Source: Candidatus Poribacteria bacterium
GTDB taxonomy: Bacteria; Poribacteria; WGA-4E; WGA-3G
Length of the DNA: 64,000 nt
NCBI GenBank assembly: GCA_028824685.1
Contig: JAPPCZ010000055.1
Span: forward strand, 4,673 to 68,672
Reading direction: 5' to 3'
In this document: one piece after another, positions 1-64,000 of the stretch
How the letters are laid out: every line of letters starts with the position of its first letter
Position numbering within the stretch: position 1 is the stretch's first letter
Notes under the pieces: generated by a model
What the model was told of the DNA's origin: nothing
Seen by the model: only the letters and a program-made list of their open reading frames with translations
The model's database searches: none
Program-made: the position numbers and the translations under genes

Positions 1-2
1 GA

Positions 3-1364
3 TTGCGAAGGCCATATGCCATCGCCATCGCCAGTCTTTCTCCAGTTAATCCCGCAAAGGAAACGCCTTCCGTCACCGACGATGTCAACGCTGTCCCAGG
101 TTTAGTGGCATACTACCCCTTTGACGGGAACTCAGAAGACACCTCTGGAAATGGAAACCACGGTGAAATCGTAGGTACAACCAGCTATATTGATGGTAAA
201 TTTGGGGATGCGTTAGCACTTGATGGAGATGGCTATGTTGAAATGCAAACCTCAGACTCGCTCCACGGTGACTTTTTCAAAAGGGATCCGTTCTCACTTG
301 CTGTTTGGGTTTATCGGGGAACAGGATATTACGAACACGTCTGGCGGAGTTTACCGATAGAATCCGGCCATAACACCTTGTTCATTTTTCCTCAAGAAGG
401 AATCATCTCTTGGCGCGGATTTGTTGATGGCGTATGGTCATGGGACAATCTCTGTGAGACTGACCCTGGTGTTTTTGAAACGGATACATGGTTACACATA
501 GCCGTCACAAACGATGGTGAAAAATTTAGGATTTATGCTGATGGTGTGAAGGTCGCTGAGACAGATTTTCAAGAAACGGATGGTGGGAACGCCACTTACC
601 GCATTGGTGATTTTGCAAAACATTTAACAGTAGACGATTACGCCGTCTTCTCCAAGGCATTGAGCGAAGAAGAAATCAATTTGATAATGAATACAGGGGT
701 TGCACATTTCTTAAAGACGACACAATCGGAAGATATTGTAGATTTAGGAGTCCCTGAGGATGTCAATGGCGATGGCGTTGTCAACATCCAAGACCTCGTC
801 GCCGTCGCAGCGGCACTCGGAAAACCTGGCGAAAATAATGCGGATGTCAATGGTGATGGTGAGGTCAATATTCAAGACCTCGTCGCCGTCGCAGCGGCAC
901 TCGGAAAAGTCCCAGCAGCACCTTCTATTATCCGTGATCAAGCCGCAGGACAACTGACCTCTGCAGACGTGCAGCACTGGCTCACACAAGCACAACAAGC
1001 AGACCTCACAGATGCAACTTCCGTAAAAGGGATCGTATTCTTGGAGCAGCTGCTGGCAGCGTTAACCCCAAAAAAGACTTCACTCTTGGCAAACTATCCA
1101 AACCCGTTCAATCCGGAAACGTGGATACCGTATCAGTTGGCAAAGGCTGCTGATGTGACGGTGACTATCTATGGAGTGGATGGCACAGTGGTACGCACTA
1201 TAACGGTGGGACACCGACCTGTCGGTATCTATGAGAATCGTACACGGGCTGCACATTGGGATGGCAGAAACGCACACGGCGAACCTGTGGCAAGTGGTGT
1301 GTATTTCTATACACTAAAAGCAGGCGATTTTTCTGCTACACGCAAAATGCTGATTCGGAAATAA
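3..1364 (+). CDS. Secreted LamG/concanavalin-like domain protein (5' truncated by the window edge) with two dockerin-type repeats and a T9SS (Por) C-terminal sorting domain
   Basis: N-terminal LVAYYPFDGNSEDTSGNGNHGEIVG...GKFGDALALDGDGYVEM matches the LamG_3 jelly-roll signature. DVNGDGVVNIQDLVAVAAALG occurs twice (dockerin-like Ca-binding repeat, 20 of 21 residues identical). C-terminal NYPNPFNPETWIPYQL...IYGVDGTVVRTI...WDGRNAHGEPVASGVYFYTLKAG matches the Por_Secre_tail (TIGR04183) pattern. The ORF is open at position 3. Confidence 0.7.
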   Translation: MRRPYAIAIASLSPVNPAKETPSVTDDVNAVPGLVAYYPFDGNSEDTSGNGNHGEIVGTTSYIDGKFGDALALDGDGYVEMQTSDSLHGDFFKRDPFSLAVWVYRGTGYYEHVWRSLPIESGHNTLFIFPQEGIISWRGFVDGVWSWDNLCETDPGVFETDTWLHIAVTNDGEKFRIYADGVKVAETDFQETDGGNATYRIGDFAKHLTVDDYAVFSKALSEEEINLIMNTGVAHFLKTTQSEDIVDLGVPEDVNGDGVVNIQDLVAVAAALGKPGENNADVNGDGEVNIQDLVAVAAALGKVPAAPSIIRDQAAGQLTSADVQHWLTQAQQADLTDATSVKGIVFLEQLLAALTPKKTSLLANYPNPFNPETWIPYQLAKAADVTVTIYGVDGTVVRTITVGHRPVGIYENRTRAAHWDGRNAHGEPVASGVYFYTLKAGDFSATRKMLIRK

Positions 1365-1440
1365 TATTTCACTGCATGGTATGGATTTTGTACTGTGCCA
1401 TACATCCTGTAATGGTTATTTATGAAAGGAGAATTTCACG

Positions 1441-2508
1441 ATGAAAATGAAAAAAACATTGACATTATTTATACTGTTCAGCTTTCTTTCCCTAAACGCT
1501 TTTGCTCAAGTCCAATTGGAAGGGACTCCAGAAGACTTATACACTTTCGCGTTAAGTCCGGATGGTGAAACACTGGCAGGTTGTAATTTCGATGGCACTA
1601 TACATTTGTGGGATACCGCCACAGGAACAGAGAAAGATGTCTTCATAAGCGAGTTCCGCATAGGTGCTAGTGGCGTTCTTACTTTTAGTCCTGATGGCAC
1701 GCTGCTTGCAAGTGGTTCTGAGCAGAGTAGGACGACTTTGTGGGATGTCGCTACCGGAAAAGCAAAATTCGTATTCGAACATGTTGATGCAAACACGATC
1801 TCAAGCATATCTTTCAGTCCAGATGGAACCACGTTGGCAAGTTGTGCTGCCGGAAGATGGGGAACCCGTTCTACGTTTGTATATTTATGGGATGTTGAGA
1901 CGGGAGAGAAGAAATCTGAAATAGAATTACCTGATTTCCCTACGTGTAGTACATATAGTCCAGATGGAACTACTTTGGCAATTGGAACTCTTGGTGAAGA
2001 CGTTTATTTATGGGATATCCACGAAAACATCGAAATAGCAAGACTTAGTACTCGTCTTTTTGATTTTGGTGTCAGGTATGTAGAGTTCAGTCCAGATGGA
2101 ACTACTTTGGCCGCTGGTGGTCATCGCAACAGACAGCTAATAACGTTGTGGGATGTTGTTACAAGAGAAGAAACAGGTCATCTATTCGGGTATTATGGTA
2201 TTGGATGGATCTACGCTTTTGCGTTTAGCCCAGACGGTATGATATTAGCAGGTCCTGGTAGGGATGGGTTTTATTTGTGGAATGTTTCCAACGAGGAAAG
2301 AAGAAAAATCTGTGAACCACCTATGTTTGCTGGGGTTAGTTCAAACGGCACAATCTATGCTGTTGAAAATCAATATGCGATAATAGATGAACACTGGGTG
2401 CCTGATGTATACTTCCTATGGACTATATCGCCTGAAAACGTTCCTATGGAAGTTGCCGCCCACGACAAGTTAACGACAAGTTGGGGGCAAATCAAGCAGG
2501 AACAATAG
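1441..2508 (+). CDS. Secreted WD40/PD40-like beta-propeller repeat protein with C-terminal KLTTSWGQIK tail
   Basis: Signal peptide MKMKKTLTLFILFSFLSLNAFAQVQ. Repeated FSPDGTxLAsg...LWDvxTG blocks typical of WD40/PD40 blades. Strong RBS aaaggagaa upstream. C-terminal tail motif shared with five other proteins in this window. Confidence 0.65.
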   Translation: MKMKKTLTLFILFSFLSLNAFAQVQLEGTPEDLYTFALSPDGETLAGCNFDGTIHLWDTATGTEKDVFISEFRIGASGVLTFSPDGTLLASGSEQSRTTLWDVATGKAKFVFEHVDANTISSISFSPDGTTLASCAAGRWGTRSTFVYLWDVETGEKKSEIELPDFPTCSTYSPDGTTLAIGTLGEDVYLWDIHENIEIARLSTRLFDFGVRYVEFSPDGTTLAAGGHRNRQLITLWDVVTREETGHLFGYYGIGWIYAFAFSPDGMILAGPGRDGFYLWNVSNEERRKICEPPMFAGVSSNGTIYAVENQYAIIDEHWVPDVYFLWTISPENVPMEVAAHDKLTTSWGQIKQEQ

Positions 2509-2630
2509 TCTGATATAGGACAGACACAATTCCTTGTGGGTGCCGTTGGGAAACCAGTGCAAGTCCATTAATATTGAACGACAACAGGTTTCCGACAAAT
2601 TTTCAAAATTTATAGAAGGACATTATCATC

Positions 2631-3260
2631 ATGTTTTTACGAAGAATCATCGAATGGATTAATTCATTGGAGGCAGGTCATCATTTCCGAAAACAGGCAT
2701 CATTTTTTGTCAAAATATCGGGCGTGTTTATTTTGATTGCCTCCTTCGTGTTAGGAATCGTCTTTTTAGTAGTCGCGCTGATGTTTACGAGAACTTCAAG
2801 CGTTGGTGCACAGGCTTTCGTCATCATTGGAACAGTTATCGGTCTTGTCATCATCGGTATCGTTGGCACAACTCTAACGATGCTGTTTTGGAATAGAGCC
2901 AAAAAAATCGTATCAGCTGGTGAAGAATCCCATCTCATATTTGGTCCTATTGCTGGGATCGTCATCCGTCTTTCTGGCGAAGCCGCCTTCATCGGGTTCA
3001 TCGGGGGCGGACTTCTATGCCTTGTTTGTTCAATCTTCGGTGCCGCCGCGTTCGGATGGCTCGCCCTCATTTCGCTCGTTTTTGCTTTCCTCTTGCCGCT
3101 CATAGCAGTAGTAAGTTTGCAATTTTCTTATCTCATCTCGGAATACGCCAGTTTGATCGGGGATATCGCAACGAATATCAAGAAGATAGAGACAGCCTTG
3201 TCAACCGATGCAACTGCTGCCCCAACATCCGAAACGGTAGCATCAGAAAAAGATTTATAA
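2631..3260 (+). CDS. Hypothetical integral membrane protein (several predicted TM helices)
   Basis: 209-aa ORF with long hydrophobic stretches (VFILIASFVLGIVFLVVALMF, VIIGTVIGLVIIGIVGTTL, LALISLVFAFLLPLIAVV). No recognisable family. Confidence 0.4.
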   Translation: MFLRRIIEWINSLEAGHHFRKQASFFVKISGVFILIASFVLGIVFLVVALMFTRTSSVGAQAFVIIGTVIGLVIIGIVGTTLTMLFWNRAKKIVSAGEESHLIFGPIAGIVIRLSGEAAFIGFIGGGLLCLVCSIFGAAAFGWLALISLVFAFLLPLIAVVSLQFSYLISEYASLIGDIATNIKKIETALSTDATAAPTSETVASEKDL

Positions 3261-3323
3261 AAAAGTAAAGCACTCGCGTATACCGCTGGACAAATGTATT
3301 GAAATCAAAAGGAGACAATTTTT

Positions 3324-4439
3324 ATGAAATCTCATGTCAATCTATTTTTCCTTATATATTTTGGTATCGCATCCGTTTTTCTCATAAATATAATTGGCTG
3401 TGATACAGAAGATGAAATAGAGGAAACCCCAATCAAGTTTGTTGAGGCGACTCCCGTAGACGGTAGCACTATCCAAACAAATTCGCAGATAATCGTCACC
3501 TTCGACGGTACTCCGATAGACCTAAGCGTAACAGGAGCGGAATTTTCAGTTTCCGATACCAATGTAACAATAATTGGTCCGTTTACCCCTGGCACGTTAA
3601 AACTTGAACTCGCGTGGTCAGATGGTGAGATAACACTTACCTATACAGTTGAAATTCCGCCGCCTCCCAAAGATATGGTGCTTATCCCCGCAGGCGAATT
3701 TGAGATGGGGCATCACCACAATGAGGAGGATCCGAGAATAAATGATCTTTTCTCCTCTGCACGTCCTGTTCACACCGTTTATGTTGATGCTTTTTACATG
3801 GACAAATATGAGGTGACAATGGCACAATTTGTTGAGTTCCTCAATGCTGTGGGGAAACCTGCACACGCTGGACACTTATTGATAAATGAACATAGCGTAG
3901 CACACTTACTTGATGATGGTGCCTACCGTATCGTCGATGGGGCAGAAAATTTTGCTATGGGGGGTGTGACGTGGTACGGCGCGATGGCTTACGCAATATG
4001 GGCAGGGAAACGTTTGCCAACGGAAGCCGAATGGGAGAAAGCCGCACGCGGAGGTTTGGAAGGTTTACGCTATCCATGGGGCAACGACTATGATACCAAT
4101 TATGTAGATAACCGGATATCATCAGTTATTGGAGAATTCCCACCGAATGGTTACGGGTTATATGATATGGTTGGTAATGTGCAAGAGTGGTGTCTGGACG
4201 AGTACGATTCAAACTTCTATGCAAATTCTCCGACCCATAATCCGTTAGCTGGTGATGTCAGTGTGACGTGGTTAATAGATAATTTTACAGAAATCTACAC
4301 GCATCGCGTCTTGCGAGGCGGATCCGGTTGGGGCCATGTAAAATACTGGCAAACGGTTTCCCATCGATACGGAGGATTGCCTCCTACCCATACTGATCCT
4401 GTTAACGGTTTTCGTTGTGTGAAGGAAATATCGCCTTAA
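3324..4439 (+). CDS. Formylglycine-generating enzyme (FGE/SUMF1) sulfatase-modifying domain protein with N-terminal Ig-like domain
   Basis: RBS aaaggagac. Signal peptide or lipoprotein-like N-terminus. FGE-sulfatase hallmarks: MVLIPAGEFEMG, VYVDAFYMDKYEVT, GVTWYGAMAYAIWAGKRLPTEAEWEKAARGG, NGYGLYDMVGNVQEWCLDEY, RVLRGGSW-like RGGSGWG. Confidence 0.8.
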   Translation: MKSHVNLFFLIYFGIASVFLINIIGCDTEDEIEETPIKFVEATPVDGSTIQTNSQIIVTFDGTPIDLSVTGAEFSVSDTNVTIIGPFTPGTLKLELAWSDGEITLTYTVEIPPPPKDMVLIPAGEFEMGHHHNEEDPRINDLFSSARPVHTVYVDAFYMDKYEVTMAQFVEFLNAVGKPAHAGHLLINEHSVAHLLDDGAYRIVDGAENFAMGGVTWYGAMAYAIWAGKRLPTEAEWEKAARGGLEGLRYPWGNDYDTNYVDNRISSVIGEFPPNGYGLYDMVGNVQEWCLDEYDSNFYANSPTHNPLAGDVSVTWLIDNFTEIYTHRVLRGGSGWGHVKYWQTVSHRYGGLPPTHTDPVNGFRCVKEISP

Positions 4440-4857
4440 TCTTCACGCTTTTACCTTTCTCATTCCAAATCGTGGTTTCCCATAGAAGCAACGAAACTCC
4501 TTTTACACTTTCAAGTGAAATCACTAACGAAGGTATGATACCAAACTAACTCAATCCCACTGGTAGGCTCCGAATCATGCTGAATGCCATACGCGCAATC
4601 AGCCAAGCCGCATTTGGCGTTGATTTGGTGCTTTTCAGCATGCCTAATGCTAAAAATAAGATAAATCCGTTTATTTAGCATGAATTGCAAACTATGGCAA
4701 AAGCATATTGATTGAAATTAATCCCATTGATTTATGCATACAATTCATTTTTAATTGGCATTCCTCTCAAAATTGTGTAAAATTAAATCGTAAACAACTT
4801 ATAAAAAAAGACGTTAAGTCTATTATAGTGAATTATAGAATATGTTGACACATCTTC

Positions 4858-4923
4858 TGTAGGAGCGATCTCCGAATCGTGATTAAATACTTTGATAGTC
4901 GGGAATCGGAGTTTCTTCCTACA
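4858..4923. repeat. Palindromic dispersed repeat, family 1 (tgtaggagcgatctccgaatcg ... cgggaatcggag..tcctaca), copy A
   Basis: Inverted-repeat arms tgtaggagcgatctccgaatcg and cgggaatcggagtttcttcctaca. The same element recurs at 28070-28126, and variant forms at 14193-14234, 31898-31923 and 32013-32076. Confidence 0.7.
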
Positions 4924-5005
4924 AATCAAACTGTCAAATTAATTGTAAATTCCACTATAGCAATTCTTGGAACTTACACAAATGAAAATGTGAGAGTAAC
5001 CCACA

Positions 5006-6793
5006 ATGCCAGAATCCAATCAACCCGTAGACTATTTAGAACGGCTTCGTCATTCTACCGCACACATTATGGCGTATGCCGTGCAACAACTGTTTCCTGA
5101 CGGTGAACATACCGTCAAACTTGCAATCGGTCCTCCAATAGAAAACGAATTCTATTACGATATGGAGGTGCCGCGTCCAATTACGCCTGACGATTTTCCT
5201 GAAATCGAAAAGCACATGAAGGCGATGATTAAAGCCAATGTGCCTTTTGTACAGGAAACTTGGACTTTTGAACAAGCACGTGAGTGGTTTGCTGAACGCA
5301 ACCAAACATTTAAACTTGAATTAATAGATGGTATTTCTGACCGCGAAGTCAGCGCGTCTGATGAAGGCGTTGCTGACGAAGGTGTCTCTATTTATCACAA
5401 CGGAGATTTTACTGATCTTTGTAAGGGACCGCATATTGAAAAAACAGGTGAATGCAGACATTTCAAGCTGCTCCGTGTTTCAGGTGCGTATTGGCGTGGT
5501 GATAGCAATCGTGAGCAGTTACAGCGGATATACGGCACAGCGTGGGAAACAAAAAACGACCTACAGGCATATCTGAAACAACGTGAAGAGGCAGCAAAAC
5601 GTGACCATCGGAAATTGGGACGCGAATTGGAACTTTTTCAGATGCACCCCGAATCTCCGGGTAGTGTGTTTTGGCTTCCAAAAGGTGCGTTTATTTACAA
5701 TCATTTGTCCGAAAAAGTGAGAAAACTCTATCTCAGTGAAGGTTACCAAGAGGTTCGGACACCGCTCATCTATGATAGCAGTTTATGGGAAACTTCGGGA
5801 CATTGGGAGCACTTCAAAGACGATATGTTCCTGATTGAAAATGAAGAAGGCGATCCAACGAGTGCGCTGAAACCGATGAATTGTCCGGCACACATGTTAA
5901 TTTATAAAAGCGTACGCCACAGCTATCGTGATTTACCATATCGGTTATATGACCAAGGTGTGTTGCATCGGAATGAAGCAACAGGAACGTTGAGCGGTTT
6001 ATCTCGTGTTCGTCAATTGTGTCAAGACGATGCACACAATTTCGTTACCGAAGACCAAATTGCAGATGAATATGAACGCATCCTTGGGCTTTTCCAACGT
6101 ATCTACGGCACATTTGATCTGCCGTTCCGATGCGATTTCAGCACACGCAATCCTGATAAATTTATGGGGGATGTAGATGTCTGGAATCGTGCTGAAGATA
6201 TACTTGAATCGGTGTTAAAAAACAATCAGATTGAGTACACTGTAGACCCAGGAGAGGCAGCGTTTTATGGACCAAAACTTGATTTTCAGGTTCGGGACTC
6301 GCTCAACCGAGATGTGCAATGTGCTACTGTCCAACTCGATTTTCAGTTACCCGAACGGTTTGACTTAATTTACATTGCTCCTGATGGTTCTGAAAAGAGA
6401 CCTGTAGTTATCCATCGTGCGATTTGTGGGAGTTTTGAAAGGTTCATTGCTATGCTCATTGAGCATTATGCGGGTGCTTTCCCCACATGGCTTTCCCCTA
6501 TTCAATGTGTTGTTATGACAATCAGTCAAAAATTCGTAGATTACGCGACAGAAATTCAGCAGATTTTGTTACAGAAAAACTGCCGTGTTGTGTTAGATAA
6601 TAGTGATCATAAAATTGGAGCGAAAATACGTCAAGCCCGTTTGCAACGGGTGCCGTATATGTTAATCATTGGTGAACGTGAACAACAAAATCGAACTGTC
6701 AGTGTCCGAAGCCGTGATGAAGGAGACATCGGTGCAATGCCGCTCGATAGTTTCGTTGACAGAATTGTTCGTGAAGCTGATTTAGATTTCTAA
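5006..6793 (+). CDS. thrS: Threonine--tRNA ligase (ThrRS), short form lacking the N-terminal TGS domain
   Basis: Class II aaRS motifs and the ThrRS-specific catalytic core (RDHRKLGRELELF, KPMNCPAHMLIYK, RDLPYRLYDQGVLHRNE, RVRQLCQDDAHNF). The N-terminal editing-domain start RLRHSTAHIMAYA begins right after the Met. An in-frame stop at 4997-4999 precludes an upstream TGS domain. Confidence 0.9.
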   Translation: MPESNQPVDYLERLRHSTAHIMAYAVQQLFPDGEHTVKLAIGPPIENEFYYDMEVPRPITPDDFPEIEKHMKAMIKANVPFVQETWTFEQAREWFAERNQTFKLELIDGISDREVSASDEGVADEGVSIYHNGDFTDLCKGPHIEKTGECRHFKLLRVSGAYWRGDSNREQLQRIYGTAWETKNDLQAYLKQREEAAKRDHRKLGRELELFQMHPESPGSVFWLPKGAFIYNHLSEKVRKLYLSEGYQEVRTPLIYDSSLWETSGHWEHFKDDMFLIENEEGDPTSALKPMNCPAHMLIYKSVRHSYRDLPYRLYDQGVLHRNEATGTLSGLSRVRQLCQDDAHNFVTEDQIADEYERILGLFQRIYGTFDLPFRCDFSTRNPDKFMGDVDVWNRAEDILESVLKNNQIEYTVDPGEAAFYGPKLDFQVRDSLNRDVQCATVQLDFQLPERFDLIYIAPDGSEKRPVVIHRAICGSFERFIAMLIEHYAGAFPTWLSPIQCVVMTISQKFVDYATEIQQILLQKNCRVVLDNSDHKIGAKIRQARLQRVPYMLIIGEREQQNRTVSVRSRDEGDIGAMPLDSFVDRIVREADLDF

Positions 6794-6884
6794 TAAATAT
6801 ATTATTTATTGATGCAGGTTACTCGCCTGCTGTAGGAGTAGATGATTTATCTACTCCTAAAAAAACATTAAAAGGAGTAATGAA

Positions 6885-7487
6885 ATGTATAAAGTATTGT
6901 CTTGCCTAATGCTGATCGGGATTATCATATTCAGCGGGTGTGGTCCCTCCAAACAGGTTACCCGTATTGATAGCGATACCGTCGTTGACCTCTCAGGTAG
7001 ATGGAACGATACAGATTCCCGTATGGTCGCTGAAAATATGATTGCTGACTGTTTAAGCCACATTTGGATTAACAATCACAATAAGTCATCTGGTGAAAGA
7101 CCCGTTGTGATTGTAGGTGGAATCCGTAATAAGAGTACAGAACATATCCCCACACAAACGTTCATCGGTGATATTGAACGAGCATTCGTCAATTCGGGAA
7201 AGGTTGAGGTTGTTGCCAGTAGTAGCGAACGTAGTGAACTTCGAGAGGAACGTGCGGATCAGAGTGAAAACGCAGCCATTGAAACTATCAAACAGATGGG
7301 GCGTGAAGAGGGTGCTGATTACATGTTGACAGGCGAAATCAATACCATTGAGGATCGCGAAGGTGGAAAACAAATCGTGTTTTATCAGACTGATCTCACA
7401 TTGACAAATATTGAAAGCAATATAAAAGTTTGGATCGGGGAGAAAGAAATTAAAAAGTTTATTGGTAAAGGCAAGTTCAAATTGTAA
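6885..7487 (+). CDS. Lipoprotein, LpoB-like (penicillin-binding protein activator LpoB/COG3417-like) candidate
   Basis: Lipobox LIGIIIFSGC. About 200 aa. Central region VVIVGGIRNKS...FIGDIERAFVNSGKVEVVAS and C-terminal GADYMLTGEIN resemble the LpoB family pattern. RBS aaaggagtaa. The assignment is from memory, not alignment. Confidence 0.4.
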   Translation: MYKVLSCLMLIGIIIFSGCGPSKQVTRIDSDTVVDLSGRWNDTDSRMVAENMIADCLSHIWINNHNKSSGERPVVIVGGIRNKSTEHIPTQTFIGDIERAFVNSGKVEVVASSSERSELREERADQSENAAIETIKQMGREEGADYMLTGEINTIEDREGGKQIVFYQTDLTLTNIESNIKVWIGEKEIKKFIGKGKFKL

Positions 7488-7568
7488 ATCTTTTTGTATG
7501 AACTTTCCTGTTGAAGTATCGGGCGGGTGCGTATGCCCGCCCATTATAATTTAAAAACCTGAAATACA

Positions 7569-8912
7569 ATGACCAAAATTTATTCTTTTCTATTTATTAT
7601 TTTTTTAGCAACAGGGTGCGCTGGCTATAAGTTTCAAGATGTTAAAACCGACTTGGAAACAGGTAAGCCAGCAGATGCCTACAACTATCTTAAAAAACAT
7701 GCACCGAAAAAATCGGATATTCCACATCATTATGAATTGGGATTGACTTCTCATTACGCGAACTTATTTCCAGAAAGCAGTAAAGCATTTGAACAAGCAG
7801 AAATGATCGCAGAGGATCGCTTCACCAAAAGTGTTTCAAAAGAGGCTTTATCGCTTATTACCACTGATAAACTCCGCCCTTATGCTGGCACCCAATACGA
7901 GAGGTTGTTGAGTCACTATTACCATGCCCTAAACTATTTCTATCTGAATAAGTTGGACGATGCGTTGGTAGAATGCCGCCGTGCTACCAATTTAATTCAA
8001 TATTTCAAAGGTGAAGATAACGAATATAATTACTTTGGAACAGGATTTTTGGCGTGCTTTTCTGGCATGGTATTTGAAGCAGCGGGAGAGTGGAATGATG
8101 CTTTTATATCATATAGGCAGGCAGAAGAATACTATAAAAATGCTGCAAAGATAACTGGTGTACCAATGCCTAAAGATGTTGGTCATTCTTTGGTGCGTCT
8201 ATCACGCAAACTCGGTTTTACTGAGGAATATGAGCGTTACCGAAAACAATATAACGAGCCGTCACGAATTCCTGAAAACCATGGCGAGTTGATCCTCTTT
8301 TATGAAACAGGTTATGTCCCACGTAAACGCGAGGAGACCTTAACCTTTCCTATCCTCAAAACCGATAAAGTTGACAAAGATAATGCCAGTGAGTTTGCTG
8401 TCACGCTTAGAACACGCGAAGGGTTAGTTGTTGAGGAAATAAAATTGGAATATCTTTTACACGTGGCAGTGCCAGTAATGCGTTCCAATCGTCCACAGTT
8501 CGCTGGGATTCGAGTTTCTGCTGGAGAAGAGATAGCCGATGGTGTGTTAATAGAAGATATTGAGACCATCGCAATTGAAACACTTGAAGCTGAACGTCCT
8601 ATAACCCTTATTCGAACTTTAGTGCGTGCCATACTAAAATACTTAACATTCCGTGAAGCAAAGAAGCAAAATAAGGTTTTAGGAGCAGTTGTTAATCTCG
8701 CGGGTGTGCTGACTGAAAGTGCGGATACACGTTCATGGCAAACACTGCCAAATCAGATTTTCATGGTGCGGATGTCACTGCCTGCTGGTACTCACAAGGT
8801 CAATCTCTCTTTTTTAAATGCTAACAGAAATATTAGAAAAAGTGAGACTTTACAAGAAATTAAAGTTTCTTCAAATCAGATTTCGTTTCTCAATTACCGA
8901 ACATATAGATGA
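7569..8912 (+). CDS. Hypothetical lipoprotein (447 aa, TPR-like N-terminal region), possibly COG3014-like partner of the preceding lipoprotein
   Basis: Lipobox FLATGC. Sits directly downstream of the LpoB-like gene on the same strand. No catalytic motifs recognised. Confidence 0.35.
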   Translation: MTKIYSFLFIIFLATGCAGYKFQDVKTDLETGKPADAYNYLKKHAPKKSDIPHHYELGLTSHYANLFPESSKAFEQAEMIAEDRFTKSVSKEALSLITTDKLRPYAGTQYERLLSHYYHALNYFYLNKLDDALVECRRATNLIQYFKGEDNEYNYFGTGFLACFSGMVFEAAGEWNDAFISYRQAEEYYKNAAKITGVPMPKDVGHSLVRLSRKLGFTEEYERYRKQYNEPSRIPENHGELILFYETGYVPRKREETLTFPILKTDKVDKDNASEFAVTLRTREGLVVEEIKLEYLLHVAVPVMRSNRPQFAGIRVSAGEEIADGVLIEDIETIAIETLEAERPITLIRTLVRAILKYLTFREAKKQNKVLGAVVNLAGVLTESADTRSWQTLPNQIFMVRMSLPAGTHKVNLSFLNANRNIRKSETLQEIKVSSNQISFLNYRTYR

Positions 8913-8956
8913 ACCTATCTTAATAACAGAAATCTAATCTCAATAGAACGAAAGAC

Positions 8957-10117
8957 ATGCAACGTATTTACCTTGATTACAATGCCACAACCCCACTACG
9001 CCCTGAAGTCCGAGATGCGATGATGCCGTTTCTGACAGAGGCATTCGGTAATGGCTCCAGCATTCACGCTTATGGGCGTGAAGCACGCAACGCAATTGAT
9101 ACAGCGCGTGAACAGGTAGCAGAACTCATCGGTGCTAAAAGTCCCAGTGAAATTGTGTTTACCGGAAGTGGCACCGAAGCAGATAACCACGCGATTAAAG
9201 GACTAACCGAGCTGCAAAAGAGTCGGGGAGAAGGAAATCACATCATCACTTCGTCAGTGGAACATCACGCTGTTTTGCATACCTGCCAATATCTGGAGCA
9301 GCGCGGTTTTGAGGTAACATATCTTCCGGTAGATAGATACGGGCGGATTCAAATTGAGCAACTCAGTTCTGCTATTCGCGATAGCACAATTCTGATTTCT
9401 ATTATGCATGTCAACAACGAAAACGGTACTATCCAACCGCTGGAAGAAATTTGTCAGGTAGGACAAGAACACGAAATTCCCGTGCATACCGATGCTGTGC
9501 AATCAATTGGTAAATTGGACGTTAATGTGCAGGGACTTGGTGTTAACCTATTGACTCTTTCTGGACACAAAATATATGCGCCAAAAGGTATTGGCGTATT
9601 ATACATCCGCCGTGGTGCTCGTTTAGCAAACCTTGTTCACGGGGGTTCACATGAACGCAATAGACGTGCGGGGTCTGAAAATGTACCTGCTATCGTTGGA
9701 GTTGGCGTTGCAGCAGAACTTGCAAAACGAGAACGTGACGTATACGCTAAACACTTGAACAAATTAACCCATCGGTTACGCGAAGGGCTTGACACACACA
9801 TTGAGCGATTGCACTACAATGGACATCCCGAATACTGCGCCCCTGGTACACTTAACGTCTCTTTTGAGGCAGTGGAAGGTGAAAGTCTTATCTTGCGACT
9901 GGATATGGAAGGAATTTGTGTGTCAACAGGGTCCGCGTGTACGTCAGGGTCTATGGAACCGTCACATGTGCTTGCTGCCCTTGGATTACCTCCCAGATTA
10001 GCACAAGGTACAGTTAGATTTTCGCTCGGAAGAAATACGACTGAAGAAGAAATAGATACTGTAATCGCTAAACTACCTAAAGTGATAAAACAGATGCGGA
10101 CGTTGTATAGAAGTTGA
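8957..10117 (+). CDS. Cysteine desulfurase, NifS/IscS family (PLP-dependent class V aminotransferase)
   Basis: LDYNATTP N-terminus, SSVEHHAVL, HTDAVQSIGK (PLP lysine region), LTLSGHKIYAPKGIGVLY, and SGSACTSGS active-site Cys loop near the C-terminus. Confidence 0.85.
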   Translation: MQRIYLDYNATTPLRPEVRDAMMPFLTEAFGNGSSIHAYGREARNAIDTAREQVAELIGAKSPSEIVFTGSGTEADNHAIKGLTELQKSRGEGNHIITSSVEHHAVLHTCQYLEQRGFEVTYLPVDRYGRIQIEQLSSAIRDSTILISIMHVNNENGTIQPLEEICQVGQEHEIPVHTDAVQSIGKLDVNVQGLGVNLLTLSGHKIYAPKGIGVLYIRRGARLANLVHGGSHERNRRAGSENVPAIVGVGVAAELAKRERDVYAKHLNKLTHRLREGLDTHIERLHYNGHPEYCAPGTLNVSFEAVEGESLILRLDMEGICVSTGSACTSGSMEPSHVLAALGLPPRLAQGTVRFSLGRNTTEEEIDTVIAKLPKVIKQMRTLYRS

Positions 10118-10243
10118 TAGAAACCTATAAACTAAAAGTATTAAACATCGTAATAGATGAATTTCATTGCTACACAAGTTTTTGCATGGTATGATAATTA
10201 TGATAGGATTGCAACTTGGACATACATTATAAAGGAAATTCAG

Positions 10244-10729
10244 ATGAAACCTGCAAACAAATTATCATCTGCAGAAACATATTTTCAGTCAGGAAATAAA
10301 AAGAGTGAGCTGGGTGATTATAAGGGTTCTATAATTGATTATGATTCGGCAATCAATCTAAAACCAGATTTTGCGTATGCATATTACAACCGAGGAAGTG
10401 CAAAAGATAAATTGGGACAGATTTGTGAGGCGGAGTCGGATTTTCAAATCGCTGGCGATTTAGCAAAACAAACTGGCGATGTTGCTCTCAAAATCACAAT
10501 TGAACAACGGCTGCGATTAAGTCGAATTACTTTGAATCCACAGCAGTGTGGTGGACGTCCTTGCATTCGAGGCATGAGAATTCGAGTTACAGATGTCTTG
10601 GGATTGCTTGCAAGCGGACTCTCCTTTAATGAGATTCTTGAAGAGATGCCGGATCTGGAATCTGAAGATATCTTCGCGTGTTTGCAGTTCGCTGCAAATA
10701 AAATGGACGTTCCCATACTTACCGCATGA
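10244..10729 (+). CDS. TPR-repeat plus DUF433 domain protein (putative antitoxin-like component)
   Basis: Start chosen at MKPANK, preceded by the RBS aaggaa; the longer track ORF starts at 10157. TPR-like AYAYYNRGSAKDKLGQ. C-terminal LNPQQCGGRPCIRGMRIRVTDVLGLLASGLSFNEILEEMPDLESEDIFACLQFAA matches DUF433. Confidence 0.55.
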   Translation: MKPANKLSSAETYFQSGNKKSELGDYKGSIIDYDSAINLKPDFAYAYYNRGSAKDKLGQICEAESDFQIAGDLAKQTGDVALKITIEQRLRLSRITLNPQQCGGRPCIRGMRIRVTDVLGLLASGLSFNEILEEMPDLESEDIFACLQFAANKMDVPILTA

Positions 10730-11067
10730 AGTTTTGGATTGATGCCCAACTTTCACCAGCACTTGCACCTTGGATCAGTGACACTTTTGCTATTGAAGCA
10801 TTCTCTGTTCAACGGCTTGGGCTACGAAACGCAAGTGATGAAGAAATCTTCTTTGCCGCACGGACCGAAAAGGTAGTTGTGTTAACAAAGGATAGTGATT
10901 TTCTCAATTTATTACAACGATTTGGACCCCCACCGCAGATTGTTTGGATTACATGCGGCAATATTCCAAATGCTGTTATGCGCGAAATTCTGCACCAACA
11001 CCTCCCAAATGTCATTTCGCGTTTACAAACTGGTACTTCCTATATACAAATCCCTGAATTCACATAA
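10726..11067 (+). CDS. DUF5615 (PIN-like) domain protein, putative toxin partner of the DUF433 protein
   Basis: Overlaps the upstream gene by 4 nt (ATGA). 113 aa: MKFWIDAQLSPALAPWI...VVVLTKDSDF is typical of DUF5615, which is genomically paired with DUF433. Confidence 0.5.
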   Translation: MKFWIDAQLSPALAPWISDTFAIEAFSVQRLGLRNASDEEIFFAARTEKVVVLTKDSDFLNLLQRFGPPPQIVWITCGNIPNAVMREILHQHLPNVISRLQTGTSYIQIPEFT

Positions 11068-11082
11068 CCAGCACTAACACCA

Positions 11083-13785
11083 CTATACTTTCTTTGGATT
11101 CCAGAATGCACTGATTATAGCGGTAATCGGAATTGCTAATACCAAACCGAGTGTGCCCGCAAGCAATCGCACGATCTCTGCAGATATTACTCCAATACTT
11201 AGTAACTGTACTGTAGGCTCTTTAAAGAATTCAAGCTGTACTGCTGGCTCTTTAAAAAGGAATTCAAGAAGGAATTCAAGATTTGGTGCTGCTATCGCTA
11301 TCACTAACAACAACTCTGCACCGAGATAGGCAAATACTAACGTATTTATCATTGTTCCCAGAATATCCGTACCAACATTGAGACCAGAAGCAATCAATCG
11401 CCATGTCGGCATATTTGGATTTGCTCGCCGAATCTCCTCCATACTTGATGCCACCTCAATCGCACCGTCAACGGCTACACCTAATACTCCCATCAACATT
11501 CCTGCCAACAGAATTTGCACAAAATCAAAAGGTGGTGTTCGGGTCGCCTCAACAATATCTGCAGCAATTGCACTCTCTAACCCAGTAAAATGTAACTGCT
11601 TTTGTGCAAACAAGACAATCAGACCTGCAACAAGGATGCCACCCATTGTTCCCAACACAGCGGAATAGGTTTTCCGACTCGGACCAATCACAAACACTAA
11701 CGACACAAAAGCGACTACCCCTGAAGTTAATGTTACAACGAGAACCGCGTTCATGCCCTGTGAGATTAACGGTAGCATAAAGAAGTAGATGACCGCACCA
11801 GAAATCAGCATTGCACAAACCGTACGGATGCCTTCTATTCTACCGACAAGAATAATTAGTAGAAACATCCCACCAACAAACCAAATAAGATATTTATCGC
11901 GCGCATATTCTTGCACAATGTTTACAAGACTAATCTGTTTAGAGTCACCACCAATCTTACAAAGTACAATATCCCCTGGCTCCGCAGGAATACTTAACAA
12001 CGGCATGCTGTGGTTCACAATATTTCGTAACACTAAATGTTCGCCTTTATACATACCACTAAGCATTTTAACTTCAAGTACGTGGTGTTCCGTTTCCGAA
12101 TCATATACATTAAGACTGTCTGTTCCATCTTGTGCAGTGCGAATGCTGTAAGTCTGTTCGTACTCTGCATCGGAAATCAGCCAACGACTGTCTTTCCACG
12201 GTTTTATTGAGATAGTCACATCATCAGATAAATTGATTCTATTGTTAACAAATGTCTCTCGTAATGCCGAAGGCACAATTCTCTTGTCTAAATCAGTTGT
12301 ATTAGTTCCATCAATAGTAAACAGAAGATTCCCAGTTGATTCAAGCAATCGGATTACCTTACCCTTCGCATACTCCGATTTGTCAGTAAGTTGTCCTTGT
12401 TCGTCCTTGTATTCCAAAATTGTAGCAGAGAGCCCGCTTGTGCGATAGTAAACAAACGTTGTCCCGATCAACACAAAAATCAATGCAATTGGTACTGCAA
12501 CTCGACTGGAAAAAACTCGATATCTGCCATGTGCTGTTTCACCACCGAATAATTCTTCTAACTCCTCCTCCGTAGGTAAATTTTCGTGTATTTCTGATCG
12601 CTTTACCCTTGTATATTTTGTAAGGAAACCTGCAACTGTGGCAGCAATCGGAACGGTAAGAACAAGTCCAATAGTTCCGACAACCGCCTGAATAATAGCA
12701 ACAGTTGTCGCCTCTTCATTGACCAATCGCAGAAACGGATATAAGAAACCTGCTTCAGGAAAATCGATGCGTGGCAGCAACATCGTGATCATGTGTGCAC
12801 CGAGATAGGCGAAAATGAGTGTATCTGCCATCGTCCCCATAATATCTCGTCCGACATTCAAACCTGCTTGTATCGATTGTCGGACGCTTATATTCGGATT
12901 TACCTGTTTAACCTCATGCACACTTGAGGAGATGGACATGCTAACATCCATCATTGCACCGACTGCTCCCAAAATGATTCCAGCTGACAGGATGCCAGTG
13001 AAATTCCAATGGTGTGAACCTGGTGTGCGCCAGAGTGAAATGCCGAGTTCCAGAAAACCGAATTCCTGTGCTAAACCTGTCAACGCCATCAGATGTTGGC
13101 TGATGATAGATAGAACAGCAACTGCTGTTAAACCTCCGAGTGTTCCAATTACTCCAGATATAACTTTGAAACTAAATCCTGTGATGAGTAGGAAGGTCAC
13201 TAATGTAAGAAATGAAGCGATCAACAACGCCACTGCAATCGGATTGTAACCTCTGATAGTCAATGGAACAAGGAGATAAAGTATAGAAAGCGCAGTAACA
13301 AACAGTGTCAAAATTGCTCGGACACCCTTCATTCCTGCAACAAGTATCATCAAAATCCCTAACGTTCCAGCAAGATAAAGCAGAAATGGGGTGCGAAAAT
13401 AATGACCCATGGAAACAGTGTTGATTTTCGGATTGTTGGGATCTCGGATCGGAATGTCCAGAAAAAGCACATCGCCTTTGCTCAACACACGGTCGCTGAA
13501 AGCACGTCCGATCCAGATATTATCTACTTGGACTGTTTCGCCACGAAACTGTCCTGAAAGAATTCTAAAAGTCAGTATTTGGTCTGCCTCATCACTTGTA
13601 TCTATGTTAATTACCCGTCCTAAGCATACCAGAACCTGCAACTCACCATCTTTTGTGATCTCAGCGAAACGATAAAGTTTCACATGTAAAAAGGCAACGC
13701 AAAATAGAATAAGTAAAATACCGATAAATTTGATGTGTGTTTCGCGCATATTCTCACTCAAAGTTTTTGTGTGATCTAATATCAA
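11083..13785 (-). CDS. Fused tandem YibE/F-like integral membrane protein (900 aa)
   Basis: Two homologous halves. Each has an N-terminal TM helix, a soluble domain (GELQVLVCLGRV..FRGETVQVDNIW / DGTDSLNVYDSE..MYKGEHLVLRN) and a polytopic domain with the YibE/F-like pattern (GxLxAGxxLGAVGAxMDVSMSIxSS / AGMLMGVLGVAVDGAIEVASSM, NVGRDIMGTMADTLIFAYLGA / NVGTDILGTMINTLVFAYLGA). Confidence 0.5.
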   Translation of the reverse strand: MILDHTKTLSENMRETHIKFIGILLILFCVAFLHVKLYRFAEITKDGELQVLVCLGRVINIDTSDEADQILTFRILSGQFRGETVQVDNIWIGRAFSDRVLSKGDVLFLDIPIRDPNNPKINTVSMGHYFRTPFLLYLAGTLGILMILVAGMKGVRAILTLFVTALSILYLLVPLTIRGYNPIAVALLIASFLTLVTFLLITGFSFKVISGVIGTLGGLTAVAVLSIISQHLMALTGLAQEFGFLELGISLWRTPGSHHWNFTGILSAGIILGAVGAMMDVSMSISSSVHEVKQVNPNISVRQSIQAGLNVGRDIMGTMADTLIFAYLGAHMITMLLPRIDFPEAGFLYPFLRLVNEEATTVAIIQAVVGTIGLVLTVPIAATVAGFLTKYTRVKRSEIHENLPTEEELEELFGGETAHGRYRVFSSRVAVPIALIFVLIGTTFVYYRTSGLSATILEYKDEQGQLTDKSEYAKGKVIRLLESTGNLLFTIDGTNTTDLDKRIVPSALRETFVNNRINLSDDVTISIKPWKDSRWLISDAEYEQTYSIRTAQDGTDSLNVYDSETEHHVLEVKMLSGMYKGEHLVLRNIVNHSMPLLSIPAEPGDIVLCKIGGDSKQISLVNIVQEYARDKYLIWFVGGMFLLIILVGRIEGIRTVCAMLISGAVIYFFMLPLISQGMNAVLVVTLTSGVVAFVSLVFVIGPSRKTYSAVLGTMGGILVAGLIVLFAQKQLHFTGLESAIAADIVEATRTPPFDFVQILLAGMLMGVLGVAVDGAIEVASSMEEIRRANPNMPTWRLIASGLNVGTDILGTMINTLVFAYLGAELLLVIAIAAPNLEFLLEFLFKEPAVQLEFFKEPTVQLLSIGVISAEIVRLLAGTLGLVLAIPITAIISAFWNPKKV

Positions 13786-13913
13786 TTCTGAATAATGGTA
13801 TTACACTATTTCATACTATAGTTTGGACAATTCTTGTCTCGTGGATGTTGAGTTTTAACGGAAAATCTATTTTTCTACGAGTTCGCATATCAATGAAACA
13901 CAGCGAAAATACC

Positions 13914-14054
13914 GCACTCCAGCGGAGTGCTATGTGTCGGAAATCACATACCGCTCCGCCAAATCAACGGTATGAATGCCATTTAGGCATTCCCCGGAGC
14001 GGATATGTCGGTTCATATTGTGACTATAAACATATTGCTCCGCTGGAGCAAAGA
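13914..14054. repeat. Dispersed repeat family 2 (gcactccagcggagtgctatgtg ... cacataccgctccgc ... ctataaacatattgctccgctggagcaaaga), copy 1
   Basis: Near-identical shorter copy at 50788-50893. Internal inverted repeats (ctccagcggag / ctccgctggag) suggest a MITE-like foldback element. Confidence 0.65.
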
Positions 14055-14192
14055 AAGTTTCCATTTTGTCTGTCGTGTGTTGATTTAGCAACATAAATCG
14101 TGAACTAATTTTTAAAATCAACTCACGTATGAAGAAATTGTCCAAACTATAGTATTTCATAAATCGGTTAGAAAAATGCAATACTTTCTTTT

Positions 14193-14234
14193 GTAGGAGC
14201 GACCTCCTGGTAGCGACCGGGAGGTCGCTCCTAC
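14193..14234. repeat. Palindromic dispersed repeat family 1, copy B (variant tgtaggagcgacctcc ... ggaggtcgctcctaca)
   Basis: Perfect 16-bp inverted arms around a 10-nt centre. Shares the tgtaggagcga / tcctaca termini with copies at 4858, 28070, 31898 and 32051. Confidence 0.7.
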
Positions 14235-14449
14235 AGAGAAACTCAAAATCGGAATGACACTTTGCCAATTAGAAATGGTATAATGAGAATTCTAAGCAAA
14301 TTATATGCCAATACAAAAATATCGTGCTTCCGAGAAAACGCACTTAAGCACTCACTACAGTTGCACGATAAGGGGCAGAACAAATTAAAAAGCACAAATT
14401 CGGGCAGCTTTATCAGATTAGAACAGAATAAGGTATCAGATTTATAATT

Positions 14450-16321
14450 TCAGAGATGTTTTCGGATATTTTCGGCGACGCTACGAGGAATCCCTTTCAC
14501 AGAGAGAAGTTTATCTAAACTTGCTTGTCTAATTGCATCAATCGAACCAAATTTTTGCAGTAAAACTTGTTTCCGCTTCGGGCCAATATTTGGAATTTCG
14601 TCAAGGACAGATTCACTCAGAGCTTTCTGTCGTAGTTTTCGATGATATGTAATTGCAAACCGGTGTGCTTCATCCCGTAAACGTTGAATTAAGTGTAAAG
14701 TAGGATTATCTTCTCGTAACACAATTGGGTCAGGATTTCCCGGAACGAAAATTTCCTCAATCCGTTTTGCCAATGCAATCATCGGAATCTGTGTGGGAAC
14801 AGGATTCAAATTCACTTCAGCAAATGGTTGAAGTGCAGCTTGTGCAGCACTGAGTTGTCCCTTGCCACCATCAATCAACATTAAGTCCGGTAATTTACTA
14901 AATTTCTTATCTCCTGTTTCAGCACGCCGAAAGCGCCGTGTAATCACCTCTTGCATCATTGCGTAATCGTTCTGCCCAACAACATCTCGAATCCGAAACT
15001 GACGATATTCACTTGAAGCCGGTTTGCCATCTTCTAAAACTACCATAGAACCAACAGCATATCTATCGCCGAGATTAGAAATATCATACGCCTCAATCCG
15101 TCTGAGCGGACGATTGATTTCAAGGAGTTCCTGTAGTTCTACCAGTGCCGGGTCCACATCGCTGCTATAAACTACGCTTTGTTCGCGCTGTATCAGAAGT
15201 ACTTCAGCATTTTTCATTGCCAAATTTTGCAGTCGTCTGAGTCTCCCTGCCCGTGGCACGTGCAAAGAGACATGGTTTCCACGTTTCTCGCTAAGCCACT
15301 TTTCAATCAGTTCCACCGATTCAATTGGCATTGGTAATGCAATCGTTTTTGGCACCAAAACAGCATTTTGATAATATTGAGAGACGAATGCACTGATAGC
15401 AGTCGGTATTAATTCTGGATGTACATCATTCAAATAATAATGCTCACGTTCCAAGAGTTTTCCATCTCGAATGTGCAACACTTGTACACAGGCAATATCT
15501 CCAAGACGACTTTGCACACCATGCTGAAAAGCGGTTGCAATACCGATAACATCTTCATCCACAGTTGAAACATTGTCAAGGCTCTGTTGGGTAGTGACTG
15601 CCTGTTGGACATCCTTAAGCATATCTCGATACTTTGCAGCTGTCTCAAAATCTAATGCTTTTGATGCGGCTTCCATCTGCTGATGCAACTCTTTTACAAC
15701 AGCATTAGTATTGCCACCTAAGAACTGGCATACTTTACGAACAATCTTTTTATAATCCTGAACGCTTATCTTATTCGCACAAGGCGCGGGACATCTACCA
15801 ATGTGGTAATCGAGACATGCGCGGTATTTATTTCCCGTTTCTACAAGCGGTAATGTACAGGTGCGAATGGGGAATAATTTTGTCAACTGTTTAACTACCT
15901 GTCGAGTGGAACGAACGCGGACAAAAGGGCCGAAATAGCGCGTCCCGTCATTTTCTGTTTTGCGCGTAATCATAATGCGCGGAAAGGGTTCATTCGTTGT
16001 TACTCGCAGAAACGGATAGCGTTTATCATCTTTTAGTTTTACGTTGTATCGTGGTTGATGTGCTTTAATTAGATTATTTTCCAGAATCAGTGCTTCTATC
16101 TCAGTACTCGTGACGATATAATCTACCTCTGTCACATACCGCATCATCTGTGCTGTGAGAGGGTTTTCAGTGAGTCCACTTTGCTGAAAATAGGAGCGCA
16201 CACGGTTCCGCAGGTTTACTGCCTTACCGATGTAAATAGGGGAGCCATCGGAGGCTTTCATCAGATAAACGCCAGGTGCCCCTGGGAGAGATTGCCACAT
16301 TTTCGGTTGGTTTTCCTTCAT
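14450..16321 (-). CDS. uvrC: Excinuclease ABC subunit C
   Basis: GIY-YIG N-terminus (GVYLMKASDGSPIYIGKAVNLRNRVRSYF), UvrBC-interaction region, and C-terminal RNaseH-like plus HhH (LDEIPNIGPKRKQVLLQKFGSIDAIRQASLDKLLSVKGIPRSVAENI). Confidence 0.9.
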   Translation of the reverse strand: MKENQPKMWQSLPGAPGVYLMKASDGSPIYIGKAVNLRNRVRSYFQQSGLTENPLTAQMMRYVTEVDYIVTSTEIEALILENNLIKAHQPRYNVKLKDDKRYPFLRVTTNEPFPRIMITRKTENDGTRYFGPFVRVRSTRQVVKQLTKLFPIRTCTLPLVETGNKYRACLDYHIGRCPAPCANKISVQDYKKIVRKVCQFLGGNTNAVVKELHQQMEAASKALDFETAAKYRDMLKDVQQAVTTQQSLDNVSTVDEDVIGIATAFQHGVQSRLGDIACVQVLHIRDGKLLEREHYYLNDVHPELIPTAISAFVSQYYQNAVLVPKTIALPMPIESVELIEKWLSEKRGNHVSLHVPRAGRLRRLQNLAMKNAEVLLIQREQSVVYSSDVDPALVELQELLEINRPLRRIEAYDISNLGDRYAVGSMVVLEDGKPASSEYRQFRIRDVVGQNDYAMMQEVITRRFRRAETGDKKFSKLPDLMLIDGGKGQLSAAQAALQPFAEVNLNPVPTQIPMIALAKRIEEIFVPGNPDPIVLREDNPTLHLIQRLRDEAHRFAITYHRKLRQKALSESVLDEIPNIGPKRKQVLLQKFGSIDAIRQASLDKLLSVKGIPRSVAENIRKHL

Positions 16322-16333
16322 TTCCGACCTACC

Positions 16334-16915
16334 TCAAAACTGAACCTTCGCGTAAATTGCTCGTAAAGCCAATTTACATTCTATTGACGCTATTTGGAAG
16401 ACATCATCAAGTGAACGGAATTCTCTCAAAGTCCAGTTTCCATTTTGACGTATATACTGTTCAACATGCACACCACTCTGCGAAACAAGGATATATTCTT
16501 GTAGAGATTCAAGGGTCTGGTAGGACAAAAACTTGTCATGCCGATCATAATCTTCGGTTGATGGCGAAAGCACCTCTACGATGACAGTTGGATTGAGAAG
16601 TGTATCAACGTGGTTGTCTTCAAAGCACGGTTCATCACATACAACGACAACATCCGGATATGTGTATAAACCGCTATCGCTAACCTTCACACGCATATCG
16701 TTGGTATAAACTTCACATGTCCTATCCAGAAATTGTATAAAGATGTGACCAAATATATTTCCTGATATTAGGTTATGCGGGCGACTTGCACCAGGCATTG
16801 CGACAATCTGTCCGTTCCGATACTCACTTTTGAATTCTGCTTTTCGTTCTTTCACAAGATATTCTTCTGGTGTAATAAGAGTTTTTGCCGCTACAGTTGC
16901 CATTGTTTTCTCCAT
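16334..16915 (-). CDS. Uma2-family (DUF820) putative restriction-endonuclease-like protein
   Basis: ITPEEYL...ERKAEF..G.IVAMPGAS..H.LI..NI, ...YPDVVVVCD: the typical Uma2 layout with PD-(D/E)xK-like residues. Confidence 0.7.
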   Translation of the reverse strand: MEKTMATVAAKTLITPEEYLVKERKAEFKSEYRNGQIVAMPGASRPHNLISGNIFGHIFIQFLDRTCEVYTNDMRVKVSDSGLYTYPDVVVVCDEPCFEDNHVDTLLNPTVIVEVLSPSTEDYDRHDKFLSYQTLESLQEYILVSQSGVHVEQYIRQNGNWTLREFRSLDDVFQIASIECKLALRAIYAKVQF

Positions 16916-16918
16916 ATA

Positions 16919-17635
16919 TTATTGCGATTTCTCATAAACCGCCCGATAGATTTTCCTACCTTCTGAACGGTACTTCATTTCAAAGTTTGTAGCGATGTGT
17001 TCGTAACCACTCAGATTCAATGGGACAGATTTTAACGATGTCAAATCTGCAAGCCTTTCTTGGATTTCGCTATAATATTCTGCAAAATCTGTGGCAACAT
17101 ACAATTTTCCACCATCTAACACAAGTGTTCGCGTGATGGCTGAGAGGAATTCCTTATTGCGAAAAATTCTCCGCTTTTGCTGCCGTGCTTTCGGCCACGG
17201 GTCGGGGAAATAGATATGATACGCTTGCACCGATTCATCAGGCACATATCGTGTCAAAAAGTAATTGGCATCAGTCCACGCGAGGCGTACATTCTCAAAC
17301 ATACCCGAATTCCTGTCTATTGAGAAATGCCGCGTGTATTTCCTAAACCTTTCACGTGTGATTTCCACATACTTTTGTGCACGTTCTACACCGATATAGT
17401 TTATTTTCGGAAACTGCTTTGATGCTTCCAACAAAAATCGCCCTTTGCCGGGACCGATCTCAATTTCTACCGGATGTGAATTGCCAAAGAATCTTTGCCA
17501 GTCAATTGGAGATGTTAGATCGTGTAAAGAGACCGCATTATCTTGTACCGCGTGAATTATCTGCGAGTGGGAAGTTGTACATTTATAATAGATGTCGTTG
17601 TAACGAGGTTCCGCGTTCATTCTTCGTTCTGCCAA
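16919..17635 (-). CDS. trmB: tRNA (guanine46-N7)-methyltransferase
   Basis: IEIGPGKGRFLLEASKQFPKINYIGVE SAM motif; HIYFPDPWPKARQQKRRI, the characteristic TrmB motif. Confidence 0.85.
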   Translation of the reverse strand: MAERRMNAEPRYNDIYYKCTTSHSQIIHAVQDNAVSLHDLTSPIDWQRFFGNSHPVEIEIGPGKGRFLLEASKQFPKINYIGVERAQKYVEITRERFRKYTRHFSIDRNSGMFENVRLAWTDANYFLTRYVPDESVQAYHIYFPDPWPKARQQKRRIFRNKEFLSAITRTLVLDGGKLYVATDFAEYYSEIQERLADLTSLKSVPLNLSGYEHIATNFEMKYRSEGRKIYRAVYEKSQ

Positions 17636-18378
17636 AATTTGTGTAGATGTGTCTTAATCAAGTTGTCTTGTGGTTCGTAACCTAACACTTCAACCGCACC
17701 ACTGATGTCAAGAAAACTCTGTTGATGCCCATCTGAATTCGCTGAGCGACCATATGTTATCAGATATTTGACAGGTCCATCGTAATCCACAGCTAACCCG
17801 AATAGTTGCACGCAATCGCGCGGCGTCAGGAGTGTGCTGCAATGTCGGAGTCCGTTCGGTTCATAAGTGCCGTTGAAGCTGCCAATACGGATACTGATAA
17901 ATCGCATACCGTGTGCATCAACAAGGTATCGTCCTGCAATTTCTGCCATGCCTTTCATCGCTCCATACCAACCATCAGGTCTGAATTGATCGCCGGTAGA
18001 GAACTTTGGCGGTGAACTCAATCGCTCATTCCATCCTGACACATGATTTGTGCTAGCGTATACGATTTTTTGAATACCACCTTCACGTGCTGCTTCAAAC
18101 AGATTCATTGACGCACCGATGTCACTGACTTCACATGGATTTTTGCCAAGTGAATCTTGACGGATGTAAGCAAGATGCACTAAAACATCTTGTTCTTGGC
18201 ACAACGCTAGCATCGTAGTATAGTCCCGAATATCAGCTTGTTCCACGCGAGATGCCGATCCCCCAATCGGATTGATGTCCATCAAGGTTAGCGTGTATAA
18301 ATCTTGTTTTTCCCACGCTTGCCAGAGGGTTGAACCCACCGTTCCCGCTGCACCTGTGATAAGTACTCGTTGTTTCAT
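17617..18378 (-). CDS. NAD-dependent epimerase/dehydratase family (short-chain dehydrogenase fold) protein
   Basis: N-terminal Rossmann motif VLITGAAGTVGSTL and the typical atypical-SDR layout. No specific substrate can be called. Confidence 0.55.
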   Translation of the reverse strand: MKQRVLITGAAGTVGSTLWQAWEKQDLYTLTLMDINPIGGSASRVEQADIRDYTTMLALCQEQDVLVHLAYIRQDSLGKNPCEVSDIGASMNLFEAAREGGIQKIVYASTNHVSGWNERLSSPPKFSTGDQFRPDGWYGAMKGMAEIAGRYLVDAHGMRFISIRIGSFNGTYEPNGLRHCSTLLTPRDCVQLFGLAVDYDGPVKYLITYGRSANSDGHQQSFLDISGAVEVLGYEPQDNLIKTHLHKFWQNEE

Positions 18379-18504
18379 CTATTTCTCCAACCCGATAGGG
18401 CAGGACTTATGCGTAAATCTTTTCATAAATTGACGCATAATGTGCTGTTTCAAACCGAACTTACAGCCACGTATTAACATATTTTGGATTTCACTAATTA
18501 GGTA

Positions 18505-19272
18505 TTAGGTGCGGGCTTGCAAGCGCGCGAGTTGTTCTCGGAGTTTTGCGGCTTCCGCTTCTGCCTGTTCAGCGCGTGCTTCGGCAGTTTCTGCGCGTGT
18601 GATTTCCTGTTCAGCGCGTGCTTCGGCAGTTTCTGCGCGTATGGCTTCTTGTTCAGCAAGCGATAGCGCTGACTCCGCAGGTGTCTGAAGCCAATCATTT
18701 GCAGCTGGGTCATAAATACCTAAACCCACATTATCAACATGGAAGTCTAAACCCAGAGCAGAAGAACGTAAACCGCCAGTCTGACCTGCTGAAATCGGAA
18801 CATACACATTATCAACCAACTCAAAACCCATCAGGGCAGAGGGTAAATACAATCCCTCCGCATCATATAAAAAGTAGTCTTGTATACCCAATAAACCGTA
18901 AAGTTCCAACTTTTTACCTAAGTCGTTTCGGTATGTGTTTTCGCTTGAAAACTCCATCGCGAAATCAGGCACTTTCCCTTCTTCCCAGACCTTATACGTC
19001 CGCCGGAGTTTCTTACCTAAACCGAAAGTGACCAGAACATCTGGCGCAACTGATTTACGCGGGTCTCCCTCCACATAATACATCAGTATATCACCAGACA
19101 CATAGACTTCCGGTCTTTCTTCAAAATGCGTATCAAGAACTTGTAATGTTCGGATAAGGATTCGTCTGTGAAGGTCGCTGACTGCCATCGGCTTTCCGTC
19201 CGTTTCTGGATAAATGTCTGACTCATCTGTAGGTACGGCAGGGATATCAAGTCCTTTTAGATAAGTAGTCAT
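18505..19272 (-). CDS. Uma2-family (DUF820) protein with C-terminal Ala/Glu-rich tandem-repeat tail
   Basis: Uma2 core (YPETDGKPMAVSDLHRRI...VYVSGDILMYY..PDVLVTFG). C-terminal AETAEARAEQE(I/A)TRAETAEARAEQ encoded by a 42-bp tandem DNA repeat at about 18564-18650. Confidence 0.65.
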   Translation of the reverse strand: MTTYLKGLDIPAVPTDESDIYPETDGKPMAVSDLHRRILIRTLQVLDTHFEERPEVYVSGDILMYYVEGDPRKSVAPDVLVTFGLGKKLRRTYKVWEEGKVPDFAMEFSSENTYRNDLGKKLELYGLLGIQDYFLYDAEGLYLPSALMGFELVDNVYVPISAGQTGGLRSSALGLDFHVDNVGLGIYDPAANDWLQTPAESALSLAEQEAIRAETAEARAEQEITRAETAEARAEQAEAEAAKLREQLARLQART

Positions 19273-19665
19273 CGGTATTTCTCCTTTGCCACAAGATGTG
19301 TGAAAATAGAGTCGGAGGTTGATACACAGTTTACATTATGTGTTAATTGTAACTGAAAATTGAGAAGGTGTCAAGCACATTTAGAAGCATAGTGTGTGTA
19401 AAGTTTTCGTACAAAGAAAGCATCTTGTCGGTTGAGTTTCGCTTCGCCCTCTACGATCTACATATTGAATTAGGACGTTTCACATCACATTTAGGACGTT
19501 TTGCACGTCCTAGTGACGTGCAGAAGTCAATCAGGACAAGGATTGTGACGTGGATTTTGAGATTTTTTGTTTTTTCTTCTCTTTTTCTTTAGAAATTTTG
19601 CGTATATTGAAAACATTATTTAATTGTGTGATAATAATATTAACATAAACATGTTACAGCGTATC

Positions 19666-20172
19666 TCATAAATATTTTAATGACATACGTATGCAAGCAA
19701 GAAGGACAAAACCTAAATAATTTTCGGCATGATATTCCCACCGCACAACCAAACGCCGGAAGTCTTCACACCAACTGAAAAAACGCTCCACTTTGAAACG
19801 GCGTTTATACCGGCGTAGACGACGACCATCCTGTGTCGCAGACCGCTTCCGATTCTTTTTATGCGGTGCTACCATTTCAACACCCCGACACCGCAACAAC
19901 GCATCTAAAGGATCCGAGTCATAGGCTTTGTCCCCAATCAACACCGCAGGGTTTTCAGATGTCCAACACGCATCCAATACAGGTTCAACCAAGCGCACTT
20001 CATGACAAGAAGCATCTGTAATCAGAACACTCACAGGTCTACCAGACTTCTCTGTAATCGCTACCAGTTTCGTCCCTTTGCCACACTTCGTCTTGCCTAC
20101 ACACTCACCACCTTTCTTCGCAGGAACGAACTTCGCATCAATACAGCACTCACTCATATTTATTTTTTTTTC
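19666..20172 (-). CDS. IS5-family transposase OrfB (DDE catalytic part, -1 frame relative to OrfA)
   Basis: DDE_Tnp_1-like: VAITEKSGRPVSVLITDASCHEV...VLIGDKAYDSDPLDALLRCRGVEMVAPHKKNRKR...RRYKRRFKVERFFSWCEDFRRLVVRWE. The 5' limit is set at the frameshift tract; the six-frame track extends it to 20328. Confidence 0.7.
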   Translation of the reverse strand, partial: EKKINMSECCIDAKFVPAKKGGECVGKTKCGKGTKLVAITEKSGRPVSVLITDASCHEVRLVEPVLDACWTSENPAVLIGDKAYDSDPLDALLRCRGVEMVAPHKKNRKRSATQDGRRLRRYKRRFKVERFFSWCEDFRRLVVRWEYHAENYLGFVLLACIRMSLKYL

Positions 20173-20431
20173 GTTTTTCAAGCATTTCTGTGAGTGCCAT
20201 TTGAACTTTTTCAAGCGTTCCATCCAATGACCATTGCTGAAAACGACGATGACAAGTTTGATAGGGGGGATACTTTTCTGGTAAATCCCGCCAAGGTGCC
20301 CCTGTTCGCAACACCCAGAGTATCGCATCTAACACTTCTCTATTACCACGCCAAGGTCTCCCGGGTTTACCCGATGGCGGTTCGTCCAATAGTGGTTCAA
20401 TAATCTCCCATTCCTTATCACTTAATTCCAT
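20150..20431 (-). CDS. IS5-family transposase OrfA (N-terminal DNA-binding part; joins OrfB by programmed -1 frameshift)
   Basis: MELSDKEWEIIEPLL...GRPWRGNREVLDAILWVLRTGAPWRDLPEKYPPYQTCHRRF is typical of IS5/IS427-group OrfA. Ends in an A-rich slippery tract. Confidence 0.75.
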   Translation of the reverse strand: MELSDKEWEIIEPLLDEPPSGKPGRPWRGNREVLDAILWVLRTGAPWRDLPEKYPPYQTCHRRFQQWSLDGTLEKVQMALTEMLEKRKKNKYE

Positions 20432-20618
20432 TCAAATCATCTCCTAACTCTTAGTAGAAATAGATAGAGTCTAACAGAAATGATCGATAATTAAAAGAAA
20501 TTTGACACCAGTTAATATTTATGAGATACGCTGTACTTATTGCGAATCATTTTATACTTAAAATCAGCGTAATCTGTGAAATCCGTATAATCCGTGATTC
20601 AGACAAAATACCACCCGA

Positions 20619-22493
20619 CTATAGAAAAGGATTGTCAACATCATAAAAGTACGCAGGTTCTTCCACGGAAACTTTACTGTCCATAGTCAATCGGATAGGT
20701 GAAGAAAATTGATCAAGGATCTCCTTACGGGAAAGCCATTCACACGCCATACAAATCCATAGCTGACGATGACCGAAGTGATCGTAAATGTCTGACAGTG
20801 ATTGTTCCCCTCCTGCATCCTCTAAGAAATCGAGTAGCGGTTTAAAAAACGTCTGTGCGTTATCTTCTAAGTATGTGTCAATCAGTTGCAACACCTCGCC
20901 AAGGTTTTCCTCATTTTTCGGTACATTGATAATATTGGTAAAGATAGCGTTAAAAAACTCTGGATTGTGCTTGAGTGCTTGATAAATCACTTTACGTTTA
21001 GGGGTTTCACCATGCCTGATGGTTTCAAGACGGGCTAATTCTTTCACTGCGGACATTAAATAATGGAACGTGTAATTGTAATCTTTCTTGACATAGAACC
21101 ATTTTTCTGCTTTGTCAAGTACTGTAGTTACACCGCTGGCTGCGTTAAATAGTTGAGATTCTTTATCACGTTTACCGATAACATCAAGGTCTTTATGCAA
21201 ATCAGTAAGAGACGGGTCTTTAGTAAAAAGTATCTCACTTTGGGACATGATAGAAAAGATTCCACTCCCCTGTAAGTTCCTTTCCAACAACTTTTTATAG
21301 GCACTTCGATTTTGGAGTCTTACGCGGATCGGTATCCCGTCCTCTATTACTTGATATTCTCTTTGCTGAAATTTCGTGCCGTCTCTCATAATGAGCGAAA
21401 TATTTATATTCGTCTTTTCCCAAACGTTGTCTTCTGCTAAATTACTGGTAAGAATAGCCGCAACGATGTAACGATCCTCCGCAATAGTATCTGTAAACCT
21501 TTCTACTGCATTTTCAATATCGGAATGAATATCAGATTTGAGACGTGATGGATGTAATTCGGGTTCGGAATCATCAAAATAATAAGCGGGTTCCTCTACT
21601 GCAATTTGGCTTTTGACAGTAAGCTTCATCGGGGCAGAAACCTGCTTGATAATTCCTTTCCATGTCAACCATTGGCATATTATATCAACGGATGCATCGC
21701 GGAATTTTGAATGGAAATGAGCATTCATCTCAGAATTTGTCCGCGGTCCTTTCTGCTCTGCAAGGTAGTCCAGAATCGGTTGAAAGATAAACTGACGCTC
21801 GTCAATGTAGGCATTGATTGCATCCAGTACTTCTTGAAGAACTCGCTCGTTTTTTTCACAATTAATTAGGTCAGTATAAACATGATTGAAGAAATCGGGG
21901 TTGTATTCAAGGGCAGGTTGGATAACTTCTCGCGCGGGGATTTGGTTGTTTAATAGCACCTCTATCCGTGCTAATCCTTGCACAACACCAAGAAGTGACA
22001 AGAAAGAAGTTATCATATCTTCATTAACGTAAAGCTGTTTTTCGGCATAGATAAGCGATGGCAAGGTTTCAGCGATGACGTTTAGTACTTGGAGTTGTTT
22101 ATCTCGTTCCCCGATACTATCACGGCTTGCATTTTTATCGTACCATTCATTGATTGAGTCATCGCGTGAGAATAGAAGCGTGCTGTAAGAAAAGTAGGAG
22201 TGCATGAATGAACCCTGCTGTGCACTCTCAATAGATCGTTTAAAAGAACTACGCGGAGACAAACCTGCGTGTATGTTCACACCATTTTCCACAAGTGAGA
22301 AAAACGATTGGGTTGGACGAATGCCATCTTGCCCGATGATTTCAACGTCCAAATCCGATCTTTCCCACACCTGCGCATGGGAGAAACTTCCTGCAACTAT
22401 CGCTGCGAGGATATACGGATCTTCTTGTACCTTTTCAACAAGCGAATCAACAGCTTCATAATACTGTTGTTCAACAGCATCTTGGGATTTCAT
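20619..22493 (-). CDS. Hypothetical protein with an internal duplication of a nucleotidyltransferase-like domain
   Basis: Two homologous halves of about 300 aa. The first has a Pol-beta-type NTase motif (AGSFSHAQVWERSDLDVEII). The second is a degenerate equivalent (LTSNLAEDNVWEKTNINISLI). Both are followed by similar helical regions (FFNHVYTDLINCEKNE.VLQEVLD.I / FFNAIFTNIINVPKNEENLGEVLQLI). Confidence 0.35.
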   Translation of the reverse strand: MKSQDAVEQQYYEAVDSLVEKVQEDPYILAAIVAGSFSHAQVWERSDLDVEIIGQDGIRPTQSFFSLVENGVNIHAGLSPRSSFKRSIESAQQGSFMHSYFSYSTLLFSRDDSINEWYDKNASRDSIGERDKQLQVLNVIAETLPSLIYAEKQLYVNEDMITSFLSLLGVVQGLARIEVLLNNQIPAREVIQPALEYNPDFFNHVYTDLINCEKNERVLQEVLDAINAYIDERQFIFQPILDYLAEQKGPRTNSEMNAHFHSKFRDASVDIICQWLTWKGIIKQVSAPMKLTVKSQIAVEEPAYYFDDSEPELHPSRLKSDIHSDIENAVERFTDTIAEDRYIVAAILTSNLAEDNVWEKTNINISLIMRDGTKFQQREYQVIEDGIPIRVRLQNRSAYKKLLERNLQGSGIFSIMSQSEILFTKDPSLTDLHKDLDVIGKRDKESQLFNAASGVTTVLDKAEKWFYVKKDYNYTFHYLMSAVKELARLETIRHGETPKRKVIYQALKHNPEFFNAIFTNIINVPKNEENLGEVLQLIDTYLEDNAQTFFKPLLDFLEDAGGEQSLSDIYDHFGHRQLWICMACEWLSRKEILDQFSSPIRLTMDSKVSVEEPAYFYDVDNPFL

Positions 22494-22678
22494 CAGTCGT
22501 TACTCCTATTCCAATTCAAAATCTTATGTATCAGCGAAGCATAAAAAATACATCATTTGGGAGTGATGGCGTTTGTAGTCGCGCAATTCATTGCGCCTCT
22601 TTAGATCCGACTACGGCACGCGGAGCGTGCCTACTACTTTTAAAGCACATTTGACATTAAATCATTTATATATACACA

Positions 22679-23830
22679 TCAGATAATTGTATGCTTTTGC
22701 CGATATACCTGGCCACCTTTTATAACTACGATGGGTTCAAGTTTTTGTCTACAGATTTTAGCCTTGCCGCGGGCATCAACCAATTGGAATTCACCCTCGC
22801 GCATTTCGAATATAACGGCATCTCCCCACGCACCTGCATCCAACGTTCCAACTTGCCCTGGCATCAAAATCGTGTCTGCTGGAATGCTGGTGACTTTTGC
22901 CAACGCATCGTCAAGCGACATGCCGAGGTAAAGGAATTTGTTTACAACATTGACCAGATCGTAAACCGGACCGTTTATATTATAGACATGTAAATCCGAT
23001 GAAATCGTTGTTGGTTCGACCCCCTGTTCCATCGCTTTTTCAACAACATCCCAACTGAAAGAGCCTGCACCATGTCCAACGTCAAAGATAACACCGCGTT
23101 CAATCGCTGCGTGTACAGAATCTCGGATTTTACCATTTTCATCTAAAATACCGCATGCCATATCGTGGAAGCAGTGTGTAAGGATATCCCGCTTACCCAT
23201 GACTGCCAATATATCGTCTATGGACTGACACCAAGCGTCTTGTGGATGAACCATCATTGGAAGCCCAGCAGCATCTGCAGCCTCACGTGCTTTATGCAGT
23301 GGTTGCATACCAGCACGTTCTCCAACAATAGAATTGCGTGTCAACCTTACCTTGACACCAAGAATTATATCACGATGCTGCTCTATCATTCGGCATGCCT
23401 TGTCTACATCTGCATAGTCTGGATTTTCTAATTCGCCAATTTCCCGTGTTAACATCCCTTGTGACGAGATATTCAACTGTGCAAGGATCCGTGTGTCGCT
23501 TACGTCTATAACATACTTACGGAATCCCGGAAAAGTGTCTGCACCTGCTGAACCAGCATCAACAACTGTCGTCGCGCCGCGCGCTAAGCAGGTCGGATCA
23601 GGTTCAATCCCGAAGTGACTAACACCGTGGAACACATGCACGTGCAAATCAATTAAACCAGGGGTAACATAACACCCATCGGCGTTTATCACGTCTCGTG
23701 CTTCAGAAGTTGGAATGTCGGCACCTACATTTGAAACACAACCATTCGCGAACGCTACATCTTTTTGGGCATGGATTTCTTGTGCAGGATCAATTAAAGT
23801 TCCATTTTTGATAATCAGATCATATTTCAT
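22679..23830 (-). CDS. Amidohydrolase-family metal-dependent hydrolase (deacylase/dihydroorotase-like)
   Basis: MKYDLIIKNGTLIDP...ADGCYVTPGLIDLHVHVFHG: the classic amidohydrolase HxH metal site, with downstream His/Asp ligands (VHPQDAW, FDVGHGAGSF). Confidence 0.7.
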   Translation of the reverse strand: MKYDLIIKNGTLIDPAQEIHAQKDVAFANGCVSNVGADIPTSEARDVINADGCYVTPGLIDLHVHVFHGVSHFGIEPDPTCLARGATTVVDAGSAGADTFPGFRKYVIDVSDTRILAQLNISSQGMLTREIGELENPDYADVDKACRMIEQHRDIILGVKVRLTRNSIVGERAGMQPLHKAREAADAAGLPMMVHPQDAWCQSIDDILAVMGKRDILTHCFHDMACGILDENGKIRDSVHAAIERGVIFDVGHGAGSFSWDVVEKAMEQGVEPTTISSDLHVYNINGPVYDLVNVVNKFLYLGMSLDDALAKVTSIPADTILMPGQVGTLDAGAWGDAVIFEMREGEFQLVDARGKAKICRQKLEPIVVIKGGQVYRQKHTII

Positions 23831-24588
23831 CAGGAATTGTCCTCATTCTCCTCAATTGGTAGTTTTAACTCTGCACGAACTGCTTGACGCACCATTTCAC
23901 AGGTTTGCATGGCATGCAACGCATCTTCAGCAGTTGGCGTTTGACCTACATATCGCGTGTCCACTGCATGTTTTGAGAGCGTCGAAAGATCAACTTTCCA
24001 ACTATGCCAAACTGGAATAGACGGTAGAATCAAGCTTAACAATTCTTCTAAATTGTGTGTCCTTGGAATAGGGATATTATTTTCTTGAAGCCATGCCTTT
24101 AGATATTTTTCAGCACACTGCTGAGCATGGAAACACATACCGTTCCGCATCGCCAGCTGCTCTCGTTGAATTAATTTTGCTATTGCATAATCTTCCTCTG
24201 CTAATTCAATCCACTCCAAAGTCAAAGGATTCATTTCGGTATTCTCATTTTTTTCAGGGTTGATATAGAAATCGTCAGATTCATACAGTACTTCCCCCTT
24301 TTCAGTGACTTCTCGGAGAAACCAATCGTTGTGTGAAATACGGTAAGCAATTTCTTCAGGTGAACGCACGATAAGGTCCATACTGAATCGGCGTGGAATA
24401 CGTTCTCGAATTTCCGATGCTTGGCGGCGCGCTTCAGATTTCTCTACTGGCATCACGACTAAGAGATCAACATCCGAATATTCGGAAGGCACGCCGTAAG
24501 CATACGATCCAAATAGAATTACTTGCAGCGGCGCAAATTCACGTACAATGTCATCACATGTGGCTTGGATGTCTTTGCGGGTTACCAT
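23830..24588 (-). CDS. Nucleotidyltransferase-HEPN fusion protein
   Basis: N-terminal minimal NTase (ILFGSYAYGVPSEYSDVDLLVVM). C-terminal HEPN-like helical domain with an R-x4-HN motif (IPIPRTHNLEELL). Confidence 0.65.
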   Translation of the reverse strand: MVTRKDIQATCDDIVREFAPLQVILFGSYAYGVPSEYSDVDLLVVMPVEKSEARRQASEIRERIPRRFSMDLIVRSPEEIAYRISHNDWFLREVTEKGEVLYESDDFYINPEKNENTEMNPLTLEWIELAEEDYAIAKLIQREQLAMRNGMCFHAQQCAEKYLKAWLQENNIPIPRTHNLEELLSLILPSIPVWHSWKVDLSTLSKHAVDTRYVGQTPTAEDALHAMQTCEMVRQAVRAELKLPIEENEDNS

Positions 24589-24869
24589 CTTTTCACCTTA
24601 CTTGTACAGTTTGCAAGGTCACTTTGCTTGCAATTCATCAACAAATGTGTTATCTCAAGTTGTATTAATTATGCTATATATCTGTTATACTTGCAAGGCA
24701 ATTTCACGAATTATAAATGTTTCAAATTGACTTTACTCTAAAAAAATGTTAGCATATTTTACAATTACACTGATGGTAACACACGGTATTGAAGATTTGC
24801 TTTAAGCCTCTGAAACATTATTTAGGTAAAATCTCTTACTTTCACACAACCCTAAAATGGAGATACGTT

Positions 24870-25904
24870 ATGACACATTTTATCTCAAATTCCCAGAGAA
24901 TATTGTGTTTAAGTCTTTTTCTTTTGTGTAGTATTTTCATAGTAAATCCTGTTCCTGCAGAAGAAATAATCTATGCATCATTAAATCCTCAGAATAGAAA
25001 AATTGAGATACGAATTAGCGATGTCAATGGGAACAATGCTCGCAAATTGTTTAGCCCACCGGTTCTTGTCCAAGAGATTTCAATACTAAAGGGCGACAGA
25101 TACATCCTATGTGTTGGTGAGGGTGTAGGAAATGAAACTGGATTTGATGCATATCTTTTTGACACTGAACAATTGAATTATGGCATGAAAGATTTAACCT
25201 ATGGACGGTTTAGTTTTATTTTAGACGCAGCGATTTCATCTAACGGAGATATTGTATTTGCAAATTCTATCTATTTTGAATATTCTGATGGTATCTATTT
25301 TATACCAAATGACGAGATTCATGAACCAATTCCAAAGGCGGAAAAACTTTTTGATGGACCCGCAGGGTATGTAGACTGGTCTCCAAATGGGAAAGATGTT
25401 GTGTTTTCTAATAAGGAGGGGATTTTTCTTCTTGATACTTTTACAAAAGAGGTGACACAGATACTTGATTACGGGTTACGTCCTGCTTTCTCACCCGATG
25501 GAACAAAGTTAGCATTTTATGTTTATACACCAAAAGAAAATAATCAAAAATGGGTTTGGGAAGTCGGCGTAATCTCTCTTCAGGATCCACAAAATGTGAA
25601 GGTTTTTGAAAAGACAAAGACCGACCTATTTCTAAAATATCTCACGTGGACACCGGATGGAAAGTCAATTGCTTATGCATTAGTTAATGACAAACTGGAT
25701 AAGCAAAGAGGTGTTTGGGAATATTTAAATTTCGCTGTGTCGGTTGAAGATGGAAAAATACGACCTATTTTTGAAGATATTGAAGGAGGCATCCGAGTTT
25801 GGGAATGGACAAAAGAATCATTTCCACTTATACCTGTGGCGAAGTTGACTACGACATGGGGCAAATTAAAACGTGATACAGGCAACGGAGGTCAAAATGA
25901 ATAG
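24870..25904 (+). CDS. Secreted PD40/WD40-like beta-propeller protein with C-terminal KLTTTWGKLK tail
   Basis: Start set at MTHFISN (RBS ggag 7 nt upstream; the track ORF begins at 24789). Signal peptide. TolB/PD40-like repeats (DWSPNGKDVVFSNKEGIFLLD, FSPDGTKLAFYV, WTPDGKSIAYAL). Conserved tail. Confidence 0.55.
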   Translation: MTHFISNSQRILCLSLFLLCSIFIVNPVPAEEIIYASLNPQNRKIEIRISDVNGNNARKLFSPPVLVQEISILKGDRYILCVGEGVGNETGFDAYLFDTEQLNYGMKDLTYGRFSFILDAAISSNGDIVFANSIYFEYSDGIYFIPNDEIHEPIPKAEKLFDGPAGYVDWSPNGKDVVFSNKEGIFLLDTFTKEVTQILDYGLRPAFSPDGTKLAFYVYTPKENNQKWVWEVGVISLQDPQNVKVFEKTKTDLFLKYLTWTPDGKSIAYALVNDKLDKQRGVWEYLNFAVSVEDGKIRPIFEDIEGGIRVWEWTKESFPLIPVAKLTTTWGKLKRDTGNGGQNE

Positions 25905-26925
25905 GATATTTCAAATCTACGGCCGTCTATGTCTTTTCTGCATTGGTTTGTTTTTCGTGCTAACACCTGTTTGCGCTGCTCCGACAGGTGAATTCATTTT
26001 TGTACATCCAGTATCACGGAGTGAAATTTGGATTTCCAACGCGGAAGGCACAACAGCGCGTAAACTATTTCGCCAGGCGTTTTCTGATATTGATAAAATT
26101 GAAGTTCAGGAAAATGGAAATTATGTGCTTGTTGTTGCCGGCAAAGCGATATTTGAAGGTAATAATATTCAAGTATTTTCTGGTTTTGAACTATTTTTGT
26201 TGGATCAACAACACCCTGGTAGAAAGGCAAAGAACCTTACACTTGGGAGAATTACAGATTTCGTAGATGCAGATATTTCGAAAAACGGTGATGTCGCCTT
26301 TATAAGGCGTCCTGGGATAAGACTTATTCGAAACGAAGAACTTGCCAAACCTGAACCCAAAATTGAACTCCTCTTTGATGCTATGATGGAGTGGAATTCG
26401 AATTTATTTGATATAGAATGGTCCCCTGATGGAAAACACATTGCTTTTACTACACATGACGGGTTATATCTTTTAGATGTTGGAACAAAGGACGTCTTTC
26501 GTATAACTGAAAAAGATGCATATAACCCCGTTTTTTCACCCAATGGAAAACAGATTGCTTATAGTACCGTTCTTGCCCGAAATGGCAAGTTGTGGACAAC
26601 GGCTATTGCAGTCATCTCCGTGCAACCCGATGCAAAACCGGAAATTGTGCACACAAAAAAGGATTATGTCTATGACGTTGATTCTTGGTCGCCTGATGGA
26701 AAGTTCATTGCATATAGATCTTATACACACAAGGAACTCGTAAACATTGAAATATTCCGCACACTTGGTAACTTTGTTATTCCAGCGACAGGCGGTGAAC
26801 CTGAACCTATTCTGATTACTATGAAGGACACAGTGCTTTCGCTGGATTGGGATAATAAAACCTACCCCGTTGAACCTGCTGATTCTCTTGTAACAACGTG
26901 GGGGAAATTGAAGGCACAAAAATAG
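25897..26925 (+). CDS. Secreted PD40/WD40-like beta-propeller protein (paralog of the previous gene) with C-terminal LVTTWGKLKAQK tail
   Basis: Start at MNRIF with the RBS ggagg; overlaps the previous stop (ATGAATAG). Signal peptide. Repeats WSPDGKHIAFTTHDGLYLLD, FSPNGKQIAYST, WSPDGKFIAYRS. Conserved tail. Confidence 0.55.
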   Translation: MNRIFQIYGRLCLFCIGLFFVLTPVCAAPTGEFIFVHPVSRSEIWISNAEGTTARKLFRQAFSDIDKIEVQENGNYVLVVAGKAIFEGNNIQVFSGFELFLLDQQHPGRKAKNLTLGRITDFVDADISKNGDVAFIRRPGIRLIRNEELAKPEPKIELLFDAMMEWNSNLFDIEWSPDGKHIAFTTHDGLYLLDVGTKDVFRITEKDAYNPVFSPNGKQIAYSTVLARNGKLWTTAIAVISVQPDAKPEIVHTKKDYVYDVDSWSPDGKFIAYRSYTHKELVNIEIFRTLGNFVIPATGGEPEPILITMKDTVLSLDWDNKTYPVEPADSLVTTWGKLKAQK

Positions 26926-27050
26926 ACTGAACTAACTATCAATCAGTCAAGCCAGACGCATATAAATTTAAAAGGGATGACCTACTGTAGTGAATCTACA
27001 CTTGGTCATCCCTTCGTGCTTAAGATGGCTTTATGGCTAACCATTTGATG

Positions 27051-28001
27051 TTACGCATGCGGTGTATTGTCAGGGTCTGCCAACTGATTAATATATGCTT
27101 CTTGATAGGTCTCCCAATTATCAGTAGGTGGAATATTAAAAAGTCCAGAGGTCCAAACTTCAGGCTTCTTTTGAATCCGCATCAACATATCGCGAGCATT
27201 AAGATAACGGCAATAATCATCAAGATTTTCTATAGTGATATTTTTCTCCAGAAAAGTTTGAAGCCACTCACTGCGTGGATAACGTTCGTCCATTTCAGGA
27301 AGTGATAGCAATTTTCCACTGTACTTCAAAACCTCAACACCGTTCATCACATAAGAGTTGCTTATTGTAGTCGCTGCATGCCGTTCGTTGTACTGCTTAT
27401 CAAAACGTCCTATCAGTGATTGCACTCTATTGGGTGCGGTGGGTTGTTCAACCGATCTATGGGTTTCAATATGAACTCTTTCTGAATGGTTATCAGCAGC
27501 ATCTCTGAGTTCTTCAATCCGTTCACGAATTCTTTCTATTCGTTCATCCGAATTATCCCGGTATTCCTCCGCTTTTTCACGAATTCTCTCAATCTGTTCT
27601 TCCGCCGCTTCAGCGTTTTGTTCAATCTGTTCGTGAATTCTTTCAATCTGCTGTTCGGCGTTTTCTCTGGTTTGTTCAAGCCTCTCCTGAATTCTTTCAA
27701 CATCTTCTTCAATTTTATGAGCGTATTCTTCTGATTCTTCTTGAAGTTTCTGAATCTGTTCTTCAACAGTTCTCCGATGTTCTTCCAAACCATCATGTAA
27801 CCTTCGGATATCTTCTTCTGCCGATTCCGCTTCCTGATGAATCTGATTTTGAATTCTCTCAATCTGTTCTTCAGCAGCGTTTCTATGTTCCTCTAATTGA
27901 TTGTGGATTTTCTCAACGGATTCTTCCGCAGTCCTTTCGTTTTCCTCCAATCGATTTTGAACTTCGTTGATTAGTTCCTCTGCATGTTCAAAGATGTTCA
28001 T
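27051..28001 (-). CDS. Hypothetical coiled-coil protein with about 10 tandem E-x-Q-I-E-R-I-type repeats and a C-terminal globular domain
   Basis: Repeats EEQIERIQNQIHQ, EEQIQKLQEESEE, EQQIERIHEQIEQ, EEQIERIREKAEE, DERIERIRERIEE. No enzymatic motif. Confidence 0.4.
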   Translation of the reverse strand: MNIFEHAEELINEVQNRLEENERTAEESVEKIHNQLEEHRNAAEEQIERIQNQIHQEAESAEEDIRRLHDGLEEHRRTVEEQIQKLQEESEEYAHKIEEDVERIQERLEQTRENAEQQIERIHEQIEQNAEAAEEQIERIREKAEEYRDNSDERIERIRERIEELRDAADNHSERVHIETHRSVEQPTAPNRVQSLIGRFDKQYNERHAATTISNSYVMNGVEVLKYSGKLLSLPEMDERYPRSEWLQTFLEKNITIENLDDYCRYLNARDMLMRIQKKPEVWTSGLFNIPPTDNWETYQEAYINQLADPDNTPHA

Positions 28002-28069
28002 AACTATTCTCCATATTGCAAAATAAATTAAGAAAGGGTGCGATTCGTTTTAAACGATTTGCCGACTCT

Positions 28070-28126
28070 TGTAGGAGCGATCTCCGAATCGCGACATATA
28101 ATCGGGAATCGGAGTTCCCTCCTACA
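28070..28126. repeat. Palindromic dispersed repeat family 1, copy C
   Basis: tgtaggagcgatctccgaatcgcgac...atcgggaatcggagttccctcctaca; near-identical arms to copy A at 4858-4923. Confidence 0.7.
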
Positions 28127-28169
28127 CTACAGACAATATGTCGGGAGTTAGACAAATGTCACGACTACT

Positions 28170-29699
28170 TTAAAATGTGCTTTCGCTGTTGGTAATAGGA
28201 CACCATCGCGCCATGAGTAGATAATCAAAAAGGACTGATTCTGCTTCTGGTGTGCTAATCCGTTTGAGCGCATGGATAGAATTGTCCCTCACGTACCGGT
28301 TTTTATCCGAAAGCGAATCCTTTAAAACAGGAATCGCATCACTTGAAGCAGGACCAATTTGTGCTAATGCTAATGCAGACTCAAAACGGACTTGGACATC
28401 ATCATCGTTCGCTAATCTATCAATCAACGTTGGCACTGCAGGCGCTGCAGATGCACCTATTGCCCCGAAGGCTTCTGGAATATAACGTCTGACTTCAACG
28501 TTGCTATCCTCAGACCTTTCTATCAATGCAGAAACCGCTGACTCTGCTGTACTTCCGATCTGTGCTAAAGCGTAAGTTGCTTCAACTCGCACCCCATCAT
28601 TTTCATGTTCCAATGCTTCGCAGAGTGCTGGCACTGCGGGCTCTCCAACTGCTGCTAACCCATACGCCGCCATACGGCGCGTCGGACCATTTTCATCAGC
28701 AAGTTTTTCAATCAATGCCGACACAGCAGGTTCACCAATCGCACCCAACGTATAGGCGGCATTCAAACGAGCAGGTTCATAGTTGTTCCGCAAGGTTTCA
28801 CTCAACATCGGAATTGCATCGGCTGCGGATTCCCCTAATAACCCCAATTCATCGGCAGCATCAGAACGGACAGTAGGATCTTCATCGCTCAATGCTTCAA
28901 TATGTTTTGCCAAATTGCCGTTAGCCTGCTGTCCTGCATATCCATTAGAATTGCCAGTCATCCATTTCCAAACATGCCGCCATGTCGTTTCATGTCTTTT
29001 AGCAGCAAGGTTACCATTTACATCAAGTCCATCGGTTTCCCACTTTGTATTTTCCACGTTCCATTCCGGTTCTCGTGGTTCATCCAAGCGGATAAACTGA
29101 AACTTCATCATGTAGCGAGTCTTATCGGTATGATTTGCCATTGCACGATGCCACAAATCAAAGTGAATGATTGATACCGTCCCCGCTTCACCGTTCAGTG
29201 CAGTTTCACCATCGTTGTTTTCAGTAATCCTGTTACTGTAGTATTGCGTTCCCGATAGGATTGCTGAGGGACCGATTTCAACTGGCGTATCCTGTGGATA
29301 GTAGAACGCCATCGCCCAGCGAGGTAGGTGATGCCGAACCTTCTGATGTCCCCAGTAGCTATCTTTATGGAAACCTTGTCCACCACTGTGTGCTGCATTC
29401 CGATGTGGATGCCGATGTGAATGCATCACATAGTTCTGTCCTAAAATACTGGTAAATGCACCGCGAACCACAGGGTCATCAAACACTGCTTGTAACTCTG
29501 GCACTCTCGGGAAGATATTATTTCCCAAGTTACCTTCTTTTTCTGTATATTCCTGTGTTTTACGATAGATTGTCTCGTGAACACTGCGCGGCAAATCCGT
29601 TTTCACTGTAACATACCCGTTTACAATGAAATCCCGCATCTGTTCATCGCTGAATAAATTAAAATGTGTTTGCATCATCAAATCTCCGTTTCTTATCAA
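28170..29699 (-). CDS. PhyH-like (phytanoyl-CoA dioxygenase-type Fe(II)/2OG oxygenase) domain fused to C-terminal HEAT/PBS-lyase repeats
   Basis: N-terminal PhyH-like region with His ligands (HRHPHRNAAHSGG...HKDSYWGH). C-terminal about 7 HEAT-like repeats (DPTVRSDAADELGLLGESAADAIP, EPARLNAAYTLGAIGEPAVSALI, NGPTRRMAAYGLAAVGEPAVPAL, NDGVRVEATYALAQIGSTA). Confidence 0.6.
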   Translation of the reverse strand: MIRNGDLMMQTHFNLFSDEQMRDFIVNGYVTVKTDLPRSVHETIYRKTQEYTEKEGNLGNNIFPRVPELQAVFDDPVVRGAFTSILGQNYVMHSHRHPHRNAAHSGGQGFHKDSYWGHQKVRHHLPRWAMAFYYPQDTPVEIGPSAILSGTQYYSNRITENNDGETALNGEAGTVSIIHFDLWHRAMANHTDKTRYMMKFQFIRLDEPREPEWNVENTKWETDGLDVNGNLAAKRHETTWRHVWKWMTGNSNGYAGQQANGNLAKHIEALSDEDPTVRSDAADELGLLGESAADAIPMLSETLRNNYEPARLNAAYTLGAIGEPAVSALIEKLADENGPTRRMAAYGLAAVGEPAVPALCEALEHENDGVRVEATYALAQIGSTAESAVSALIERSEDSNVEVRRYIPEAFGAIGASAAPAVPTLIDRLANDDDVQVRFESALALAQIGPASSDAIPVLKDSLSDKNRYVRDNSIHALKRISTPEAESVLFDYLLMARWCPITNSESTF

Positions 29700-29924
29700 G
29701 ATTAGGTGATTTTGTCACTATTACGCGATATTGCGATAGTGTACTTGAATTTATCTGTTACTATTTTACTTGACTTTTAGTTATTTGTCATATAATTTTT
29801 CAATAAAATCCCGAATTTATTACCATAATAGCAAAACAGTTTACAGAACCCTATATTTTGTGTATGATTAACGCAGAGTCAGATTTCCGCTTCAAATTCC
29901 TACCGACACGAAAGTGAGCACATA

Positions 29925-31841
29925 TTGATTCAACAACGAACCCGGACAAGTCTATCTTGGCGCGCAGTAATCATTGGCTTGATGTGTGCCACATTAGAAT
30001 GTCTCCTCGCCCCCTACAATGATTATGTCATTCGCAATATTTTCCTTGCCGGCGGACACTTTCCTGTCGGTCCCTTCTTTGTGCTTACTGTATTTGTTTT
30101 GGGAATTAACGTTATCTTAAAGCAGATTAATCCCAAATCTGCGTTTTCACCGGGTGAACTGATAACAATCTGGTGCATCATGCTTGCACCTGCAGGTATC
30201 CCGTCTTCGGGTATGATGCGCTATGCGCTCAGTCCGATGATTGCTTACAAGTATCTTGCTACACCAGAAAACGATTGGGAGTCATTGTTTTACCACTACA
30301 TTCCACACTGGCGTGTTGTGCACGATGAAGCCGCAATTAGCTCTTTTTATGAGGGATTATTTGCTGGAGAGGTGGTGCCGTGGGGTGCTTGGATAACACC
30401 GATACTCGTCTGGAGTGCTTATGTCATCGTCATCTACTTCGTGATGATCTGCCTCTCTGTATTACTGCGTAAGCAGTGGGTAGAATATGAACGCTGCGCT
30501 TTTCCACTTGTCAAACTACCGGTTGAGATGGCAGTGCAAGGCAGCGGTAGACTCGGACCGCTCTTTAAGAACAGCGTGTTCTGGTTTGGCGTTGCATTTC
30601 CAGTGTTTCTTCATACGATGAATGGACTCCATACGTTTTTCCCATCCGTTCCACATATCCCGCGCGATTTTTGGCTCAATCACTATTTCAACGAAAGACC
30701 GTGGACTGCATTGCGTCCATTTCAAGTCGTCATTTTTTGGTCTATGGTGGGGTTTAGTTATCTGCTTACTTTAGAAGTCTCGTTCAGTATCTGGTTTTTC
30801 TTTGTGTTTTACAAGCTGCAATGTCTGATAGGTGTAATGCTCGGTTTTCAACTGACTTCCGGGCCGGGTGTGCAATGGACAGGAAAATCTTTTAGTGCTG
30901 CACAGGAGGCAGGGGCATGTTTAGTATTTGTCGCCATTGCATTATGGAAAACGCGGCATCATATCAAAAACATGTTCCAGAAAAGTTCCTCTGATGAGGC
31001 ACTGCCCTACGGTGTTACGGTCTTTGGTCTAATTGGAGGAATCTGTGTTCTCGTGTTTTTCAATCACCTGATGGGCATGTCTATACTTTTTGCTATCGGT
31101 TTTGTCTTGTTCCTGCTTGCTATGTATGTCGTTTTAACATGGCAGGTAATTAACGGTGGTATTCCATTTATCAATCCATCTTTTTCACCACAAAGTTTTT
31201 TTCTAACGACACTTGGCACTTCAAGAATACACCCATCAACATTAACATCGTTAATGATGCATCCCGTCTGTTTAACGCTTGACCTACGCGAATTTATGAT
31301 GCCAAACATCATGAATGGACTAAAAGCAACAGACGAAGCACGCGTCAAGCGACGACAGCTGCTCATCGCTATGGCGGTTGCGATGGTCATCGGTCTGGGC
31401 GTTTCTTATTATTCAGCGATCAAAGTTGGGTATGCCCACGGCGCGCCTTATATGGGTGGCGGATGGTTTATGCGGCAACTCGAAGGATTACTCACAAGTC
31501 CAAAAACCAGCACCAATTGGACAAATACTGGATTTATCTTGTTCGGAGGTGGGTTCACAGGGTGGTTAATGTGGATGCGGCAGACGTTTGTTTGGTGGCC
31601 CCTGCACCCTCTCGGCTATACGATGTTAAGTTCATGGGCAACGTTCAAACTGTGGTTTTCAATCTTTTTAGGATGGGGAATGAAATTTGCGATTGTGAAA
31701 TACGGCGGACTGAAGGCATATCGCCAAGCGCGACCGGCATTCCTCGGTTTGGTCATCGGAGAGATGTTGTGTGCTGGTTTATGGGCAATTGTTGGAATGT
31801 CAACTGGGATTAGTAGTGGATACAGGATATTGCCCGATTGA
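29925..31841 (+). CDS. Hypothetical polytopic integral membrane protein (638 aa, at least 12 predicted TM helices)
   Basis: Long hydrophobic segments throughout; Trp/Tyr-rich loops. No transporter signature recognised. Confidence 0.4.
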   Translation: MIQQRTRTSLSWRAVIIGLMCATLECLLAPYNDYVIRNIFLAGGHFPVGPFFVLTVFVLGINVILKQINPKSAFSPGELITIWCIMLAPAGIPSSGMMRYALSPMIAYKYLATPENDWESLFYHYIPHWRVVHDEAAISSFYEGLFAGEVVPWGAWITPILVWSAYVIVIYFVMICLSVLLRKQWVEYERCAFPLVKLPVEMAVQGSGRLGPLFKNSVFWFGVAFPVFLHTMNGLHTFFPSVPHIPRDFWLNHYFNERPWTALRPFQVVIFWSMVGFSYLLTLEVSFSIWFFFVFYKLQCLIGVMLGFQLTSGPGVQWTGKSFSAAQEAGACLVFVAIALWKTRHHIKNMFQKSSSDEALPYGVTVFGLIGGICVLVFFNHLMGMSILFAIGFVLFLLAMYVVLTWQVINGGIPFINPSFSPQSFFLTTLGTSRIHPSTLTSLMMHPVCLTLDLREFMMPNIMNGLKATDEARVKRRQLLIAMAVAMVIGLGVSYYSAIKVGYAHGAPYMGGGWFMRQLEGLLTSPKTSTNWTNTGFILFGGGFTGWLMWMRQTFVWWPLHPLGYTMLSSWATFKLWFSIFLGWGMKFAIVKYGGLKAYRQARPAFLGLVIGEMLCAGLWAIVGMSTGISSGYRILPD

Positions 31842-31897
31842 GACGGGACAGTGATTGTAGAACGGTTCCAGGATATTCAGTTCAGAGAATCCTCTTC

Positions 31898-32076
31898 TGT
31901 AGGAGCGACCTCCTGGTCGCGACACCAACATATAAAAACTATGGTAGAGATTAGAATTAACGCTACATTCCTGAACTGTGAATCAACGCAGAATGCGCTT
32001 TTGGCATTCTGCGGGAGGGAACTCCGATTCCCGACTGCTCCTAAGTTTCTGTCGCGATTCGGAGATCCCTCCTACA
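31898..32076. repeat. Composite/degenerate cluster of family-1 repeat fragments plus a perfect 9-bp-stem hairpin
   Basis: tgtaggagcgacctcctggtcgcgac (31898-31923). Hairpin gcagaatgc-gcttttg-gcattctgc (31988-32012). gggagggaactccgattcccgac (32013-32036) and gtcgcgattcggagatccctcctaca (32051-32076). Lies between convergent genes. Confidence 0.6.
31988..32012. terminator. Candidate bidirectional stem-loop between convergent genes (9-bp perfect stem)
   Basis: gcagaatgc / gcattctgc stem with a 7-nt loop; no canonical U-tract, so an intrinsic terminator function is uncertain. Confidence 0.25.
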
Positions 32077-32137
32077 GAGGAAATGTAGAATTATTTCTAT
32101 AGTCCACTATAGATAGTCCTGGAACCTATTCTAAGGA

Positions 32138-32902
32138 TTATTTGGCTTTGAGTGCCCCCCATTGCGTGGCAAGTTTGCCTTGAGGTTCAACCGGTGTTAA
32201 TGCTTGGAGTTCTAAGGTCTCAATTTCGCCTGCTGTTAAAGCGACATTGTAAATTCGGGATTCTTCAATATGGGCGTTGAGATCACCAGGACCGCTAAGT
32301 CCATTCACATGACGTTTACCCCAAATCGCTTCTGAATCACCAGCCTCCCAAGTTCTGAGATCGCCTCTTTTGAAACTTCCCATGCTCTCACCGTTACGGT
32401 AACCCGTGATCTCATATTGGTTGTTGTCGTTCTTGTACGTGATAGCGATGAAAACCCTGTCACCAGTTTCAGGTTCAGTGACTGCATTGGGAAAATCTGC
32501 TGTACGCCTAAAATGACTGCTCCCGGGCATCCACTGTTTTACGACCCTTTCTGCCCAAACGATTCCACAAAATTGATCTGTTGACACCTCATCTAATGTG
32601 AGCGCGGAACCGTTTGTCTTCGCGTAACTATCTAAACTCACCCAAGATGCTAAGGTTAATTCTGTGATGTCAGGACCGGTATAATCCAGTGAATGTGCCC
32701 ATTTTCCATTAGCAACAACTAATTGTCCATCTTCTATTGTGGCACCGTGTAGGACAACATCTCCAAAGTTACCTGTTTCTTCCTTCGCACTATCAAATCG
32801 CCACCAACCGACGAGATTGTCTTCTTGTACTTGTGCAAAAACTGACATCGGCATGCCAACCATTAACAACACAGCACATACACAGTAAATTTTTGTTCTC
32901 AT
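32138..32902 (-). CDS. Secreted LamG/concanavalin-like domain protein with C-terminal KLATQWGALKAK tail
   Basis: Signal peptide ...MPMSVFAQVQ. LVGWWRFD...TGNFGDVVLHGATIEDGQLVVANGKWAHSLDYTGPDITELTLASWVSLD (LamG_3-like). Conserved tail. Tandem paralog of 32994-33764. Confidence 0.6.
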   Translation of the reverse strand: MRTKIYCVCAVLLMVGMPMSVFAQVQEDNLVGWWRFDSAKEETGNFGDVVLHGATIEDGQLVVANGKWAHSLDYTGPDITELTLASWVSLDSYAKTNGSALTLDEVSTDQFCGIVWAERVVKQWMPGSSHFRRTADFPNAVTEPETGDRVFIAITYKNDNNQYEITGYRNGESMGSFKRGDLRTWEAGDSEAIWGKRHVNGLSGPGDLNAHIEESRIYNVALTAGEIETLELQALTPVEPQGKLATQWGALKAK

Positions 32903-32993
32903 GTGAACAACTCCTTTTTATTTGGTTTAATGGTTTACCTAAGTGAGTTGACTTAGGTAAACCGTATAACTTATCTTGAACTGCTGCAAAAGA

Positions 32994-33764
32994 CTATTTC
33001 CTTTTCATCTTTGCCCAACGGGTAGCGAGTTTACCGCGTGGTTCTACTGGAAGATCCCCTTGGTACATAGCTTTAACATCGTCATGCGACAATGCAACGT
33101 TATAGATACGAGATTCTTCAATGTCAGCAGTTATAGAATTGCTAACTCTACCATCAACACCACCGGAATGCCTTGCTCCCCAAATAGCTTCAGCATTTTC
33201 CTTTGTCCAGGTCCTTTTATCTCCTTTTTTGAAACTCCCCATACTCTTATCGTTACGGTAGCCAGTAATCTCGTATTGACCACCATCAAGTTCATAAGTG
33301 ATGGTTAGTAATACCATCTCCCCTTCTTTGTCTTCATTCACTACGTTAGGGAAGTCATTCGTACGTCTAAAATGGCTACTACCAGGCATCCATTGTTTCG
33401 CCTGTCTTTCAGCATAAACAATCGCAACAAACTGATCAATATCCGTTCTATCCAATGTAAGGGCGGAACCGTGTGTATGTCCCAGATCATTTAATGTTAC
33501 CCAACTCGCTAAAGTTATATCAGTGATATCTGGCCCATCGTATTCAATGGAATTCGCCCAATTGTCACGCGTACAGACCAGTTGTCCATCTTTAATTTCG
33601 GCACCACGGAGGATGATTTCCCCCCAATTGCCAGTTTCCTCTGTTTTGTCATCAAAAAGCCACCAACCAACAAGGTTTTTTTCTTGCACCTGTGCAAAAA
33701 CTGACATTGAAACAGTCAACATCAGCAACACTACAAGCACACCCAAAATGCTATGAACTTTCAT
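32994..33764 (-). CDS. Secreted LamG/concanavalin-like domain protein with C-terminal KLATRWAKMKRK tail (tandem paralog)
   Basis: Signal peptide ...VSMSVFAQVQ. LVGWWLFDD..EETGNWGEIILRGAEIKDGQLVCTRDNWANSIEYDGPDITDITLASWVTLN. Same architecture and tail as the neighbouring gene. Confidence 0.6.
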   Translation of the reverse strand: MKVHSILGVLVVLLMLTVSMSVFAQVQEKNLVGWWLFDDKTEETGNWGEIILRGAEIKDGQLVCTRDNWANSIEYDGPDITDITLASWVTLNDLGHTHGSALTLDRTDIDQFVAIVYAERQAKQWMPGSSHFRRTNDFPNVVNEDKEGEMVLLTITYELDGGQYEITGYRNDKSMGSFKKGDKRTWTKENAEAIWGARHSGGVDGRVSNSITADIEESRIYNVALSHDDVKAMYQGDLPVEPRGKLATRWAKMKRK

Positions 33765-34109
33765 TTCCAGAATTCTCCTTTTTTCTTCTTATTTTGCAGT
33801 TTTAACATCTGCATTTCCTAAAAAGTTACGGGAACTATCAAATCTTTCTACCTATCATATTTTAATATGATAACAGATACTCTATTAAGAATTCAAACTT
33901 TTTAAATCTAAAGTCCACACAAGCATTTGCGAAGTCTATCCCAATAAGCGTGAGCAACTGTCAATCATAAGTATAATATAACATATCTGACAAAACGAAA
34001 CAAGATAAATTCTCATGATTCAGAATCATTACGCTTGCATAGTGGTTAGGAAGGGACAGGGCACTCTAAATCACTCTAATGGTTTTACATTTTTCATCTT
34101 AATGTGTTA

Positions 34110-34118
34110 TGATATAAT
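34110..34118 (+). promoter_or_regulatory. Candidate extended -10 promoter element (TGaTATAAT) upstream of the WD40 gene array
   Basis: tgatataat lies about 180 bp upstream of the first array gene in an AT-rich 530-bp intergenic region; no clear -35 box. Confidence 0.3.
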
Positions 34119-34297
34119 CGGAGTTTGATAATAAGAACCCAAGTGTAGATGGAGGTTGGATTAAACAGTATGTAATCTTTAGGCATCAATTAGTTCCTTA
34201 CTTTTCTTGTTGAAGGCTTTGTAAGCCCGAAATTTCTTGATTTCATGTTTGATTACCTGCGGTTTAGCATACCTCACCAAAAATCTTAGTTGGTATT

Positions 34298-35488
34298 TTG
34301 AAAGAAAATATGAAAACTCAAAAAATTTTGATCCTATTCTTTGCGATTGTTGTTGCTGTAGTGCTTTTAATGTTTTCAACGTGGCATCAATGGAGCGACA
34401 ATCAAAAAACGACAAAGGAACGGTTGAGACCGGTTCCTCCAATTGCTGAGTTTAATCATGGTACTTCAATAAGTGATGTTGCTTTTTCTTCCACGAATCC
34501 GGAACTATTTGCAAGTGCTGGAGCAGGGAACACTGTAAAAATTTGGAACGTAAACAATCAAGATAGTCCTCAAATAACGCTGGAAGTTCAGGAAGACAAT
34601 GATGGTTCTACCAACCTGAACGGTATAGCTTTTTCACCAACAGATAAATGGTTAGCCAGTAAAACTTTCCGAACACTTGAATTTTGGGATGTTTCATCAG
34701 GTAGGAAAATTGACTTTATGAAGATTCCAGCATCTACATTCGCTATTTCTCCTGAAGGACGTTATCTTGCAACAGCGGCAAGAGAATTGAAATTGTGGGA
34801 TATTAGTAATCCAAAAGACATTAAAGGATTAGTTTTATTACCGCCAGAGATAGGTTGGAAGCCTCTATCTCTGGAAGAGATAAGTGTACCCGGTCCTACT
34901 TCTGATCCGCTAACAAAATATCACATGTTACCTAATAAATACCATCATGCAACAGACAACCAGTTTTATGATTCAATTGATTTTTCAAATAACGGCAAAT
35001 GGCTTGCAGCTGGAGGAGATGTAGATGACAAAATCAAGAAAAAAAGGATTGGTATAATAAAAGTTTGGGATTTACGAAGTAAACAACTTATCAAGCTAAT
35101 AAAGAGGGACAGAAAAGTTGCAGAAGGTGCTAAACCTAAAGAATTTATCAATAGTATCCGTGCCATCAATTTCTCGCCAGACAACCGTTTTTTTGCTGTC
35201 GCGGCTAACAATGGGTTAACTATATGGTCTCTACCTGAATGGAATATCTATCATGAAGTACTGGATCAACGCATAAGAGATATAGCGTTTTCACCAGATG
35301 GCACGATGTATGCAGTTGCAGATGTCAAGGGAATCACCCTCTGGTCAGTGGAAAATATTACCCCTATTGCTTTGCTAAGAGGAAAAGGTCTTTTTGCCAG
35401 TGTTTCAATAATTGCGTTTTCTGCAGATGGCAGCATGATTGCTGGTGGGAATTACGATGGTGTTCTTCGTCTCTGGGATTTGAGGTAA
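34298..35488 (+). CDS. N-terminally membrane-anchored WD40 beta-propeller protein, array copy 1
   Basis: N-terminal TM anchor (KILILFFAIVVAVVLLMFSTW), then the conserved linker RPVPPIAEFNHG and WD40-like blades (GNTVKIWNVNN, LEFWDVSSG, LKLWDISNP, IKVWDLRSKQLIK, LTIWSLPEWNIYHE, ITLWSVEN, GVLRLWDLR). Confidence 0.65.
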   Translation: MKENMKTQKILILFFAIVVAVVLLMFSTWHQWSDNQKTTKERLRPVPPIAEFNHGTSISDVAFSSTNPELFASAGAGNTVKIWNVNNQDSPQITLEVQEDNDGSTNLNGIAFSPTDKWLASKTFRTLEFWDVSSGRKIDFMKIPASTFAISPEGRYLATAARELKLWDISNPKDIKGLVLLPPEIGWKPLSLEEISVPGPTSDPLTKYHMLPNKYHHATDNQFYDSIDFSNNGKWLAAGGDVDDKIKKKRIGIIKVWDLRSKQLIKLIKRDRKVAEGAKPKEFINSIRAINFSPDNRFFAVAANNGLTIWSLPEWNIYHEVLDQRIRDIAFSPDGTMYAVADVKGITLWSVENITPIALLRGKGLFASVSIIAFSADGSMIAGGNYDGVLRLWDLR

Positions 35489-35492
35489 TTAA

Positions 35493-36668
35493 ATGAACGG
35501 TAAAAAAATCTTTCTGTTGTTCTTAGCTATTATAGTTGCTGGTGTTCTGTTAGCGTCTTCAACTTGGCGGCAGTGGAACGACAATCAAAAGACTCTTTTG
35601 GAACGAACAGGACCGATTCTACCTATTGCAGAATTTAATCATGGTGCCATGGTTGATGACGTTGAATTTTCTCCATCAAATCAAGATATCATTGCAAGTG
35701 TAGGTGATGACAATAACATAAAAATTTGGAACACAAACAACCCAAGTACCCTTACGAAAACCCTGCATGATAATGAAGAAACTCTCGTCTCATTAGATTT
35801 TCTAAACAACGGAGAATTGCTTTTATGTAAAGGGCTGCATAGGAAGATGATATTATGTGATGCATCTTCATGGGAAAGAATAATTTTACCTCAGGAACAG
35901 TACTGTTGGGATGCTGAAATTTCACCATCTGCGGATTACCTTGCGAACGTCTATTCGCAACGATTAGAGTTGTGGGACATTCGGAATCCAAATGAGATCA
36001 CTGAGATAACCGAAATAACAGAGATTCATCATACTAAATATGCCAATTCCATGCGATGTGCTGACTTTTCACCTAACGGAAAATGGCTTGCCATTGGATT
36101 TGAAAACGGTGACATAAAATTTTGGGATTTAGAACAAAAGCAATTTATCAAGACGCTATCCGTTCCACATGAAAGTCACGAGCACTTGAAAGATATAATC
36201 TTTTCGCCTGATGGACGTTGGATTGCCGCTGCTGAACATAGCAGTTTGTCATTATGGGATGTTCAGCAAAGTCGACGTGTAAAGTTATTGGAGGATACCT
36301 ACATAGGTTTTCTCCGAGATGTAAAGTTTTCTCCTGATGGAAGATATATCGGCATAAAAACCCAGGATAAAATGAACAGATATACTATATGGAGTTTACC
36401 AGAAGTGCAAATCTACCATGAGGGGAGTGGTCGATACGTCACTGATCTTGCATTTTCGCCTGATGGGAAGATTCTTGCAATTTCAGATGCTGGTGAGGTA
36501 ACTCTTTTATCTATTGAAAATCTTACACCTATTGCCCTGCTGCAAGGTAAAGGCTTTTTAGGTGGAGCTATGGAACTTTCATTTTCACAAGATGGTAGTA
36601 TGCTTGCAGGTGGAGGTTATGGTGGTGTTCTTCGTCTCTGGGATATAGGGAAACTAAATGAACGGTAA
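35493..36668 (+). CDS. N-terminally membrane-anchored WD40 beta-propeller protein, array copy 2
   Basis: MNGKKIFLLFLAIIVAGVLLASSTWRQWNDNQKTLLERTGPILPIAEFNHG (identical to copy 3 over about 50 aa). Blades end in GVLRLWDIGKLNER. The 3' end overlaps the next start (ctaAATGAACGGTAA). Confidence 0.65.
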   Translation: MNGKKIFLLFLAIIVAGVLLASSTWRQWNDNQKTLLERTGPILPIAEFNHGAMVDDVEFSPSNQDIIASVGDDNNIKIWNTNNPSTLTKTLHDNEETLVSLDFLNNGELLLCKGLHRKMILCDASSWERIILPQEQYCWDAEISPSADYLANVYSQRLELWDIRNPNEITEITEITEIHHTKYANSMRCADFSPNGKWLAIGFENGDIKFWDLEQKQFIKTLSVPHESHEHLKDIIFSPDGRWIAAAEHSSLSLWDVQQSRRVKLLEDTYIGFLRDVKFSPDGRYIGIKTQDKMNRYTIWSLPEVQIYHEGSGRYVTDLAFSPDGKILAISDAGEVTLLSIENLTPIALLQGKGFLGGAMELSFSQDGSMLAGGGYGGVLRLWDIGKLNER

Positions 36669-37836
36669 AAAAATCTTTCTGTTGTTTTTAGCGATTATAG
36701 TTGCTGGAGTTCTGTTAGCGTCTTCAACTTGGCGGCAGTGGAACGACAATCAAAAGACTCTTTTGGAACGAACAGGACCGATTCTACCTATTGCAGAATT
36801 TAATCATGGTGTCCGGATCCATGCTATTGCTTTTTCACCAAGAAATCCTAACCTCATTGTTACTACGGGTGAAGACTACACCATAAAAGTTTGGGATAGG
36901 CACAACACACAAGCACCAGAAGTTGTATTGACCGGTATGCTTGCGCATGATGGTAGTGGGGACACTTATTCTGTTGAATGTATATCGTTTTCACCAACAG
37001 GTGAATGGCTTATAAGAAAAATAAATTGGATGCTGGAATTCTGGGATGTGTCTTCAAAAAAGAAATTGAATTCTTTTGATATCGGTCCTTCAAATGCAGC
37101 TATTTCTCCTGCCAATCACTTACTCGCAACTGCCTTTAACGATGTAAGACTATGGAATATCAGCAACCCAAATGAAATAATAGGAATGTTTGTGTTACCA
37201 CCACTGATAGGCGAACAAGCATTATCACACGAAGATGTGAGATTGTCTAAACATCATCACACTGATCTTGCAGTTAAACATCACAATGAGACGCTTAACC
37301 AAAATTATCGTATGGTTGATATCTCAAATGATGGAAAGTGGGTAGCCGCAGGAGGAGGTATATATGACAAAACGATCAGAAGATACTTTGATAAGGTAAA
37401 AGTCTGGAACTTACAAAGCAAGCAACTTGTTAAGATTATAGAGAGAAAGATACCGGATGACCGTAGACCTGGAGAATATCGTCAAGATATTCAATTTATT
37501 TGTTTTTCCCTTGACAACCGTTTTTTTGCCGTCGCAGGTGAGAGTGAATTGACTATTTGGTCTTTGCCTGAGTGGAATATCTATCACAAATTACCATGTC
37601 AACACATCAGCGATATGGCGTTTTCGCCAAGTGGAAAGATATTTGCCATTGTAGATGTGAAGGGAATAACCCTCTGGTCAGTAGACAATATGACCTCAAT
37701 TGCATTACTTAAGAGAAAAAGTCTTTGGGACAGTGTTACGAAAATTGCGTTTTCACCTGAGGGTAACATGCTCGCGGGTACTGAATATGATGGAATTCTG
37801 AGTCTTTGGGATTTGAGGGAACTAAATGAACGGTAA
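36658..37836 (+). CDS. N-terminally membrane-anchored WD40 beta-propeller protein, array copy 3
   Basis: Same N-terminal 50 aa as copy 2. Blades (TIKVWDRHN, LEFWDVSSK, VRLWNISNP, VKVWNLQSKQLVK, LTIWSLPEWNIYHK, ITLWSVDN, GILSLWDLRELNER). Overlaps the next gene's start. Confidence 0.65.
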   Translation: MNGKKIFLLFLAIIVAGVLLASSTWRQWNDNQKTLLERTGPILPIAEFNHGVRIHAIAFSPRNPNLIVTTGEDYTIKVWDRHNTQAPEVVLTGMLAHDGSGDTYSVECISFSPTGEWLIRKINWMLEFWDVSSKKKLNSFDIGPSNAAISPANHLLATAFNDVRLWNISNPNEIIGMFVLPPLIGEQALSHEDVRLSKHHHTDLAVKHHNETLNQNYRMVDISNDGKWVAAGGGIYDKTIRRYFDKVKVWNLQSKQLVKIIERKIPDDRRPGEYRQDIQFICFSLDNRFFAVAGESELTIWSLPEWNIYHKLPCQHISDMAFSPSGKIFAIVDVKGITLWSVDNMTSIALLKRKSLWDSVTKIAFSPEGNMLAGTEYDGILSLWDLRELNER

Positions 37837-39046
37837 AAAAGTGATCTTGTTGTTTTTAGCGATTATAGTTGCTGGAGTTCTCTTAGCATTTTCTACATGG
37901 CGGCACTGGAACAACAATCAAAAAACGATACTCGAAAGAATGAGGCCGATTCCTCCAATTGCTGAGTTCAATCATGGTAGCTCAATAAGAAGTATTGCTT
38001 TTTCTCCCAAGAATCCAGACCATATTGCAAGTGCAGGAGAGGGGAATAAAGTAAAGGTATGGAACATAAACAACACAAAATTACCTGAAAAGGTGCTGAT
38101 AGCTCACCCTCCCAAAGAAGGTGGTATTCCTTTATTTGTAAATTTCATCACTTTTTCGCCTACAGGGAAATGGTTTGTCAGTAATTGCATTCGGAAGTTT
38201 TCATTTTGGGATATCTCCTCATGGAAGGAAATTAATTCTATAGAGATACCCGCAGGAGATTTAGTTATTTCTCCAAAGGGCACATATTTTGCATCAGCAT
38301 CTAACGATGTAAAATTGCTGAAAATTAGTGATCCAAATAAAGTGTGCGAAATTATCTTATTACCACCTAAGATCGGCTGGGAATCTGTTGCACTGGAAGA
38401 TTTAAATATAGCAAATTCTAAATCTGAAAGAACCATAATTAAAAATCAAAATACCATTACAAAATATAGAAATGCATCGTTGACTCAACAATATAAAGCA
38501 ATTGACTTTTCACATGATGGAAAATGGATCGCTGCTGCTGGACAGATGTATGATTTTACCAGTGAAAAATGGACCCACAAAATAAAAATATGGGATTTAC
38601 ATCGGAAACAGCTATTTAAGATTATTGAGAGATATATTACCGAAAAACCCCAAACCAAGAATGACACAAATCGATTATATCAGCCTTTTTACTCCAGTGA
38701 TATTCGATCAATTAAGTTTTCTCCTGATAATCGTTTTTTTGCTGTTGGGGCTCGGAATGGGTTGACGATATGGTCTATACCAGAGTGGAATATTTACCAC
38801 GAAATCTTGCATCAACAAATATGGGATATCGCCTTTTCACCAGATAGTACGATGTATGCAGTTACAAATGTTAAAGGGATAACCCTATGGTCGGTAGAAA
38901 CTCTCACGCCTATCGTGCTGCTTACGGGATCGGGTTTATACGGTAATAGCCTAATTGAGTTTTCACCCGATGGCAGTACGCTTGCTGGCGGCGGCATGGA
39001 TGGGGTTGTCCGACTTTGGGATGTGAGGAATATAAATGAAAAATAA
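37826..39046 (+). CDS. N-terminally membrane-anchored WD40 beta-propeller protein, array copy 4
   Basis: MNGKKVILLFLAIIVAGVLLAFSTWRHWNNNQKTILERMRPIPPIAEFNHG. Blades (KVKVWNINN, FSFWDISSW, IKIWDLHRKQLFK, LTIWSIPEWNIYHE, ITLWSVETL, GVVRLWDVRNINEK). Confidence 0.65.
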   Translation: MNGKKVILLFLAIIVAGVLLAFSTWRHWNNNQKTILERMRPIPPIAEFNHGSSIRSIAFSPKNPDHIASAGEGNKVKVWNINNTKLPEKVLIAHPPKEGGIPLFVNFITFSPTGKWFVSNCIRKFSFWDISSWKEINSIEIPAGDLVISPKGTYFASASNDVKLLKISDPNKVCEIILLPPKIGWESVALEDLNIANSKSERTIIKNQNTITKYRNASLTQQYKAIDFSHDGKWIAAAGQMYDFTSEKWTHKIKIWDLHRKQLFKIIERYITEKPQTKNDTNRLYQPFYSSDIRSIKFSPDNRFFAVGARNGLTIWSIPEWNIYHEILHQQIWDIAFSPDSTMYAVTNVKGITLWSVETLTPIVLLTGSGLYGNSLIEFSPDGSTLAGGGMDGVVRLWDVRNINEK

Positions 39047-41060
39047 AAACATCTTACTTCTATCAGTAATCTTGATTATAGCAGTTGTCGGTGTTGTATT
39101 GTATTTCATTTTACGTCTGCCGCCGCAGGAATTGTTCCCACAGATATTCGCGCAGCTACCTGAAAAACCGAAACTCATAGCGGAATTCAATCATGGTGCA
39201 ACGCTTGATTCTGACGCGATTCCTTTTGAGGGTTTTACTCTCACAGACGCTACACCAATTTATTCTGTCGCCTTCTCCCCGATAGATGCTTCTCTCATAG
39301 CAAGCGTTAATGCAAACGGTTCCATAAAGTTATGGAACATAAACAACACCAAAGAACCTGTAAAAATTCTTAGACATCCTGGTGTATATCCAATCATCCG
39401 TTTTTCTCCCACAGGTGAACTGCTTGCAAGTGCGGGTTATGGAAAACTGGTATTTTGGGATGTTGCTTCTGGAACAAAGCTTAATTCACTTGAAGCAGCT
39501 GGTGGAGATTTTGCTCTTTCCCCGAATGGTCAACTCGCGACAACCCCGGATGATGTGAAACTCTGGGATATTCGGAATCCAAAGGAGATAAAAGAAGTAG
39601 CGACACTACCGTTCGACGAAGAGCATAAAATCAGAAGTTGGGCATGTGCAGTAGCTATCTCAACAGATGGTAAATTGATTGCCGCTGGATACGCCAATGG
39701 TTATGTGAATGTTTGGAATCTACAGACCAAACAGCATGTGAAAACTTTAAAAACACCCTTTATAGAAATGAGATATTTAAAGTTTTCAACTAATCGCAAA
39801 TACTTGGTCAGTGGAGGTAATGAATGGAAACATAGCGGCCCGAGAGGTTACGTTATGTGGGAATTACTAAGTTGGCAACGTCACGGCGAAGTGCAACGTG
39901 GACACATCGAAAATTTGGCGTTCTCACCAGACGGAAAGATATGTGCAAGTGCCAATCATCAGTCCTATTCTGGAAGAGGGGTAGAACTCTGGACAGTTAA
40001 GAGCGGTGCACCAATTACTGTATTACCAACTGCAAGGGATGTATCGTTTTCGCAAGATGGGAAAAGGATCGCAAGCGGTAACGATGATGGCATTGTCCAA
40101 TTATGGGAACTTACGTCTCAGCAATTAGCGTTAGCCTCTATCCCCACCGACATGGTGCGGTTAATTTATGTCCCGTCAGAAGATGAAGAACCTCCGCCAG
40201 ACATTACAGTAAAATTAGATAAATCAATAAGAGAGGCACAAGACTTCTACGCGGATGAGATGGAACGACACGGTTTCGGCAGAAAAACTTTTACGTTTGA
40301 AACTGATGAGAATGGAAAAGCCAAGATATATCATGGTAAATACAATCAAACCAATATCGATCTGTCAAACGACATCTGGCTAATAATTGGAGGAGATGAA
40401 TCACAGATTTTCCCGTCAGATCCGACATCACTCTATATTGATCATTATGATACATTCTCTTATACTCGTAATGACGGATATTCCACTAAAAACAATGTAT
40501 GGAGAGAGAAAATAAAAGGAATCATCAAGGCAACACATGTTCAGGCATCCGTTAAATTCCTTGATCGGAAATCTGTTGCGTATGCTCTTAGAAGTGCTTT
40601 TAGTGTGCCTGGTATCCACACAGAGCCTGAGCCAAACGCTTTAAAACGTCTTTTCTCCCGTGTTAACGACAAGATGCCTTGGGGAAAAAGATGGGCAAAA
40701 CTGTCCAGATGTGAGGCTGAATGGTTAGATAAAAGCCGCTACTTTAACCCAAACCAACCTTTTTTTGATAAAGCACCAAAGATGGAGATGCGTGTATCCG
40801 TTCCTAAAGATAACGGTCTGCGGCACTTCATATTTGATGTTGCAGATGAAGATGGTATGCACCATGCACAACTGTTTGTAATTCAAAGGTGGAAATTGAA
40901 GTTTCATAATTGCCAAGCTCTAAACGGTAAACAAGAAGCAACCATTGCATTTGAAATCACAGATGCGAAAATAAAGACGGTTAAACTTCGGATGATTGAT
41001 ATGCATGGAAACATCGCAGCACGTGATTTCCAAATTCAGGAAAAAACAGATGAAAAATAA
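39036..41060 (+). CDS. N-terminally membrane-anchored WD40 beta-propeller protein with additional about 270-aa C-terminal domain of unknown function, array copy 5
   Basis: MKNKNILLLSVILIIAVVGVVLYF anchor. PEKPKLIAEFNHG linker. Blades (SIKLWNINN, LVFWDVASG, VKLWDIRNP, VNVWNLQTKQHVK, GIVQLWELTSQQ). C-terminal domain VRLIYVPSEDEEPPPDITVKLDKSIREAQDFYADEMERHGFGRKTFTFETDENGKAKIYHGKY ... PWGKRWAKLSRCEAEWLDKSRYFNPNQPFFDK ... MIDMHGNIAARDF. Confidence 0.65.
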   Translation: MKNKNILLLSVILIIAVVGVVLYFILRLPPQELFPQIFAQLPEKPKLIAEFNHGATLDSDAIPFEGFTLTDATPIYSVAFSPIDASLIASVNANGSIKLWNINNTKEPVKILRHPGVYPIIRFSPTGELLASAGYGKLVFWDVASGTKLNSLEAAGGDFALSPNGQLATTPDDVKLWDIRNPKEIKEVATLPFDEEHKIRSWACAVAISTDGKLIAAGYANGYVNVWNLQTKQHVKTLKTPFIEMRYLKFSTNRKYLVSGGNEWKHSGPRGYVMWELLSWQRHGEVQRGHIENLAFSPDGKICASANHQSYSGRGVELWTVKSGAPITVLPTARDVSFSQDGKRIASGNDDGIVQLWELTSQQLALASIPTDMVRLIYVPSEDEEPPPDITVKLDKSIREAQDFYADEMERHGFGRKTFTFETDENGKAKIYHGKYNQTNIDLSNDIWLIIGGDESQIFPSDPTSLYIDHYDTFSYTRNDGYSTKNNVWREKIKGIIKATHVQASVKFLDRKSVAYALRSAFSVPGIHTEPEPNALKRLFSRVNDKMPWGKRWAKLSRCEAEWLDKSRYFNPNQPFFDKAPKMEMRVSVPKDNGLRHFIFDVADEDGMHHAQLFVIQRWKLKFHNCQALNGKQEATIAFEITDAKIKTVKLRMIDMHGNIAARDFQIQEKTDEK

Positions 41061-42879
41061 AAAAATATTACTCTTTTTTTTAATTTTGGCAGTAGCAGTT
41101 GTTGGGATTGTAGTATATTTCATCTCACGTCCGCCGCAGCATCAGGAATTGCTCCCACAGACATTCGCGCAGCTGCCTGAAAAACCGAAACTCATAGATG
41201 AATTCCATCATGGACTCTGGGTTTATTCCGTAGCAATTTCACCTACTGATCCATCCCTTGTTGCGGGTGTAGATCAAGATGGCACTATAAAGCTATGGAA
41301 CAGAAACGACACAAAGAAAATATTCAAATTCTTCAGACATCCTGAAAAAATTCCGTCCATTGGTTTCTCACCCATAGGTAAATTGCTTGCGTGTGCTGGC
41401 TATGGAACACTTACAATATGGGATGTTGTTTCAGGAACAAAGATCAATTCACTTGAGACATCATACCGTCAATTCGCTTTTTCGCCAGATGGGCAAAAAC
41501 TGGTGACAATTCGGGATAACAGAAAAGGAATACATGAACCAGGAGTGAAAATCTGGGATATCCGGAATCCTAAGAAAATAACGGAAATTGCTATCATCAA
41601 TATACCACATGCAACCAAAGGTTCGACATGCGCGATTGACATTTCGCCCGATGATAAATGGATCGCTGCCGGATATTCTAACGGAACTATACACGTATGG
41701 GATTTAAGTACCAAACAACTTGTCAAAACATTAGAAACATCTTTTTATCAGATGGATTATTTAAAGTTTTCCCCTAACAACAAATATATGGTCGCTGGTG
41801 GACGTGATCAGGAGGGGTATATCAATTATTCTGTGAAGTGGTTCATCATGTGGGAATTGCTAAGTTGGCAACGTTTGGGTGAGGTGCTTCGAGGAAATGT
41901 TGAAAATATGGTGTTCTCCCCAGATGGGAAGATATGCGTGGGGGCAAATGATTGGTCTCATCACGGACGGGGTGTTGAAATCTGGTCAACTACGAATGGT
42001 GAGCCAATTTCTTCATTACCAACGGAGGCAACGGATGTTTCATTTTCACATGATGGCAACCTTCTCGCCACTGGAGGCAAGGATGGTTTTGTTCGAGTGT
42101 GGGAGCTTACGCAATCGCAATTAAATTTAGACAAAGTCCGCAACGATGTCGTGCGATTAATTTACTACTTACCGAAAGATAAAGAACCCTCCCCAAACAT
42201 TACACAAAAAATAGATAAAACTATAAGAAAGGTTCAAAAGCACTACGCAGATGAGATGGAACGACACGGTTTCGGCAGAAAAACTTTTACTTTTGAAACC
42301 GATGAGAATGGAAAAGCCAAGATATATCACATGAAAGAAATACCGATCGGAGCACATGATTTGCAGTTGAACGATATCTGGCTTGTTTTTGTTGATTATG
42401 AGAACGATATTCAGTCAGTTCTTATTGATAACATGTTAAGACAGTTCAAATCAGCTGGGCGCAATTATCATCATTATGATAATACATTCACATTCCCTAC
42501 AAGGAGGAAGGGGGTTTTTAAAGACAAAATTGGGATGTATGATATTAAGGGATTCACAGGAGATGGCAGTTTTGTCTATGCTAAAAAGAAGGGCATTGAT
42601 TGGAAATTAATAGTATACTCACTTAAGCATAAATTTGACGTATTACATCGGAGACATCATTTACCTAAGTATGAACCTAACGTAGTTAAAAGGGTTTTCA
42701 AGGGTATTAACAGTATTATGCCATGGGGCAAGAGTTGGGTGAAATTGTCTAAGTGTGAAGCAGAATGGTTGGATAAGAGTCGTTTCTTCAACCCAAACCA
42801 ACCTTTCTTTGACAAACGACCAGATATTGAAATAAGCATAATAAAAACTGATATTGGTTCAAAAAAAAATTCCAGTTAA
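41050..42879 (+). CDS. N-terminally membrane-anchored WD40 beta-propeller protein with C-terminal extra domain, array copy 6 (reading frame interrupted at an A9 tract; the C-terminal 84 codons continue in another frame to 43130)
   Basis: Start at MKNKKILLFF (overlaps the copy 5 stop; the track ORF begins at 40996). Paralog of copy 5 throughout (same ADEMERHGFGRKTFTFETDENGKAKIYH block; PWGKSWVKLSKCEAEWLDKSRFFNPNQPFFDK). The frame breaks at the A9 run at 42861-42869. Confidence 0.6.
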   Translation: MKNKKILLFFLILAVAVVGIVVYFISRPPQHQELLPQTFAQLPEKPKLIDEFHHGLWVYSVAISPTDPSLVAGVDQDGTIKLWNRNDTKKIFKFFRHPEKIPSIGFSPIGKLLACAGYGTLTIWDVVSGTKINSLETSYRQFAFSPDGQKLVTIRDNRKGIHEPGVKIWDIRNPKKITEIAIINIPHATKGSTCAIDISPDDKWIAAGYSNGTIHVWDLSTKQLVKTLETSFYQMDYLKFSPNNKYMVAGGRDQEGYINYSVKWFIMWELLSWQRLGEVLRGNVENMVFSPDGKICVGANDWSHHGRGVEIWSTTNGEPISSLPTEATDVSFSHDGNLLATGGKDGFVRVWELTQSQLNLDKVRNDVVRLIYYLPKDKEPSPNITQKIDKTIRKVQKHYADEMERHGFGRKTFTFETDENGKAKIYHMKEIPIGAHDLQLNDIWLVFVDYENDIQSVLIDNMLRQFKSAGRNYHHYDNTFTFPTRRKGVFKDKIGMYDIKGFTGDGSFVYAKKKGIDWKLIVYSLKHKFDVLHRRHHLPKYEPNVVKRVFKGINSIMPWGKSWVKLSKCEAEWLDKSRFFNPNQPFFDKRPDIEISIIKTDIGSKKNSS

Positions 42880-43130
42880 CTGCATCTGATGATGATGGAA
42901 TACATCAACTTCAACTGTTTGTCACTGAGAAATCAGAAAAACATTATTGGTTACACAAACTTCAAGGGTGTCAAGCACTAAACGGTAAAAAGAAGGCGAC
43001 CGTTGAATTTGGAATATCCAATCCCAAAATTGAGGAAGGTGAAATTCGGATGATTGATATGTATGGAAATATCGCATCACGAGAATTCAGATTTTTGGAG
43101 AAAACATCAGAACAAGATAAAGAACCGTAG
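42874..43130 (+). pseudogene. Out-of-frame continuation of array copy 6 (C-terminal about 84 codons homologous to the copy 5 C-terminus)
   Basis: Translation QLTASDDDGIHQLQLFVTEKSEKHYWLHKLQGCQALNGKKKATVEFGISNPKIEEGEIRMIDMYGNIASREFRFLEKTSEQDKEP aligns with copy 5 FIFDVADEDGMHHAQLFVIQRWKLKFHNCQALNGKQEATIAFEITDAKIKTVKLRMIDMHGNIAARDFQIQEKTDEK. Adding one A to the A9 run would restore a single ORF 41050-43130. Confidence 0.6.
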
Positions 43131-43152
43131 AATATACAAGAAAGGAGTACAG

Positions 43153-43665
43153 ATGTCTAAAAGAATTGCAATCTTCCCAGCAAGTTTCGACCCGATCACG
43201 CTCGGTCATGTGGACTTAATTGATCGGGTTTGCAAACTTGACGTGTTTGATGAACTCGTCATCGTTATCGGTGTGAACCCGGCAAAACAGGAACGGTTCA
43301 CGATTGAAGAACGCATCCAGATGCTTGACGAGGTCATCAAACCTTATCCGAAAGCTACTATTGCGGGGGACGCTGGGTTGATGGTGCATTACGCGCAAAC
43401 ACGTGGGGCATGTGCTATCATTCGCGGACTACGCGAAATCTCCGATTTTGAATGGGAATTCAAAATGGCACGGATGAATCAACAAATCGCTCCAGAAATT
43501 GATACGCTCTTTATGGTTGCAAATAAACAATACGCACATATCAGCTCAACACTCGTGATGGAGGTTGTGGAGATGGGGCAAGGCAAATTGAGTGAAGAGA
43601 AATTGTTGGAGATGGTGCCACCGGTTGTCGTTGAATTTATCAAGCAGAAATATCATGTCCAGTAA
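43153..43665 (+). CDS. coaD: Phosphopantetheine adenylyltransferase
   Basis: Start at MSKRIAIFPASFDPITLGHVDLI with the RBS aaaggag; the track ORF is extended upstream to 43054. H/TxGH nucleotidyltransferase motif and ISSTLVMEVVEMG, typical of CoaD. Confidence 0.9.
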   Translation: MSKRIAIFPASFDPITLGHVDLIDRVCKLDVFDELVIVIGVNPAKQERFTIEERIQMLDEVIKPYPKATIAGDAGLMVHYAQTRGACAIIRGLREISDFEWEFKMARMNQQIAPEIDTLFMVANKQYAHISSTLVMEVVEMGQGKLSEEKLLEMVPPVVVEFIKQKYHVQ

Positions 43666-43705
43666 TTTGCAGGCACCATTGAAATCCCATCTGAAAATAA
43701 ATCAA

Positions 43706-46051
43706 CTAAAACCGATTATCTAAACTCACGCTTACATTGAAGCCCGGTGCATTCACGCCAGACCCATGTGGACGATACCGACGATCCAACAGGTTTTCAA
43801 GTGATAATGTCAAACGCGTATAGTCAAAGAGTTTAACACCACAGCGTACGTTGAGTGTCCACCATCCCGGTGTGCCTGCATCAACTGCATTGCTGTTGTC
43901 GTCAAATTCAACTTCCTGAGGGTTGCGTGTTTTTCCTTGTATCCGCGGGTCGCGGATGTCACTCCGATTTAGGCGTCTCTGTTCCGCAGCACCCCGCATA
44001 AACAACGTTGCCCAATACTGCGTATTTACCGGTTCCCACTGGATTCCTACAATACCGTTCAAAGGTGGTTCTCTCCGAGTGCGTGCTTCCCAAGGTTTAT
44101 CAGGATCGGGTTCTACACCGTTAATCAAAAGCACTTCCCCACGCAGCAACGCAGCATTCCCATAGATTGACAATGAAGAACCAATCGGTACCACTCCTGC
44201 TAACTCAACTCCCTGAAACTGCGCCTCATCAACGTTGTCAAACACGAGTACGTCAATACCTTCGTATTCCTTGATTAGGTCTTGAAGGAGTTTAGGAATT
44301 TCGTCTTCTTTGTATGCCTCTTGGACAGGTCTACGCGTAACTAAACCGTTGACCCTGCTGTGGAACAGTGTTAATGCACCACGAAAAGAGGCATGTTTCG
44401 CCTTGAGACCTCCCTCAACTGTCCACGAAGTCTCCGCTTCAAGGTCGGGACTCGGTGCCGTTACCCCCTCATTCGTCACCTCTACTGCTGTTGTATCGTT
44501 CAACGATGGCGCGCGAAACGCTGTGGCAAAACTACTCACAAAATTTAGATAATCTATCAAACCGACAACTATCCCCGCACTTCCTGTCAGACTACTGTCG
44601 GATTCATTGAATTCATCAAAAACCTCAGATCGTAGAGACAGGTCCGCATCGGTTTGATAAAGTGTTGCTCGTCCGCCAAGGATAAGTTCAACTCGTTCAT
44701 GTATCGTTATTTCATCTTGTAGGAACAGACTTGCATCCCAAAACTGCGAACCGTTGATAAATCGTCCAAAATTCTCATCAACAGTTTCTTTCCCTGTCTC
44801 AAGATCAGTTTCGACAGTCCGGCTTTGCAGCATGTCTAAGTAAAAATCACCACCACCCACCAAACGTTGCTGTGGAAGAATACTACTAACTATCTGCGCG
44901 CTTAAACCGATGGTATTAACCGTATCGTCCCGCTGTCTACGTGAAGTCGCATCGCGTTTTACCTCGTTCCGTCCTTCTTTCTGTCGGTGAAAAGAACCTG
45001 TGAATCTATATAGGTCAATGCTGGAGATTTCAGGATTCGCTACATAGTTAACGTATACAAGGTCGCGATTTTGCGGTTCAAAAAAGAATTCACTAAACTC
45101 CTGTGGTGCGATTTTATCATAACGTGGTGTTTGTGGTTGCCGCCACATTTGATAAGCAACATTGAGAGTTCTTCTTTCGTCAATTTGGTAAGCAACTTTA
45201 GCATCGGCATCGTAGGCTCTCCAACCCAGGGGGCCTTCATTGTCTACAAGCCATCTATCAGGAATATCATCTTTTGACAACTCACTCACTTCATCATAGT
45301 CATAAAGTTGCACACCGCTCGGCATTTCGTCTACTATTTCAAATTTACGGTTTTTGTAGTGAAGGTCGTATCCACCGCCAGGATTTAGATCTCCGTAGAA
45401 TCGCACTCCACCGCCAACACTGAATCCAAATCGTCTTTGGCTGCCAGTCACCTCTAACCTACCGATTCGTTCCTGTGTAGCGGTGGTATAGCGAGCAAGA
45501 AGTCGAGGATGTATTTCCCATGTTTCCTGCGCTGGATTTAGCGGGATTGCTTTCGTAAAGAAACTCACAACGCCCCCCATGGCACCGCTCCCATATAGTA
45601 CAGAACTTGATCCGAGTAGCACCTCTGCGCGGTCAAGGTTTTCCGGTGCTATGGTTGCAGTATATTGGTTTGGACCAGAGCGAAATGTTGAGTTATTGAG
45701 TCGAACCCAATCGACTTGAATTACTGTTTGATAGCCGGTTAAACTTCGGAGCATCGGTGAACCTTGACCGACAGTTGTTTGCTGTGCGATGACACCAACA
45801 GAATCCTGAAGTAGATTGGACGCTATATCTGCATTGGTCCGTTCTAATTGTTTTAAATTGAGTACAGTGATAGTGTTCGGTGTTTTAAATGGTTCTTTCT
45901 CGGCACGTGTGGCTGTCACCGTTATCTCCTGCATTTCCACAACGTTTTCGTCATTATATTCTTTAAGTTTCACTTTTGCGCCTGCATGGGGTTGCCAAAT
46001 TACAAAGAGTGCTATACTAAAAATAAGAAAAAGATAAAAGGGCTTTTGCAT
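43706..46051 (-). CDS. TonB-dependent outer-membrane receptor
   Basis: Signal peptide. Plug domain (ITVTATRAEKEP...VLNLKQLERTNADIASNLLQDSVGV...GSPMLRSLTGYQTVIQVDWVRLNNS). Long beta-barrel. C-terminal ...SVSLDNRF terminal aromatic. Confidence 0.85.
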   Translation of the reverse strand: MQKPFYLFLIFSIALFVIWQPHAGAKVKLKEYNDENVVEMQEITVTATRAEKEPFKTPNTITVLNLKQLERTNADIASNLLQDSVGVIAQQTTVGQGSPMLRSLTGYQTVIQVDWVRLNNSTFRSGPNQYTATIAPENLDRAEVLLGSSSVLYGSGAMGGVVSFFTKAIPLNPAQETWEIHPRLLARYTTATQERIGRLEVTGSQRRFGFSVGGGVRFYGDLNPGGGYDLHYKNRKFEIVDEMPSGVQLYDYDEVSELSKDDIPDRWLVDNEGPLGWRAYDADAKVAYQIDERRTLNVAYQMWRQPQTPRYDKIAPQEFSEFFFEPQNRDLVYVNYVANPEISSIDLYRFTGSFHRQKEGRNEVKRDATSRRQRDDTVNTIGLSAQIVSSILPQQRLVGGGDFYLDMLQSRTVETDLETGKETVDENFGRFINGSQFWDASLFLQDEITIHERVELILGGRATLYQTDADLSLRSEVFDEFNESDSSLTGSAGIVVGLIDYLNFVSSFATAFRAPSLNDTTAVEVTNEGVTAPSPDLEAETSWTVEGGLKAKHASFRGALTLFHSRVNGLVTRRPVQEAYKEDEIPKLLQDLIKEYEGIDVLVFDNVDEAQFQGVELAGVVPIGSSLSIYGNAALLRGEVLLINGVEPDPDKPWEARTRREPPLNGIVGIQWEPVNTQYWATLFMRGAAEQRRLNRSDIRDPRIQGKTRNPQEVEFDDNSNAVDAGTPGWWTLNVRCGVKLFDYTRLTLSLENLLDRRYRPHGSGVNAPGFNVSVSLDNRF

Positions 46052-46338
46052 GTTATTATTCTCCGTTCAATATTATTGTTCGTAATATTGTGTAAGGCTT
46101 CGTAGTATTTCAAAATTATATTTTATCAACTTAAGCAAATTTTATGCCATATATAATCCTAACAAAAACCGTGAATTTCAACCAGTTTTGGACAGAATTT
46201 GAATTAGAGTGTTCATTTTTTGAACAGTTGACAAATTGTAAGAACAGATTTCTAAATTATGCCGAACAGAATTAATTTCTTGATTTTTGTAATAGGGCGT
46301 GGTAACTTAAAGCAAAAAGAATTGAATGAGGAACATAC

Positions 46339-47340
46339 ATGGCTAAACAGAAATTAAAATTTGGATTCATCGGATGTGGTGGTAACTCACGGGGGCATGG
46401 ACGTAGTGTTTCAGGTGTTGAAAACGTAGAGATTGTCGCCCTTGCTGACCCAAGCGAAAACGCACTCAAAGGATTTAAAGAGACCGTCGGTTTAGACGAT
46501 TCAATCCCTATCTACGCAGACCATGTTGAAATGTTAACCGCTGCGAAACCAGATGCGGTTGTCATCAGTTCGCCGCACGGGCTGCATTTTGATCATATCA
46601 TGTCTGCGCTTGATGCAGGTTGCCACGTGCATACCGAAAAACCGATGGTGTGCACAGTAGACCACGCAAAACAGGTGATGGCAAAAGTCGAAGAGACCGG
46701 TTTGCATCTGATGATCGGCTACCAGCGTCATTTGAGTCCTACCTATCAATATTGCCGCAAAGTCGTGCAAAGTGGCGAACTTGGCAAAGTGAACTTTGTT
46801 GCTGCCCATCAATCACAGAATTGGTATCGGAATCAGCAAGGGAAATGGCGGCAAGACCCGTTCCTCGGCGGTGGTGGTCAACTGAACGATTCTGGCAGTC
46901 ATCTCATAGACATCCTCCTATGGGTACTTGAAGCAAGCCCAGACACAGTGTTTGCAATGATAGATAATTTGGATATTGAGGTAGATGTCCTTACAGCAAT
47001 GTCAATCAAATTTGATACAGGCGCGCTGTGTAATATCAGTATCGTTGGGCATGCCCATGGTGGTGTCCAAGAAGATTTTTCTATTTGGCTGGAAGATGGC
47101 GCGCTCTTTTTACGCGCGGGGCAATTATACCGTCAAGGGACTGGAGGCAAACCAGAACAGGTTGATGAATCTGAGCTACCTAAAGGCGGTAACAAAGATG
47201 CTGCCTTTATTGAACTTATCCGTGGCGAACGGACAGAGAATCCTATCGGTGTTGAAAACGGATTGCGAGTTATTCAATTAACCGAAGCTGCATGGCAGTC
47301 TGCGGACCTTGGCAGATCTGTCAAGGTTGATCTCAGTTAA
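46339..47340 (+). CDS. Gfo/Idh/MocA-family NAD(P)-dependent oxidoreductase
   Basis: KLKFGFIGCGGNSRGH Rossmann N-terminus; EKPMVCTVDHAKQVM consensus for the family. Confidence 0.85.
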   Translation: MAKQKLKFGFIGCGGNSRGHGRSVSGVENVEIVALADPSENALKGFKETVGLDDSIPIYADHVEMLTAAKPDAVVISSPHGLHFDHIMSALDAGCHVHTEKPMVCTVDHAKQVMAKVEETGLHLMIGYQRHLSPTYQYCRKVVQSGELGKVNFVAAHQSQNWYRNQQGKWRQDPFLGGGGQLNDSGSHLIDILLWVLEASPDTVFAMIDNLDIEVDVLTAMSIKFDTGALCNISIVGHAHGGVQEDFSIWLEDGALFLRAGQLYRQGTGGKPEQVDESELPKGGNKDAAFIELIRGERTENPIGVENGLRVIQLTEAAWQSADLGRSVKVDLS

Positions 47341-47404
47341 GATACTGTGGTTATACGAAATGGAAACAAATACTTATTTTTTGCCTCATAATTAGAGATA
47401 CAAT

Positions 47405-47650
47405 ATGAATCAAAGAGAGGCTCTGTTTGAAAAAGCGCAACAAAACCCAAACGGATTGAAGTATTCCGAGTTTGAACGGCTTATGCGCGGATGTGGATGG
47501 ACGCAACGCCGACAAAGAGGTAGTCATCGGATTTGGTATTCTCCCAAAGGATATAGATTATCAATTCAACCGAACAAGTCAATGGCTAAAGGTTACCAAG
47601 TAAGGCAATTTTTAGCACAATACAACAAGGAAAATGAAGATGAAGAATAA
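47405..47650 (+). CDS. hicA: HicA-family toxin (type II TA)
   Basis: 81 aa. LKYSEFERLMRGCGWTQRRQRGSHRIWYSPKG matches the HicA/YcfA double-stranded-RNA-binding-like fold with the conserved GSH motif. Confidence 0.7.
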   Translation: MNQREALFEKAQQNPNGLKYSEFERLMRGCGWTQRRQRGSHRIWYSPKGYRLSIQPNKSMAKGYQVRQFLAQYNKENEDEE

Positions 47651-47993
47651 TCATGACGATTTTGACGGATTTACTATAAAGATATTTCTTGACGAAGACG
47701 GTGATTATCTCGCTCATTTCATTGAACTTCCAAATGTCTCTGCTTTCGGACCTACGCCTGCACAAGCATTAATTGAATTGAAAACAGCGTGGGAGTTGAT
47801 GAAAGAGTGTTATCAAGAGGATAATGTTCCCATTCCAAAACCACCAGCGCGAGAATTGAATGACGTGCCGTTTAATGTCTCTGTTGATCCACACCTATAT
47901 CACCGCTTAACAGATGAAGCCGCAAAAGCTGGAATGAGTCTCAACGCACTCGTAGAACAGAAATTAGCTGAAACAACAAGTGTTGATACCTGA
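47634..47993 (+). CDS. hicB: HicB-family antitoxin (UPF0150 plus C-terminal RHH-like)
   Basis: Overlaps hicA by 17 nt. FTIKIFLDEDGDYLAHFIELPNVSAFGPTPAQALIELKTAW is a HicB-like RNaseH-fold N-terminus. C-terminal LTDEAAKAGMSLNALVEQKLAE is ribbon-helix-helix-like. Confidence 0.65.
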   Translation: MKMKNNHDDFDGFTIKIFLDEDGDYLAHFIELPNVSAFGPTPAQALIELKTAWELMKECYQEDNVPIPKPPARELNDVPFNVSVDPHLYHRLTDEAAKAGMSLNALVEQKLAETTSVDT

Positions 47994-48021
47994 TGAATAT
48001 GAGCAACTCGGGAGATTTTAA

Positions 48022-48795
48022 TTGCTTGATGTCTACAACCTTAGCAAATCTATTGACAAGAAACCGTTTCTCTCAGAACTCACTTTTCAGGTGGCAGCTG
48101 GGGAGTCTCTCATCCTACTCGGTAGAAATGGTGCTGGAAAAACACTTTTGCTCAACATCTTGGCAACCTTGGTTGAACCGACATCAGGTTCTATTTTTAT
48201 TTCTGGAATAGACGCATTTTCCAACTTGAAACGGGTTCGTCCACACATCGGATATATACCTGTTGATTTTGAAGGATACCCTGAATTATCTGTTGTTGAC
48301 TACCTCCAATTTTTTGCTGCTGCATACAAATTAGAGAAACAGGAACGCACCGCTGCAATTGATGCTGTGATTGAATTGATGGATATTCCGCATCTTCGTG
48401 ACATGAAAATCGGGGCTTTATCAACGGGAGAACGTCAACGACTTCTGTTTGCCAAAACCTTTCTTCATGAACCACAGTTGTGGTTACTTGATGAACCGTT
48501 AGCACCGCTTGACCCACGTGGACAAATTGAGATGGTAGAATTGTTCAATGAACTCCAGATGATGGGAAAAACACTTGTAATCGCTACCAATCGTCTGGAA
48601 GATGTATCAAAACTATGTGGTATAGGAACTGAAACCGAACCAAATACCAATCTTCTCGGTATTCTCAACGATGGAAAGTTCGCTGTATTCAATACAATAA
48701 GGCAAATACAATACGAATTTAAAGTAAAAAATAAGTCAGAAAATCTAAAGCCGAATTGGCTTGCTGAACTCTATTTGGAGGTTACAAAATCATAA
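48022..48795 (+). CDS. ABC transporter ATP-binding protein (orphan, no adjacent permease)
   Basis: Walker A LLGRNGAGKTLLLNIL; signature LSTGERQRL; Walker B LWLLDEPLAPLD. Confidence 0.75.
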   Translation: MLDVYNLSKSIDKKPFLSELTFQVAAGESLILLGRNGAGKTLLLNILATLVEPTSGSIFISGIDAFSNLKRVRPHIGYIPVDFEGYPELSVVDYLQFFAAAYKLEKQERTAAIDAVIELMDIPHLRDMKIGALSTGERQRLLFAKTFLHEPQLWLLDEPLAPLDPRGQIEMVELFNELQMMGKTLVIATNRLEDVSKLCGIGTETEPNTNLLGILNDGKFAVFNTIRQIQYEFKVKNKSENLKPNWLAELYLEVTKS

Positions 48796-49568
48796 TGTCA
48801 GACATTGGACAATTTTTTCATGAAAACGGATACTATTTCGCAAAAGGTGTCTATTCGCCTGAAGAGATCAAATTAATGGAACATGATTTTGACCGTGTGG
48901 TAGACCAGTTGCTCAAAAGCGATGAAAACGTCAATGCACGTTGGGGCGGTAGATTGATGGATGCGCTTGATGGCGGGGAATCTGTTATTATTCATACCCA
49001 TAATATTCAGAGTTTTTCTGCTGTGTGGATGCAGGCATTTCTGCAAGAAAAGTTTCTCAACGTTGCTGAAGATATACTCGGACCAGATATTATGCTCCAC
49101 CATTCTAAACTTTTTTGCAAACCGCCAGAGAAAGGCTCACCCTTTCCGATGCATCAGGATTGGCAGTATTTTCCGTCAGTTAAGGACACGATGATAGCCT
49201 CCATCATATATGTATCGGATGCTACAGATGAGATGGGGTGTGTTCGCGTATACCCAGGTTCTCATAGGGAACTGGGACGAATGGATGGTATGATGGGGAG
49301 AGGAGATAATGAAGAAATTACGGATAGATACCCGATTGAGGATGCTACCGTATTAGAGGCGGAACCGGGGGATGTGCTTTTCTTTAGCTACTTCACACTG
49401 CACGGGTCAATGCCGAACCGTTCAAATAAGACGCGAAAGAGCGTGCTTGTCCAAATGCATGCAGGTGATGATCAGATTGAGGGTGAAAATCGACACACCA
49501 ACGTGAAATTAGTGCTTCGTGGTTGGAATCATTTCGCTACCCGCTCTTCTGTCGGAAGAATTGTATAG
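48795..49568 (+). CDS. PhyH-family Fe(II)/2-oxoglutarate dioxygenase
   Basis: HxD...H facial triad context (PMHQDWQYFP ... RVYPGSHR ... FTLHGSMPNRS) and overall phytanoyl-CoA dioxygenase-like layout. Overlaps the upstream ABC gene stop (ATAATG). Confidence 0.8.
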   Translation: MSDIGQFFHENGYYFAKGVYSPEEIKLMEHDFDRVVDQLLKSDENVNARWGGRLMDALDGGESVIIHTHNIQSFSAVWMQAFLQEKFLNVAEDILGPDIMLHHSKLFCKPPEKGSPFPMHQDWQYFPSVKDTMIASIIYVSDATDEMGCVRVYPGSHRELGRMDGMMGRGDNEEITDRYPIEDATVLEAEPGDVLFFSYFTLHGSMPNRSNKTRKSVLVQMHAGDDQIEGENRHTNVKLVLRGWNHFATRSSVGRIV

Positions 49569-49684
49569 ACATCTTTGTAACCGTGCTTTGCAAGCGCGTT
49601 ATCAACTATATCCGAGTAGGCGCGTTTTGTAACGCGCTGTTAACAAAGTTTGAGGAATAATCAGTATTTTTAAAGGAGAATTAA

Positions 49685-50680
49685 ATGATTAAAGTAGCAA
49701 AAATTAGTATGGCGCATGTCCACGCAGGTGGATATGCACGACAGATTCACGAAAACCCCGAAACCGAACTCGTTGCCGTTTGGGACGAGGAAGAATACGG
49801 TGGCAAAGCAGCTGCAGAACAATACGAAGTTCCCTTCTATTCCGACCTTGACGAAATGTTAAGTCGTGATGACGTTGACGCAGTTGCTGTTGATGCAGTT
49901 ACGTCTGACCATCCGCGTGTAATGATCGCCGCTGCTGAAGCTGGCAAACATATCTTCACCGAAAAAGCACTCGCTATCACAGTCGCAGAATGTGATCCGA
50001 TTATTGAGGCAGTTGAAAAAGCAGGCGTGAAGTTTATGATTTCACTACCTTCGCGAGCCAATTCTGAGATTCTATTCGCCAAAAAAGCAATTGATGATGG
50101 ACTACTCGGCGACATAACGTTCGGTAGAGGACGGATTGCACATTCCGCCGCGCTGGATAGCTGGTTCAGCGGCACAAGTGCTTGGTTTGCAGACCCGGTA
50201 CGTGCAGGTGGGGGTGCTCTCTTTGACTTAGGATGTCACCGTGTTGATGTGATTCGTTGGTTGATGGGTGAACCGAAAAGTGCAATCGCGAAGATAAACA
50301 ATTTCACTGGTAACTTCCCAATTGACGACAATAGTGTTTCTGTCGTGGAATTTGCAAACAAAGCACTCGGTGTAATTGATGTTGCATGGACACACCGCTC
50401 TGGTCCGAATATGCTTGAGATTTACGGCACGGAAGGGTCGTTTGCTGCGGGACACGGTGAGATGCATTTCCAAACCCGCAAACTCTCTGATGAAGAGAAA
50501 GCAAAGTACATTGAAGATGCGCCCGCAGCACCACCGTCACCGATGCAGCAGTGGATCAATGCCATCCTCCGCGATGAACCGATGACAATTACAATGCAAG
50601 ATGGACGTAATTTAACAGAGTTGATGCAGGCATTCTATATGTCCTCTGAACAAGGAAAAGCGATAGAATTCCCGCTCTAA
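49685..50680 (+). CDS. Gfo/Idh/MocA-family NAD(P)-dependent oxidoreductase
   Basis: Rossmann N-terminus IKVAKISMAHVHAGGYARQ (atypical); EKALAITVAECDPIIEAVEKAGVKFMI; C-terminal alpha/beta dimerisation domain. RBS aaaggagaa. Confidence 0.8.
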   Translation: MIKVAKISMAHVHAGGYARQIHENPETELVAVWDEEEYGGKAAAEQYEVPFYSDLDEMLSRDDVDAVAVDAVTSDHPRVMIAAAEAGKHIFTEKALAITVAECDPIIEAVEKAGVKFMISLPSRANSEILFAKKAIDDGLLGDITFGRGRIAHSAALDSWFSGTSAWFADPVRAGGGALFDLGCHRVDVIRWLMGEPKSAIAKINNFTGNFPIDDNSVSVVEFANKALGVIDVAWTHRSGPNMLEIYGTEGSFAAGHGEMHFQTRKLSDEEKAKYIEDAPAAPPSPMQQWINAILRDEPMTITMQDGRNLTELMQAFYMSSEQGKAIEFPL

Positions 50681-50787
50681 GTTGCTATATTAAACTCACG
50701 TTATATAACGTGAGTCCGACATAAGAGTTAGAAAAATCCGACACAATTTATCATTTTTATCACAAATTTGATGACGGACATGTTCCT

Positions 50788-50893
50788 GCACTCCAGCGGA
50801 GTGCTATGTGTGATAATATCACATACCGCTCCGCTGGAGCGGAAACACTGGTTCGGATGATTGCTATAAACATATTGCTCCGCTGGAGCAAAG
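50788..50893. repeat. Dispersed repeat family 2, copy 2
   Basis: gcactccagcggagtgctatgtg...acataccgctccgctggagcgg...ctataaacatattgctccgctggagcaaaga; matches 13914-14054 with an internal deletion. Confidence 0.65.
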
Positions 50894-50991
50894 ATGGTGT
50901 TTTGGGTTGCGTTGGAACTATTTTTCGTTCAATTGAATCCACGTGATGAACCAATTTCTTATATCGAACTCAAGTTTATATACTTGGATGT

Positions 50992-51276
50992 GTGAAAGGC
51001 ATGAAAATAAATAAAGACGAACAGGTTACCAGTATATCTCAGGCACTAACTCTGGAGGAGATAGCCGATTATTGGGACACACATAGTTTGGCTGACCACT
51101 GGGATGAAACGCATGCAGTCGATTTTGAGGTTCGGATGCAGCGCAAGTGTCGTGTAACGCTTACCCCAGAGATCTATGAAAAAATTGAAAAGCAAGCGCT
51201 GGAACAGGGAATCTTACCGGAAACTTTGGTTAACTTGTGGTTAGCTGAACGTCTCCAAGCGATGGAATCATCGTAA
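50992..51276 (+). CDS. brnA: BrnA-like (CopG/RHH-type) antitoxin, orphan (no BrnT/DUF497 toxin gene seen upstream)
   Basis: 94 aa. EEIADYWDTHSLADHWDE...VDFEVRMQRKCRVTLTPEIYEKIEKQALEQGI..ETLVNLWLAE fits the BrnA antitoxin family pattern; the assignment is from memory of the family. Confidence 0.5.
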   Translation: MKGMKINKDEQVTSISQALTLEEIADYWDTHSLADHWDETHAVDFEVRMQRKCRVTLTPEIYEKIEKQALEQGILPETLVNLWLAERLQAMESS

Positions 51277-51378
51277 ATGATAGAAAACGCTAAATTTTGT
51301 CAAATGACACACCCATTTAGCGTTGATTTAGCAAATTTTCAGACCAAAATAGGGCAAAAACTTTTGTAAGGAGAATCT

Positions 51379-53547
51379 ATGAAAGCTACCGAAACACCTA
51401 TACTTAGATTTTTACAAGGTCCGAAACAGTTTGTTGTTCCAATTTTTCAACGTAGGTACAGTTGGGAACAAAAACAATGTCAGAAACTCTGGGATGATGT
51501 GCTAAAGGCTGGTGAAAATGATGAGATTAAGTGGCATTTTCTCGGCTCAATTGTATACATGGAACCAGAGGAAGAACAGCATACTGTCAGCATTCCAAGA
51601 CACCAAGTAATTGACGGTCAACAGCGATTAACGACTTTATCGCTCTTATTATTAGCACTCAGCCGTGCAATAAAAGAAGATAGTGACATTGATATAACCC
51701 CGAAACAACTGGTGAATTATTATCTTTTCAACGATGGGGAAAGGGAAGAATTCCGTCACAAACAAGTTCTCACAAAAGGGGATAAAGATACACTCATCTA
51801 TCTGTTGGAGAGTAAAGAAATCCTTCCTCAAGATCCTTCTCCATTTTTGGTAAAGAATTACCGATTTTTTGAAAGGAAAGTCAAAGATGTTGATCTTAAA
51901 ACTTTATATACGGGACTTGGAAAGTTGATGATTGTGGACATCGTTTTGAATCGGGAAGGAGCAAATCCGCAATTGATTTTTGAGAGTCTTAATTCGACTG
52001 GGGTCGAGCTCACAGAAGCAGACAAAATTCGGAACTATGTCCTCATGGGACAACCATTTAGTTTCCAAAATAGACTGCACGAGAATTTTTGGTTTCCTAT
52101 GGAACAGTATTTTGGTAAAAAGGAATACACAAAACGCCTTGACAGTTTCATGCGAGATTATCTCACATTAAAAACTGAGCGGATCCCCACCCGTAAGAAA
52201 ATTTACGAAAAATTTAAAGCATATCTTCCTGAATATATGTTCAACAAGCCAGAAAACGCTGAGCAAATTGTCAGTGAGATTTCACGTTATGGGAAGCACT
52301 ACGTTAACATTACACAGAAAGAAGAAGATCCGGAACTTAAGGTTTGTTTAGAGGATATAAGGGAGCTGCGTGCCGAAGTTGTCTATCCGTTCTTACTTGA
52401 AGTTTATGATTATTATAGACGAGGTGATATAGAGAAATCGGAAGTCATAAAAACGCTTCGATTGGTTGAGAGTTACGTTTTTCGGCGTTCTATATGCGAA
52501 TTGTCAGGTAAATTTCTCAATCATACGTTTGTTAAAATTTTGAAAGAGATGTCTAAGAAGAACATTAAGGATTATATTAAATCTTTTAATGATACTTTAT
52601 TGTTTATGCCCTTTATTAGTCGTTTCCCTAAAGATGATGAATTCAAAGAAGCATTGTTGAAAAAAGACATTTATACTGCTCAGTCTGGTCGCGTCTGCAA
52701 ATATATGCTACGAAAACTGGAGAACTATGGACATAAAGAACCTATCAATGTTGACGACTATACGATTGAACATGTAGTGCCGCAGACACCCACTCCAGAA
52801 TGGCGAAAGGAATTAAGTGAAGACTTTAGCGAAATATATGATAAATTCCTTCACACTATTGGCAACCTTACACTTACCGCTTACAATTCAGAATATAGCA
52901 ATTCTCCTTTCAAAGAGAAACGGGACATGGAAAAAGGATTTTGCCAGAGTCACTTATATTTGAATGAAAGTCTTGCACGTGCAGAACAATGGAACTTATC
53001 TGCTATCCTAACAAGAGCAAAGTTACTTGCAGAGAAAGCTTGCGAAATCTGGATTTATCCTGAAGTCGACGATGATCTATCTATTGAGAGGAACGATAAT
53101 TTTCCATCTTCTCAACAAAAACTTGCTGCTACAACGAGTGTAACAACAGCCGGATATGGCACATCTTCAAATTCAACTTCCATGGCTGACTGGTCGGAAT
53201 GGGAACAAGAATTAGGTTGGATTATCATTGAGATGCTTGAGTATAAGGATCCTGCAGGTTTAATGATATTTGAACCAAGGGATATTCAAGATTATTATCC
53301 TCGGCTAAAAGAAAAGTGGCCGAATAATAATAGTATAAGTGAAACTGTAAGTAAGATGTTGGGTTCATTGGTAAATCGTGGAGAACTTGAAAAGCCAAAC
53401 TGGGGCGAATATAGGCTTGTTGAAGGTGAGCTTTTGCATCTTCATTTAAAACTGCGAATTGCAGAAAAAGAACTTACAAAGAACAAGCAAAAATCCGCTG
53501 AGTTAGAAGATAAACTTACTGAATTGGAAGACGAACTTACTGAGTAA
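51379..53547 (+). CDS. GmrSD-like DUF262/DUF1524 nuclease (type IV restriction / BrxU-like defence protein) with C-terminal wHTH-like and coiled-coil extension
   Basis: N-terminal DUF262/ParB-like: FVVPIFQRRYSWEQKQCQKLWDD, GSIV, IDGQQRLTTLSLLLLAL. C-terminal DUF1524 His-Me finger: DDYTIEHVVPQTP...FLHTIGNLTLTAYNSEYSNSPFKEK. Tail LEDKLTELEDELTE is coiled coil. RBS taaggagaa. Confidence 0.75.
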   Translation: MKATETPILRFLQGPKQFVVPIFQRRYSWEQKQCQKLWDDVLKAGENDEIKWHFLGSIVYMEPEEEQHTVSIPRHQVIDGQQRLTTLSLLLLALSRAIKEDSDIDITPKQLVNYYLFNDGEREEFRHKQVLTKGDKDTLIYLLESKEILPQDPSPFLVKNYRFFERKVKDVDLKTLYTGLGKLMIVDIVLNREGANPQLIFESLNSTGVELTEADKIRNYVLMGQPFSFQNRLHENFWFPMEQYFGKKEYTKRLDSFMRDYLTLKTERIPTRKKIYEKFKAYLPEYMFNKPENAEQIVSEISRYGKHYVNITQKEEDPELKVCLEDIRELRAEVVYPFLLEVYDYYRRGDIEKSEVIKTLRLVESYVFRRSICELSGKFLNHTFVKILKEMSKKNIKDYIKSFNDTLLFMPFISRFPKDDEFKEALLKKDIYTAQSGRVCKYMLRKLENYGHKEPINVDDYTIEHVVPQTPTPEWRKELSEDFSEIYDKFLHTIGNLTLTAYNSEYSNSPFKEKRDMEKGFCQSHLYLNESLARAEQWNLSAILTRAKLLAEKACEIWIYPEVDDDLSIERNDNFPSSQQKLAATTSVTTAGYGTSSNSTSMADWSEWEQELGWIIIEMLEYKDPAGLMIFEPRDIQDYYPRLKEKWPNNNSISETVSKMLGSLVNRGELEKPNWGEYRLVEGELLHLHLKLRIAEKELTKNKQKSAELEDKLTELEDELTE

Positions 53548-53568
53548 AACCAACAAAGGAAACATATC

Positions 53569-56064
53569 ATGAAAGACTATCAACCTATATCTCTTACCGA
53601 TTTATGTAATGTAGACGCAGAAATAATCGGTGCAAACACAACGCCAACCTTGGGACAGCAAACATTTCACGGACTTCCCTTCCACATCTCCGAAGGCGAA
53701 AAATGTTTCTTAGGTTTCGGTGAAGGTGTCCATACAGACTCCATCCAAATTCCAATCAATTCTAATCCAAAGCGGGTTATCATAGTACATCGGCTGCTTG
53801 AGTCCCGCATCCATGAAGGTGAACCGATTGGAAAACTTATTGCCAATTATGTTTTCCACTACGCCGATGGCGAAAAGGAAAGTGTTCCAATTCGTGAACG
53901 TTTTGAGATTGGCAGCGTGCCGCAGGGATGGGGACAACAGACCTTCATTGCTGTCCCTGATACCAAAGAAGGTTTGCATGCTCGGCATCAAGGGCCGTGG
54001 GGTTCTGCCGGACAACGTCAAACAGAGGCAACGCAGTGTGTTCCGCGCAACTACTATCTATGGATATGGAAAAATTCCAATCCTGATGTTGAGGTGACAT
54101 CAATAGAAATTCAGCCGCAGGAACGTAAGTTTATCGTAGCGGCGATTACGCTCGGTTACCTTGATGAGGATCCAATCCCGCGGCACCCGAACCGTGAGGT
54201 TAAAATCACACTTCCGCAAGCAGAAGATGCTGACAAACCGTTTGACATGGAAGTGAATGTTGACCGTGGCACTGCGACTTATCCGTATCCGTTGCCAGAA
54301 AATCCATCCGATGCATTTATGAATGACGATTTCAAAGGATGGGGAGAATTCCAAAATAACAAAAGCAGCCCTGCATATACTGAGATATCCGCGACACCAT
54401 CCGCGACCGTTGAAATTAAAAATCAAGGTGAAACGCTTGGCAATGTCAACTGGGGAGAGCTTCAAGAAAGTGGAAGTGTCCAACCGAATGAACGGGTCAA
54501 GATAGAAGTCATTGATACTGGCAGAAACTGGGTACATACCACCGTGATTGACGAAGACACGAATAAGCCCGTGCCGTGTCGTATCCACTTTCGTTCACAG
54601 CACGGTGTGCCGTACGCCCCGCATGGACACCACGCACATGTCAATTCAAACATGGGCACGTGGCACATAGACGTCGGTGGTGATGTGCGGCTGGGTCAGA
54701 TTAGTTATGCTTATATTGATGGCACATGTCAGGGATGGTTACCTCGCGGTGATGTTATCGTTGATATTGCGCGCGGCTTTGAATATACGCCTTTGCGGAC
54801 CACCGTCAACATTAAACCCGGACAACGCGAGTTGAACCTGCGGATAAAACGGTGGTGCGATATGAACGCCGAACGCTATTTTAGCGGCGACACACACGTC
54901 CACTTCCTTTCAACACAAGGCGCACATACCGAAGCACAAGGTGAAGACCTTGGCGTTGTCAATCTTCTCCTTTCGCAGTGGGGGCATCTCTTCACAAATA
55001 CAGAGGAATTCATCGGAAGACCGACGGTTTCTGCCGATGGAAGAAGCATTGTCTATGCCACGCAGGAGAACAGGCAACATGTGCTTGGACATCTTACGCT
55101 GCTCGGTTTAAAGGAACAGGTGGCACCGTGGTGTTCGGATGGACCGGGTGAGGCAGAACTTGGCGGAAACCTGGAGGTCACGCTCTCGCATTGGGCAGAT
55201 GCATGCCATGCACAAGGCGGCACCGTAGTTCTACCGCACATTCCTAATCCAAATTGCGAACCTGCAACGCTCATCGCTACAGGGCGCGTTGACGCTGTTG
55301 AATATCTCACTAACGCGATGTATGGACATATTGAATATTACCGTTATCTCAACTGTGGATATAAATTACCCCTTGTCGGTGGCACAGACAAGATGACAGC
55401 GGATGTGCCAGTAGGTGTTTATAGAACGTATGTTCATATCCCCGAAAATGAAGAATTCAACTACGACAACTGGTGCAAATATATGAGTGCTGGTAATACG
55501 TTTCTCAGCGGCGGTCCAATGATTCGCCTTACCGTAAATGGACAACCGATAGGCAGTACTATTAACCTACCCGGTAACGGCGGCACTGTTGAAGTTGAAG
55601 CATCCGCTGATTCCATCTTCCCCATTCATACTTTACAAATTGTGCAAGCAGGAGAAGTTGTTGCCTCTACAGAGGAAAACAACGGATCACACAAGTTACG
55701 CCTTAAAGCAAATCTAAAAGTTGATAAACATTCGTGGATTGCTGCTCGATGTGGTGGGCCAAACTACGCAGAAGCAGTTCCACATCACGATGGGTGGCGG
55801 CGTGGCATCATCGCACACACGTCTCCAATTTACGTCGCTGTCGGTGGCGAATGGTGGATGTTCGATCCAGAAACGGCAAACTATATGCTCACCTTGATTG
55901 AAGGTGGATTGTCCTATATTCAACAATCAGCACGCCACCATGAACCCGGCACGGTTACGCACCATCACGGTGAGGAGGATCATCTGGAATACCTTTCTCG
56001 TCCGTTCCAAGAGGCACGAGAGGCGATTCACCGTCGCATGCATCAATTGGGCATTCCACATTAA
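53569..56064 (+). CDS. Large hypothetical protein (831 aa) with a C-terminal PHP/CehA-McbA-like metal-dependent phosphoesterase/hydrolase motif
   Basis: Separated from the upstream GmrSD-like gene by only 21 bp. C-terminal half contains YFSGDTHVHFLSTQG (HxH metal motif), VVLPHIPNPN and further His/Asp-rich segments. The N-terminal half has no recognisable family. Confidence 0.4.
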   Translation: MKDYQPISLTDLCNVDAEIIGANTTPTLGQQTFHGLPFHISEGEKCFLGFGEGVHTDSIQIPINSNPKRVIIVHRLLESRIHEGEPIGKLIANYVFHYADGEKESVPIRERFEIGSVPQGWGQQTFIAVPDTKEGLHARHQGPWGSAGQRQTEATQCVPRNYYLWIWKNSNPDVEVTSIEIQPQERKFIVAAITLGYLDEDPIPRHPNREVKITLPQAEDADKPFDMEVNVDRGTATYPYPLPENPSDAFMNDDFKGWGEFQNNKSSPAYTEISATPSATVEIKNQGETLGNVNWGELQESGSVQPNERVKIEVIDTGRNWVHTTVIDEDTNKPVPCRIHFRSQHGVPYAPHGHHAHVNSNMGTWHIDVGGDVRLGQISYAYIDGTCQGWLPRGDVIVDIARGFEYTPLRTTVNIKPGQRELNLRIKRWCDMNAERYFSGDTHVHFLSTQGAHTEAQGEDLGVVNLLLSQWGHLFTNTEEFIGRPTVSADGRSIVYATQENRQHVLGHLTLLGLKEQVAPWCSDGPGEAELGGNLEVTLSHWADACHAQGGTVVLPHIPNPNCEPATLIATGRVDAVEYLTNAMYGHIEYYRYLNCGYKLPLVGGTDKMTADVPVGVYRTYVHIPENEEFNYDNWCKYMSAGNTFLSGGPMIRLTVNGQPIGSTINLPGNGGTVEVEASADSIFPIHTLQIVQAGEVVASTEENNGSHKLRLKANLKVDKHSWIAARCGGPNYAEAVPHHDGWRRGIIAHTSPIYVAVGGEWWMFDPETANYMLTLIEGGLSYIQQSARHHEPGTVTHHHGEEDHLEYLSRPFQEAREAIHRRMHQLGIPH

Positions 56065-56119
56065 AGTAGTAGGCACACTCCGTGTGCCGTTAAACATTTA
56101 AGGAGAGAAAGGAGAAAAA

Positions 56120-57094
56120 ATGCCAAAAGAATTAGTAGCAGTTGCCCCGCGGCAACCCGTTTTGCAAGAATATGAAGATGGTCCTGTTTCTGCCGATAGC
56201 GTCCGTGTCCAAGTCGAATTCGGTGCCCCGAAACGCGGCACCGAACTGACTGCGTACTACGGATACAACAACCCAAATTTTCCACTGAGACTTGGAAATA
56301 TGTGTGTCGGAAAAATTATTGAAATTGGCGATAATGTGGATGGCTTTGAGATTGGAGAACGTGTCGCCAACCACGGACACCTCAAGGAGACGCACACGTG
56401 GCGCGCGGGAAGTGTCCTTAAAATGCCCAACCACATGACGTGGAAAGAGGCAGTCTGCTATGATCCAGCACACTTCGCAATGTCCGCAATTCGCGATGGA
56501 AAAGTCCGTGTTGGCGAACGAGTTGCTGTCTTTGGACTTGGTGCAATTGGGTTGATGACAGTGCAAATGGCACGGATCGCTGGGGCTGACTTCGTCGCTG
56601 CCGTAGACCCGCTTGAAAGACGGCGGAAAGTTGCTGAAAAGACTGGAGCGGAACTTGTCATTGATCCAACTGCCTGCAATGTCGGTGAGGTGCTTAAAGA
56701 AGCGACTGGCGGACTTGGCGTTGATGTGGCTGTAGAAACAAGCGCAGTTTACGAAGCACTTGATGATGCCCTTCGCAGCGTCACTTTTGAAGGAACAATC
56801 GTCTACGCTGGACGCGCGAAAGCGTGTACTGGAGGACTTGACCTCGGTGCTGTTGCGCATGTCAACATTCCGAATATAATCTTTGCGCGTGCCAACAGCG
56901 ATCCGAATCGCGACCACCCTCGTTGGAATTTCCGACGTATCGTTGATACTTGTTGGAAGTGGCTTGTCGAAGGACGATTTGAATGTGAAGATGTTGTTGA
57001 TCCCGTTGTGCCGTTTGAAGATTCTGTAGAGGCTTATATTGAGATGGACAACCACCCTGAACGGAGTGTCAAGTTAGGCGTCTCTTTCAAATAA
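56120..57094 (+). CDS. Medium-chain dehydrogenase/reductase (zinc-type alcohol/polyol dehydrogenase-like) family protein
   Basis: GERVAVFGLGAIGLMTVQMARIAGADFVAAVDPLERRRKVAEKTGAELVIDP is the MDR Rossmann nucleotide-binding segment. RBS aaggagagaaaggag. Confidence 0.7.
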   Translation: MPKELVAVAPRQPVLQEYEDGPVSADSVRVQVEFGAPKRGTELTAYYGYNNPNFPLRLGNMCVGKIIEIGDNVDGFEIGERVANHGHLKETHTWRAGSVLKMPNHMTWKEAVCYDPAHFAMSAIRDGKVRVGERVAVFGLGAIGLMTVQMARIAGADFVAAVDPLERRRKVAEKTGAELVIDPTACNVGEVLKEATGGLGVDVAVETSAVYEALDDALRSVTFEGTIVYAGRAKACTGGLDLGAVAHVNIPNIIFARANSDPNRDHPRWNFRRIVDTCWKWLVEGRFECEDVVDPVVPFEDSVEAYIEMDNHPERSVKLGVSFK

Positions 57095-57180
57095 TACAAA
57101 ACTTGTAGAACTTCTGTACCCTGTCATATTCTATTGAATGCGTTGTATTTCAGCCAATGGTTCTGCTGTGGAGGAGAAAA

Positions 57181-60170
57181 TGAACAAATTAATTTCTGTT
57201 GTAGTTGCAATCCTTATGTTTTCTTCTTGTGGAAATCCAGAGAAACCAGCTACTGAAAAATCAACTACAATAGTAGAACGCGATTTCACTATCAACACTG
57301 CTACAGAGATTGGACATGAATTTGGTGAAGGGGAATTACGTGTATCAAAATTAAAGAATCTATTGGCATTAGACTCCTTGAGTTTTTCGCAGACAAAAAT
57401 GATTCCCGATGCTATGCGTGTCCTGTTTGTAAATGTCGCTGCCCGATACGACGGAAAAATGTTCCAATTTCCACTCACTGTGGGAAAAACTTGGAAATAT
57501 AGATGGGATGGAGAAACACAAATAACCATTGAAAACCCTGAAGATATTGAAATTGCTGCTGGGACTTTCCCGAATTGTCTCAAGCATAAATCTGTATTGA
57601 TAGGTGCAGATAACGGAACAGAATTGGAACACGCTCTTATTAACGGCACACGCTATCTTTGGTTTGCCAAGGGAGTCGGATTAGTGAAAATGCGGTATGA
57701 ACATTCAAACGGGATCATTACTGAAGCTGAATTGATTGAACATAATTTAGCCAAACAAAGTAAAGACTACTTCCCCGTCAGTTTAGGCTCGACTTGGACT
57801 TACAAGTGGAAGAATAACTATTACAACGAGGTATTTTTTGAAAATGTAACAGTTGGCGAAAATCGCAGCAAAGCTAATCTCTATAAAGGAAAACATGAAC
57901 TCAAAGTGATAGTTTCATCTGAAAATGGTGAAATGTTGGGGCAAAGAGATTTTTATGTCGATAAAACAAAAAGGCATTTAGGATTGCGGCAGTCAAGTTC
58001 AAGACAGGGAATAAAATCGAGTCAAACAGTTCCGAATACAACCAGTTTATTCTTTGGCATGATTGGCTATTTCTATGGTGTTGAAATCTTCAAGTTTCCT
58101 ATAACAGTTGGAAAATCATGGACATACCAAGGGCCAATTGGTTCAGAGGCACATGTAACTGTAGAACCGTATGAACAGGTTGAGTTATCAACAGGCACTT
58201 ACCAGAAATGCCTAAAACATAAAACTGTCTTTAAGGGTGAATCCTCTGACACTGATACTGATACCGATTTAGTTAATGGCACCCGCTATTTATGGTTTGC
58301 AAAAGGGGTAGGTTTGGTAAAGATGCGATATGAACATTCAAACGGAACTGTCACCGAAGCTGAATTGATTGAATACAGTGTGCAGGGAAAAAGCGAAGAA
58401 TACTTACCACTGAATCTCGATACTACTTGGACCTATAAATGGCAAAATGACTATTTCAAACCGATAATAGAAAAAATAAAAGTGGTTGAAGCTGGAAGCG
58501 GTCATGAAACACCTTTTCAAAAAGCACAATATACAGTAATTATTTCTGACGACCAACCTGGAGAAGCACAGGTTGTTTGCAAGTTGACACCAAAAAAATT
58601 GAGTGGAAAGAAAATTCGGTTACGCACCGATGGTCGTGGATATTATATTCCAAGTCATACTGTAAAGATAAAGGATTCCTCCAATAGAATCCCGAATCGT
58701 CGGTCAGGCAATTGGGAGTACGAATTTCGTAAACCATACAAATCTCCTCTAACACTAACCTACAATGTATCCCTAAAACATGATGAAGAAACAAGGGGAT
58801 ATTTGGAATCACGCGAAGGATCAAAGTCTGAACGTGATACTGCAACATTTCCTTATCTTAGACCAGACTGCACGTTTTGGACAGGTTATCACTTATTTAT
58901 AATTGGTGGGACAAATCCTGATATTGAAGTGGAATTTGACCTCCCGAAAGGGTGGCGTGTTTCAACGCCTTGGAAACGTCTTGGTAAAACGCGAAATAAG
59001 TTTTCTGTCAAAAACCAGAGAGAGTTAACGGACTCTGCGATTCTGATTGGTCAGCATGCTGAAGGCGTAGCAAAATTGGGTAAGACTGAGGTGATGCTTG
59101 CTGTTGGTGGTAACTTGAAAACATCAATAGATAAGATGCAGAATACCACATCAAATTTTTTAAACAAATATGCAGAAATGTTTAATGGCGGTCCGACTCA
59201 GCCAGTTCTGTTTATCATTAATCCTTTTGAAGATTTACGAATGGATCGACTTAAAGGTCGTGCCATAGGATATAGTGTCAGTATTCTGATGAACAGCAAT
59301 TTAGATGAAGAAACTAAACACCTGTGGGGTCCATTCTTAGGACATGAGGTATTTCATATCTGGAACGGTATTACAGCATTAAAGCAATTTAGCCTGAAGG
59401 AACATTGGTTTCTTGAAGGTATCACCAGTTATTACACAGAAATTGCATCGGTTGACATGGGGTACATTACAGAGCAAGAATTTTTTGAGCGGTTAGAACG
59501 GACATGTGAATCATATTTGTCTTCCTCTTCCGATGCAACTATCGGAGGAAGTTCAAAAACATCCGCGCTGGGTTATAATGGAGGAAGTGTAACTGCTATA
59601 TCCCTGGACCTACAAATTCGTCATCTTACGGAGAATAGGAAACATTTAGATCACGTCATGCAGCAACTTTATCAAAAATTTGGTAACATTCAGAAAAAAT
59701 ACACACAGCGTGATGTCATTGATGCTGTCAATAAGGTGTCCAAAGAAAATTTTGAACCGTTCTTCAAAACCTATGTCACAGGAAAAGAGCGTTTCCCACT
59801 CTCTGAATATTTCAACTATGCAGGTTTAGATGTACAGATAGAATACAGCGAGGAATTACCTACAACCGATTATATAATTGATGTGCTTAAAACAAGTTTA
59901 CAGAAAGAAAAGTGGCGTTTGATCTCTGTAAACGGTGTAAAAGTTAATGCATTTGCTGACCTTCGCGAAAGTGCGAAAAGCTGGAAATCTGGGGACGCAC
60001 TAACGGTAACAATCGAAGAAAATGATGAAACACTCACTCTACCCGTCACACTAAGTGGAATTTTCGATAATCCACCAACGACAAGAGATGTAAGTGTCCG
60101 TATCACTAAAAAGGCAGAAACAAATCGGTTACAACGCGCTATTTTAGCAGGCATTTTAGGAAACAATTAA
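57181..60170 (+). CDS. Lipoprotein metallopeptidase, M61 (glycyl aminopeptidase)-like HExxH domain plus C-terminal PDZ, with an internally duplicated N-terminal region
   Basis: Lipobox ILMFSSCG (start at MNKLISV; the track ORF begins at 57138). Two homologous about 220-aa N-terminal modules (GTFPNCLKHKSVL...NGTRYLWFAKGVGLVKMRYEHSNGIITEAELIEHN / GTYQKCLKHKTVF...NGTRYLWFAKGVGLVKMRYEHSNGTVTEAELIEYS). Zinc site GHEVFHIWNG. C-terminal PDZ-like WRLISVNGVKVNAFADLRESAKSWKSGDALTVTIE. Confidence 0.6.
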
Positions 60171-60739
60171 CTTATGATAAGGAGGCAACAATGTTTAACA
60201 AACCGAAACGAAACTTGATATTTGTGATTGCATTTGGATTGCTGGCATTGACAGCAACCGTTACCCTAACCCAAGAATCATGGTTCCCTCTGAGTGGGGA
60301 GCAGATGACCGGCGCGGTGCAGCAAACCGATTAACATCGCAAAAAGTGCGACAAGCCGCTACACCAGTTATTCATCGTCAAACACGGCATCTACAATCTT
60401 GAAAATATGATCACTGAAGAGTTAGCGAAAGTGCACGAATTTGCTTTCAGTTTTGCTCCGCTTCGTCTGAAAGGTGCAACAGGTTCTCCCAGCAATCCGA
60501 TCGCCATTCGATAACCTTCCACAGGACAGCTTTGCTGCTGTCCCACAATCCCTCCATTTTCTTTCCACATCTGCACAAAATTGTACATATTATTTCCCGT
60601 TTGCCCCTTTTCGTGCAATTCAAACGTTGAAACACTGCCCTTATCAGCATCTTTATGTATCTGACATTGGCACGTAAATTGCTATCTATCTGACATAATG
60701 ACGCAAATTGTTACTTCCAAACTAAGAAGGAACTTGACA

Positions 60740-61192
60740 ATGAACATTTTTAAATTCCTCCCCTATTTTGCTTTTACCATAAGCATTTTAATGGTTGCCT
60801 GTTCAACACCGACGTTTTTGATGAATGAACAGAAGGCAAGCCCTTTATCAACAGATGAAAAAGTTCAACAAACCGTAAAAACGTTGAATGCTAAACCCAT
60901 TTCAACAGTAATTCAGAAGTGGGGGAGACCGCATGGTCTCAGTGACGATGATGCAGGATCACGTGTCTACATCTGGCAGATACCTGCCCGAGAATTCCTT
61001 TCCACACACGATAGTGGCAATTTCTCCCGACATACAAAAGTCGTGACCAAAACTACAGAGAAACTATTGCCAACAGATGAAATTTACGAACTTATTTTTT
61101 ATACGCAACCAGATGGTGTAATATACAAAATAAACACAAAAAAGGATATCGTATCAGCGATTTCTTTTGACCATAATCACACATTAAAATAA
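60740..61192 (+). CDS. Hypothetical small lipoprotein
   Basis: MNIFKFLPYFAFTISILMVACS lipobox-like signal (start at the internal Met of track ORF 60698). No family recognised. Confidence 0.35.
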   Translation: MNIFKFLPYFAFTISILMVACSTPTFLMNEQKASPLSTDEKVQQTVKTLNAKPISTVIQKWGRPHGLSDDDAGSRVYIWQIPAREFLSTHDSGNFSRHTKVVTKTTEKLLPTDEIYELIFYTQPDGVIYKINTKKDIVSAISFDHNHTLK

Positions 61193-61193
61193 C

Positions 61194-62054
61194 ATGACGA
61201 ACTTACCCACAATATCCATTGCATCACATCGCATCACACGCCTTATAATCGGTGGTAATCCGTATAGCGGCATCTCGCATCAATCGCCTGCTGCATCCAA
61301 AACGATGGAGGATTACTATACGACACACCAAATTATGGCGGACCTCGCACAAGCAGAGCAGAACGGAATTAACACCGTGCTTGCCCGTGCAGACAAACAC
61401 ATCATGCGAACGCTCAACGAATATTGGAACGCAGGCGGCACAATCCAGTGGATTGCCCAAACGCCAAAGTCGACAGAATATGGCAATCTCAACGACTACC
61501 TCAAGATTATCGCACACTACAAACCAATTGCCATTTATCATCACGGTGGCACCACTGATCAGTTATATGCGGAAGGCAAACTTGATTCACTTTGCGGTAG
61601 TCTCAAACGTATCCGTGACCTCGGATGTGCAGTCGGTATCGGCACGCACGATCCACAAATCCTTAAATACTGCTACACAGAAGGATATGATGTTGACTTT
61701 TACGTTTGTGCATTATATAATCATACTCGGCATAGGGAATTATATCTGCCAGATGACCGTGACTCAGCAGTTGCTACCATTCAAGCAATACCGCTGCCTA
61801 TCATTGCCATAAAAGTCTTAGCGGCAGGTAGAAATGAACCTTATAATGCCTTTCAGTTTGCACTTGAAAACATAAAACCGATTGACGCGATGGCGGTTGG
61901 GATGTATACCCAATTTCAGCCTGACCAGATTCGTCAAAACGCGCTGACTGTCGCTAAACTTATCAGGGAATTAGAGAATGAACCGAATTGTAGAACCAGA
62001 AGTGATGGACACAGTGGAAGCCGCCGAGGCTTACGATGCGATGGAACACGGTGA
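61194..62054 (+). CDS. Hypothetical protein (286 aa), no recognised family
   Basis: ORF immediately follows the lipoprotein gene (TAA then ATG) and has coding-like composition. The 3' end overlaps the next gene by 77 nt, so the true stop or the downstream start may differ. Confidence 0.35.
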   Translation: MTNLPTISIASHRITRLIIGGNPYSGISHQSPAASKTMEDYYTTHQIMADLAQAEQNGINTVLARADKHIMRTLNEYWNAGGTIQWIAQTPKSTEYGNLNDYLKIIAHYKPIAIYHHGGTTDQLYAEGKLDSLCGSLKRIRDLGCAVGIGTHDPQILKYCYTEGYDVDFYVCALYNHTRHRELYLPDDRDSAVATIQAIPLPIIAIKVLAAGRNEPYNAFQFALENIKPIDAMAVGMYTQFQPDQIRQNALTVAKLIRELENEPNCRTRSDGHSGSRRGLRCDGTR

Positions 62055-62631
62055 GGTTGATGAGGCTTTTGTTAATCGGGTTATAGAACTCGGTGCGAAC
62101 GATGGAAATTTCCTTGATGTTGGCACAGGTCCCGCCCAAATTCCAATCCTACTTGCACAACGTTGTCCCAATATCCACATCACCGCTATTGACCTGTCTG
62201 AAGAGATGCTAAAGATAGCAAAACGCCACGTCGCAGATGCTAATCTTAACGATCAGATAACACTTGAATATGTTGATGCCAAAACCCTACCCTATCCCGA
62301 CAACACCTTTGACGGACTCATCTCTAATAGTATTGTACATCATATCCACGATTCGTTGCGTGCTTTAAAAGAGATGGGTAGAGTTGCCAAACCTGAAGGT
62401 GTGGTTTTAATTCGTGACCTCATCCGTCCTGAAACACCAGCAGATGCGCAAGCATTCGTTGGCCGTTATGCCGCAGATGATACCCCCTACCAACAAAAAC
62501 TCTATTACGATTCCTTCCTTGCCGCCTTCACACTTGCCGAAGTCAATGAGATGTTGACACAGATGGATATGCCGGGTGCGGTTGCTGTTCAAAGCACTGA
62601 TAGGCATTGGTCTATTGAGCGCAGTATATAA
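61978..62631 (+). CDS. Class I SAM-dependent methyltransferase
   Basis: N-terminal PEVMDTVEAAEAYDAM. Motif I FLDVGTGPAQIPILLAQR; ITAIDLSEEML (post-I acidic); LPYPDNTFDGLISNSIVHH (motif II/III). Confidence 0.7.
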   Translation: MNRIVEPEVMDTVEAAEAYDAMEHGEVDEAFVNRVIELGANDGNFLDVGTGPAQIPILLAQRCPNIHITAIDLSEEMLKIAKRHVADANLNDQITLEYVDAKTLPYPDNTFDGLISNSIVHHIHDSLRALKEMGRVAKPEGVVLIRDLIRPETPADAQAFVGRYAADDTPYQQKLYYDSFLAAFTLAEVNEMLTQMDMPGAVAVQSTDRHWSIERSI

Positions 62632-63007
62632 TACCACTTCTGAGTGAAAACCTCTCATTTACAAAAAACGCGTTTAATGTGAATGTCGGACGCACATTCA
62701 CCAAGCGCAATTCATTACGCCTCTTTAAATTCTCACTGCACGATGACCATGCCAATTACCTTTGGCACATATTTAAGATCAATGATTCACACATATTTTC
62801 AATTTACGATCCTACCAATTTTCAGAGTCACTCTGAAATAACCTCTACCTTAAACCTCCCATAAACCTATACCCGGACTAAGTTTTTCTCTACTTCTTGA
62901 TTTATTGCTTTTTCTCATTTACTCTAAAAACTCTAAAATTTTCTATCTCTCCTATCCATAAAATTCTAAACAATTTCTCATTTTAATTCCCACCAACCCA
63001 AAAAACA

Positions 63008-63016
63008 TGGTATAAT
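63008..63016 (+). promoter_or_regulatory. Candidate extended -10 promoter element TGgTATAAT upstream of the LamG gene
   Basis: Perfect TATAAT preceded by TG, 54 bp upstream of the start codon at 63070; the RBS aaaggagaa follows. Confidence 0.35.
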
Positions 63017-63069
63017 ATTAATGCATCCCACGATATAAACCGAAATTCACTTTACAAAGGAGAATCACA

Positions 63070-63813
63070 ATGCCAAAAGTTACTTTTGTGTTGTTACTAT
63101 GCTCACTAATTATCACGAGTCTAAGTATAGCTTATGCGGTTGAGGACGGACTTGTCGCGTACTGGCCATTTAACGAGGGTGCTGGCAAAACGGCAGTAGA
63201 TGTTACCGGCAATGGACATGACGGTAAATTTGAAGGAGCACCCAAATGGGTTGATGGAAAATTTGGCACTGCACTCGAATTTGACGGTGCAGGTGACCAT
63301 GTTGTAGTTGCCGATGACGGTGCATTAGACCTAACAGAAAATATCACACTGATGGCATGGTTTAGTCCAAACGATGTCCTAACAAGTCGCCGTTTGATGG
63401 TAAAAAACGACTCCATATTCGTCATTTTTGACTTTGGAAATAAAAACAGCATTGATTTCCTCGTAAAACCAAACAACACCCATGCCGAATCTACAACAAC
63501 AGATTGGAAAGTTGGCGAATGGTATCATTTCGCAGGGACGTTTGATGGGAAGACGATGAAGGTATACATAAACGGTAAATTAGAAGGTGAAAAAGCGAAT
63601 GATGTTCCAATAGCGCCATCCGATTTAGAATTATGGATCGGTGGTGATGATTATGGTCGTCCAACTGACTGGTTTCCCGGTAAAATCGATGAAGTTCGGC
63701 TTTATGATAAAGCTTTGAGCGAGGCACAAATTCAAAAAACTATGAATACACCGCAGGACGTGCAAGCACGTGGCAAACTTACCACAACGTGGGCAAAAAT
63801 CAAAGGTTTATAA
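63070..63813 (+). CDS. Secreted LamG/concanavalin-like domain protein with C-terminal KLTTTWAKIKGL tail
   Basis: Signal peptide MPKVTFVLLLCSLIITSLSIAYA. LVAYWPFNEGAGKTAVDVTGNGHDGKFEGAPKWVDGKFGTALEFDGAGDHVVVAD is the classic LamG_3 signature. Conserved tail. Confidence 0.65.
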   Translation: MPKVTFVLLLCSLIITSLSIAYAVEDGLVAYWPFNEGAGKTAVDVTGNGHDGKFEGAPKWVDGKFGTALEFDGAGDHVVVADDGALDLTENITLMAWFSPNDVLTSRRLMVKNDSIFVIFDFGNKNSIDFLVKPNNTHAESTTTDWKVGEWYHFAGTFDGKTMKVYINGKLEGEKANDVPIAPSDLELWIGGDDYGRPTDWFPGKIDEVRLYDKALSEAQIQKTMNTPQDVQARGKLTTTWAKIKGL

Positions 63814-63822
63814 GGAATTTGT

Positions 63823-64000
63823 ATGACAAGCCAGCAAAAACGCCCTGTCGTTCTCATCATTCGAGATGGATGGGGCAATAATCCGTATCCTGAATTTCAG
63901 GATGTCAACGCTGTTCATCTGGCAAAAACACCTGTAGATGATTGGTTGCGGCAAAACTATCCGCATGTCCAAATTCACACCTCTGGCGAGGATGTCGGTT
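63823..64000 (+). CDS. gpmI: 2,3-bisphosphoglycerate-independent phosphoglycerate mutase, N-terminal fragment (runs off the window)
   Basis: MTSQQKRPVVLIIRDGWGNNPY...VNAVHLAKTPVDDWL matches the iPGM N-terminal metal-binding region (xPVxLIIxDGWG). Confidence 0.65.
   Translation, partial: MTSQQKRPVVLIIRDGWGNNPYPEFQDVNAVHLAKTPVDDWLRQNYPHVQIHTSGEDVG

What the first reader, a model, noticed from the sequence alone, without database searches (positions are those of the whole stretch)
1441..63813. Six unrelated secreted proteins share a conserved C-terminal tail K-L-[TA]-T-x-W-[GA]-x-[ILM]-K, a candidate undescribed modular sorting or processing tag
The motif ends the proteins at 1441-2508 (HDKLTTSWGQIKQEQ), 24870-25904 (VAKLTTTWGKLKRDTGNGGQNE), 25897-26925 (DSLVTTWGKLKAQK), 32138-32902 (QGKLATQWGALKAK), 32994-33764 (RGKLATRWAKMKRK) and 63070-63813 (RGKLTTTWAKIKGL). 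The carriers belong to two unrelated folds, LamG jelly-roll and PD40/WD40 beta-propeller. All six have N-terminal signal peptides, and three share an FAQVQ cleavage region. The tail always lies within about 20 residues of the C-terminus and is not followed by a TM helix, unlike PEP-CTERM, LPXTG or GlyGly-CTERM. It is also distinct from the T9SS CTD seen on 3-1364. A short tag shared by unrelated secreted cargo is what a dedicated sorting, attachment or processing system produces, and I cannot match it to any named family from memory.
Basis: seen in the sequence. Interest (0 to 1): 0.85.

Follow-up and report, generated by a model that had tools for sequence, protein, structure and literature searches.

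The report
Poribacteria-specific C-terminal tag on secreted proteins
A 17-residue unstructured tail (L-A-V-E-P-x-G-K-L-T-T-T-W-G-K-L-K) ends many small secreted binding proteins in the sponge-symbiont phylum Poribacteria and matches no described sorting signal, so it is probably a new address or docking tag whose reader is still unknown.

Summary
The motif occurs six times in the six-frame translation of the window, each time 2-10 residues before a stop codon; shuffles predict 0.19 matches. Two carriers are on the minus strand. The window comes from a Candidatus Poribacteria sponge symbiont.

A position-blind DNA scan of 185,579 species genomes returned 115 loci from 82 MAGs. All are Poribacteria, or unnamed bins that mostly look like Poribacteria. 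In 123 of 124 hits the stop codon follows within 1-10 codons.

The motif is about 17 residues long: L-A-V-E-[PA]-x-[GDN]-K-L-[TA]-T-T-W-[GA]-x-[LI]-K. Conservation is at the protein level only. About 96% of 166 carriers have signal-peptide-like N-termini, and most are 200-360 aa single binding modules (LamG 62%, DUF1080, CBM9, Kelch, PD40/WD40, YWTD, discoidin, ankyrin). AlphaFold leaves the tail detached and low-confidence on both a LamG and a WD40 cargo.

Nothing in Pfam, NCBIfam, the PDB or the paper library matches it. It lacks the TM helix of sortase-type signals and the folded domain of the T9SS CTD.

Best reading: an undescribed post-Sec recognition tag read in trans. Function and partner are inferred, not shown. 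The only leads are weak neighbourhood links to DUF6785 and PorU/PorV-like genes.

The parts
1441..2508 (+). Carrier t1: signal peptide + WD40 beta-propeller + tail (tail segment 2446-2508, ...MEVAAHDKLTTSWGQIKQEQ*)
   Evidence: Translation. Pfam WD40. AF2 models the propeller at pTM 0.76, and residues 335-355 have pLDDT about 25 with no secondary structure.
24870..25904 (+). Carrier t2: signal peptide + PD40 propeller + tail (tail segment 25821-25904, ...PLIPVAKLTTTWGKLKRDTGNGGQNE*). It has the longest post-motif extension, 10 aa, and overlaps t3 by 8 nt.
   Evidence: The public gene call gives the same 344-aa product.
25897..26925 (+). Carrier t3: signal peptide + PD40 propeller + tail (tail segment 26863-26925, ...YPVEPADSLVTTWGKLKAQK*)
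32138..32902 (-). Carrier t4 (minus strand): signal peptide + LamG + tail (tail segment 32138-32197, ...TPVEPQGKLATQWGALKAK*)
32994..33764 (-). Carrier t5 (minus strand): signal peptide + LamG + tail (tail segment 32994-33053, ...LPVEPRGKLATRWAKMKRK*)
63070..63813 (+). Carrier t6: signal peptide + LamG + tail (tail segment 63754-63813, ...QDVQARGKLTTTWAKIKGL*). It is a conserved orthologue across Poribacteria.
   Evidence: 120 listed orthologues at 70-99% identity. In AF2 the LamG fold is confident to residue 226, and residues 230-247 have pLDDT about 43.
3..1364 (+). Contrast, not a carrier: the C-terminal part of a 1410-aa protein with LamG + dockerin + T9SS-type CTD. It shows the same cargo fold using a different, known C-terminal module.
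   Evidence: TIGR04183 scores 32 bits against a cut-off of 23; Dockerin_1 and Laminin_G_3 also match.
34298..42879 (+). Contrast, not carriers: six tandem WD40 paralogues with an N-terminal signal-anchor helix and no tail.
29925..31841 (+). Weak candidate associate: a DUF6785+DUF6784 polytopic membrane protein 0.3 kb from t4.
   Evidence: The association is not established.

Best explanation
The tail is a phylum-specific, intrinsically unstructured C-terminal linear recognition motif. It spans about 17 residues, followed by 1-10 variable and often basic residues. It is appended to small Sec-exported binding modules.

Proposed mechanism (inferred): after export and signal-peptide removal, the folded lectin-like or propeller module carries a free, flexible tail. 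A conserved Poribacteria envelope component reads that tail in trans.

In effect the tail is a constant handle on a variable set of ligand-binding heads.

Shown: the motif, its obligate C-terminal position, its link to signal peptides, its modularity across folds, its structural detachment, protein-level selection, restriction to one phylum, and the absence of any matching known model.

Inferred: that it is read in trans, and that the outcome is sorting or tethering. The reader protein is unknown.
For: 1. Position. 123 of 124 position-blind DNA-pattern hits have a stop 1-10 codons after the last Lys. 177 of 179 loose-motif hits behave the same way. Nearly all of the 150 best hits among 1.84 billion cluster representatives end at the protein's C-terminus.

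2. Export. 96% of 166 carriers have a signal-peptide-like N-terminus, against 38% of control ORFs scored by the same procedure. Only 11 of 166 have a lipobox-like pattern. In the window, lipoproteins, a TonB-dependent receptor and signal-anchored WD40 proteins all lack the tail.

3. Modularity. Among 150 carriers: Laminin_G_3 93, 3keto-disac_hyd 9, CBM9 6, Kelch 5, PD40 5, Ldl_recept_b 2, F5/8-C 2, Ank 1, plus families with no Pfam hit. WD40 and LamG cargo also occur with a T9SS-type CTD or an N-terminal anchor instead of the tail.

4. Not part of the fold. AF2 gives pLDDT about 43 on LamG and about 25 on WD40 for the tail, while the domains themselves are confident.

5. Selection acts on the peptide, not the DNA. 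Synonymous sites vary and nothing is conserved after the stop codon. Positions outside the search pattern are still 90-95% conserved.

6. Near-invariance of K, L, T, W and K across paralogues and across 82 MAGs fits one common protein reader better than generic physicochemistry.

7. Phylum restriction. All 115 loci are Poribacteria or unnamed bins. Three of the five unnamed bins have flanking genes 75-97% identical to named Poribacteria loci. There were 0 hits in 2.9 million viral contigs.
Against: - No partner has been identified. Neighbour census finds no family in more than about 10-15% of carrier loci.
- There is no evidence of cleavage, modification or localisation.
- Cargo is dominated by one superfamily (LamG/ConA-like), so part of the spread is paralogous expansion rather than independent acquisition.
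- Signal peptides were called heuristically.
- Two unnamed MAGs (L034; L082/L123) have only 25-38% identity to named Poribacteria loci.
Confidence: 0.5

Rival explanations
1. The tail is a minimal cargo signal for the type-IX-like PorU/PorV sorting module that Poribacteria encode. PorV-like protein would bind it, and the PorU-like C25 peptidase would cleave it and attach the cargo to a surface glycolipid.
For: - Poribacteria loci encode a PorU-like protein (NF033707, E = 1e-109, 367 bits).
- They also encode PorV/PorQ-family proteins (122.6 bits against a cut-off of 90).
- PorV-like ORFs lie in 6 carrier-seeded loci, and PorU-like ORFs sit beside PorV in L047 and L059.
- The tail and the T9SS-type CTD are alternative C-terminal modules on the same cargo folds.
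Against: - Known T9SS signals are folded 70-100 aa Ig-like domains. The tail is about 17 aa and unstructured.
- The tail matches no T9SS model.
- PorU/PorV are already accounted for by the bona fide CTD proteins in the same genomes.
- The PorU-like hit is below its curated cut-off.
- The SprA translocon and PorKLMN were not looked for.
- The adjacency has no baseline.
Confidence: 0.15
2. The tail binds the envelope directly. A short cationic, Trp-containing amphipathic peptide would anchor the module to a membrane leaflet, LPS or another anionic polymer, with no protein receptor.
For: - Three conserved Lys plus Trp and Leu.
- AF2 draws a low-confidence helix at residues 236-246.
- L, W and L fall on one helical face.
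- Residues after the motif are enriched in R and K.
- Conservation periodicity is slightly stronger at 100-120 degrees than at 160-180 degrees.
Against: - Hydrophobic moment is only 0.2-0.55, and mean hydrophobicity is about 0.
- Ten residues is short for stable binding.
- Invariant Thr and a small residue after Trp, together with the conserved upstream L-A-V-E-P, point to stereospecific recognition. Generic amphipathic anchors drift in sequence.
- On WD40 the tail is modelled as coil.
Confidence: 0.1
3. The tail is a sequon for a periplasmic post-translational modification, for example O-glycosylation of the Thr run or modification of the Trp. The enzyme could be a polytopic membrane protein such as DUF6785.
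For: - An invariant T-T-(T)-W core on a flexible, accessible peptide.
- DUF6785 paralogues lie near carriers in about 12 of 116 carrier-seeded regions. They sit next to different carrier families.
- In L126, two DUF6785 genes flank three carriers.
Against: - The reciprocal test is weak. Only 1 of 4 DUF6785-seeded contexts with DNA has carriers.
- DUF6785 is not Poribacteria-specific; there is a 48% identical Deltaproteobacteria hit.
- Its fold and function are unknown, with no PDB, Pfam or literature link.
- A sequon need not be C-terminal.
Confidence: 0.08
4. The tail has no tag function. It is just the inherited C-terminal end of an expanded paralogous family, spread by duplication and occasional recombination, or it is a C-terminal stability or degradation determinant.
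For: - 62% of carriers are LamG.
- Many carriers sit in tandem arrays.
Against: - It is present on at least 9 unrelated Pfam families, including propellers and an ankyrin protein.
- It is detached from the fold.
- It is far more conserved than the adjacent domain (mean column identity 11% across 150 carriers against more than 90% in the tail).
- It is strictly coupled to signal peptides.
Confidence: 0.07

Closest known systems
T9SS C-terminal domain (type A, TIGR04183/PF18962; type B, TIGR04131)
   Same: It is C-terminal and sits on Sec-exported cargo with N-terminal signal peptides. It has no TM helix, is carried by diverse cargo and is lineage-restricted. It occurs in the same genomes and on the same cargo folds (WD40, LamG, PD40).
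   Different: The CTD is a folded Ig-like beta-sandwich of about 70-100 aa. The tail is about 17 aa, unstructured in AF2 and matches no CTD model. In the sequence examined, CTD cargo is large and multidomain (778-1738 aa), whereas tail cargo is 200-360 aa with a single domain.
Tripartite sortase-type C-terminal signals (LPXTG, PEP-CTERM, GlyGly-CTERM, MYXO-CTERM, PGF-CTERM)
   Same: It is a short signature motif at the extreme C-terminus of signal-peptide-bearing proteins. It has many carriers per genome, a lineage-specific distribution, and often basic residues at the very end.
   Different: The defining TM helix after the motif is absent; only 1-10 residues follow. No NCBIfam CTERM model matches, and no sortase, exosortase or rhombosortase link was found. 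The tripartite architecture is as described in PMC11980579 and 10.1101/2023.06.07.544157.
Dockerin-cohesin docking
   Same: It works like it conceptually: a constant C-terminal handle on variable secreted modules that could dock to a common partner. Poribacteria also have dockerins (window 3-1364).
   Different: Dockerin is a folded Ca-binding module of about 60-70 aa (PF00404), usually on enzymes. The tail is a linear peptide on non-catalytic binding modules, and no cohesin-like receptor is known.
Eukaryotic C-terminal short linear motifs (KDEL, PTS1 -SKL, KKXX)
   Same: It works like them: a short, unstructured address label that must lie near the C-terminus, is read by a receptor and is independent of the cargo fold.
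   Different: There is no sequence relationship. The tail's conserved part is not at the very last residues; 1-10 variable residues follow. A K-x-K-x-x resemblance holds for only a minority of carriers (spacing 2 in 26 of 124).

Membership tests
T9SS type A CTD (TIGR04183 / PF18962) | C-terminal match to the CTD HMM | tested here: not met
   None of the six carriers, and no tail-only peptide, matches at E <= 10. The positive control 3-1364 matches at 32 bits against a cut-off of 23.
T9SS type A CTD (TIGR04183 / PF18962) | Folded Ig-like beta-sandwich of about 70-100 aa | tested here: not met
   The region after the cargo domain is about 20-25 aa, with pLDDT about 43 (LamG) and about 25 (WD40) and no beta-sandwich.
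T9SS type A CTD (TIGR04183 / PF18962) | T9SS machinery in the same organism | tested here: inconclusive
   PorU-like (367 bits, below the 420 cut-off) and PorV/PorQ-family (122.6 against a cut-off of 90) genes are present in Poribacteria loci. SprA/Sov and PorKLMN were not searched. Kamke 2014 (PMC3909097) reported none in single-cell genomes.
Tripartite sortase-type C-terminal signals (LPXTG, PEP-CTERM, GlyGly-CTERM, MYXO-CTERM, PGF-CTERM) | Hydrophobic transmembrane helix following the signature motif | tested here: not met
   Only 1-10 residues follow the motif, rich in R, S, G and K.
Tripartite sortase-type C-terminal signals (LPXTG, PEP-CTERM, GlyGly-CTERM, MYXO-CTERM, PGF-CTERM) | Match to a curated CTERM model | tested here: not met
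   NCBIfam release 20 at E <= 10 gives no tail-covering hit for full proteins or tail peptides.
Tripartite sortase-type C-terminal signals (LPXTG, PEP-CTERM, GlyGly-CTERM, MYXO-CTERM, PGF-CTERM) | Co-occurring dedicated sorting enzyme (sortase, exosortase, rhombosortase, myxosortase) | not testable with these tools
   This needs whole-genome phylogenetic profiling. None was seen among recurrent neighbours.
Dockerin (PF00404) | Match to the dockerin HMM / duplicated Ca-binding loop | tested here: not met
   There is no Dockerin_1 hit on any carrier. The hit on 3-1364 serves as a positive control.
Outer-membrane protein beta-signal | Terminal aromatic residue closing a beta-barrel | tested here: not met
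   The last residue is R or K in 73 of 166 carriers, and F in 12 of 166. The cargo is made of soluble jelly-rolls and propellers.
Amphipathic-helix membrane anchor | High helical hydrophobic moment with a hydrophobic face long enough to bind a leaflet | tested here: inconclusive
   muH is 0.21-0.55, mean hydrophobicity is about 0, and the core is 10 residues. AF2 gives a low-confidence helix on LamG and coil on WD40.

The most novel reading that the evidence does not exclude
The tail is the cargo signal of a previously unrecognised, Poribacteria-wide post-Sec sorting or attachment pathway. The pathway would use a short, TM-less, unstructured C-terminal peptide and its own dedicated reader, possibly involving DUF6785 and/or the PorU/PorV-like module. 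It would display a large repertoire of lectin-like and eukaryote-like binding modules at the symbiont surface.
Probability: 0.25. Interest if true: 0.85.

Novelty: new variant of a known kind. Interest (0 to 1): 0.66.

Why it matters
Poribacteria are among the dominant uncultivated symbionts of marine sponges. Their secreted lectin-like and eukaryote-like proteins are the prime candidates for contact with host matrix and host cells.

- A single recognisable tag would define that secreted or displayed repertoire directly from sequence. That could be tens to perhaps a few hundred proteins per genome, most of them currently annotated as hypothetical.
- The tag gives a concrete handle for finding the unknown reader or machinery: a synthetic peptide, an HMM and a phylogenetic profile.
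- It also bears on an open point from 2014 (PMC3909097): how CTD-bearing proteins leave poribacterial cells. PorU/PorV-like genes are present in this phylum.

Tried and rejected
- **DNA repeat or terminator element.** Rejected. Synonymous sites vary and nothing is conserved downstream of the stop.
- **Known family.** Pfam, NCBIfam (full proteins and tail peptides, E <= 10), a PDB profile search and a literature string search were all negative.
- **The search for homologous proteins with a tail profile.** It returned only 30-88 aa proteins, apparently because candidates are length-limited. This was useful for the consensus but not for cargo.
- **Search with full-length LamGc.** It gave only close Poribacteria orthologues, so there was no comparison outside the phylum.
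- **TafC 'fimbrial' hit of t6.** This is just the LamG domain of a haloarchaeal Tat-fimbria protein.
- **'VEP' as a degenerate PEP-CTERM.** Rejected. There is no TM helix and no model match.
- **Di-lysine KxKxx mimicry.** The spacing fits only a minority of carriers, and free-living lineages also carry the tail.
- **Dedicated neighbour gene.** The census shows only abundant Poribacteria families (methyltransferase, PBP1C, GFO/IDH/MocA, PhyH, TPR, FG-GAP).
- **DUF6785 as partner.** The reciprocal test was mostly negative. No fold or function clue was found.
- **Phage carriage.** There were 0 hits in viral contigs.
- **The listing of cluster members.** It added no taxonomic information beyond Poribacteria.

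Full report
**1. Observation**

Those at 32138-32902 and 32994-33764 are on the minus strand.

- A regex for the core motif matches exactly six times in the six-frame translation of the 64-kb window.
- Each match is 2-10 residues before a stop, at the end of an ORF of 247-355 aa.
- 300 dinucleotide-preserving shuffles give 0.19 matches per window.
- A looser regex adds one chance hit in a 13-codon ORF at 28339-28380.
- Pfam and NCBIfam confirm three LamG, two PD40 and one WD40 cargo, and a T9SS-type CTD plus dockerin on 3-1364. No model covers the tail.
- Tail-only peptides hit nothing in NCBIfam at E <= 10.

**2. Not a DNA element**

Alignment of the six tail-coding regions with their downstream flanks shows codon-level conservation only. 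Synonymous positions differ freely, and nothing is conserved after the stop codon. Selection therefore acts on the peptide.

**3. Source and distribution**

The window lies on a 94.8-kb contig from a sponge metagenome (ENA ERZ23496516, ROBB21-1_SAMN13943212 scaffold_249). It is nearly identical to Candidatus Poribacteria MAG RHO2_bin_17 (L069).

I back-translated K-L-T-T-T-W-[GA]-K-[ILM]-K into a DNA pattern of about 41 bits, for which less than one chance hit is expected. I scanned 185,579 species-representative genomes with it.

- By their titles these come from 82 MAGs (my count): 77 named Poribacteria and 5 titled only 'uncultured bacterium'.
- Three of those five have flanking genes 75-97% identical to named Poribacteria loci. 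Two (L034, L082) remain unresolved.
- The same pattern has 0 hits in 2.9 million viral contigs.
- A 31-position tail profile searched against 1.84 billion cluster representatives finds 411 proteins at E <= 1e-3.
- The only organism name any source gives for a carrier is Candidatus Poribacteria.

**4. Anatomy of the tag**

The 124 DNA-pattern hits were found without any constraint on position.

- 123 have a stop 1-10 codons after the final Lys (mode 3). One has 23, and none has 0.
- The median open frame upstream is 256 codons.

In 55 carriers that were not seeded by the strict pattern, the conserved positions relative to the Trp are as follows:

| Position | Residue and frequency |
|---|---|
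| -12 | L/T/F |
| -11 | A 53% |
| -10 | V 95% |
| -9 | E 71% |
| -8 | P/A 92% |
| -6 | G/D/N 91% |
| -5 | K 89% |
| -4 | L 91% |
| -3 | A/T 87% |
| -2 | T 91% |
| -1 | T 65% |
| 0 | W 100% (required by the regex used to select carriers) |
| +1 | G/A 95% |
| +3 | L/I 91% |
| +4 | K 98% |

Positions -7 and +2 are variable. More divergent tails also exist, for example KAATVWGRIK, KLAATWAKLK and QYQQWGKIK.

**5. Carriers**

I extracted 166 complete carriers from the window and the loci.

- 96% have a strongly hydrophobic, signal-peptide-like N-terminus. The figure is 38% for control ORFs of at least 200 aa scored by the same procedure.
- Only 11 have a lipobox-like pattern.
- 142 are 200-299 aa and 20 are 300-399 aa.
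- A Pfam census of 150 carriers gives: Laminin_G_3 93, 3keto-disac_hyd/DUF1080 9, Pentaxin 9, CBM9 6, Kelch 5, PD40 5, Ldl_recept_b 2, F5/8 type C 2, ankyrin 1. There are also several families without any Pfam hit.
- The cargo is therefore small and mostly single-domain: non-catalytic binding modules of at least nine families, dominated by ConA-like jelly-rolls.
- Foldseek places LamGc next to carbohydrate- or ligand-binding jelly-rolls: AbnA domain 4, the clostridial neurotoxin Hc lectin-like domain, PTX3 and the trans-sialidase lectin domain.

Within the window, several exported proteins lack the tail:

- lipoproteins;
- a TonB-dependent receptor ending in ...NRF;
- six tandem WD40 proteins with an N-terminal signal anchor.

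WD40 and LamG cargo also occur with a T9SS-type CTD instead of the tail. The same cargo folds therefore use alternative localisation devices. This is the pattern expected of an address label.

**6. Structure**

- AF2 models LamGc (37-sequence alignment) at mean pLDDT 86. The jelly-roll is confident up to the closing helix at 218-226. Residues 230-247 have pLDDT about 43 and are drawn as a detached helix.
- AF2 models the WD40 carrier at pTM 0.76, with residues 335-355 at pLDDT about 25 and as coil.
- The tail is therefore not the end of either fold.
- Hydrophobic moments are modest (0.21-0.55) and mean hydrophobicity is about 0.

**7. Search for a reader**

Clustering 505 non-carrier ORFs from the loci shows no dominant neighbour. 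The recurrent families are ones common in these loci: methyltransferase, PBP1C, GFO/IDH/MocA, PhyH, TPR and FG-GAP. Two weak leads emerged.

*(a) DUF6785+DUF6784 polytopic membrane proteins.*
- They lie in about 12 of 116 carrier-seeded regions.
- They are divergent paralogues (30-43% identity) that sit next to different carrier families.
- Of four DUF6785-seeded contexts with DNA, only L126 has carriers: two DUF6785 genes flanking three carriers.
- The family also occurs outside Poribacteria.
- It has no PDB, Pfam or literature relative.

*(b) PorU/PorV-like genes.*
- Poribacteria encode a PorU-like C25 peptidase (NF033707, E = 1e-109, below its cut-off).
- They also encode PorV/PorQ-family proteins (122.6 bits against a cut-off of 90).
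- PorV-like ORFs occur in six carrier-seeded loci.
- L059 reads DUF6785 - carrier - PorV - PorU. L093 has PorV - DUF6785 followed by carriers further along the locus. L125 has DUF6785 - PKD - PorU - PorV.

None of this has a proper baseline. I treat both as hypotheses.

**8. Comparison with known systems**

- The tail fails the defining tests of the T9SS CTD: no HMM match and no folded domain.
- It fails those of tripartite sortase-type signals: no TM helix and no model match. That architecture is described in PMC11980579 and 10.1101/2023.06.07.544157.
- It also fails those of dockerin and of the OMP beta-signal.
- It works most like a C-terminal short linear address or docking motif.
- Kamke et al. 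2014 (PMC3909097) noted TIGR04183 domains on poribacterial eukaryote-like proteins and found no Por machinery. The passages I searched in that paper do not mention this tail.
- No paper in the library contains the motif string.

**9. Verdict**

The tag is Poribacteria-wide, obligately C-terminal, coupled to export, independent of cargo fold and unstructured, and I found no description of it.

That it is a sorting or docking signal read in trans is the best-supported inference (about 0.5).

I classify it as a new variant of a known kind (C-terminal protein-sorting or docking tags). There is about a 25% chance that it marks a genuinely new pathway.

Noticed in passing
L125:5936-11152 and 11206-12261; L093:1516-2589 (-); L059:5075-7999; L047:3-1713: Poribacteria encode adjacent PorU-like (C25 peptidase with its own T9SS-type CTD) and PorV/PorQ-family genes. 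They also hit NCBIfam's 'PorU2' and 'PorV2' models. A 2014 single-cell study reported no Por structural genes in this phylum.
   Followed up: partly
window 29925-31841 (+); L126:5028-6977 and 10001-11971; L059, L061, L038, L053, L093, L071, L023, L102, L117: An uncharacterised polytopic membrane family, DUF6785+DUF6784, is expanded into divergent paralogues in Poribacteria. It often sits beside tail carriers and, in three lineages, beside PorU/PorV-like genes. No structural, Pfam or literature relative was found.
   Followed up: partly
window 34298-42879 (+): There are six tandem WD40 paralogues, some overlapping by about 10 nt. Each has an N-terminal signal-anchor helix and no C-terminal tag, in contrast to the tailed WD40 at 1441-2508.
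   Followed up: partly
window 25897-25904; L083:5403-6464 region: The two PD40 carriers overlap by 8 nt (ATGAATAG), which suggests translational coupling. In L083, an ORF whose tail resembles t2's continues 42 codons past the motif, into what looks like the next gene's signal peptide. This could be a frameshift or a fusion.
   Followed up: no
P0063 (101 aa, metagenome protein): This ORF begins with three tandem copies of a tail-like unit (ARGKLTTVWGKLTI x3). It is the only case seen of the motif repeated and not at a C-terminus. It could be an assembly or frame artefact.
   Followed up: no
L018, L020, L022, L063, L077, L100, L112, L120: There is a recurrent three-gene cluster of unrelated carriers: a 224-aa 'IRYEFDSDKEIA' family, a 282-aa 'ANYNFALHTDSHPW' family and a 264-aa LamG. 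In several of these loci it lies next to a class A PBP with a BiPBP_C domain. Two of the three families have no recognisable Pfam domain.
   Followed up: partly
window 16334-24588 and 46339-56064: These regions hold a dense set of defence and mobile genes: two Uma2 endonucleases, a DDE transposase (19666-20328), an NTP_transf_2/HEPN pair (23830-24588), a HicA toxin and a GmrSD type IV restriction enzyme (51379-53547). An unannotated 831-aa protein follows the GmrSD gene.
   Followed up: no
window 28339-28380 (-): A 13-codon ORF ending ...STNWSCFK matches the loosest tail regex. This is a chance hit, consistent with the shuffle expectation of 0.19.
   Followed up: yes
L034 and L082/L123 (MAGs binchicken_co97_140 and SRP119689_co1_304): Two unnamed MAGs carry canonical tails, but their flanking genes are only 25-38% identical to the named Poribacteria loci held here. 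They may be deep Poribacteria lineages or a neighbouring phylum.
   Followed up: partly

What the first reader, a model, noticed from the sequence alone, without database searches (positions are those of the whole stretch)
4858..32076. Family of short palindromic dispersed repeats (tgtaggagcgaYctcc...ggag..tcctaca) in intergenic regions, with two sub-variants
Copies occur at 4858-4923, 14193-14234, 28070-28126 and 31898-31923, plus fragments at 32013-32076. Copies 4858 and 28070 share the arms tgtaggagcgatctccgaatcg / cgggaatcggag..tcctaca with different cores. Copies 14193 and 31898 share the variant tgtaggagcgacctcctggt(a/c)gcgac. All lie between genes, often between convergent or divergent pairs. 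This is the signature of a REP/MITE-like element family that can act as terminators, mRNA stabilisers or recombination sites, and it is probably specific to this lineage.
Basis: seen in the sequence. Interest (0 to 1): 0.55.

Follow-up and report, generated by a model that had tools for sequence, protein, structure and literature searches.

The report
REP hairpin repeats inside mobile mini-elements
The short palindromes are real: they are REP-type hairpin repeats, a known kind of small bacterial mobile DNA, found here in an uncultured sponge symbiont (Candidatus Poribacteria), and the commonest form rides inside a 136-base element that has recently jumped in front of an essential gene.

Summary
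TGTAGGAGCGA (up to 1 mismatch) occurs 7 times in the window against 0.47 expected. The four sites are intergenic.

Each arm is a classical GTAG-type REP: TGTAG head, GA, a 5-6 bp stem, a loop, then a CGAC tail. The stem is kept by compensatory changes. Two arms facing each other form a REPIN-like doublet.

The family is spread across dozens of Candidatus Poribacteria genomes. An identical 26-nt REP flanks a RAYT transposase gene in a Sulfuricella genome.

- The common 66-nt doublet is the core of a ~136-nt palindromic unit, TATAGTG...CACTATA (window 4824-4959; 31940-32111).
- In four independent filled/empty comparisons this whole unit is the inserted piece, and three of the four empty sites carry TA at the junction.
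- Copy A sits in the thrS leader and is missing from three related genomes. Copies B, C and D are also missing from relatives.
- The unit's ends are promoter-like, and their first 11 bases match the Neisseria Correia repeat.

No RAYT gene was found in 1.84 Mb of Poribacteria DNA sampled around REP sites, so the mobilising enzyme is unknown.

Verdict: a new member of a known kind with an unusual composite form; moderate interest.

The parts
4824..4959 (.). Copy A. Complete 136-nt composite unit (TATAGTG...CACTATA): end module, 66-nt REP doublet, end module. It is inserted in the thrS 5' leader.
   Evidence: blastn gives 80-90% identity over 4823/4824-4959 to copies in more than 12 other Poribacteria genomes. 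The unit is absent from the orthologous site in L122, L123 and L124, and the joined flanks align across the junction.
4824..4857 (-). Left end module of copy A, facing outward. Promoter-like: GTGTCA, 18 nt, TATAAT.
   Evidence: nhmmer of the end-module profile; promoter scan scores 10 of 12.
4858..4883 (+). REP arm of the GCGAT/ATCGC type (here ATCGT): TGTAGGAGCGATCTCCGAATCGTGAT.
4898..4923 (-). REP arm of the GGGAA/TTCCC type, degraded head: TGTAGGAAGAAACTCCGATTCCCGAC.
4924..4959 (+). Right end module of copy A, facing thrS. It ends 47 nt before the ATG at 5006.
   Evidence: nhmmer; sequence.
14192..14235 (.). Copy B. 44-nt near-perfect palindrome made of two overlapping type-2 REPs (TGTAGGA-GCGACC-TCCY-GGTCGC-GAC), at 14192-14217 (+) and 14210-14235 (-).
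   Evidence: Folding energy -23.6 kcal/mol as DNA and -40.4 as RNA, z about -9. Absent from the same intergenic region in L122 and L123.
14236..14290 (+). Flank shared with other type-2 doublets: AATGACACTTT..ATTAGAAATGGTATAAT, promoter-like.
   Evidence: The same flank sits next to 44-nt doublets in L070 and L086.
28070..28126 (.). Copy C. 'Naked' 57-nt type-1 doublet without end modules, arms 28070-28095 (+) and 28101-28126 (-).
   Evidence: Folding energy -17.1 kcal/mol as DNA and -30.3 as RNA. No REP is present in the corresponding intergenic region of L125 or L126; that region is 111 nt in L125 against 168 nt in the window.
31898..31923 (+). Solo type-2 REP: TGTAGGAGCGACCTCCTGGTCGCGAC.
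   Evidence: It folds as .......((((((....))))))... at -7.4 kcal/mol. It differs by one loop base from the REP that flanks the Sulfuricella RAYT gene.
31940..32111 (.). Copy D. 172-nt composite unit: end module 31940-31971 (-), nested repeat, REP arm 32011-32035 (+, head disrupted), REP arm 32051-32076 (-), end module 32077-32111 (+).
   Evidence: nhmmer span 172 nt; blastn to L095, L083, L118, L065 and L101. Absent in L125 and L126, where the intergenic region holds a plain hairpin (L125, 65 nt between the genes) or a plain hairpin plus an IS (L126).
31979..32013 (-). Nested copy of a third repeat family (CGCAGAATGCCAAAAGCGCATTCTGCGTTGATT), inserted in the CTCC/TACA head of the REP arm.
   Evidence: The same insertion position is seen in L083, L116, L118, L057, L109 and L122.

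Best explanation
These are GTAG-type REP sequences, a known kind of non-autonomous bacterial mobile DNA, in a Candidatus Poribacteria genome.

Anatomy:
- Each 26-nt unit has a TGTAG head, a GA dinucleotide, a 5-6 bp stem, a 4-6 nt loop and a CGAC tail.
- Two units facing each other with heads outward form a REPIN-like doublet, 66 nt for type 1 and 44 nt for type 2.
- The type-1 doublet always combines one GCGAT/ATCGC arm with one GGGAA/TTCCC arm, so the doublet is copied as a unit.
- In most type-1 copies the doublet is the core of a ~136-nt palindromic element. Its 35-nt ends read outward ...ATGTAAAnTTAATTnTAnAATCCACTATA.

Shown:
- This whole element is what inserts.
- In three of four independent comparisons the empty site has TA at the junction (the fourth has CA), and filled sites carry TA, or a one-base variant of it, at both ends.
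- Insertion is recent. All four window copies are missing from related genomes, and copy A landed between the conserved thrS promoter-like site and the thrS start codon.

Inferred:
- A trans-acting transposase moves them.
- The conserved head and tail combined with freely covarying stems is the signature of recognition by a REP-associated tyrosine (HUH) transposase (RAYT), which binds the folded single strand.
- The stable hairpins (-27 to -40 kcal/mol as RNA) and the outward promoter-like ends can affect neighbouring genes as side effects: 3'-end protection or read-through block, and new transcription start sites.
For: Enrichment and distribution:
- 7 hits against 0.47 expected.
- At least 118 stretches, nearly all Poribacteria, in a one-genome-per-species scan. 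A further 120 or more in metagenomes.

REP anatomy and covariation, on 74 distinct units chosen by head and tail only:
- 81.5% of cells paired against 67.3% in shuffles.
- 62 double-sided changes against 22; 0 of 500 shuffles reach either value. Slid controls give 22-49% paired.
- Further stems on the same head and tail: GCGAGC/GCTCGC, GGGGTT/AACCCC, GGGATT/AATCCC, GGGGCA/TGCCCC.
- The template matches published Pseudomonas and Xanthomonas REPs (TGTAGGAGCGGCCTTGCGTCGCGAA, GTAGGAGCGCACCTGGGCGCGAC; PMC2817692). It also matches the GTAG-1 description: a dinucleotide between GTAG and the stem, and a 3-bp tail (PMC3733652).

Link to RAYT: an identical 26-nt REP (TGTAGGAGCGACCTCCCGGTCGCGAC) forms doublets on both sides of a 153-aa RAYT gene in Sulfuricella L104.

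Doublet census over 1.84 Mb:
- 91 head-out doublets; 58 of them are 66 nt long.
- 47 hetero-arm type-1 doublets and 0 homo-arm.
- Of the 47, 28 have end modules on both sides and 15 on one side.

Composite unit: sizes peak at 132-140 nt.

Insertion polymorphisms of the whole unit, with the junction bases:
- Window A against L122, L123 and L124: TA in L122 and L123, TG in L124.
- L207 against L190, L222 and L229; L093 against L225; L225 against L093: TA in the first two, CA in the third.

Location: only 17 of 125 sites fall inside crude ORFs, against a coding fraction of 0.82.

Other mobile-DNA signs: nested insertions and tandem REP arrays. Folding energies.
Against: - No RAYT or other Y1 transposase gene was found in the window or in 232 Poribacteria-type stretches (1.84 Mb) chosen because they carry these REPs. 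Methods: tblastn, a RAYT HMM on all ORFs, and Pfam on 20 REP-flanked ORFs. If every genome had a RAYT flanked by these REPs, roughly one to a few should have been sampled.
- TA-flanked insertion of a unit with 35-nt inverted ends is what DDE-type (IS630/Tc1-like) MITEs and Correia elements do. It is not what is described for RAYT or IS200/IS605 enzymes. However, an element that inserts 3' of TA and itself ends in TA would look the same.
- The end module also occurs next to other repeat families and alone (31 of 93 hits).
- No clean empty site was obtained for a naked REP or doublet.
- Copy number per genome could not be measured because the scans were truncated.
Confidence: 0.7

Rival explanations
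1. This is a Correia-like, TA-targeting MITE moved by a DDE transposase (IS630/Tc1-like or IS5-like). On this reading the REP doublet is only its internal hairpin or a captured passenger. Poribacteria have no cognate RAYT, and REPs spread by hitch-hiking.
For: - The inserted unit is the whole 136-nt palindrome, with TA at both ends and TA at the junction of three of four empty sites.
- It has 35-nt inverted ends, and the first 11 nt (TATAGTGGATT) equal the start of the Correia repeat given in PMC5039591.
- The same end module brackets other cargo.
- A 339-nt element in the window has similar ends, TAGTTTGGACAATT.
- No RAYT was found in 1.84 Mb.
- A TA-flanked IS5-family insertion sequence is present in the window.
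Against: - No autonomous element with these ends was found. All paired modules span 117-634 nt, or enclose an ordinary gene.
- A passive internal hairpin would not keep an invariant GTAG head and CGA tail while its stems covary.
- Naked REPs, naked doublets (copy C) and tandem REP arrays exist without the end modules.
- The window's IS has unrelated ends.
Confidence: 0.3
2. These are host regulatory modules, not selfish DNA. On this reading the hairpins serve as bidirectional terminators or 3'-end stabilisers and the end modules serve as promoters. They would be kept by selection and spread mainly by recombination or vertical descent.
For: - The hairpins are very stable.
- Copy D replaces the plain hairpin found between the same convergent genes in L125 and L126.
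- 42 of 78 oriented end modules face a co-oriented gene start, 16 of them at 22-48 nt.
- The end modules carry a perfect or near-perfect TATAAT.
Against: - All four window copies are absent from related genomes whose flanks are conserved, so they are recent insertions and not conserved regulators.
- No T-run follows the doublets, and no terminator was called at a doublet apart from one 5-bp arm hairpin inside copy C.
- 36 of 78 end modules face the 3' end of a gene.
- The -35 part is weak: 3-4 of 6.
- Copy D's two modules both point into gene ends.
Confidence: 0.1
3. The matches are due to chance, to one duplicated segment, to an assembly artefact, or to a CRISPR-like array.
For: Some loci hold regular arrays, for example L043 with 44/88-nt spacing, L055 with 38 nt and L114 with 39 nt.
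Against: - Strong enrichment over shuffles.
- Flanks are unrelated between copies.
- The same contig sequence was recovered from an independent sample (L002, 99.99% identity).
- Copies occur in many long-read chromosomes.
- The arrays have 12-18 nt near-identical 'spacers', and no cas genes were seen.
Confidence: 0.01

Closest known systems
GTAG-1 type REPs of Pseudomonas, Xanthomonas, Thauera and Thioalkalivibrio (Nunvar 2010, PMC2817692; Di Nocera 2013, PMC3733652)
   Same: - (T)GTAGGAGCG head, a dinucleotide before the stem, a short GC-rich stem with an unpaired middle, and a CGA(C/A/T) tail.
- Stems kept by complementary changes.
- Extragenic location.
- Singletons, head-out dimers and clusters all occur.
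   Different: - The host is a candidate phylum of sponge symbionts with about 42% G+C. No paper in the searched library links Poribacteria with REP or RAYT.
- The loop CTCCGA and the fixed pairing of two different arms.
- Most doublets sit inside a longer palindromic unit.
- No RAYT found so far.
REPIN-RAYT systems (Bertels and Rainey 2011, PMC3116915; bioRxiv 10.1101/2021.07.10.451892)
   Same: - Two inverted REPs with a short spacer, copied as one unit.
- A narrow length distribution.
- An abundance that differs between related genomes.
   Different: - The defining single-copy RAYT flanked by the REPIN was not found in the sampled Poribacteria DNA.
- The inserted unit extends about 35 nt beyond each REP and is TA-flanked.
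Anabaena variabilis GTAG-15 dimers inside long palindromes TATAGGAnT...AnTCCTATA (Di Nocera 2013, PMC3733652, section on association with other repeats)
   Same: - REP dimers sit at the centre of a longer palindrome that starts with TATAG and ends with CTATA.
- For A. variabilis the paper reports that target palindromes without a REP were not found.
   Different: - The palindrome sequence, the REP family and the phylum all differ.
- Here, insertion of the whole unit is shown by empty sites.
- Here, the outer module also occurs with other cargo.
Correia repeat-enclosed elements of Neisseria (PMC5039591)
   Same: - Small palindromic units that carry promoters, according to PMC5039591.
- A size of about 100-155 nt and TA target duplication, both recalled from my own knowledge and not read in a paper here.
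- The inverted ends start with the same 11 bases, TATAGTGGATT.
   Different: - Beyond base 11 the ends are unrelated.
- Correia elements have no GTAG REP doublet in the centre.
- They are described as restricted to Neisseria.
- An IHF site was not looked for here.
- The 11-nt match was noticed after the fact and may be chance or convergence.
E. coli BIMEs (clusters of alternating REPs)
   Same: Clusters and tandem arrays of REP units of two arm types occur (L085, L055, L043, L114).
   Different: - Most copies here are single doublets within a defined 136-nt unit, not mosaic arrays.
- Binding of IHF, gyrase or Pol I was not tested.

Membership tests
REP, GTAG super-family (GTAG-1 type) | Conserved GT(A/G)G tetranucleotide at one end of the unit | tested here: met
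   T1, G2, T3, G5, G6, A7 and G8 are at least 90% conserved and A4 is invariant in 74 distinct units. The definition is from PMC2817692 and PMC3733652.
REP, GTAG super-family (GTAG-1 type) | Adjacent imperfect palindrome (stem-loop) whose pairing is kept by complementary changes | tested here: met
   Columns 8-13 pair with columns 18-23. 81.5% of cells are paired against 67.3% in shuffles; 62 cells have changes on both sides against 22; 0 of 500 shuffles reach either value. Pair 12-19 is seen as UA, AU, CG and GC.
REP, GTAG super-family (GTAG-1 type) | GTAG-1 specifics: an unpaired dinucleotide between GTAG and the stem, and a conserved 3-bp motif at the other side | tested here: met
   GA follows GTAG. 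C23, G24 and A25 are invariant, but that was a selection criterion. Both type-1 arms and type 2 share the CGAC tail.
REP, GTAG super-family (GTAG-1 type) | Short (20-40 bp), extragenic, high copy number | tested here: inconclusive
   The unit is 26 nt. 108 of 125 sites lie outside crude ORFs, against a coding fraction of 0.82. The local density is 4 sites in 64 kb in the window, 3 in 21.8 kb in L122, and 0 in 71 kb of four other genomes.
REPIN-RAYT system | Two REPs in inverted orientation with a short spacer, replicated as a unit | tested here: met
   There are 91 head-out doublets, 58 of them exactly 66 nt long. Type-1 doublets are 47 hetero-arm and 0 homo-arm.
REPIN-RAYT system | A cognate RAYT (Y1/HUH transposase, PF01797) in the same genome, flanked by the same REPs | tested here: inconclusive
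   None was found in the window or in 1.84 Mb from 232 REP-bearing Poribacteria-type stretches. Whole genomes could not be scanned. The feature is met outside the phylum: Sulfuricella L104 has a RAYT flanked by the identical type-2 REP.
MITE (TIR element; Correia-like) | Terminal inverted repeats and small, uniform size | tested here: met
   The unit has 35-nt inverted end modules. Paired spans peak at 132-140 nt, and the variants of 155-206 nt carry nested inserts.
MITE (TIR element; Correia-like) | Insertion polymorphism with target-site duplication (TA for Correia and IS630-type elements) | tested here: met
   Four independent filled/empty comparisons were found. Three empty sites have TA at the junction and one has CA. 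Filled sites have TA on both sides, with TG on one side in one case. A true duplication cannot be told apart from insertion 3' of TA by an element that ends in TA. At the window site 2 nt (GA) also differ.
MITE (TIR element; Correia-like) | A parent autonomous element with the same ends that encodes a transposase | tested here: not met
   No pair of end modules in the sampled DNA encloses a transposase gene. The sample is limited.
Correia repeat-enclosed element (membership proper) | The 26-bp Correia inverted repeat TATAGTGGATTAACAAAAACCGGTACGG or one of its variants | tested here: not met
   Only the first 11 nt match; the rest differs (against PMC5039591). This is a resemblance, not membership.
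Intrinsic terminator | GC-rich hairpin followed by a T-run | tested here: not met
   The scan flags none of the doublets. One 5-bp arm hairpin in copy C is called on the minus strand, with a weak tail.
CRISPR array | Regular repeats separated by unique spacers, with cas genes nearby | tested here: not met
   The window copies are dispersed. Arrays in L043, L055 and L114 have 12-18 nt near-identical spacers.

The most novel reading that the evidence does not exclude
In Poribacteria, REP doublets may no longer depend on a RAYT. They would spread as the core of a TA-targeting, Correia-like miniature element with outward promoter-like ends. This would be a hybrid between the two best-known classes of small bacterial repeats. 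It would give REPs a second route of dissemination, and it would hint at which kind of enzyme moves Correia-type ends.
Probability: 0.2. Interest if true: 0.6.

Novelty: new member of a known kind. Interest (0 to 1): 0.4.

Why it matters
REPs and REPINs have been studied almost only in Proteobacteria. Here the same architecture, and for one variant the same 26-nt sequence, turns up in an uncultured sponge-symbiont phylum.

The finding comes with clear, datable insertion polymorphisms and a composite form that inserts as one piece. That gives three things:
- A marker system for strain-level comparison of Poribacteria genomes.
- A natural case for asking what defines the mobile unit of a REPIN and which enzyme moves it.
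- Concrete examples of small mobile DNA landing in the leader of an essential gene (thrS) and between convergent genes, where effects on expression can be tested in sponge metatranscriptomes.

It is not a new kind of system.

Tried and rejected
Searches that found nothing:
- Rfam and tRNA scans of the window.
- RAYT search by tblastn with an E. coli YafM sequence recalled from memory and with the Sulfuricella RAYT, by a HUH...YxxxNP regex, and by an HMM built from 120 RAYT homologues. The only hit was the Sulfuricella locus.
- I picked the most AT-rich-coded RAYT homologue (P0086) as a possible Poribacteria gene. Its contig carries a different REP, TGTAGGAGCGGCCCCTGGCCGCGAA, so it is not the cognate.
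- Pfam on 20 ORFs lying between REP sites 330-1600 nt apart showed ordinary genes and no transposase.
- Search for an autonomous parent with the same ends. One 1167-nt span encloses a normal gene.

Analyses that were not informative:
- Empty-site search for naked REPs and doublets. The filtered pass matched repeat modules to each other and gave no clean orthologous pair.
- The intergenic regions around copies B, C and D are too diverged or rearranged in the relatives to define junctions to the base. Only absence can be stated.
- MAFFT misplaced the gap in the thrS alignment. The junction was read by eye and from blastn of the joined flanks.

Ideas considered and dropped:
- CRISPR-like arrays, an assembly artefact and a single duplicated segment.
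- The end modules as strong sigma-70 promoters. The -10 is perfect but the -35 matches only 3-4 of 6 positions, and only one of the modules in the window passes the scan.

Full report
**Observation**

- TGTAGGAGCGA with up to one mismatch occurs 7 times on both strands against 0.47 expected. None of 100 dinucleotide-preserving shuffles reaches 7.
- The mirror motif GGAGNNNNCTCCTACA gives 10 hits against 2.3 expected.
- Copy B is 14192-14235.
- The 'fragments' at 32013-32076 are a full doublet in reverse orientation.
- No Rfam family and no tRNA is present in the window.

**Origin**

- The window is part of a 94.8-kb metagenome scaffold. The same sequence was assembled from a second sample (L002, 99.99% identity over 13 kb).
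- Orthologues of its ThrRS are named Candidatus Poribacteria by NCBI.
About 105 of them come from roughly 50 Poribacteria assemblies.
- A metagenome scan with a type-1-specific pattern stopped at 120 stretches.

**Anatomy of the short unit**

Read from the TGTAGGAG end, every arm is 26 nt.
- Type 1 has two arm forms: TGTAGGA-GCGAT-CTCCGA-ATCGC-GAC and TGTAGGA-GGGAA-CTCCGA-TTCCC-GAC.
- Type 2 is TGTAGGA-GCGACC-TCCY-GGTCGC-GAC.

The four positions at which the two type-1 arms differ are exactly the ones that keep each arm's own small hairpin paired. In the long doublet hairpin they produce four symmetric mismatches.

I tested the hairpin on 74 distinct units selected only by head and tail.
- The hairpin (columns 8-13 with 18-23) is paired in 81.5% of cells, against 67.3% in shuffles and 22-49% in slid controls.
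- It has 62 double-sided changes against 22, and 0 of 500 shuffles reach either value.
- Other stems occur on the same head and tail: GCGAGC/GCTCGC, GGGGTT/AACCCC, GGGATT/AATCCC and GGGGCA/TGCCCC.

This is the published definition of a REP: a GT(A/G)G head, a palindrome and an unpaired middle (PMC2817692). More narrowly it fits the GTAG-1 type, which has a dinucleotide before the stem and a 3-bp tail (PMC3733652). Listed Pseudomonas and Xanthomonas REPs such as TGTAGGAGCGGCCTTGCGTCGCGAA follow the same template.

**Link to RAYT**

One non-Poribacteria hit, a Sulfuricella MAG (L104), has a 153-aa ORF between two doublets whose REP is TGTAGGAGCGACCTCCCGGTCGCGAC. That REP is identical to a common Poribacteria type-2 unit. 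Its homologues carry PF01797, and several sources name them 'REP element-mobilizing transposase RayT'. So this REP sequence is a bona fide RAYT substrate type in at least one genome.

I found no RAYT in Poribacteria DNA. This covers the window, about 105 eight-kb tiles, five orthologue loci and 120 metagenome stretches, in total 1.84 Mb chosen for carrying these REPs. None of 20 ORFs bracketed by REP sites is a transposase. This is a sample and not whole genomes, so the point stays open. By a rough estimate of mine, if every genome had a REP-flanked RAYT, one to a few should have been caught.

**Doublets**

In the 1.84 Mb there are 519 REP units and 91 head-out doublets. Lengths peak sharply at 66 nt (58 cases) and 44 nt (8 cases). 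Type-1 doublets always join one GCGAT arm to one GGGAA arm: 47 hetero-arm and none homo-arm. The doublet is therefore copied as a unit, as in REPINs. Tandem arrays of single REPs also occur (L043, L055, L085, L114).

**The longer unit**

blastn of the window against the other genomes aligns 4823/4824-4959 at 80-90% identity, not just 4858-4923. The alignments have sharp ends. Both sides of most type-1 doublets carry an outward-facing 35-nt module, GAnnAnATGTAAAnTTAATTnTAnAATCCACTATA.
- A profile of it finds 93 copies in the first data set. 62 are next to a REP head and 31 are next to other repeat families or alone.
- Paired modules span 132-140 nt. Classes of 155-206 nt carry a nested third repeat.
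- Of the 47 type-1 doublets, 28 have the module on both sides and 15 on one side.

A precedent exists. Di Nocera et al. describe Anabaena variabilis REP dimers inside palindromes TATAGGAnT...AnTCCTATA, with no empty palindromes found.

**Mobility**

ThrRS orthologue loci from three other Poribacteria genomes (96, 93 and 88% protein identity) keep the thrS leader but lack the whole 136-nt unit.
- The conserved leader includes a promoter-like TTGGCA-17-TAAAAT (window 4755-4783) and the stretch GACGTTAAGTCTAT.
- The joined window flanks align straight across the junction at 86, 81 and 77% identity.

Three more independent filled/empty pairs were found among the fetched loci: L207 against L190, L222 and L229; L093 against L225; and L225 against L093.
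- In all of them the indel is the whole composite.
- Over the four comparisons the empty sites carry TA at the junction in three and CA in one. Filled sites have TA on both sides, except TG on one side in L207.
- This looks like TA target duplication with the element proper being TAGTG...CACTA. An element that inserts 3' of TA and ends in TA would give the same picture.

The other window copies are also missing from relatives.
- Copy B is absent from L122 and L123.
- Copies C and D are absent from L125 and L126. There the convergent DUF6785 and laminin-G genes are separated by a plain hairpin in L125 (65 nt between the genes) and by a plain hairpin plus an IS in L126.

Density differs between genomes: 4 sites in 64 kb here, 3 in 21.8 kb in L122, and none in 71 kb of four others.

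**Context and possible effects**

- REP sites avoid coding sequence: 17 of 125 fall inside crude ORFs, against a coding fraction of 0.82.
- They show no clear preference for convergent or divergent spacers: 57/20/18 against a background of 360/87/68.
- The doublets fold strongly. As RNA, copy A is -27.5, B -40.4, C -30.3 and D -32.3 kcal/mol, with z from -5.4 to -8.5.
- No T-run follows them, and the terminator scan does not call them.
- The end modules end in TATAAT-like hexamers with a weak -35. One passes the sigma-70 scan at 10 of 12.
- 42 modules face a co-oriented gene start, 16 of them at 22-48 nt, and 36 face a gene end. That is what a palindromic element inserted at random in spacers would give, with some copies well placed to act as promoters.
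- Copy A's right module ends 47 nt before the thrS ATG.

Promoter, terminator and stabiliser roles are inferences and were not tested.

**Comparison with known systems**

- Membership in the GTAG-type REP family is met on every sequence criterion tested. Copy number per genome could not be measured.
- Membership in a REPIN-RAYT system is open because the RAYT is missing from the sample.
- The composite meets the MITE criteria of inverted ends, uniform small size and insertion polymorphism with TA. No parent element was seen.
- Its first 11 bases equal the start of the Correia repeat, TATAGTGGATTAAC... (PMC5039591). The rest differs, so it is not a Correia element. The match was noticed after the fact.
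- No paper in the searched library connects Poribacteria with REPs or RAYTs.

**Verdict**

It is a new member of a known class (GTAG REPs/REPINs) in a new phylum, with a composite, TA-flanked mobile form that has one published parallel. The open question of interest is which enzyme moves it.

Noticed in passing
window 13815-14153: A 339-nt element with perfect 18-nt inverted ends, ACTATAGTTTGGACAATT, lies next to copy B. A related copy sits at a different position of the same intergenic region in L122 (about 19130-19468), so it looks mobile. Its ends (TA)TAGTTTGGACAATT resemble the composite's (TA)TAGTGGATTTTACAATT. Inside it are two other small hairpin repeats.
   Followed up: partly
window 4570-4640, 31979-32013 (-), 51311-51328: A third repeat family, ...GAATGCCAAAAGCGCATTC..GCGTTGATT, gives 4 hits against 0.31 expected. 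In copy D, and in several other genomes, it is inserted at the same point of the REP head (CTCC/TACA). This suggests either a target preference or an amplified sub-family.
   Followed up: partly
window 22615-22634 (-) and 56069-56088 (+): A second GTAG-type REP family is present: GTAGGCACGCTCCGCGTGCC and GTAGGCACACTCCGTGTGCC. The two copies differ by a compensatory pair in the stem. Both lie just downstream of genes.
   Followed up: partly
window 13914-13930 and 50788-50804: The identical 17-nt hairpin GCACTCCAGCGGAGTGC occurs twice, against 0 expected. It is also seen in L011 and L046.
   Followed up: no
window 19655-20535: An IS5-family insertion sequence of 881 nt with perfect 22-nt inverted ends, TACAGCGTATCTCATAAATATT. 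It has two overlapping ORFs (DUF4096 and DDE_Tnp_1), probably joined by a frameshift. TA is present at both outer ends. Its ends are unrelated to the composite's.
   Followed up: partly
window 34298-43000: A run of six or seven tandem paralogous genes of about 390-670 aa, whose nucleotide repeats recur about every 1165-1210 nt. The repeat motifs (TGGGA/TGGAA, 'SPDG') look like WD40 repeats, but these genes were not scanned against Pfam. Eukaryote-like repeat proteins are typical of sponge symbionts (my own knowledge).
   Followed up: no
window 27473-27916 (inside ORF 27051-28001, minus strand): A 54-nt periodic repeat inside a 316-aa protein. The protein has weak apolipoprotein-like and YtxH-like hits, which suggests an amphipathic-helix repeat protein.
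   Followed up: no
window 4755-4823 and the orthologous stretches of L122, L123 and L124: A conserved thrS leader: TTGGCA-17-TAAAAT, then CGTAAACA..AAAAAAGACGTTAAGTCTAT. It is kept across genomes with 88-96% ThrRS identity while the surrounding spacer is not. It is possibly a regulatory leader, and in this genome it is now split from the gene by the 136-nt insertion.
   Followed up: no
L126 8051-9403: In a related genome, an IS with DDE_5 and DDE_Tnp_1 domains (450-aa transposase) occupies the same convergent spacer where the window has copy D. The spacer may be a repeated landing site.
   Followed up: no

What the first reader, a model, noticed from the sequence alone, without database searches (positions are those of the whole stretch)
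34298..43130. Head-to-tail array of six paralogous membrane-anchored WD40 propeller genes with translationally coupled ATG/stop overlaps
Six consecutive same-strand genes encode proteins with the same design. Each has a short N-terminal TM anchor (MNGKKIFLLFLAIIVAGVLLASSTW or MKNKKILLFF...), a conserved linker (..PIAEFNHG) and about 7 WD40-like blades. Every junction preserves the same overlap: the last codons LNER/INEK plus the stop overlap the next MNGKK/MKNKK start (ctaAATGAACGGTAA, ataAATGAAAAATAA). The N-terminal 50 residues of copies 2 and 3 are identical, while the central blades have diverged, consistent with recent duplication or gene conversion plus diversification of the presumed binding surface. 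Copies 5 and 6 add a roughly 270-aa C-terminal domain of unknown function. Such eukaryote-like repeat-protein arrays are typical of host-associated or symbiotic bacteria.
Basis: seen in the sequence. Interest (0 to 1): 0.8.

Follow-up and report, generated by a model that had tools for sequence, protein, structure and literature searches.

The report
Membrane-anchored WD40 array with dead glycopeptidase domains
A sponge-symbiont (Poribacteria) genome carries six back-to-back genes for membrane-tethered WD40 propeller proteins, two of them fused to a catalytically dead relative of the mucin-cutting enzyme OgpA, and this fast-changing array sits in the same slot just upstream of coaD in 48 of the 71 related Poribacteria loci examined.

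Summary
The six paralogous genes are real and were assembled identically in three other public metagenome samples. Each encodes a 20-21-residue N-terminal hydrophobic anchor, a conserved linker and a WD40 propeller. The c4 model has 7 blades; c2 probably has 8.

- Only 4 of 5 junctions have the 11-nt ATG/stop overlap. c1 ends 4 codons early.
- c6 is broken by a frameshift at an A9 run.
- The copies are old (dS saturated, orthologues in other species) and under purifying selection (dN/dS 0.2-0.4). They are not recent duplicates.
- A sharp gene-conversion tract does join c2 and c3.

New findings:
- More distant Poribacteria relatives keep HELGHxFGLxHD.
- The array lies directly upstream of coaD (usually a 22-nt gap) in 48 of 71 Poribacteria loci.
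- Copy number and content differ even where flanking proteins are 91-99% identical.

Best reading: a co-transcribed set of envelope-anchored, non-catalytic binding proteins derived from WD40-metzincin ancestors. The ligand is unknown. This is a new variant of known kinds, of moderate interest.

The parts
34084..34118 (+). Two overlapping sigma-70-like promoter matches (10/12, TG-extended), about 190 nt upstream of c1. Candidate operon promoter.
   Evidence: The total number of matches in the region is not above the shuffled expectation, so this is only a positional hint.
34310..35488 (+). c1: short type (392 aa), signal-anchor plus WD40 propeller. Ends at a premature TAA 4 codons before the ancestral ..LNER stop.
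35493..36668 (+). c2: short type (391 aa). Has an extra WD repeat and no helical insert, so probably 8 blades. Orthologues are L006 gene 4 and L004 gene 1.
36658..37836 (+). c3: short type (392 aa). Orthologue is L006 gene 5 (79% aa identity, dN/dS 0.27).
37826..39046 (+). c4: short type (406 aa). Model shows helix 3-38 (membrane segment plus stalk), 7 blades with a velcro strand at 46-49, and a helical insert at about 180-220 between blades 3 and 4.
39036..41060 (+). c5: long type (674 aa). Anchor plus 7 WD repeats (by sequence) plus an OgpA-like domain (40110-41057) made of a metzincin-like lobe and a beta-sandwich. Zinc motif degenerate (Y-A-x-x-S; third His and the Met-turn Met retained).
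41050..42879 (+). c6: long type, annotated ORF of 609 aa truncated by a frameshift. Zinc motif degenerate (Y-S-x-x-H..H).
42861..42869 (+). A9 homopolymer where the c6 frame breaks. A +1 or -2 change restores the full 692/693-aa protein.
   Evidence: the same A9 in L001, the one other assembly that covers this position
42870..43130 (+). Out-of-frame tail of c6 (86 codons, beta-sandwich part of the C-domain), still conserved. Its stop lies the canonical 22 nt before coaD.
   Evidence: E 1.2e-38 to the C-domain HMM; pN 0.03-0.13 against the L006 orthologue
35425..35646 (+). Gene-conversion tract, copy A (end of c1 plus the first 154 nt of c2).
   Evidence: 92% over 222 nt; 3 of 153 nt differ after the ATG, 103-nt identical run
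36590..36811 (+). Gene-conversion tract, copy B (end of c2 plus the first 154 nt of c3).
36658..36668 (+). 11-nt stop/start overlap ATGAACGGTAA. The same design occurs at 37826-37836, 39036-39046 and 41050-41060. A GAGG/AGGG Shine-Dalgarno-like motif lies 6-8 nt upstream, inside the last WD codons.
   Evidence: An 11-nt overlap is found at 54 junctions in other Poribacteria.
43153..43665 (+). coaD (phosphopantetheine adenylyltransferase), 22 nt after the corrected c6 stop. Conserved downstream partner and probable last gene of the operon.
43706..46051 (-). TonB-dependent receptor, convergent with coaD. A conserved neighbour of the slot (context, not shown to be functionally linked).

Best explanation
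The locus is one probable operon, from a promoter near 34.1 kb through coaD, in a sponge-associated Candidatus Poribacteria genome. It encodes six paralogous type-II (N-in) signal-anchored proteins whose WD40 propellers face the periplasm or cell envelope.

Four are propeller-only (short type). Two (long type) add a domain homologous to the Akkermansia O-glycopeptidases OgpA and AMUC_1438, consisting of a metzincin lobe and a beta-sandwich. That domain has lost the first zinc-binding His and the catalytic Glu, and in c5 also the second His, so it cannot work as a zincin peptidase. These proteins most likely act as non-enzymatic binders or scaffolds for protein or glycoprotein ligands at the envelope, possibly as hetero-oligomers made in fixed ratios through translational coupling.

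Evolution: the slot directly upstream of coaD originally held one or two active WD40-metzincin genes (HELGHxFGLxHD). In the lineage of this genome these genes lost catalysis, multiplied, and gave rise to short forms. The array now evolves by gain, loss, reordering and gene conversion between the conserved junctions, while each surviving copy stays under purifying selection.

Shown: gene anatomy, homology, loss of the motif, synteny, turnover, selection regime. Inferred: membrane topology, co-transcription and coupling, a binding function, the ligand.
For: Anatomy and topology:
- Searches give the gene anatomy.
- Each protein has a single 20-21-aa hydrophobic run with a positive N-flank, modelled as a long helix at residues 3-38.
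- The c4 propeller has 7 blades.

Homology of the C-domain:
- Model pLDDT 78, pTM 0.76.
- phmmer against PDB: E 8e-6.
- Profile against PDB: E 1e-14 to both, aligning the family motif with OgpA MAHELGHGLNLPH.

Loss of the zinc site:
- 0 of 73 close family members have HExxH. The motif column equivalents are Y59/H10 and E20/L12/V11.
- More distant relatives keep it (77 of 79), including AHELGHAFGLxHDF plus the Met-turn.
- OgpA H205A/E206A is the inactive mutant used to trap substrate (PMC7518263).

Operon features:
- SD-like GAGG lies before each internal ATG, with 11-nt overlaps.
- No terminator-like site was found between c6 and coaD.
- The gap to coaD is 22 nt.

Conservation and turnover:
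- All 71 best loci are Poribacteria or unnamed MAGs.
- Arrays hold 1-8 genes, and 54 junctions have the 11-nt overlap.
- coaD lies directly downstream in 48 of 71 loci, with a 22-nt gap in 28.
- Flanks are 91-99% identical while array genes are 36-89% identical against L010.
- Orthologue tree.
- dN/dS is 0.22-0.36 between orthologues, and the c6 tail is still conserved.
- Conversion tracts.
Against: - No experimental data on expression, localisation or binding.
- The N-terminal segment could be a cleaved signal peptide in c2-c4 (..LLA|SS), which would give soluble periplasmic or secreted proteins.
- The segment that aligns with OgpA's glycan-binding Y116 is deleted in c5/c6. The W199 equivalent is kept in c6 but is Arg in c5. 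An OgpA-like O-glycan pocket is therefore not demonstrated.
- c6 is frameshifted and c1 is shortened, which shows some decay.
- The promoter and terminator scans are not above chance.
- Synteny with coaD and the TonB-dependent receptor may simply be inherited gene order.
- dS between paralogues is saturated, so paralogue dN/dS values are rough.
Confidence: 0.55

Rival explanations
1. Classical eukaryote-like effector proteins: the WD40 proteins are released from the bacterium and act on or inside sponge cells, for example to block phagocytosis, as shown for ankyrin-repeat proteins of sponge symbionts.
For: - The organism is a sponge symbiont.
- WD40 proteins are reported as abundant in Poribacteria (PMC3909097).
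- Eukaryote-like repeat proteins from sponge microbes can confer evasion of phagocytosis (cited in PMC8163846).
- The strong gene-content turnover resembles host-interaction loci.
Against: - The 20-21-residue uncharged N-terminal segment, modelled as a long helix, looks like a membrane anchor and not an export signal.
- There is no T9SS C-terminal sorting domain hit.
- WD40 repeats were not enriched in sponge-associated versus seawater MAGs, and were the only repeat family not among the lateral transfers.
- The genome encodes TonB-dependent receptors, implying an outer membrane between the anchor and the host.
Confidence: 0.1
2. Regulatory or partner subunits of an active enzyme: the short and dead-long proteins hetero-oligomerise with a catalytically intact WD40-metzincin paralogue encoded elsewhere in the genome. 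They tune its substrate range, or act with the neighbouring TonB-dependent receptor in periplasmic processing of imported glycopeptides.
For: - Some Poribacteria arrays mix intact and degenerate long genes with short genes, for example L031 (L+ S L-), L035 and L038 (S L- L+), L034 (L+ S L- L-).
- The TonB-dependent receptor is a conserved neighbour.
- The overlapping junctions would favour fixed stoichiometry.
Against: - No HExxH-bearing member lies in this 64-kb window, and the rest of the genome was not searched.
- No interaction evidence exists.
- The receptor is convergently transcribed, and its linkage may be inherited gene order.
Confidence: 0.2
3. Decaying remnant: after losing catalysis the array is drifting towards pseudogenes and has no present function.
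For: - The zinc motif is lost.
- c6 is frameshifted and c1 is truncated by 4 codons.
- Copy number is highly variable.
Against: - Five of the six ORFs are intact.
- dN/dS is 0.22-0.36 between orthologues at dS of about 0.4-0.5.
- The degenerate helix keeps a conserved A-[YH]-x-L-[KR]-x-x-F pattern in 73 sequences.
- The family persists across dozens of species.
- Even the c6 tail beyond the frameshift is conserved.
Confidence: 0.08
4. c5 and c6 are still peptidases that use a non-canonical metal site (retained third His, Tyr in place of the first His, other acidic residues).
For: - The third His and the Met-turn Met are retained. c6 keeps two of the three His ligands.
- The fold is preserved.
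Against: - The general-base Glu is replaced by Ala (c5) or Ser (c6).
- The H205A/E206A change inactivates OgpA.
- No His or Glu is conserved across the family at these columns.
Confidence: 0.05

Closest known systems
OgpA (Amuc_1119) and AMUC_1438 O-glycopeptidases of Akkermansia muciniphila (unclassified metzincin-like family, partly covered by Pfam PF12044)
   Same: - Two-domain fold: a metzincin-like lobe plus a beta-sandwich.
- Sequence homology at profile E 1e-14.
- Shared N-terminal motif ..VYFL..D..P......L......Q.FY..EM.RHG(F/Y)G.
- More distant Poribacteria relatives keep HExxHxxGxxH and the Met-turn.
   Different: - c5/c6 lack the first zinc His and the catalytic Glu. c5 also lacks the second His.
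- There is a 10-12-aa insertion before the Met-turn, and the segment aligned with the glycan-binding Y116 is deleted.
- The domain is fused behind a membrane anchor and a WD40 propeller, whereas OgpA is a free secreted enzyme with a signal peptide.
WD40 eukaryote-like repeat proteins reported as abundant in Poribacteria (Kamke et al. 2014, PMC3909097; Robbins et al. 2021, PMC8163846)
   Same: Same phylum and same Pfam domain (PF00400). Membrane helices or signal peptides are frequent on poribacterial repeat proteins.
   Different: - Those papers count domains. In the passages I searched by keyword they do not describe this family, its fusion to an OgpA-like domain, the tandem arrays, the conserved overlap or the slot upstream of coaD.
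- The T9SS C-terminal sorting domain suggested there for WD40 proteins was not found here.
Prokaryotic 7-bladed WD40 domains such as PkwA of Thermomonospora curvata (PDB 5yzv)
   Same: Best Foldseek match of the c4 model (E 1.9e-19, TM-score 0.83 on the target). A canonical 7-blade propeller.
   Different: - PkwA's propeller follows a Ser/Thr kinase domain in a cytoplasmic protein (from my own knowledge).
- Here the propeller follows a signal-anchor and has a family-specific helical insert between blades 3 and 4.
Engineered inactive O-glycoproteases used as mucin/O-glycan binders (OgpA H205A/E206A, marketed as GlycOCATCH)
   Same: The same two key residue positions (first His and the Glu) are replaced, and the fold is retained.
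   Different: That is a laboratory mutant with an intact glycan pocket. Here the loss is natural and ancient, and the pocket residues are only partly conserved, so glycan binding is unproven.

Membership tests
WD40 repeat beta-propeller (Pfam PF00400) | Several ~40-residue WD repeats scoring above the Pfam gathering threshold | tested here: met
   PF00400 scores 78-112 bits against a cut-off of 27 for all six proteins
WD40 repeat beta-propeller (Pfam PF00400) | Closed propeller of 4-stranded blades with velcro closure | tested here: met
   The c4 model (pLDDT 87.6) has 7 blades, with N-terminal strand 46-49 completing the last blade. Foldseek top hits are 7-bladed WD40 proteins. Only c4 was modelled.
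OgpA/AMUC_1438-type metzincin O-glycopeptidases | Catalytic alpha/beta lobe followed by a beta-sandwich domain | tested here: met
OgpA/AMUC_1438-type metzincin O-glycopeptidases | Detectable sequence homology | tested here: met
   phmmer E 7.8e-6. Profile E 1.1e-14 (OgpA) and 1.9e-14 (AMUC_1438). Pfam PF12044 is weak, at 22-23 bits against a cut-off of 27.
OgpA/AMUC_1438-type metzincin O-glycopeptidases | HEXXHXXXXXH zinc-binding motif with a catalytic Glu (H205, E206, H209, H215 in OgpA) | tested here: not met
   c5 has Y-A-L-R-S......H and c6 has Y-S-L-K-H.....H. 0 of 73 close relatives have HExxH.
OgpA/AMUC_1438-type metzincin O-glycopeptidases | Met-turn beneath the metal site | tested here: inconclusive
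   A Met aligns with the IMSYG Met of the intact relatives (KMPWG in c5, IMPWG in c6), but it follows a 10-12-aa insertion. Its geometry in the model was not inspected.
OgpA/AMUC_1438-type metzincin O-glycopeptidases | Glycan-binding residues (Y116, F166, K198, W199, N235, Y236 of OgpA) | tested here: inconclusive
   The segment aligned with Y116 is deleted in c5/c6. The W199-equivalent position is W in c6 and R in c5. N235/Y236 lie outside the aligned region.
OgpA/AMUC_1438-type metzincin O-glycopeptidases | O-glycan-dependent cleavage N-terminal to glycosylated Ser/Thr | not testable with these tools
   Needs an enzyme assay
Eukaryote-like proteins of sponge symbionts acting on the host | Eukaryote-type repeat domain encoded by a sponge symbiont | tested here: met
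   WD40 domain. Candidatus Poribacteria; one of the assemblies carrying the contig appears, by its name prefix, to come from the demosponge metagenome study (inference).
Eukaryote-like proteins of sponge symbionts acting on the host | Delivery to, or contact with, host cells and an effect on them | not testable with these tools
   The sequence suggests an inner-membrane anchor instead
T9SS (Por) cargo with a C-terminal sorting domain (TIGR04183), proposed for poribacterial WD40 proteins | Match to the CTD model at the C-terminus | tested here: not met
Translationally coupled overlapping genes | Stop of the upstream gene overlaps the start of the downstream gene, with a ribosome-binding motif inside the upstream ORF | tested here: met
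   Four 11-nt overlaps, with GAGG/AGGG/AGGA 6-8 nt before each ATG. 54 such junctions occur in other species.
Translationally coupled overlapping genes | Downstream translation depends on upstream translation | not testable with these tools
   Needs reporter fusions
Phase-variable contingency gene (homopolymer switch), considered for c6 | Tract length varies between cells or strains | tested here: inconclusive
   L001, the only other assembly that reaches the tract, also has A9; L002 and L003 end upstream of it. Read-level data are not available.

The most novel reading that the evidence does not exclude
The coaD-upstream array is a conserved, rapidly reshuffled cassette locus found across many Poribacteria genomes. 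Its products are natural "dead-enzyme lectins": envelope proteins that use a WD40 face and an inactivated O-glycopeptidase groove to capture mucin-like O-glycoproteins of the sponge matrix or of prey. The repertoire in each strain would tune host or substrate specificity. The A9 tract in c6 would act as an on/off switch, by slippage, for one member.
Probability: 0.15. Interest if true: 0.75.

Novelty: new variant of a known kind. Interest (0 to 1): 0.5.

Why it matters
Poribacteria are among the dominant, still uncultured sponge symbionts. Their many WD40 proteins have been counted but not explained.

This analysis does four things:
- It turns six "hypothetical proteins" into a defined family with a membrane anchor, a propeller and, in two members, a pseudo-O-glycopeptidase domain.
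- It links the family to the recently founded OgpA/AMUC_1438 peptidase family.
- It shows a clear path from active enzyme to non-catalytic paralogues.
- It identifies one fixed chromosomal slot where gene content changes far faster than the flanks.

This yields testable targets: binding of sponge glycoproteins, metal content, and operon expression together with coaD. It also offers a marker locus for strain-level variation in sponge microbiomes. If the proteins prove to be glycoprotein binders, they would be natural counterparts of the engineered inactive mucinases used as glycoproteomics reagents.

Tried and rejected
- Recent tandem duplication: rejected. dS is saturated between copies and orthologues exist in other species.
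- Positive selection on blades: sliding-window pN/pS on paralogues and orthologues gave no window with clear pN>pS. Proper codon-model tests were not possible.
- Misassembly: rejected. The sequence is identical in three other assemblies, and equivalent arrays occur on Mb-scale contigs and chromosome-level assemblies.
- T9SS C-terminal sorting domain: no hit.
- Anti-phage defence: no meaningful PADLOC hit.
- RNA elements and tRNAs in the window: none.
- Pfam alone did not identify the C-domain, giving only sub-threshold PF12044.
- The afdb50 fold library was unavailable.
- Cluster look-up for names of the HExxH-bearing relatives returned none.
- Attempt to tie intact versus degenerate forms to free-living versus sponge-associated Poribacteria: the named MAGs I could place (PCPOR, SB06xx, PNGco) are all sponge-associated, so no contrast could be drawn.
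- Error corrected: the coaD query was translated one base out of frame (43154 instead of 43153). The positions were usable, but the identities and gaps were wrong. They were recomputed.
- Two "HExxH+" calls (one gene each in L030 and L032) were false positives from an HEGCH in the beta-sandwich.

Full report
**1. What is in the sequence**

Between 34.3 and 43.1 kb the + strand carries six consecutive ORFs. With the most plausible ATG starts they are:

| Copy | Coordinates | Length (aa) |
|---|---|---|
| c1 | 34310-35488 | 392 |
| c2 | 35493-36668 | 391 |
| c3 | 36658-37836 | 392 |
| c4 | 37826-39046 | 406 |
| c5 | 39036-41060 | 674 |
| c6 | 41050-42879 | 609 |

- All six score far above threshold for Pfam WD40.
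- Pairwise amino-acid identity is 43-54% within c1-c4, 56% for c5/c6, and 33-38% between the two groups.
- Each protein begins with two or three basic residues followed by a single uncharged run of 20-21 residues. There is no other hydrophobic segment.
- In the AlphaFold model of c4 (pLDDT 87.6) this run is part of a continuous helix at residues 3-38. It is followed by the conserved PIAEFNHG linker, whose strand closes a 7-bladed propeller.
- The best structural matches are ordinary 7-bladed WD40 domains, with the bacterial PkwA domain first.
- c1, c3 and c4 share a helical insert between blades 3 and 4.
- c2 lacks that insert but has one extra WD repeat, so it is probably 8-bladed. This rests on sequence only.

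**2. Corrections to the observation**

Four of the five junctions have the 11-nt overlap ATGAAnnnTAA. At the c1/c2 junction the homologous sequence is present, but c1 has acquired a TAA four codons early, leaving a 4-nt gap.

c6 is interrupted:
- After an A9 run (42861-42869) the frame hits TAA at 42877-42879.
- The remaining 86 codons of the domain continue in another frame to TAG 43128-43130.
- That tail matches the C-domain HMM at E 1e-38.
- It differs little from its orthologue in another species (pN 0.03-0.13).
- Its stop lies exactly 22 nt before coaD, the canonical spacing elsewhere.

The frameshift is therefore recent, or is bypassed by slippage. The same A9 is present in L001, the one other assembly that reaches this position, which argues against a random consensus error.

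**3. Not an assembly artefact**

Contigs from three other ENA assemblies are 100% identical to the window across the array. Equivalent arrays lie on Mb-scale contigs and on many assemblies labelled as chromosomes.

**4. Organism**

c4 and c5 are 100% identical to OXI67_10585/10590 of a Candidatus Poribacteria MAG. One of the assemblies carrying the contig (sample SAMN13943212, assembly name prefix ROBB21-1) appears to belong to the coral-reef demosponge study; this link is my inference from the prefix. The window also encodes other repeat proteins typical of this phylum: LamG, HEAT-PhyH, PD40 and another WD40.

**5. Age and selection**

Nei-Gojobori estimates between the six copies give saturated dS (1.1-2.3) and dN/dS of 0.25-0.39.

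A neighbour-joining tree with the arrays of three other genomes pairs c2, c3 and c6 with individual genes of locus L006, and groups c5 with the two long genes of L004; c4's pairing with L006 gene 2 is weaker (57% identity). The gene order differs. For the clear orthologue pairs:

| Pair | aa identity | dS | dN/dS |
|---|---|---|---|
| c2 / L006 gene 4 | 79% | 0.46 | 0.23 |
| c3 / L006 gene 5 | 79% | 0.44 | 0.27 |
| c6 / L006 gene 6 | 76% | 0.40 | 0.36 |

- No 30-codon window shows convincing pN>pS.
- The copies are old and individually constrained. "Recent duplication" and "hypervariable blades" are not supported.

Gene conversion is supported:
- c2 and c3 differ at 3 of the first 153 nt and at 50 of the next 153 nt, with a 103-nt identical run.
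- The tract extends about 68 nt into the preceding gene.
- c5 and c6 share an 87-nt stretch with 4 differences.

**6. The C-terminal domain**

Pfam gave only a sub-threshold PF12044 hit. A model built on 72 homologues (pLDDT 78, pTM 0.76) matches two structures far better than anything else:

Sequence searches agree: phmmer E 8e-6 and a family profile at E 1e-14 to both, with the family motif aligned to OgpA's MAHELGHGLNLPH.

According to the published structures:
- OgpA has a catalytic domain followed by a beta-sandwich.
- It binds zinc through H205, H209 and H215, and uses E206 as the base.
- The H205A/E206A mutant is the inactive form used to trap substrate (PMC7518263).
- OgpA and AMUC_1438 are described as founders of a large unclassified peptidase family (PMC9513282).

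**7. Loss of the catalytic site**

In an alignment with HExxH-bearing relatives:

| Position (OgpA) | c5 | c6 |
|---|---|---|
| First His (H205) | Tyr | Tyr |
| Catalytic Glu (E206) | Ala | Ser |
| Second His (H209) | Ser | His |
| Third His (H215) | retained | retained |
| Met of the Met-turn | retained | retained |

- A 10-12-residue insertion precedes the Met-turn.
- A stretch of about 17-20 residues that aligns with OgpA's glycan-contacting Y116 is missing.
- None of the 73 closest family members has HExxH. The helix instead keeps the conserved pattern A-[YH]-x-L-[KR]-x-x-F.

An exhaustive search of 1.84 billion representative proteins found 1034 related clusters:
- Nearly all the more distant ones that carry the N-terminal FY..EM..HGFG-like motif retain HExxH about 100-120 residues after it (77 of 79).
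- In Poribacteria genomes they read AHELGHAFGLxHDF followed by (I/L)MSYG.
- Several of these intact relatives also have an N-terminal WD40 propeller. Others have LRR or dockerin modules.

The long-type proteins here are therefore an ancient pseudo-enzyme branch of a repeat-domain-plus-metzincin family.

**8. A conserved, fast-changing slot**

A scan of one genome per species returned 312 matching stretches. The best 71 loci are all Poribacteria or unnamed MAGs. Classifying their ORFs with local HMMs shows:
- Arrays of 1-8 short and long genes.
- The 11-nt overlap at 54 junctions (18 short-short, 22 short-long, 14 long-long).
- A 4-nt overlap at 7 junctions.

In 48 of the 71 loci coaD follows directly on the same strand. 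The gap is 22 nt in 28 cases and 21 nt in 6. A TonB-dependent receptor lies beyond it.

- Loci whose domain is only 31-36% identical to c5 carry one or two intact (HExxH) long genes in that slot.
- Loci closer to ours carry short and degenerate long genes.
- A few arrays mix both types.

Against locus L010 the flanking proteins are 91-98.6% identical. The best matches of c1-c5 are 89, 36, 49, 53 and 64%. Arrays in genomes sharing these flanks range from S-L to S-S-S-S-L-L. Gene content in the slot therefore turns over much faster than the neighbourhood.

**9. Expression signals (sequence-level only)**

- Each internal ATG is preceded at 6-8 nt by GAGG, AGGG or AGGA. At four of the five junctions this motif is encoded by the last W-D-x-R/G codons of the upstream gene; the c5/c6 motif lies in the C-domain tail.
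- The two best promoter-like matches lie about 190 nt upstream of c1.
- No terminator-like site lies between c6 and coaD. Neither scan exceeds chance overall.
- Together with the fixed 22-nt gap, this suggests one transcript ending with coaD and translational coupling along the array. Neither is shown.

**10. Interpretation**

Best-supported reading (confidence about 0.55 overall; high for anatomy and evolution, low for function): an operon of inner-membrane-anchored, outward-facing WD40 propeller proteins. Two carry an inactivated OgpA-like domain and act as non-catalytic binders or scaffolds at the envelope. They derive from active WD40-metzincin ancestors that occupied the same slot. The array is maintained by birth-and-death evolution plus gene conversion.

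Rival readings:
- Partner or regulatory subunits of an intact paralogue, or of TonB-linked uptake (0.2).
- Secreted host effectors (0.1).
- Neutral decay (0.08).
- Non-canonical active peptidases (0.05).

**11. Comparison with the literature**

- Abundant WD40 domains in Poribacteria are known (PMC3909097).
- WD40 repeats were not enriched in sponge-associated versus seawater MAGs (PMC8163846).
- My full-text searches did not turn up a description of this family, its OgpA-like pseudo-enzyme domain, the overlapping-junction arrays or the coaD-linked slot. The library is incomplete, so prior description elsewhere cannot be excluded.
- I rate the finding a new variant of known kinds, of moderate interest.

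**12. Caveats**

- Topology, co-transcription, coupling and binding are all inferred.
- Only c4 and the c5 C-domain were modelled.
- Paralogue dS is saturated.
- The locus survey is limited to ±10 kb and to the best 71 of 312 hits.
- coaD identities came from an out-of-frame query and should be ignored in favour.

Noticed in passing
window 42861-43130: The c6 frame breaks at an A9 run, yet the 86-codon tail is still well conserved against its orthologue and ends at the canonical 22 nt before coaD. This could be a very recent inactivation, transcriptional or translational slippage, or a phase switch.
   Followed up: partly
window 32138-32902 (-) and 32994-33764 (-): Two tandem paralogous LamG (Laminin_G_3) proteins with signal-peptide-like N-termini sit just upstream of the array on the opposite strand. 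In related genomes the first is 92-97% conserved, while the second is only 62-64% conserved in four of five (91% in L010).
   Followed up: partly
window 1441-2508 (+): Another, more distant WD40 protein (355 aa; 104 bits to the short-type HMM) lies outside the array. I did not check whether it has an anchor.
   Followed up: no
window 24789-25904 and 25873-26925 (+): Two adjacent PD40/DPPIV_N-like beta-propeller ORFs overlap by 32 nt. This may be another small paralogue pair of periplasmic propellers.
   Followed up: no
window 28170-29699 (-): An ORF combining a PhyH (phytanoyl-CoA dioxygenase) domain with HEAT repeats. Another PhyH gene lies further downstream.
   Followed up: no
window about 47405-48000 (L001 19580-20168): A HicA-toxin gene followed by a 117-aa ORF overlapping it by 11 nt. 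This is probably a HicAB toxin-antitoxin pair.
   Followed up: no
L015, L019, L020, L028, L039, L046 (upstream end of their arrays): Proteins of about 700 aa with an anchor and a degenerate C-domain, but an N-terminal part that scores poorly against the short-type WD40 HMM (labelled 'C-'). This may be a third architecture in the same slot.
   Followed up: no
P0364; P0275, P0347: The same peptidase-like domain, with HExxH intact, also occurs behind LRR repeats (P0364). In P0275 and P0347 it occurs together with dockerin, and P0275 also has a FlgD-Ig module. This suggests a modular 'repeat domain plus OgpA-like metzincin' design.
   Followed up: partly
window 43153-43665 and related loci: The +1 frame translation of coaD still gave 45-86% identity across species in tblastn. 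This reflects strong nucleotide-level conservation of the gene next to a highly variable array.
   Followed up: partly
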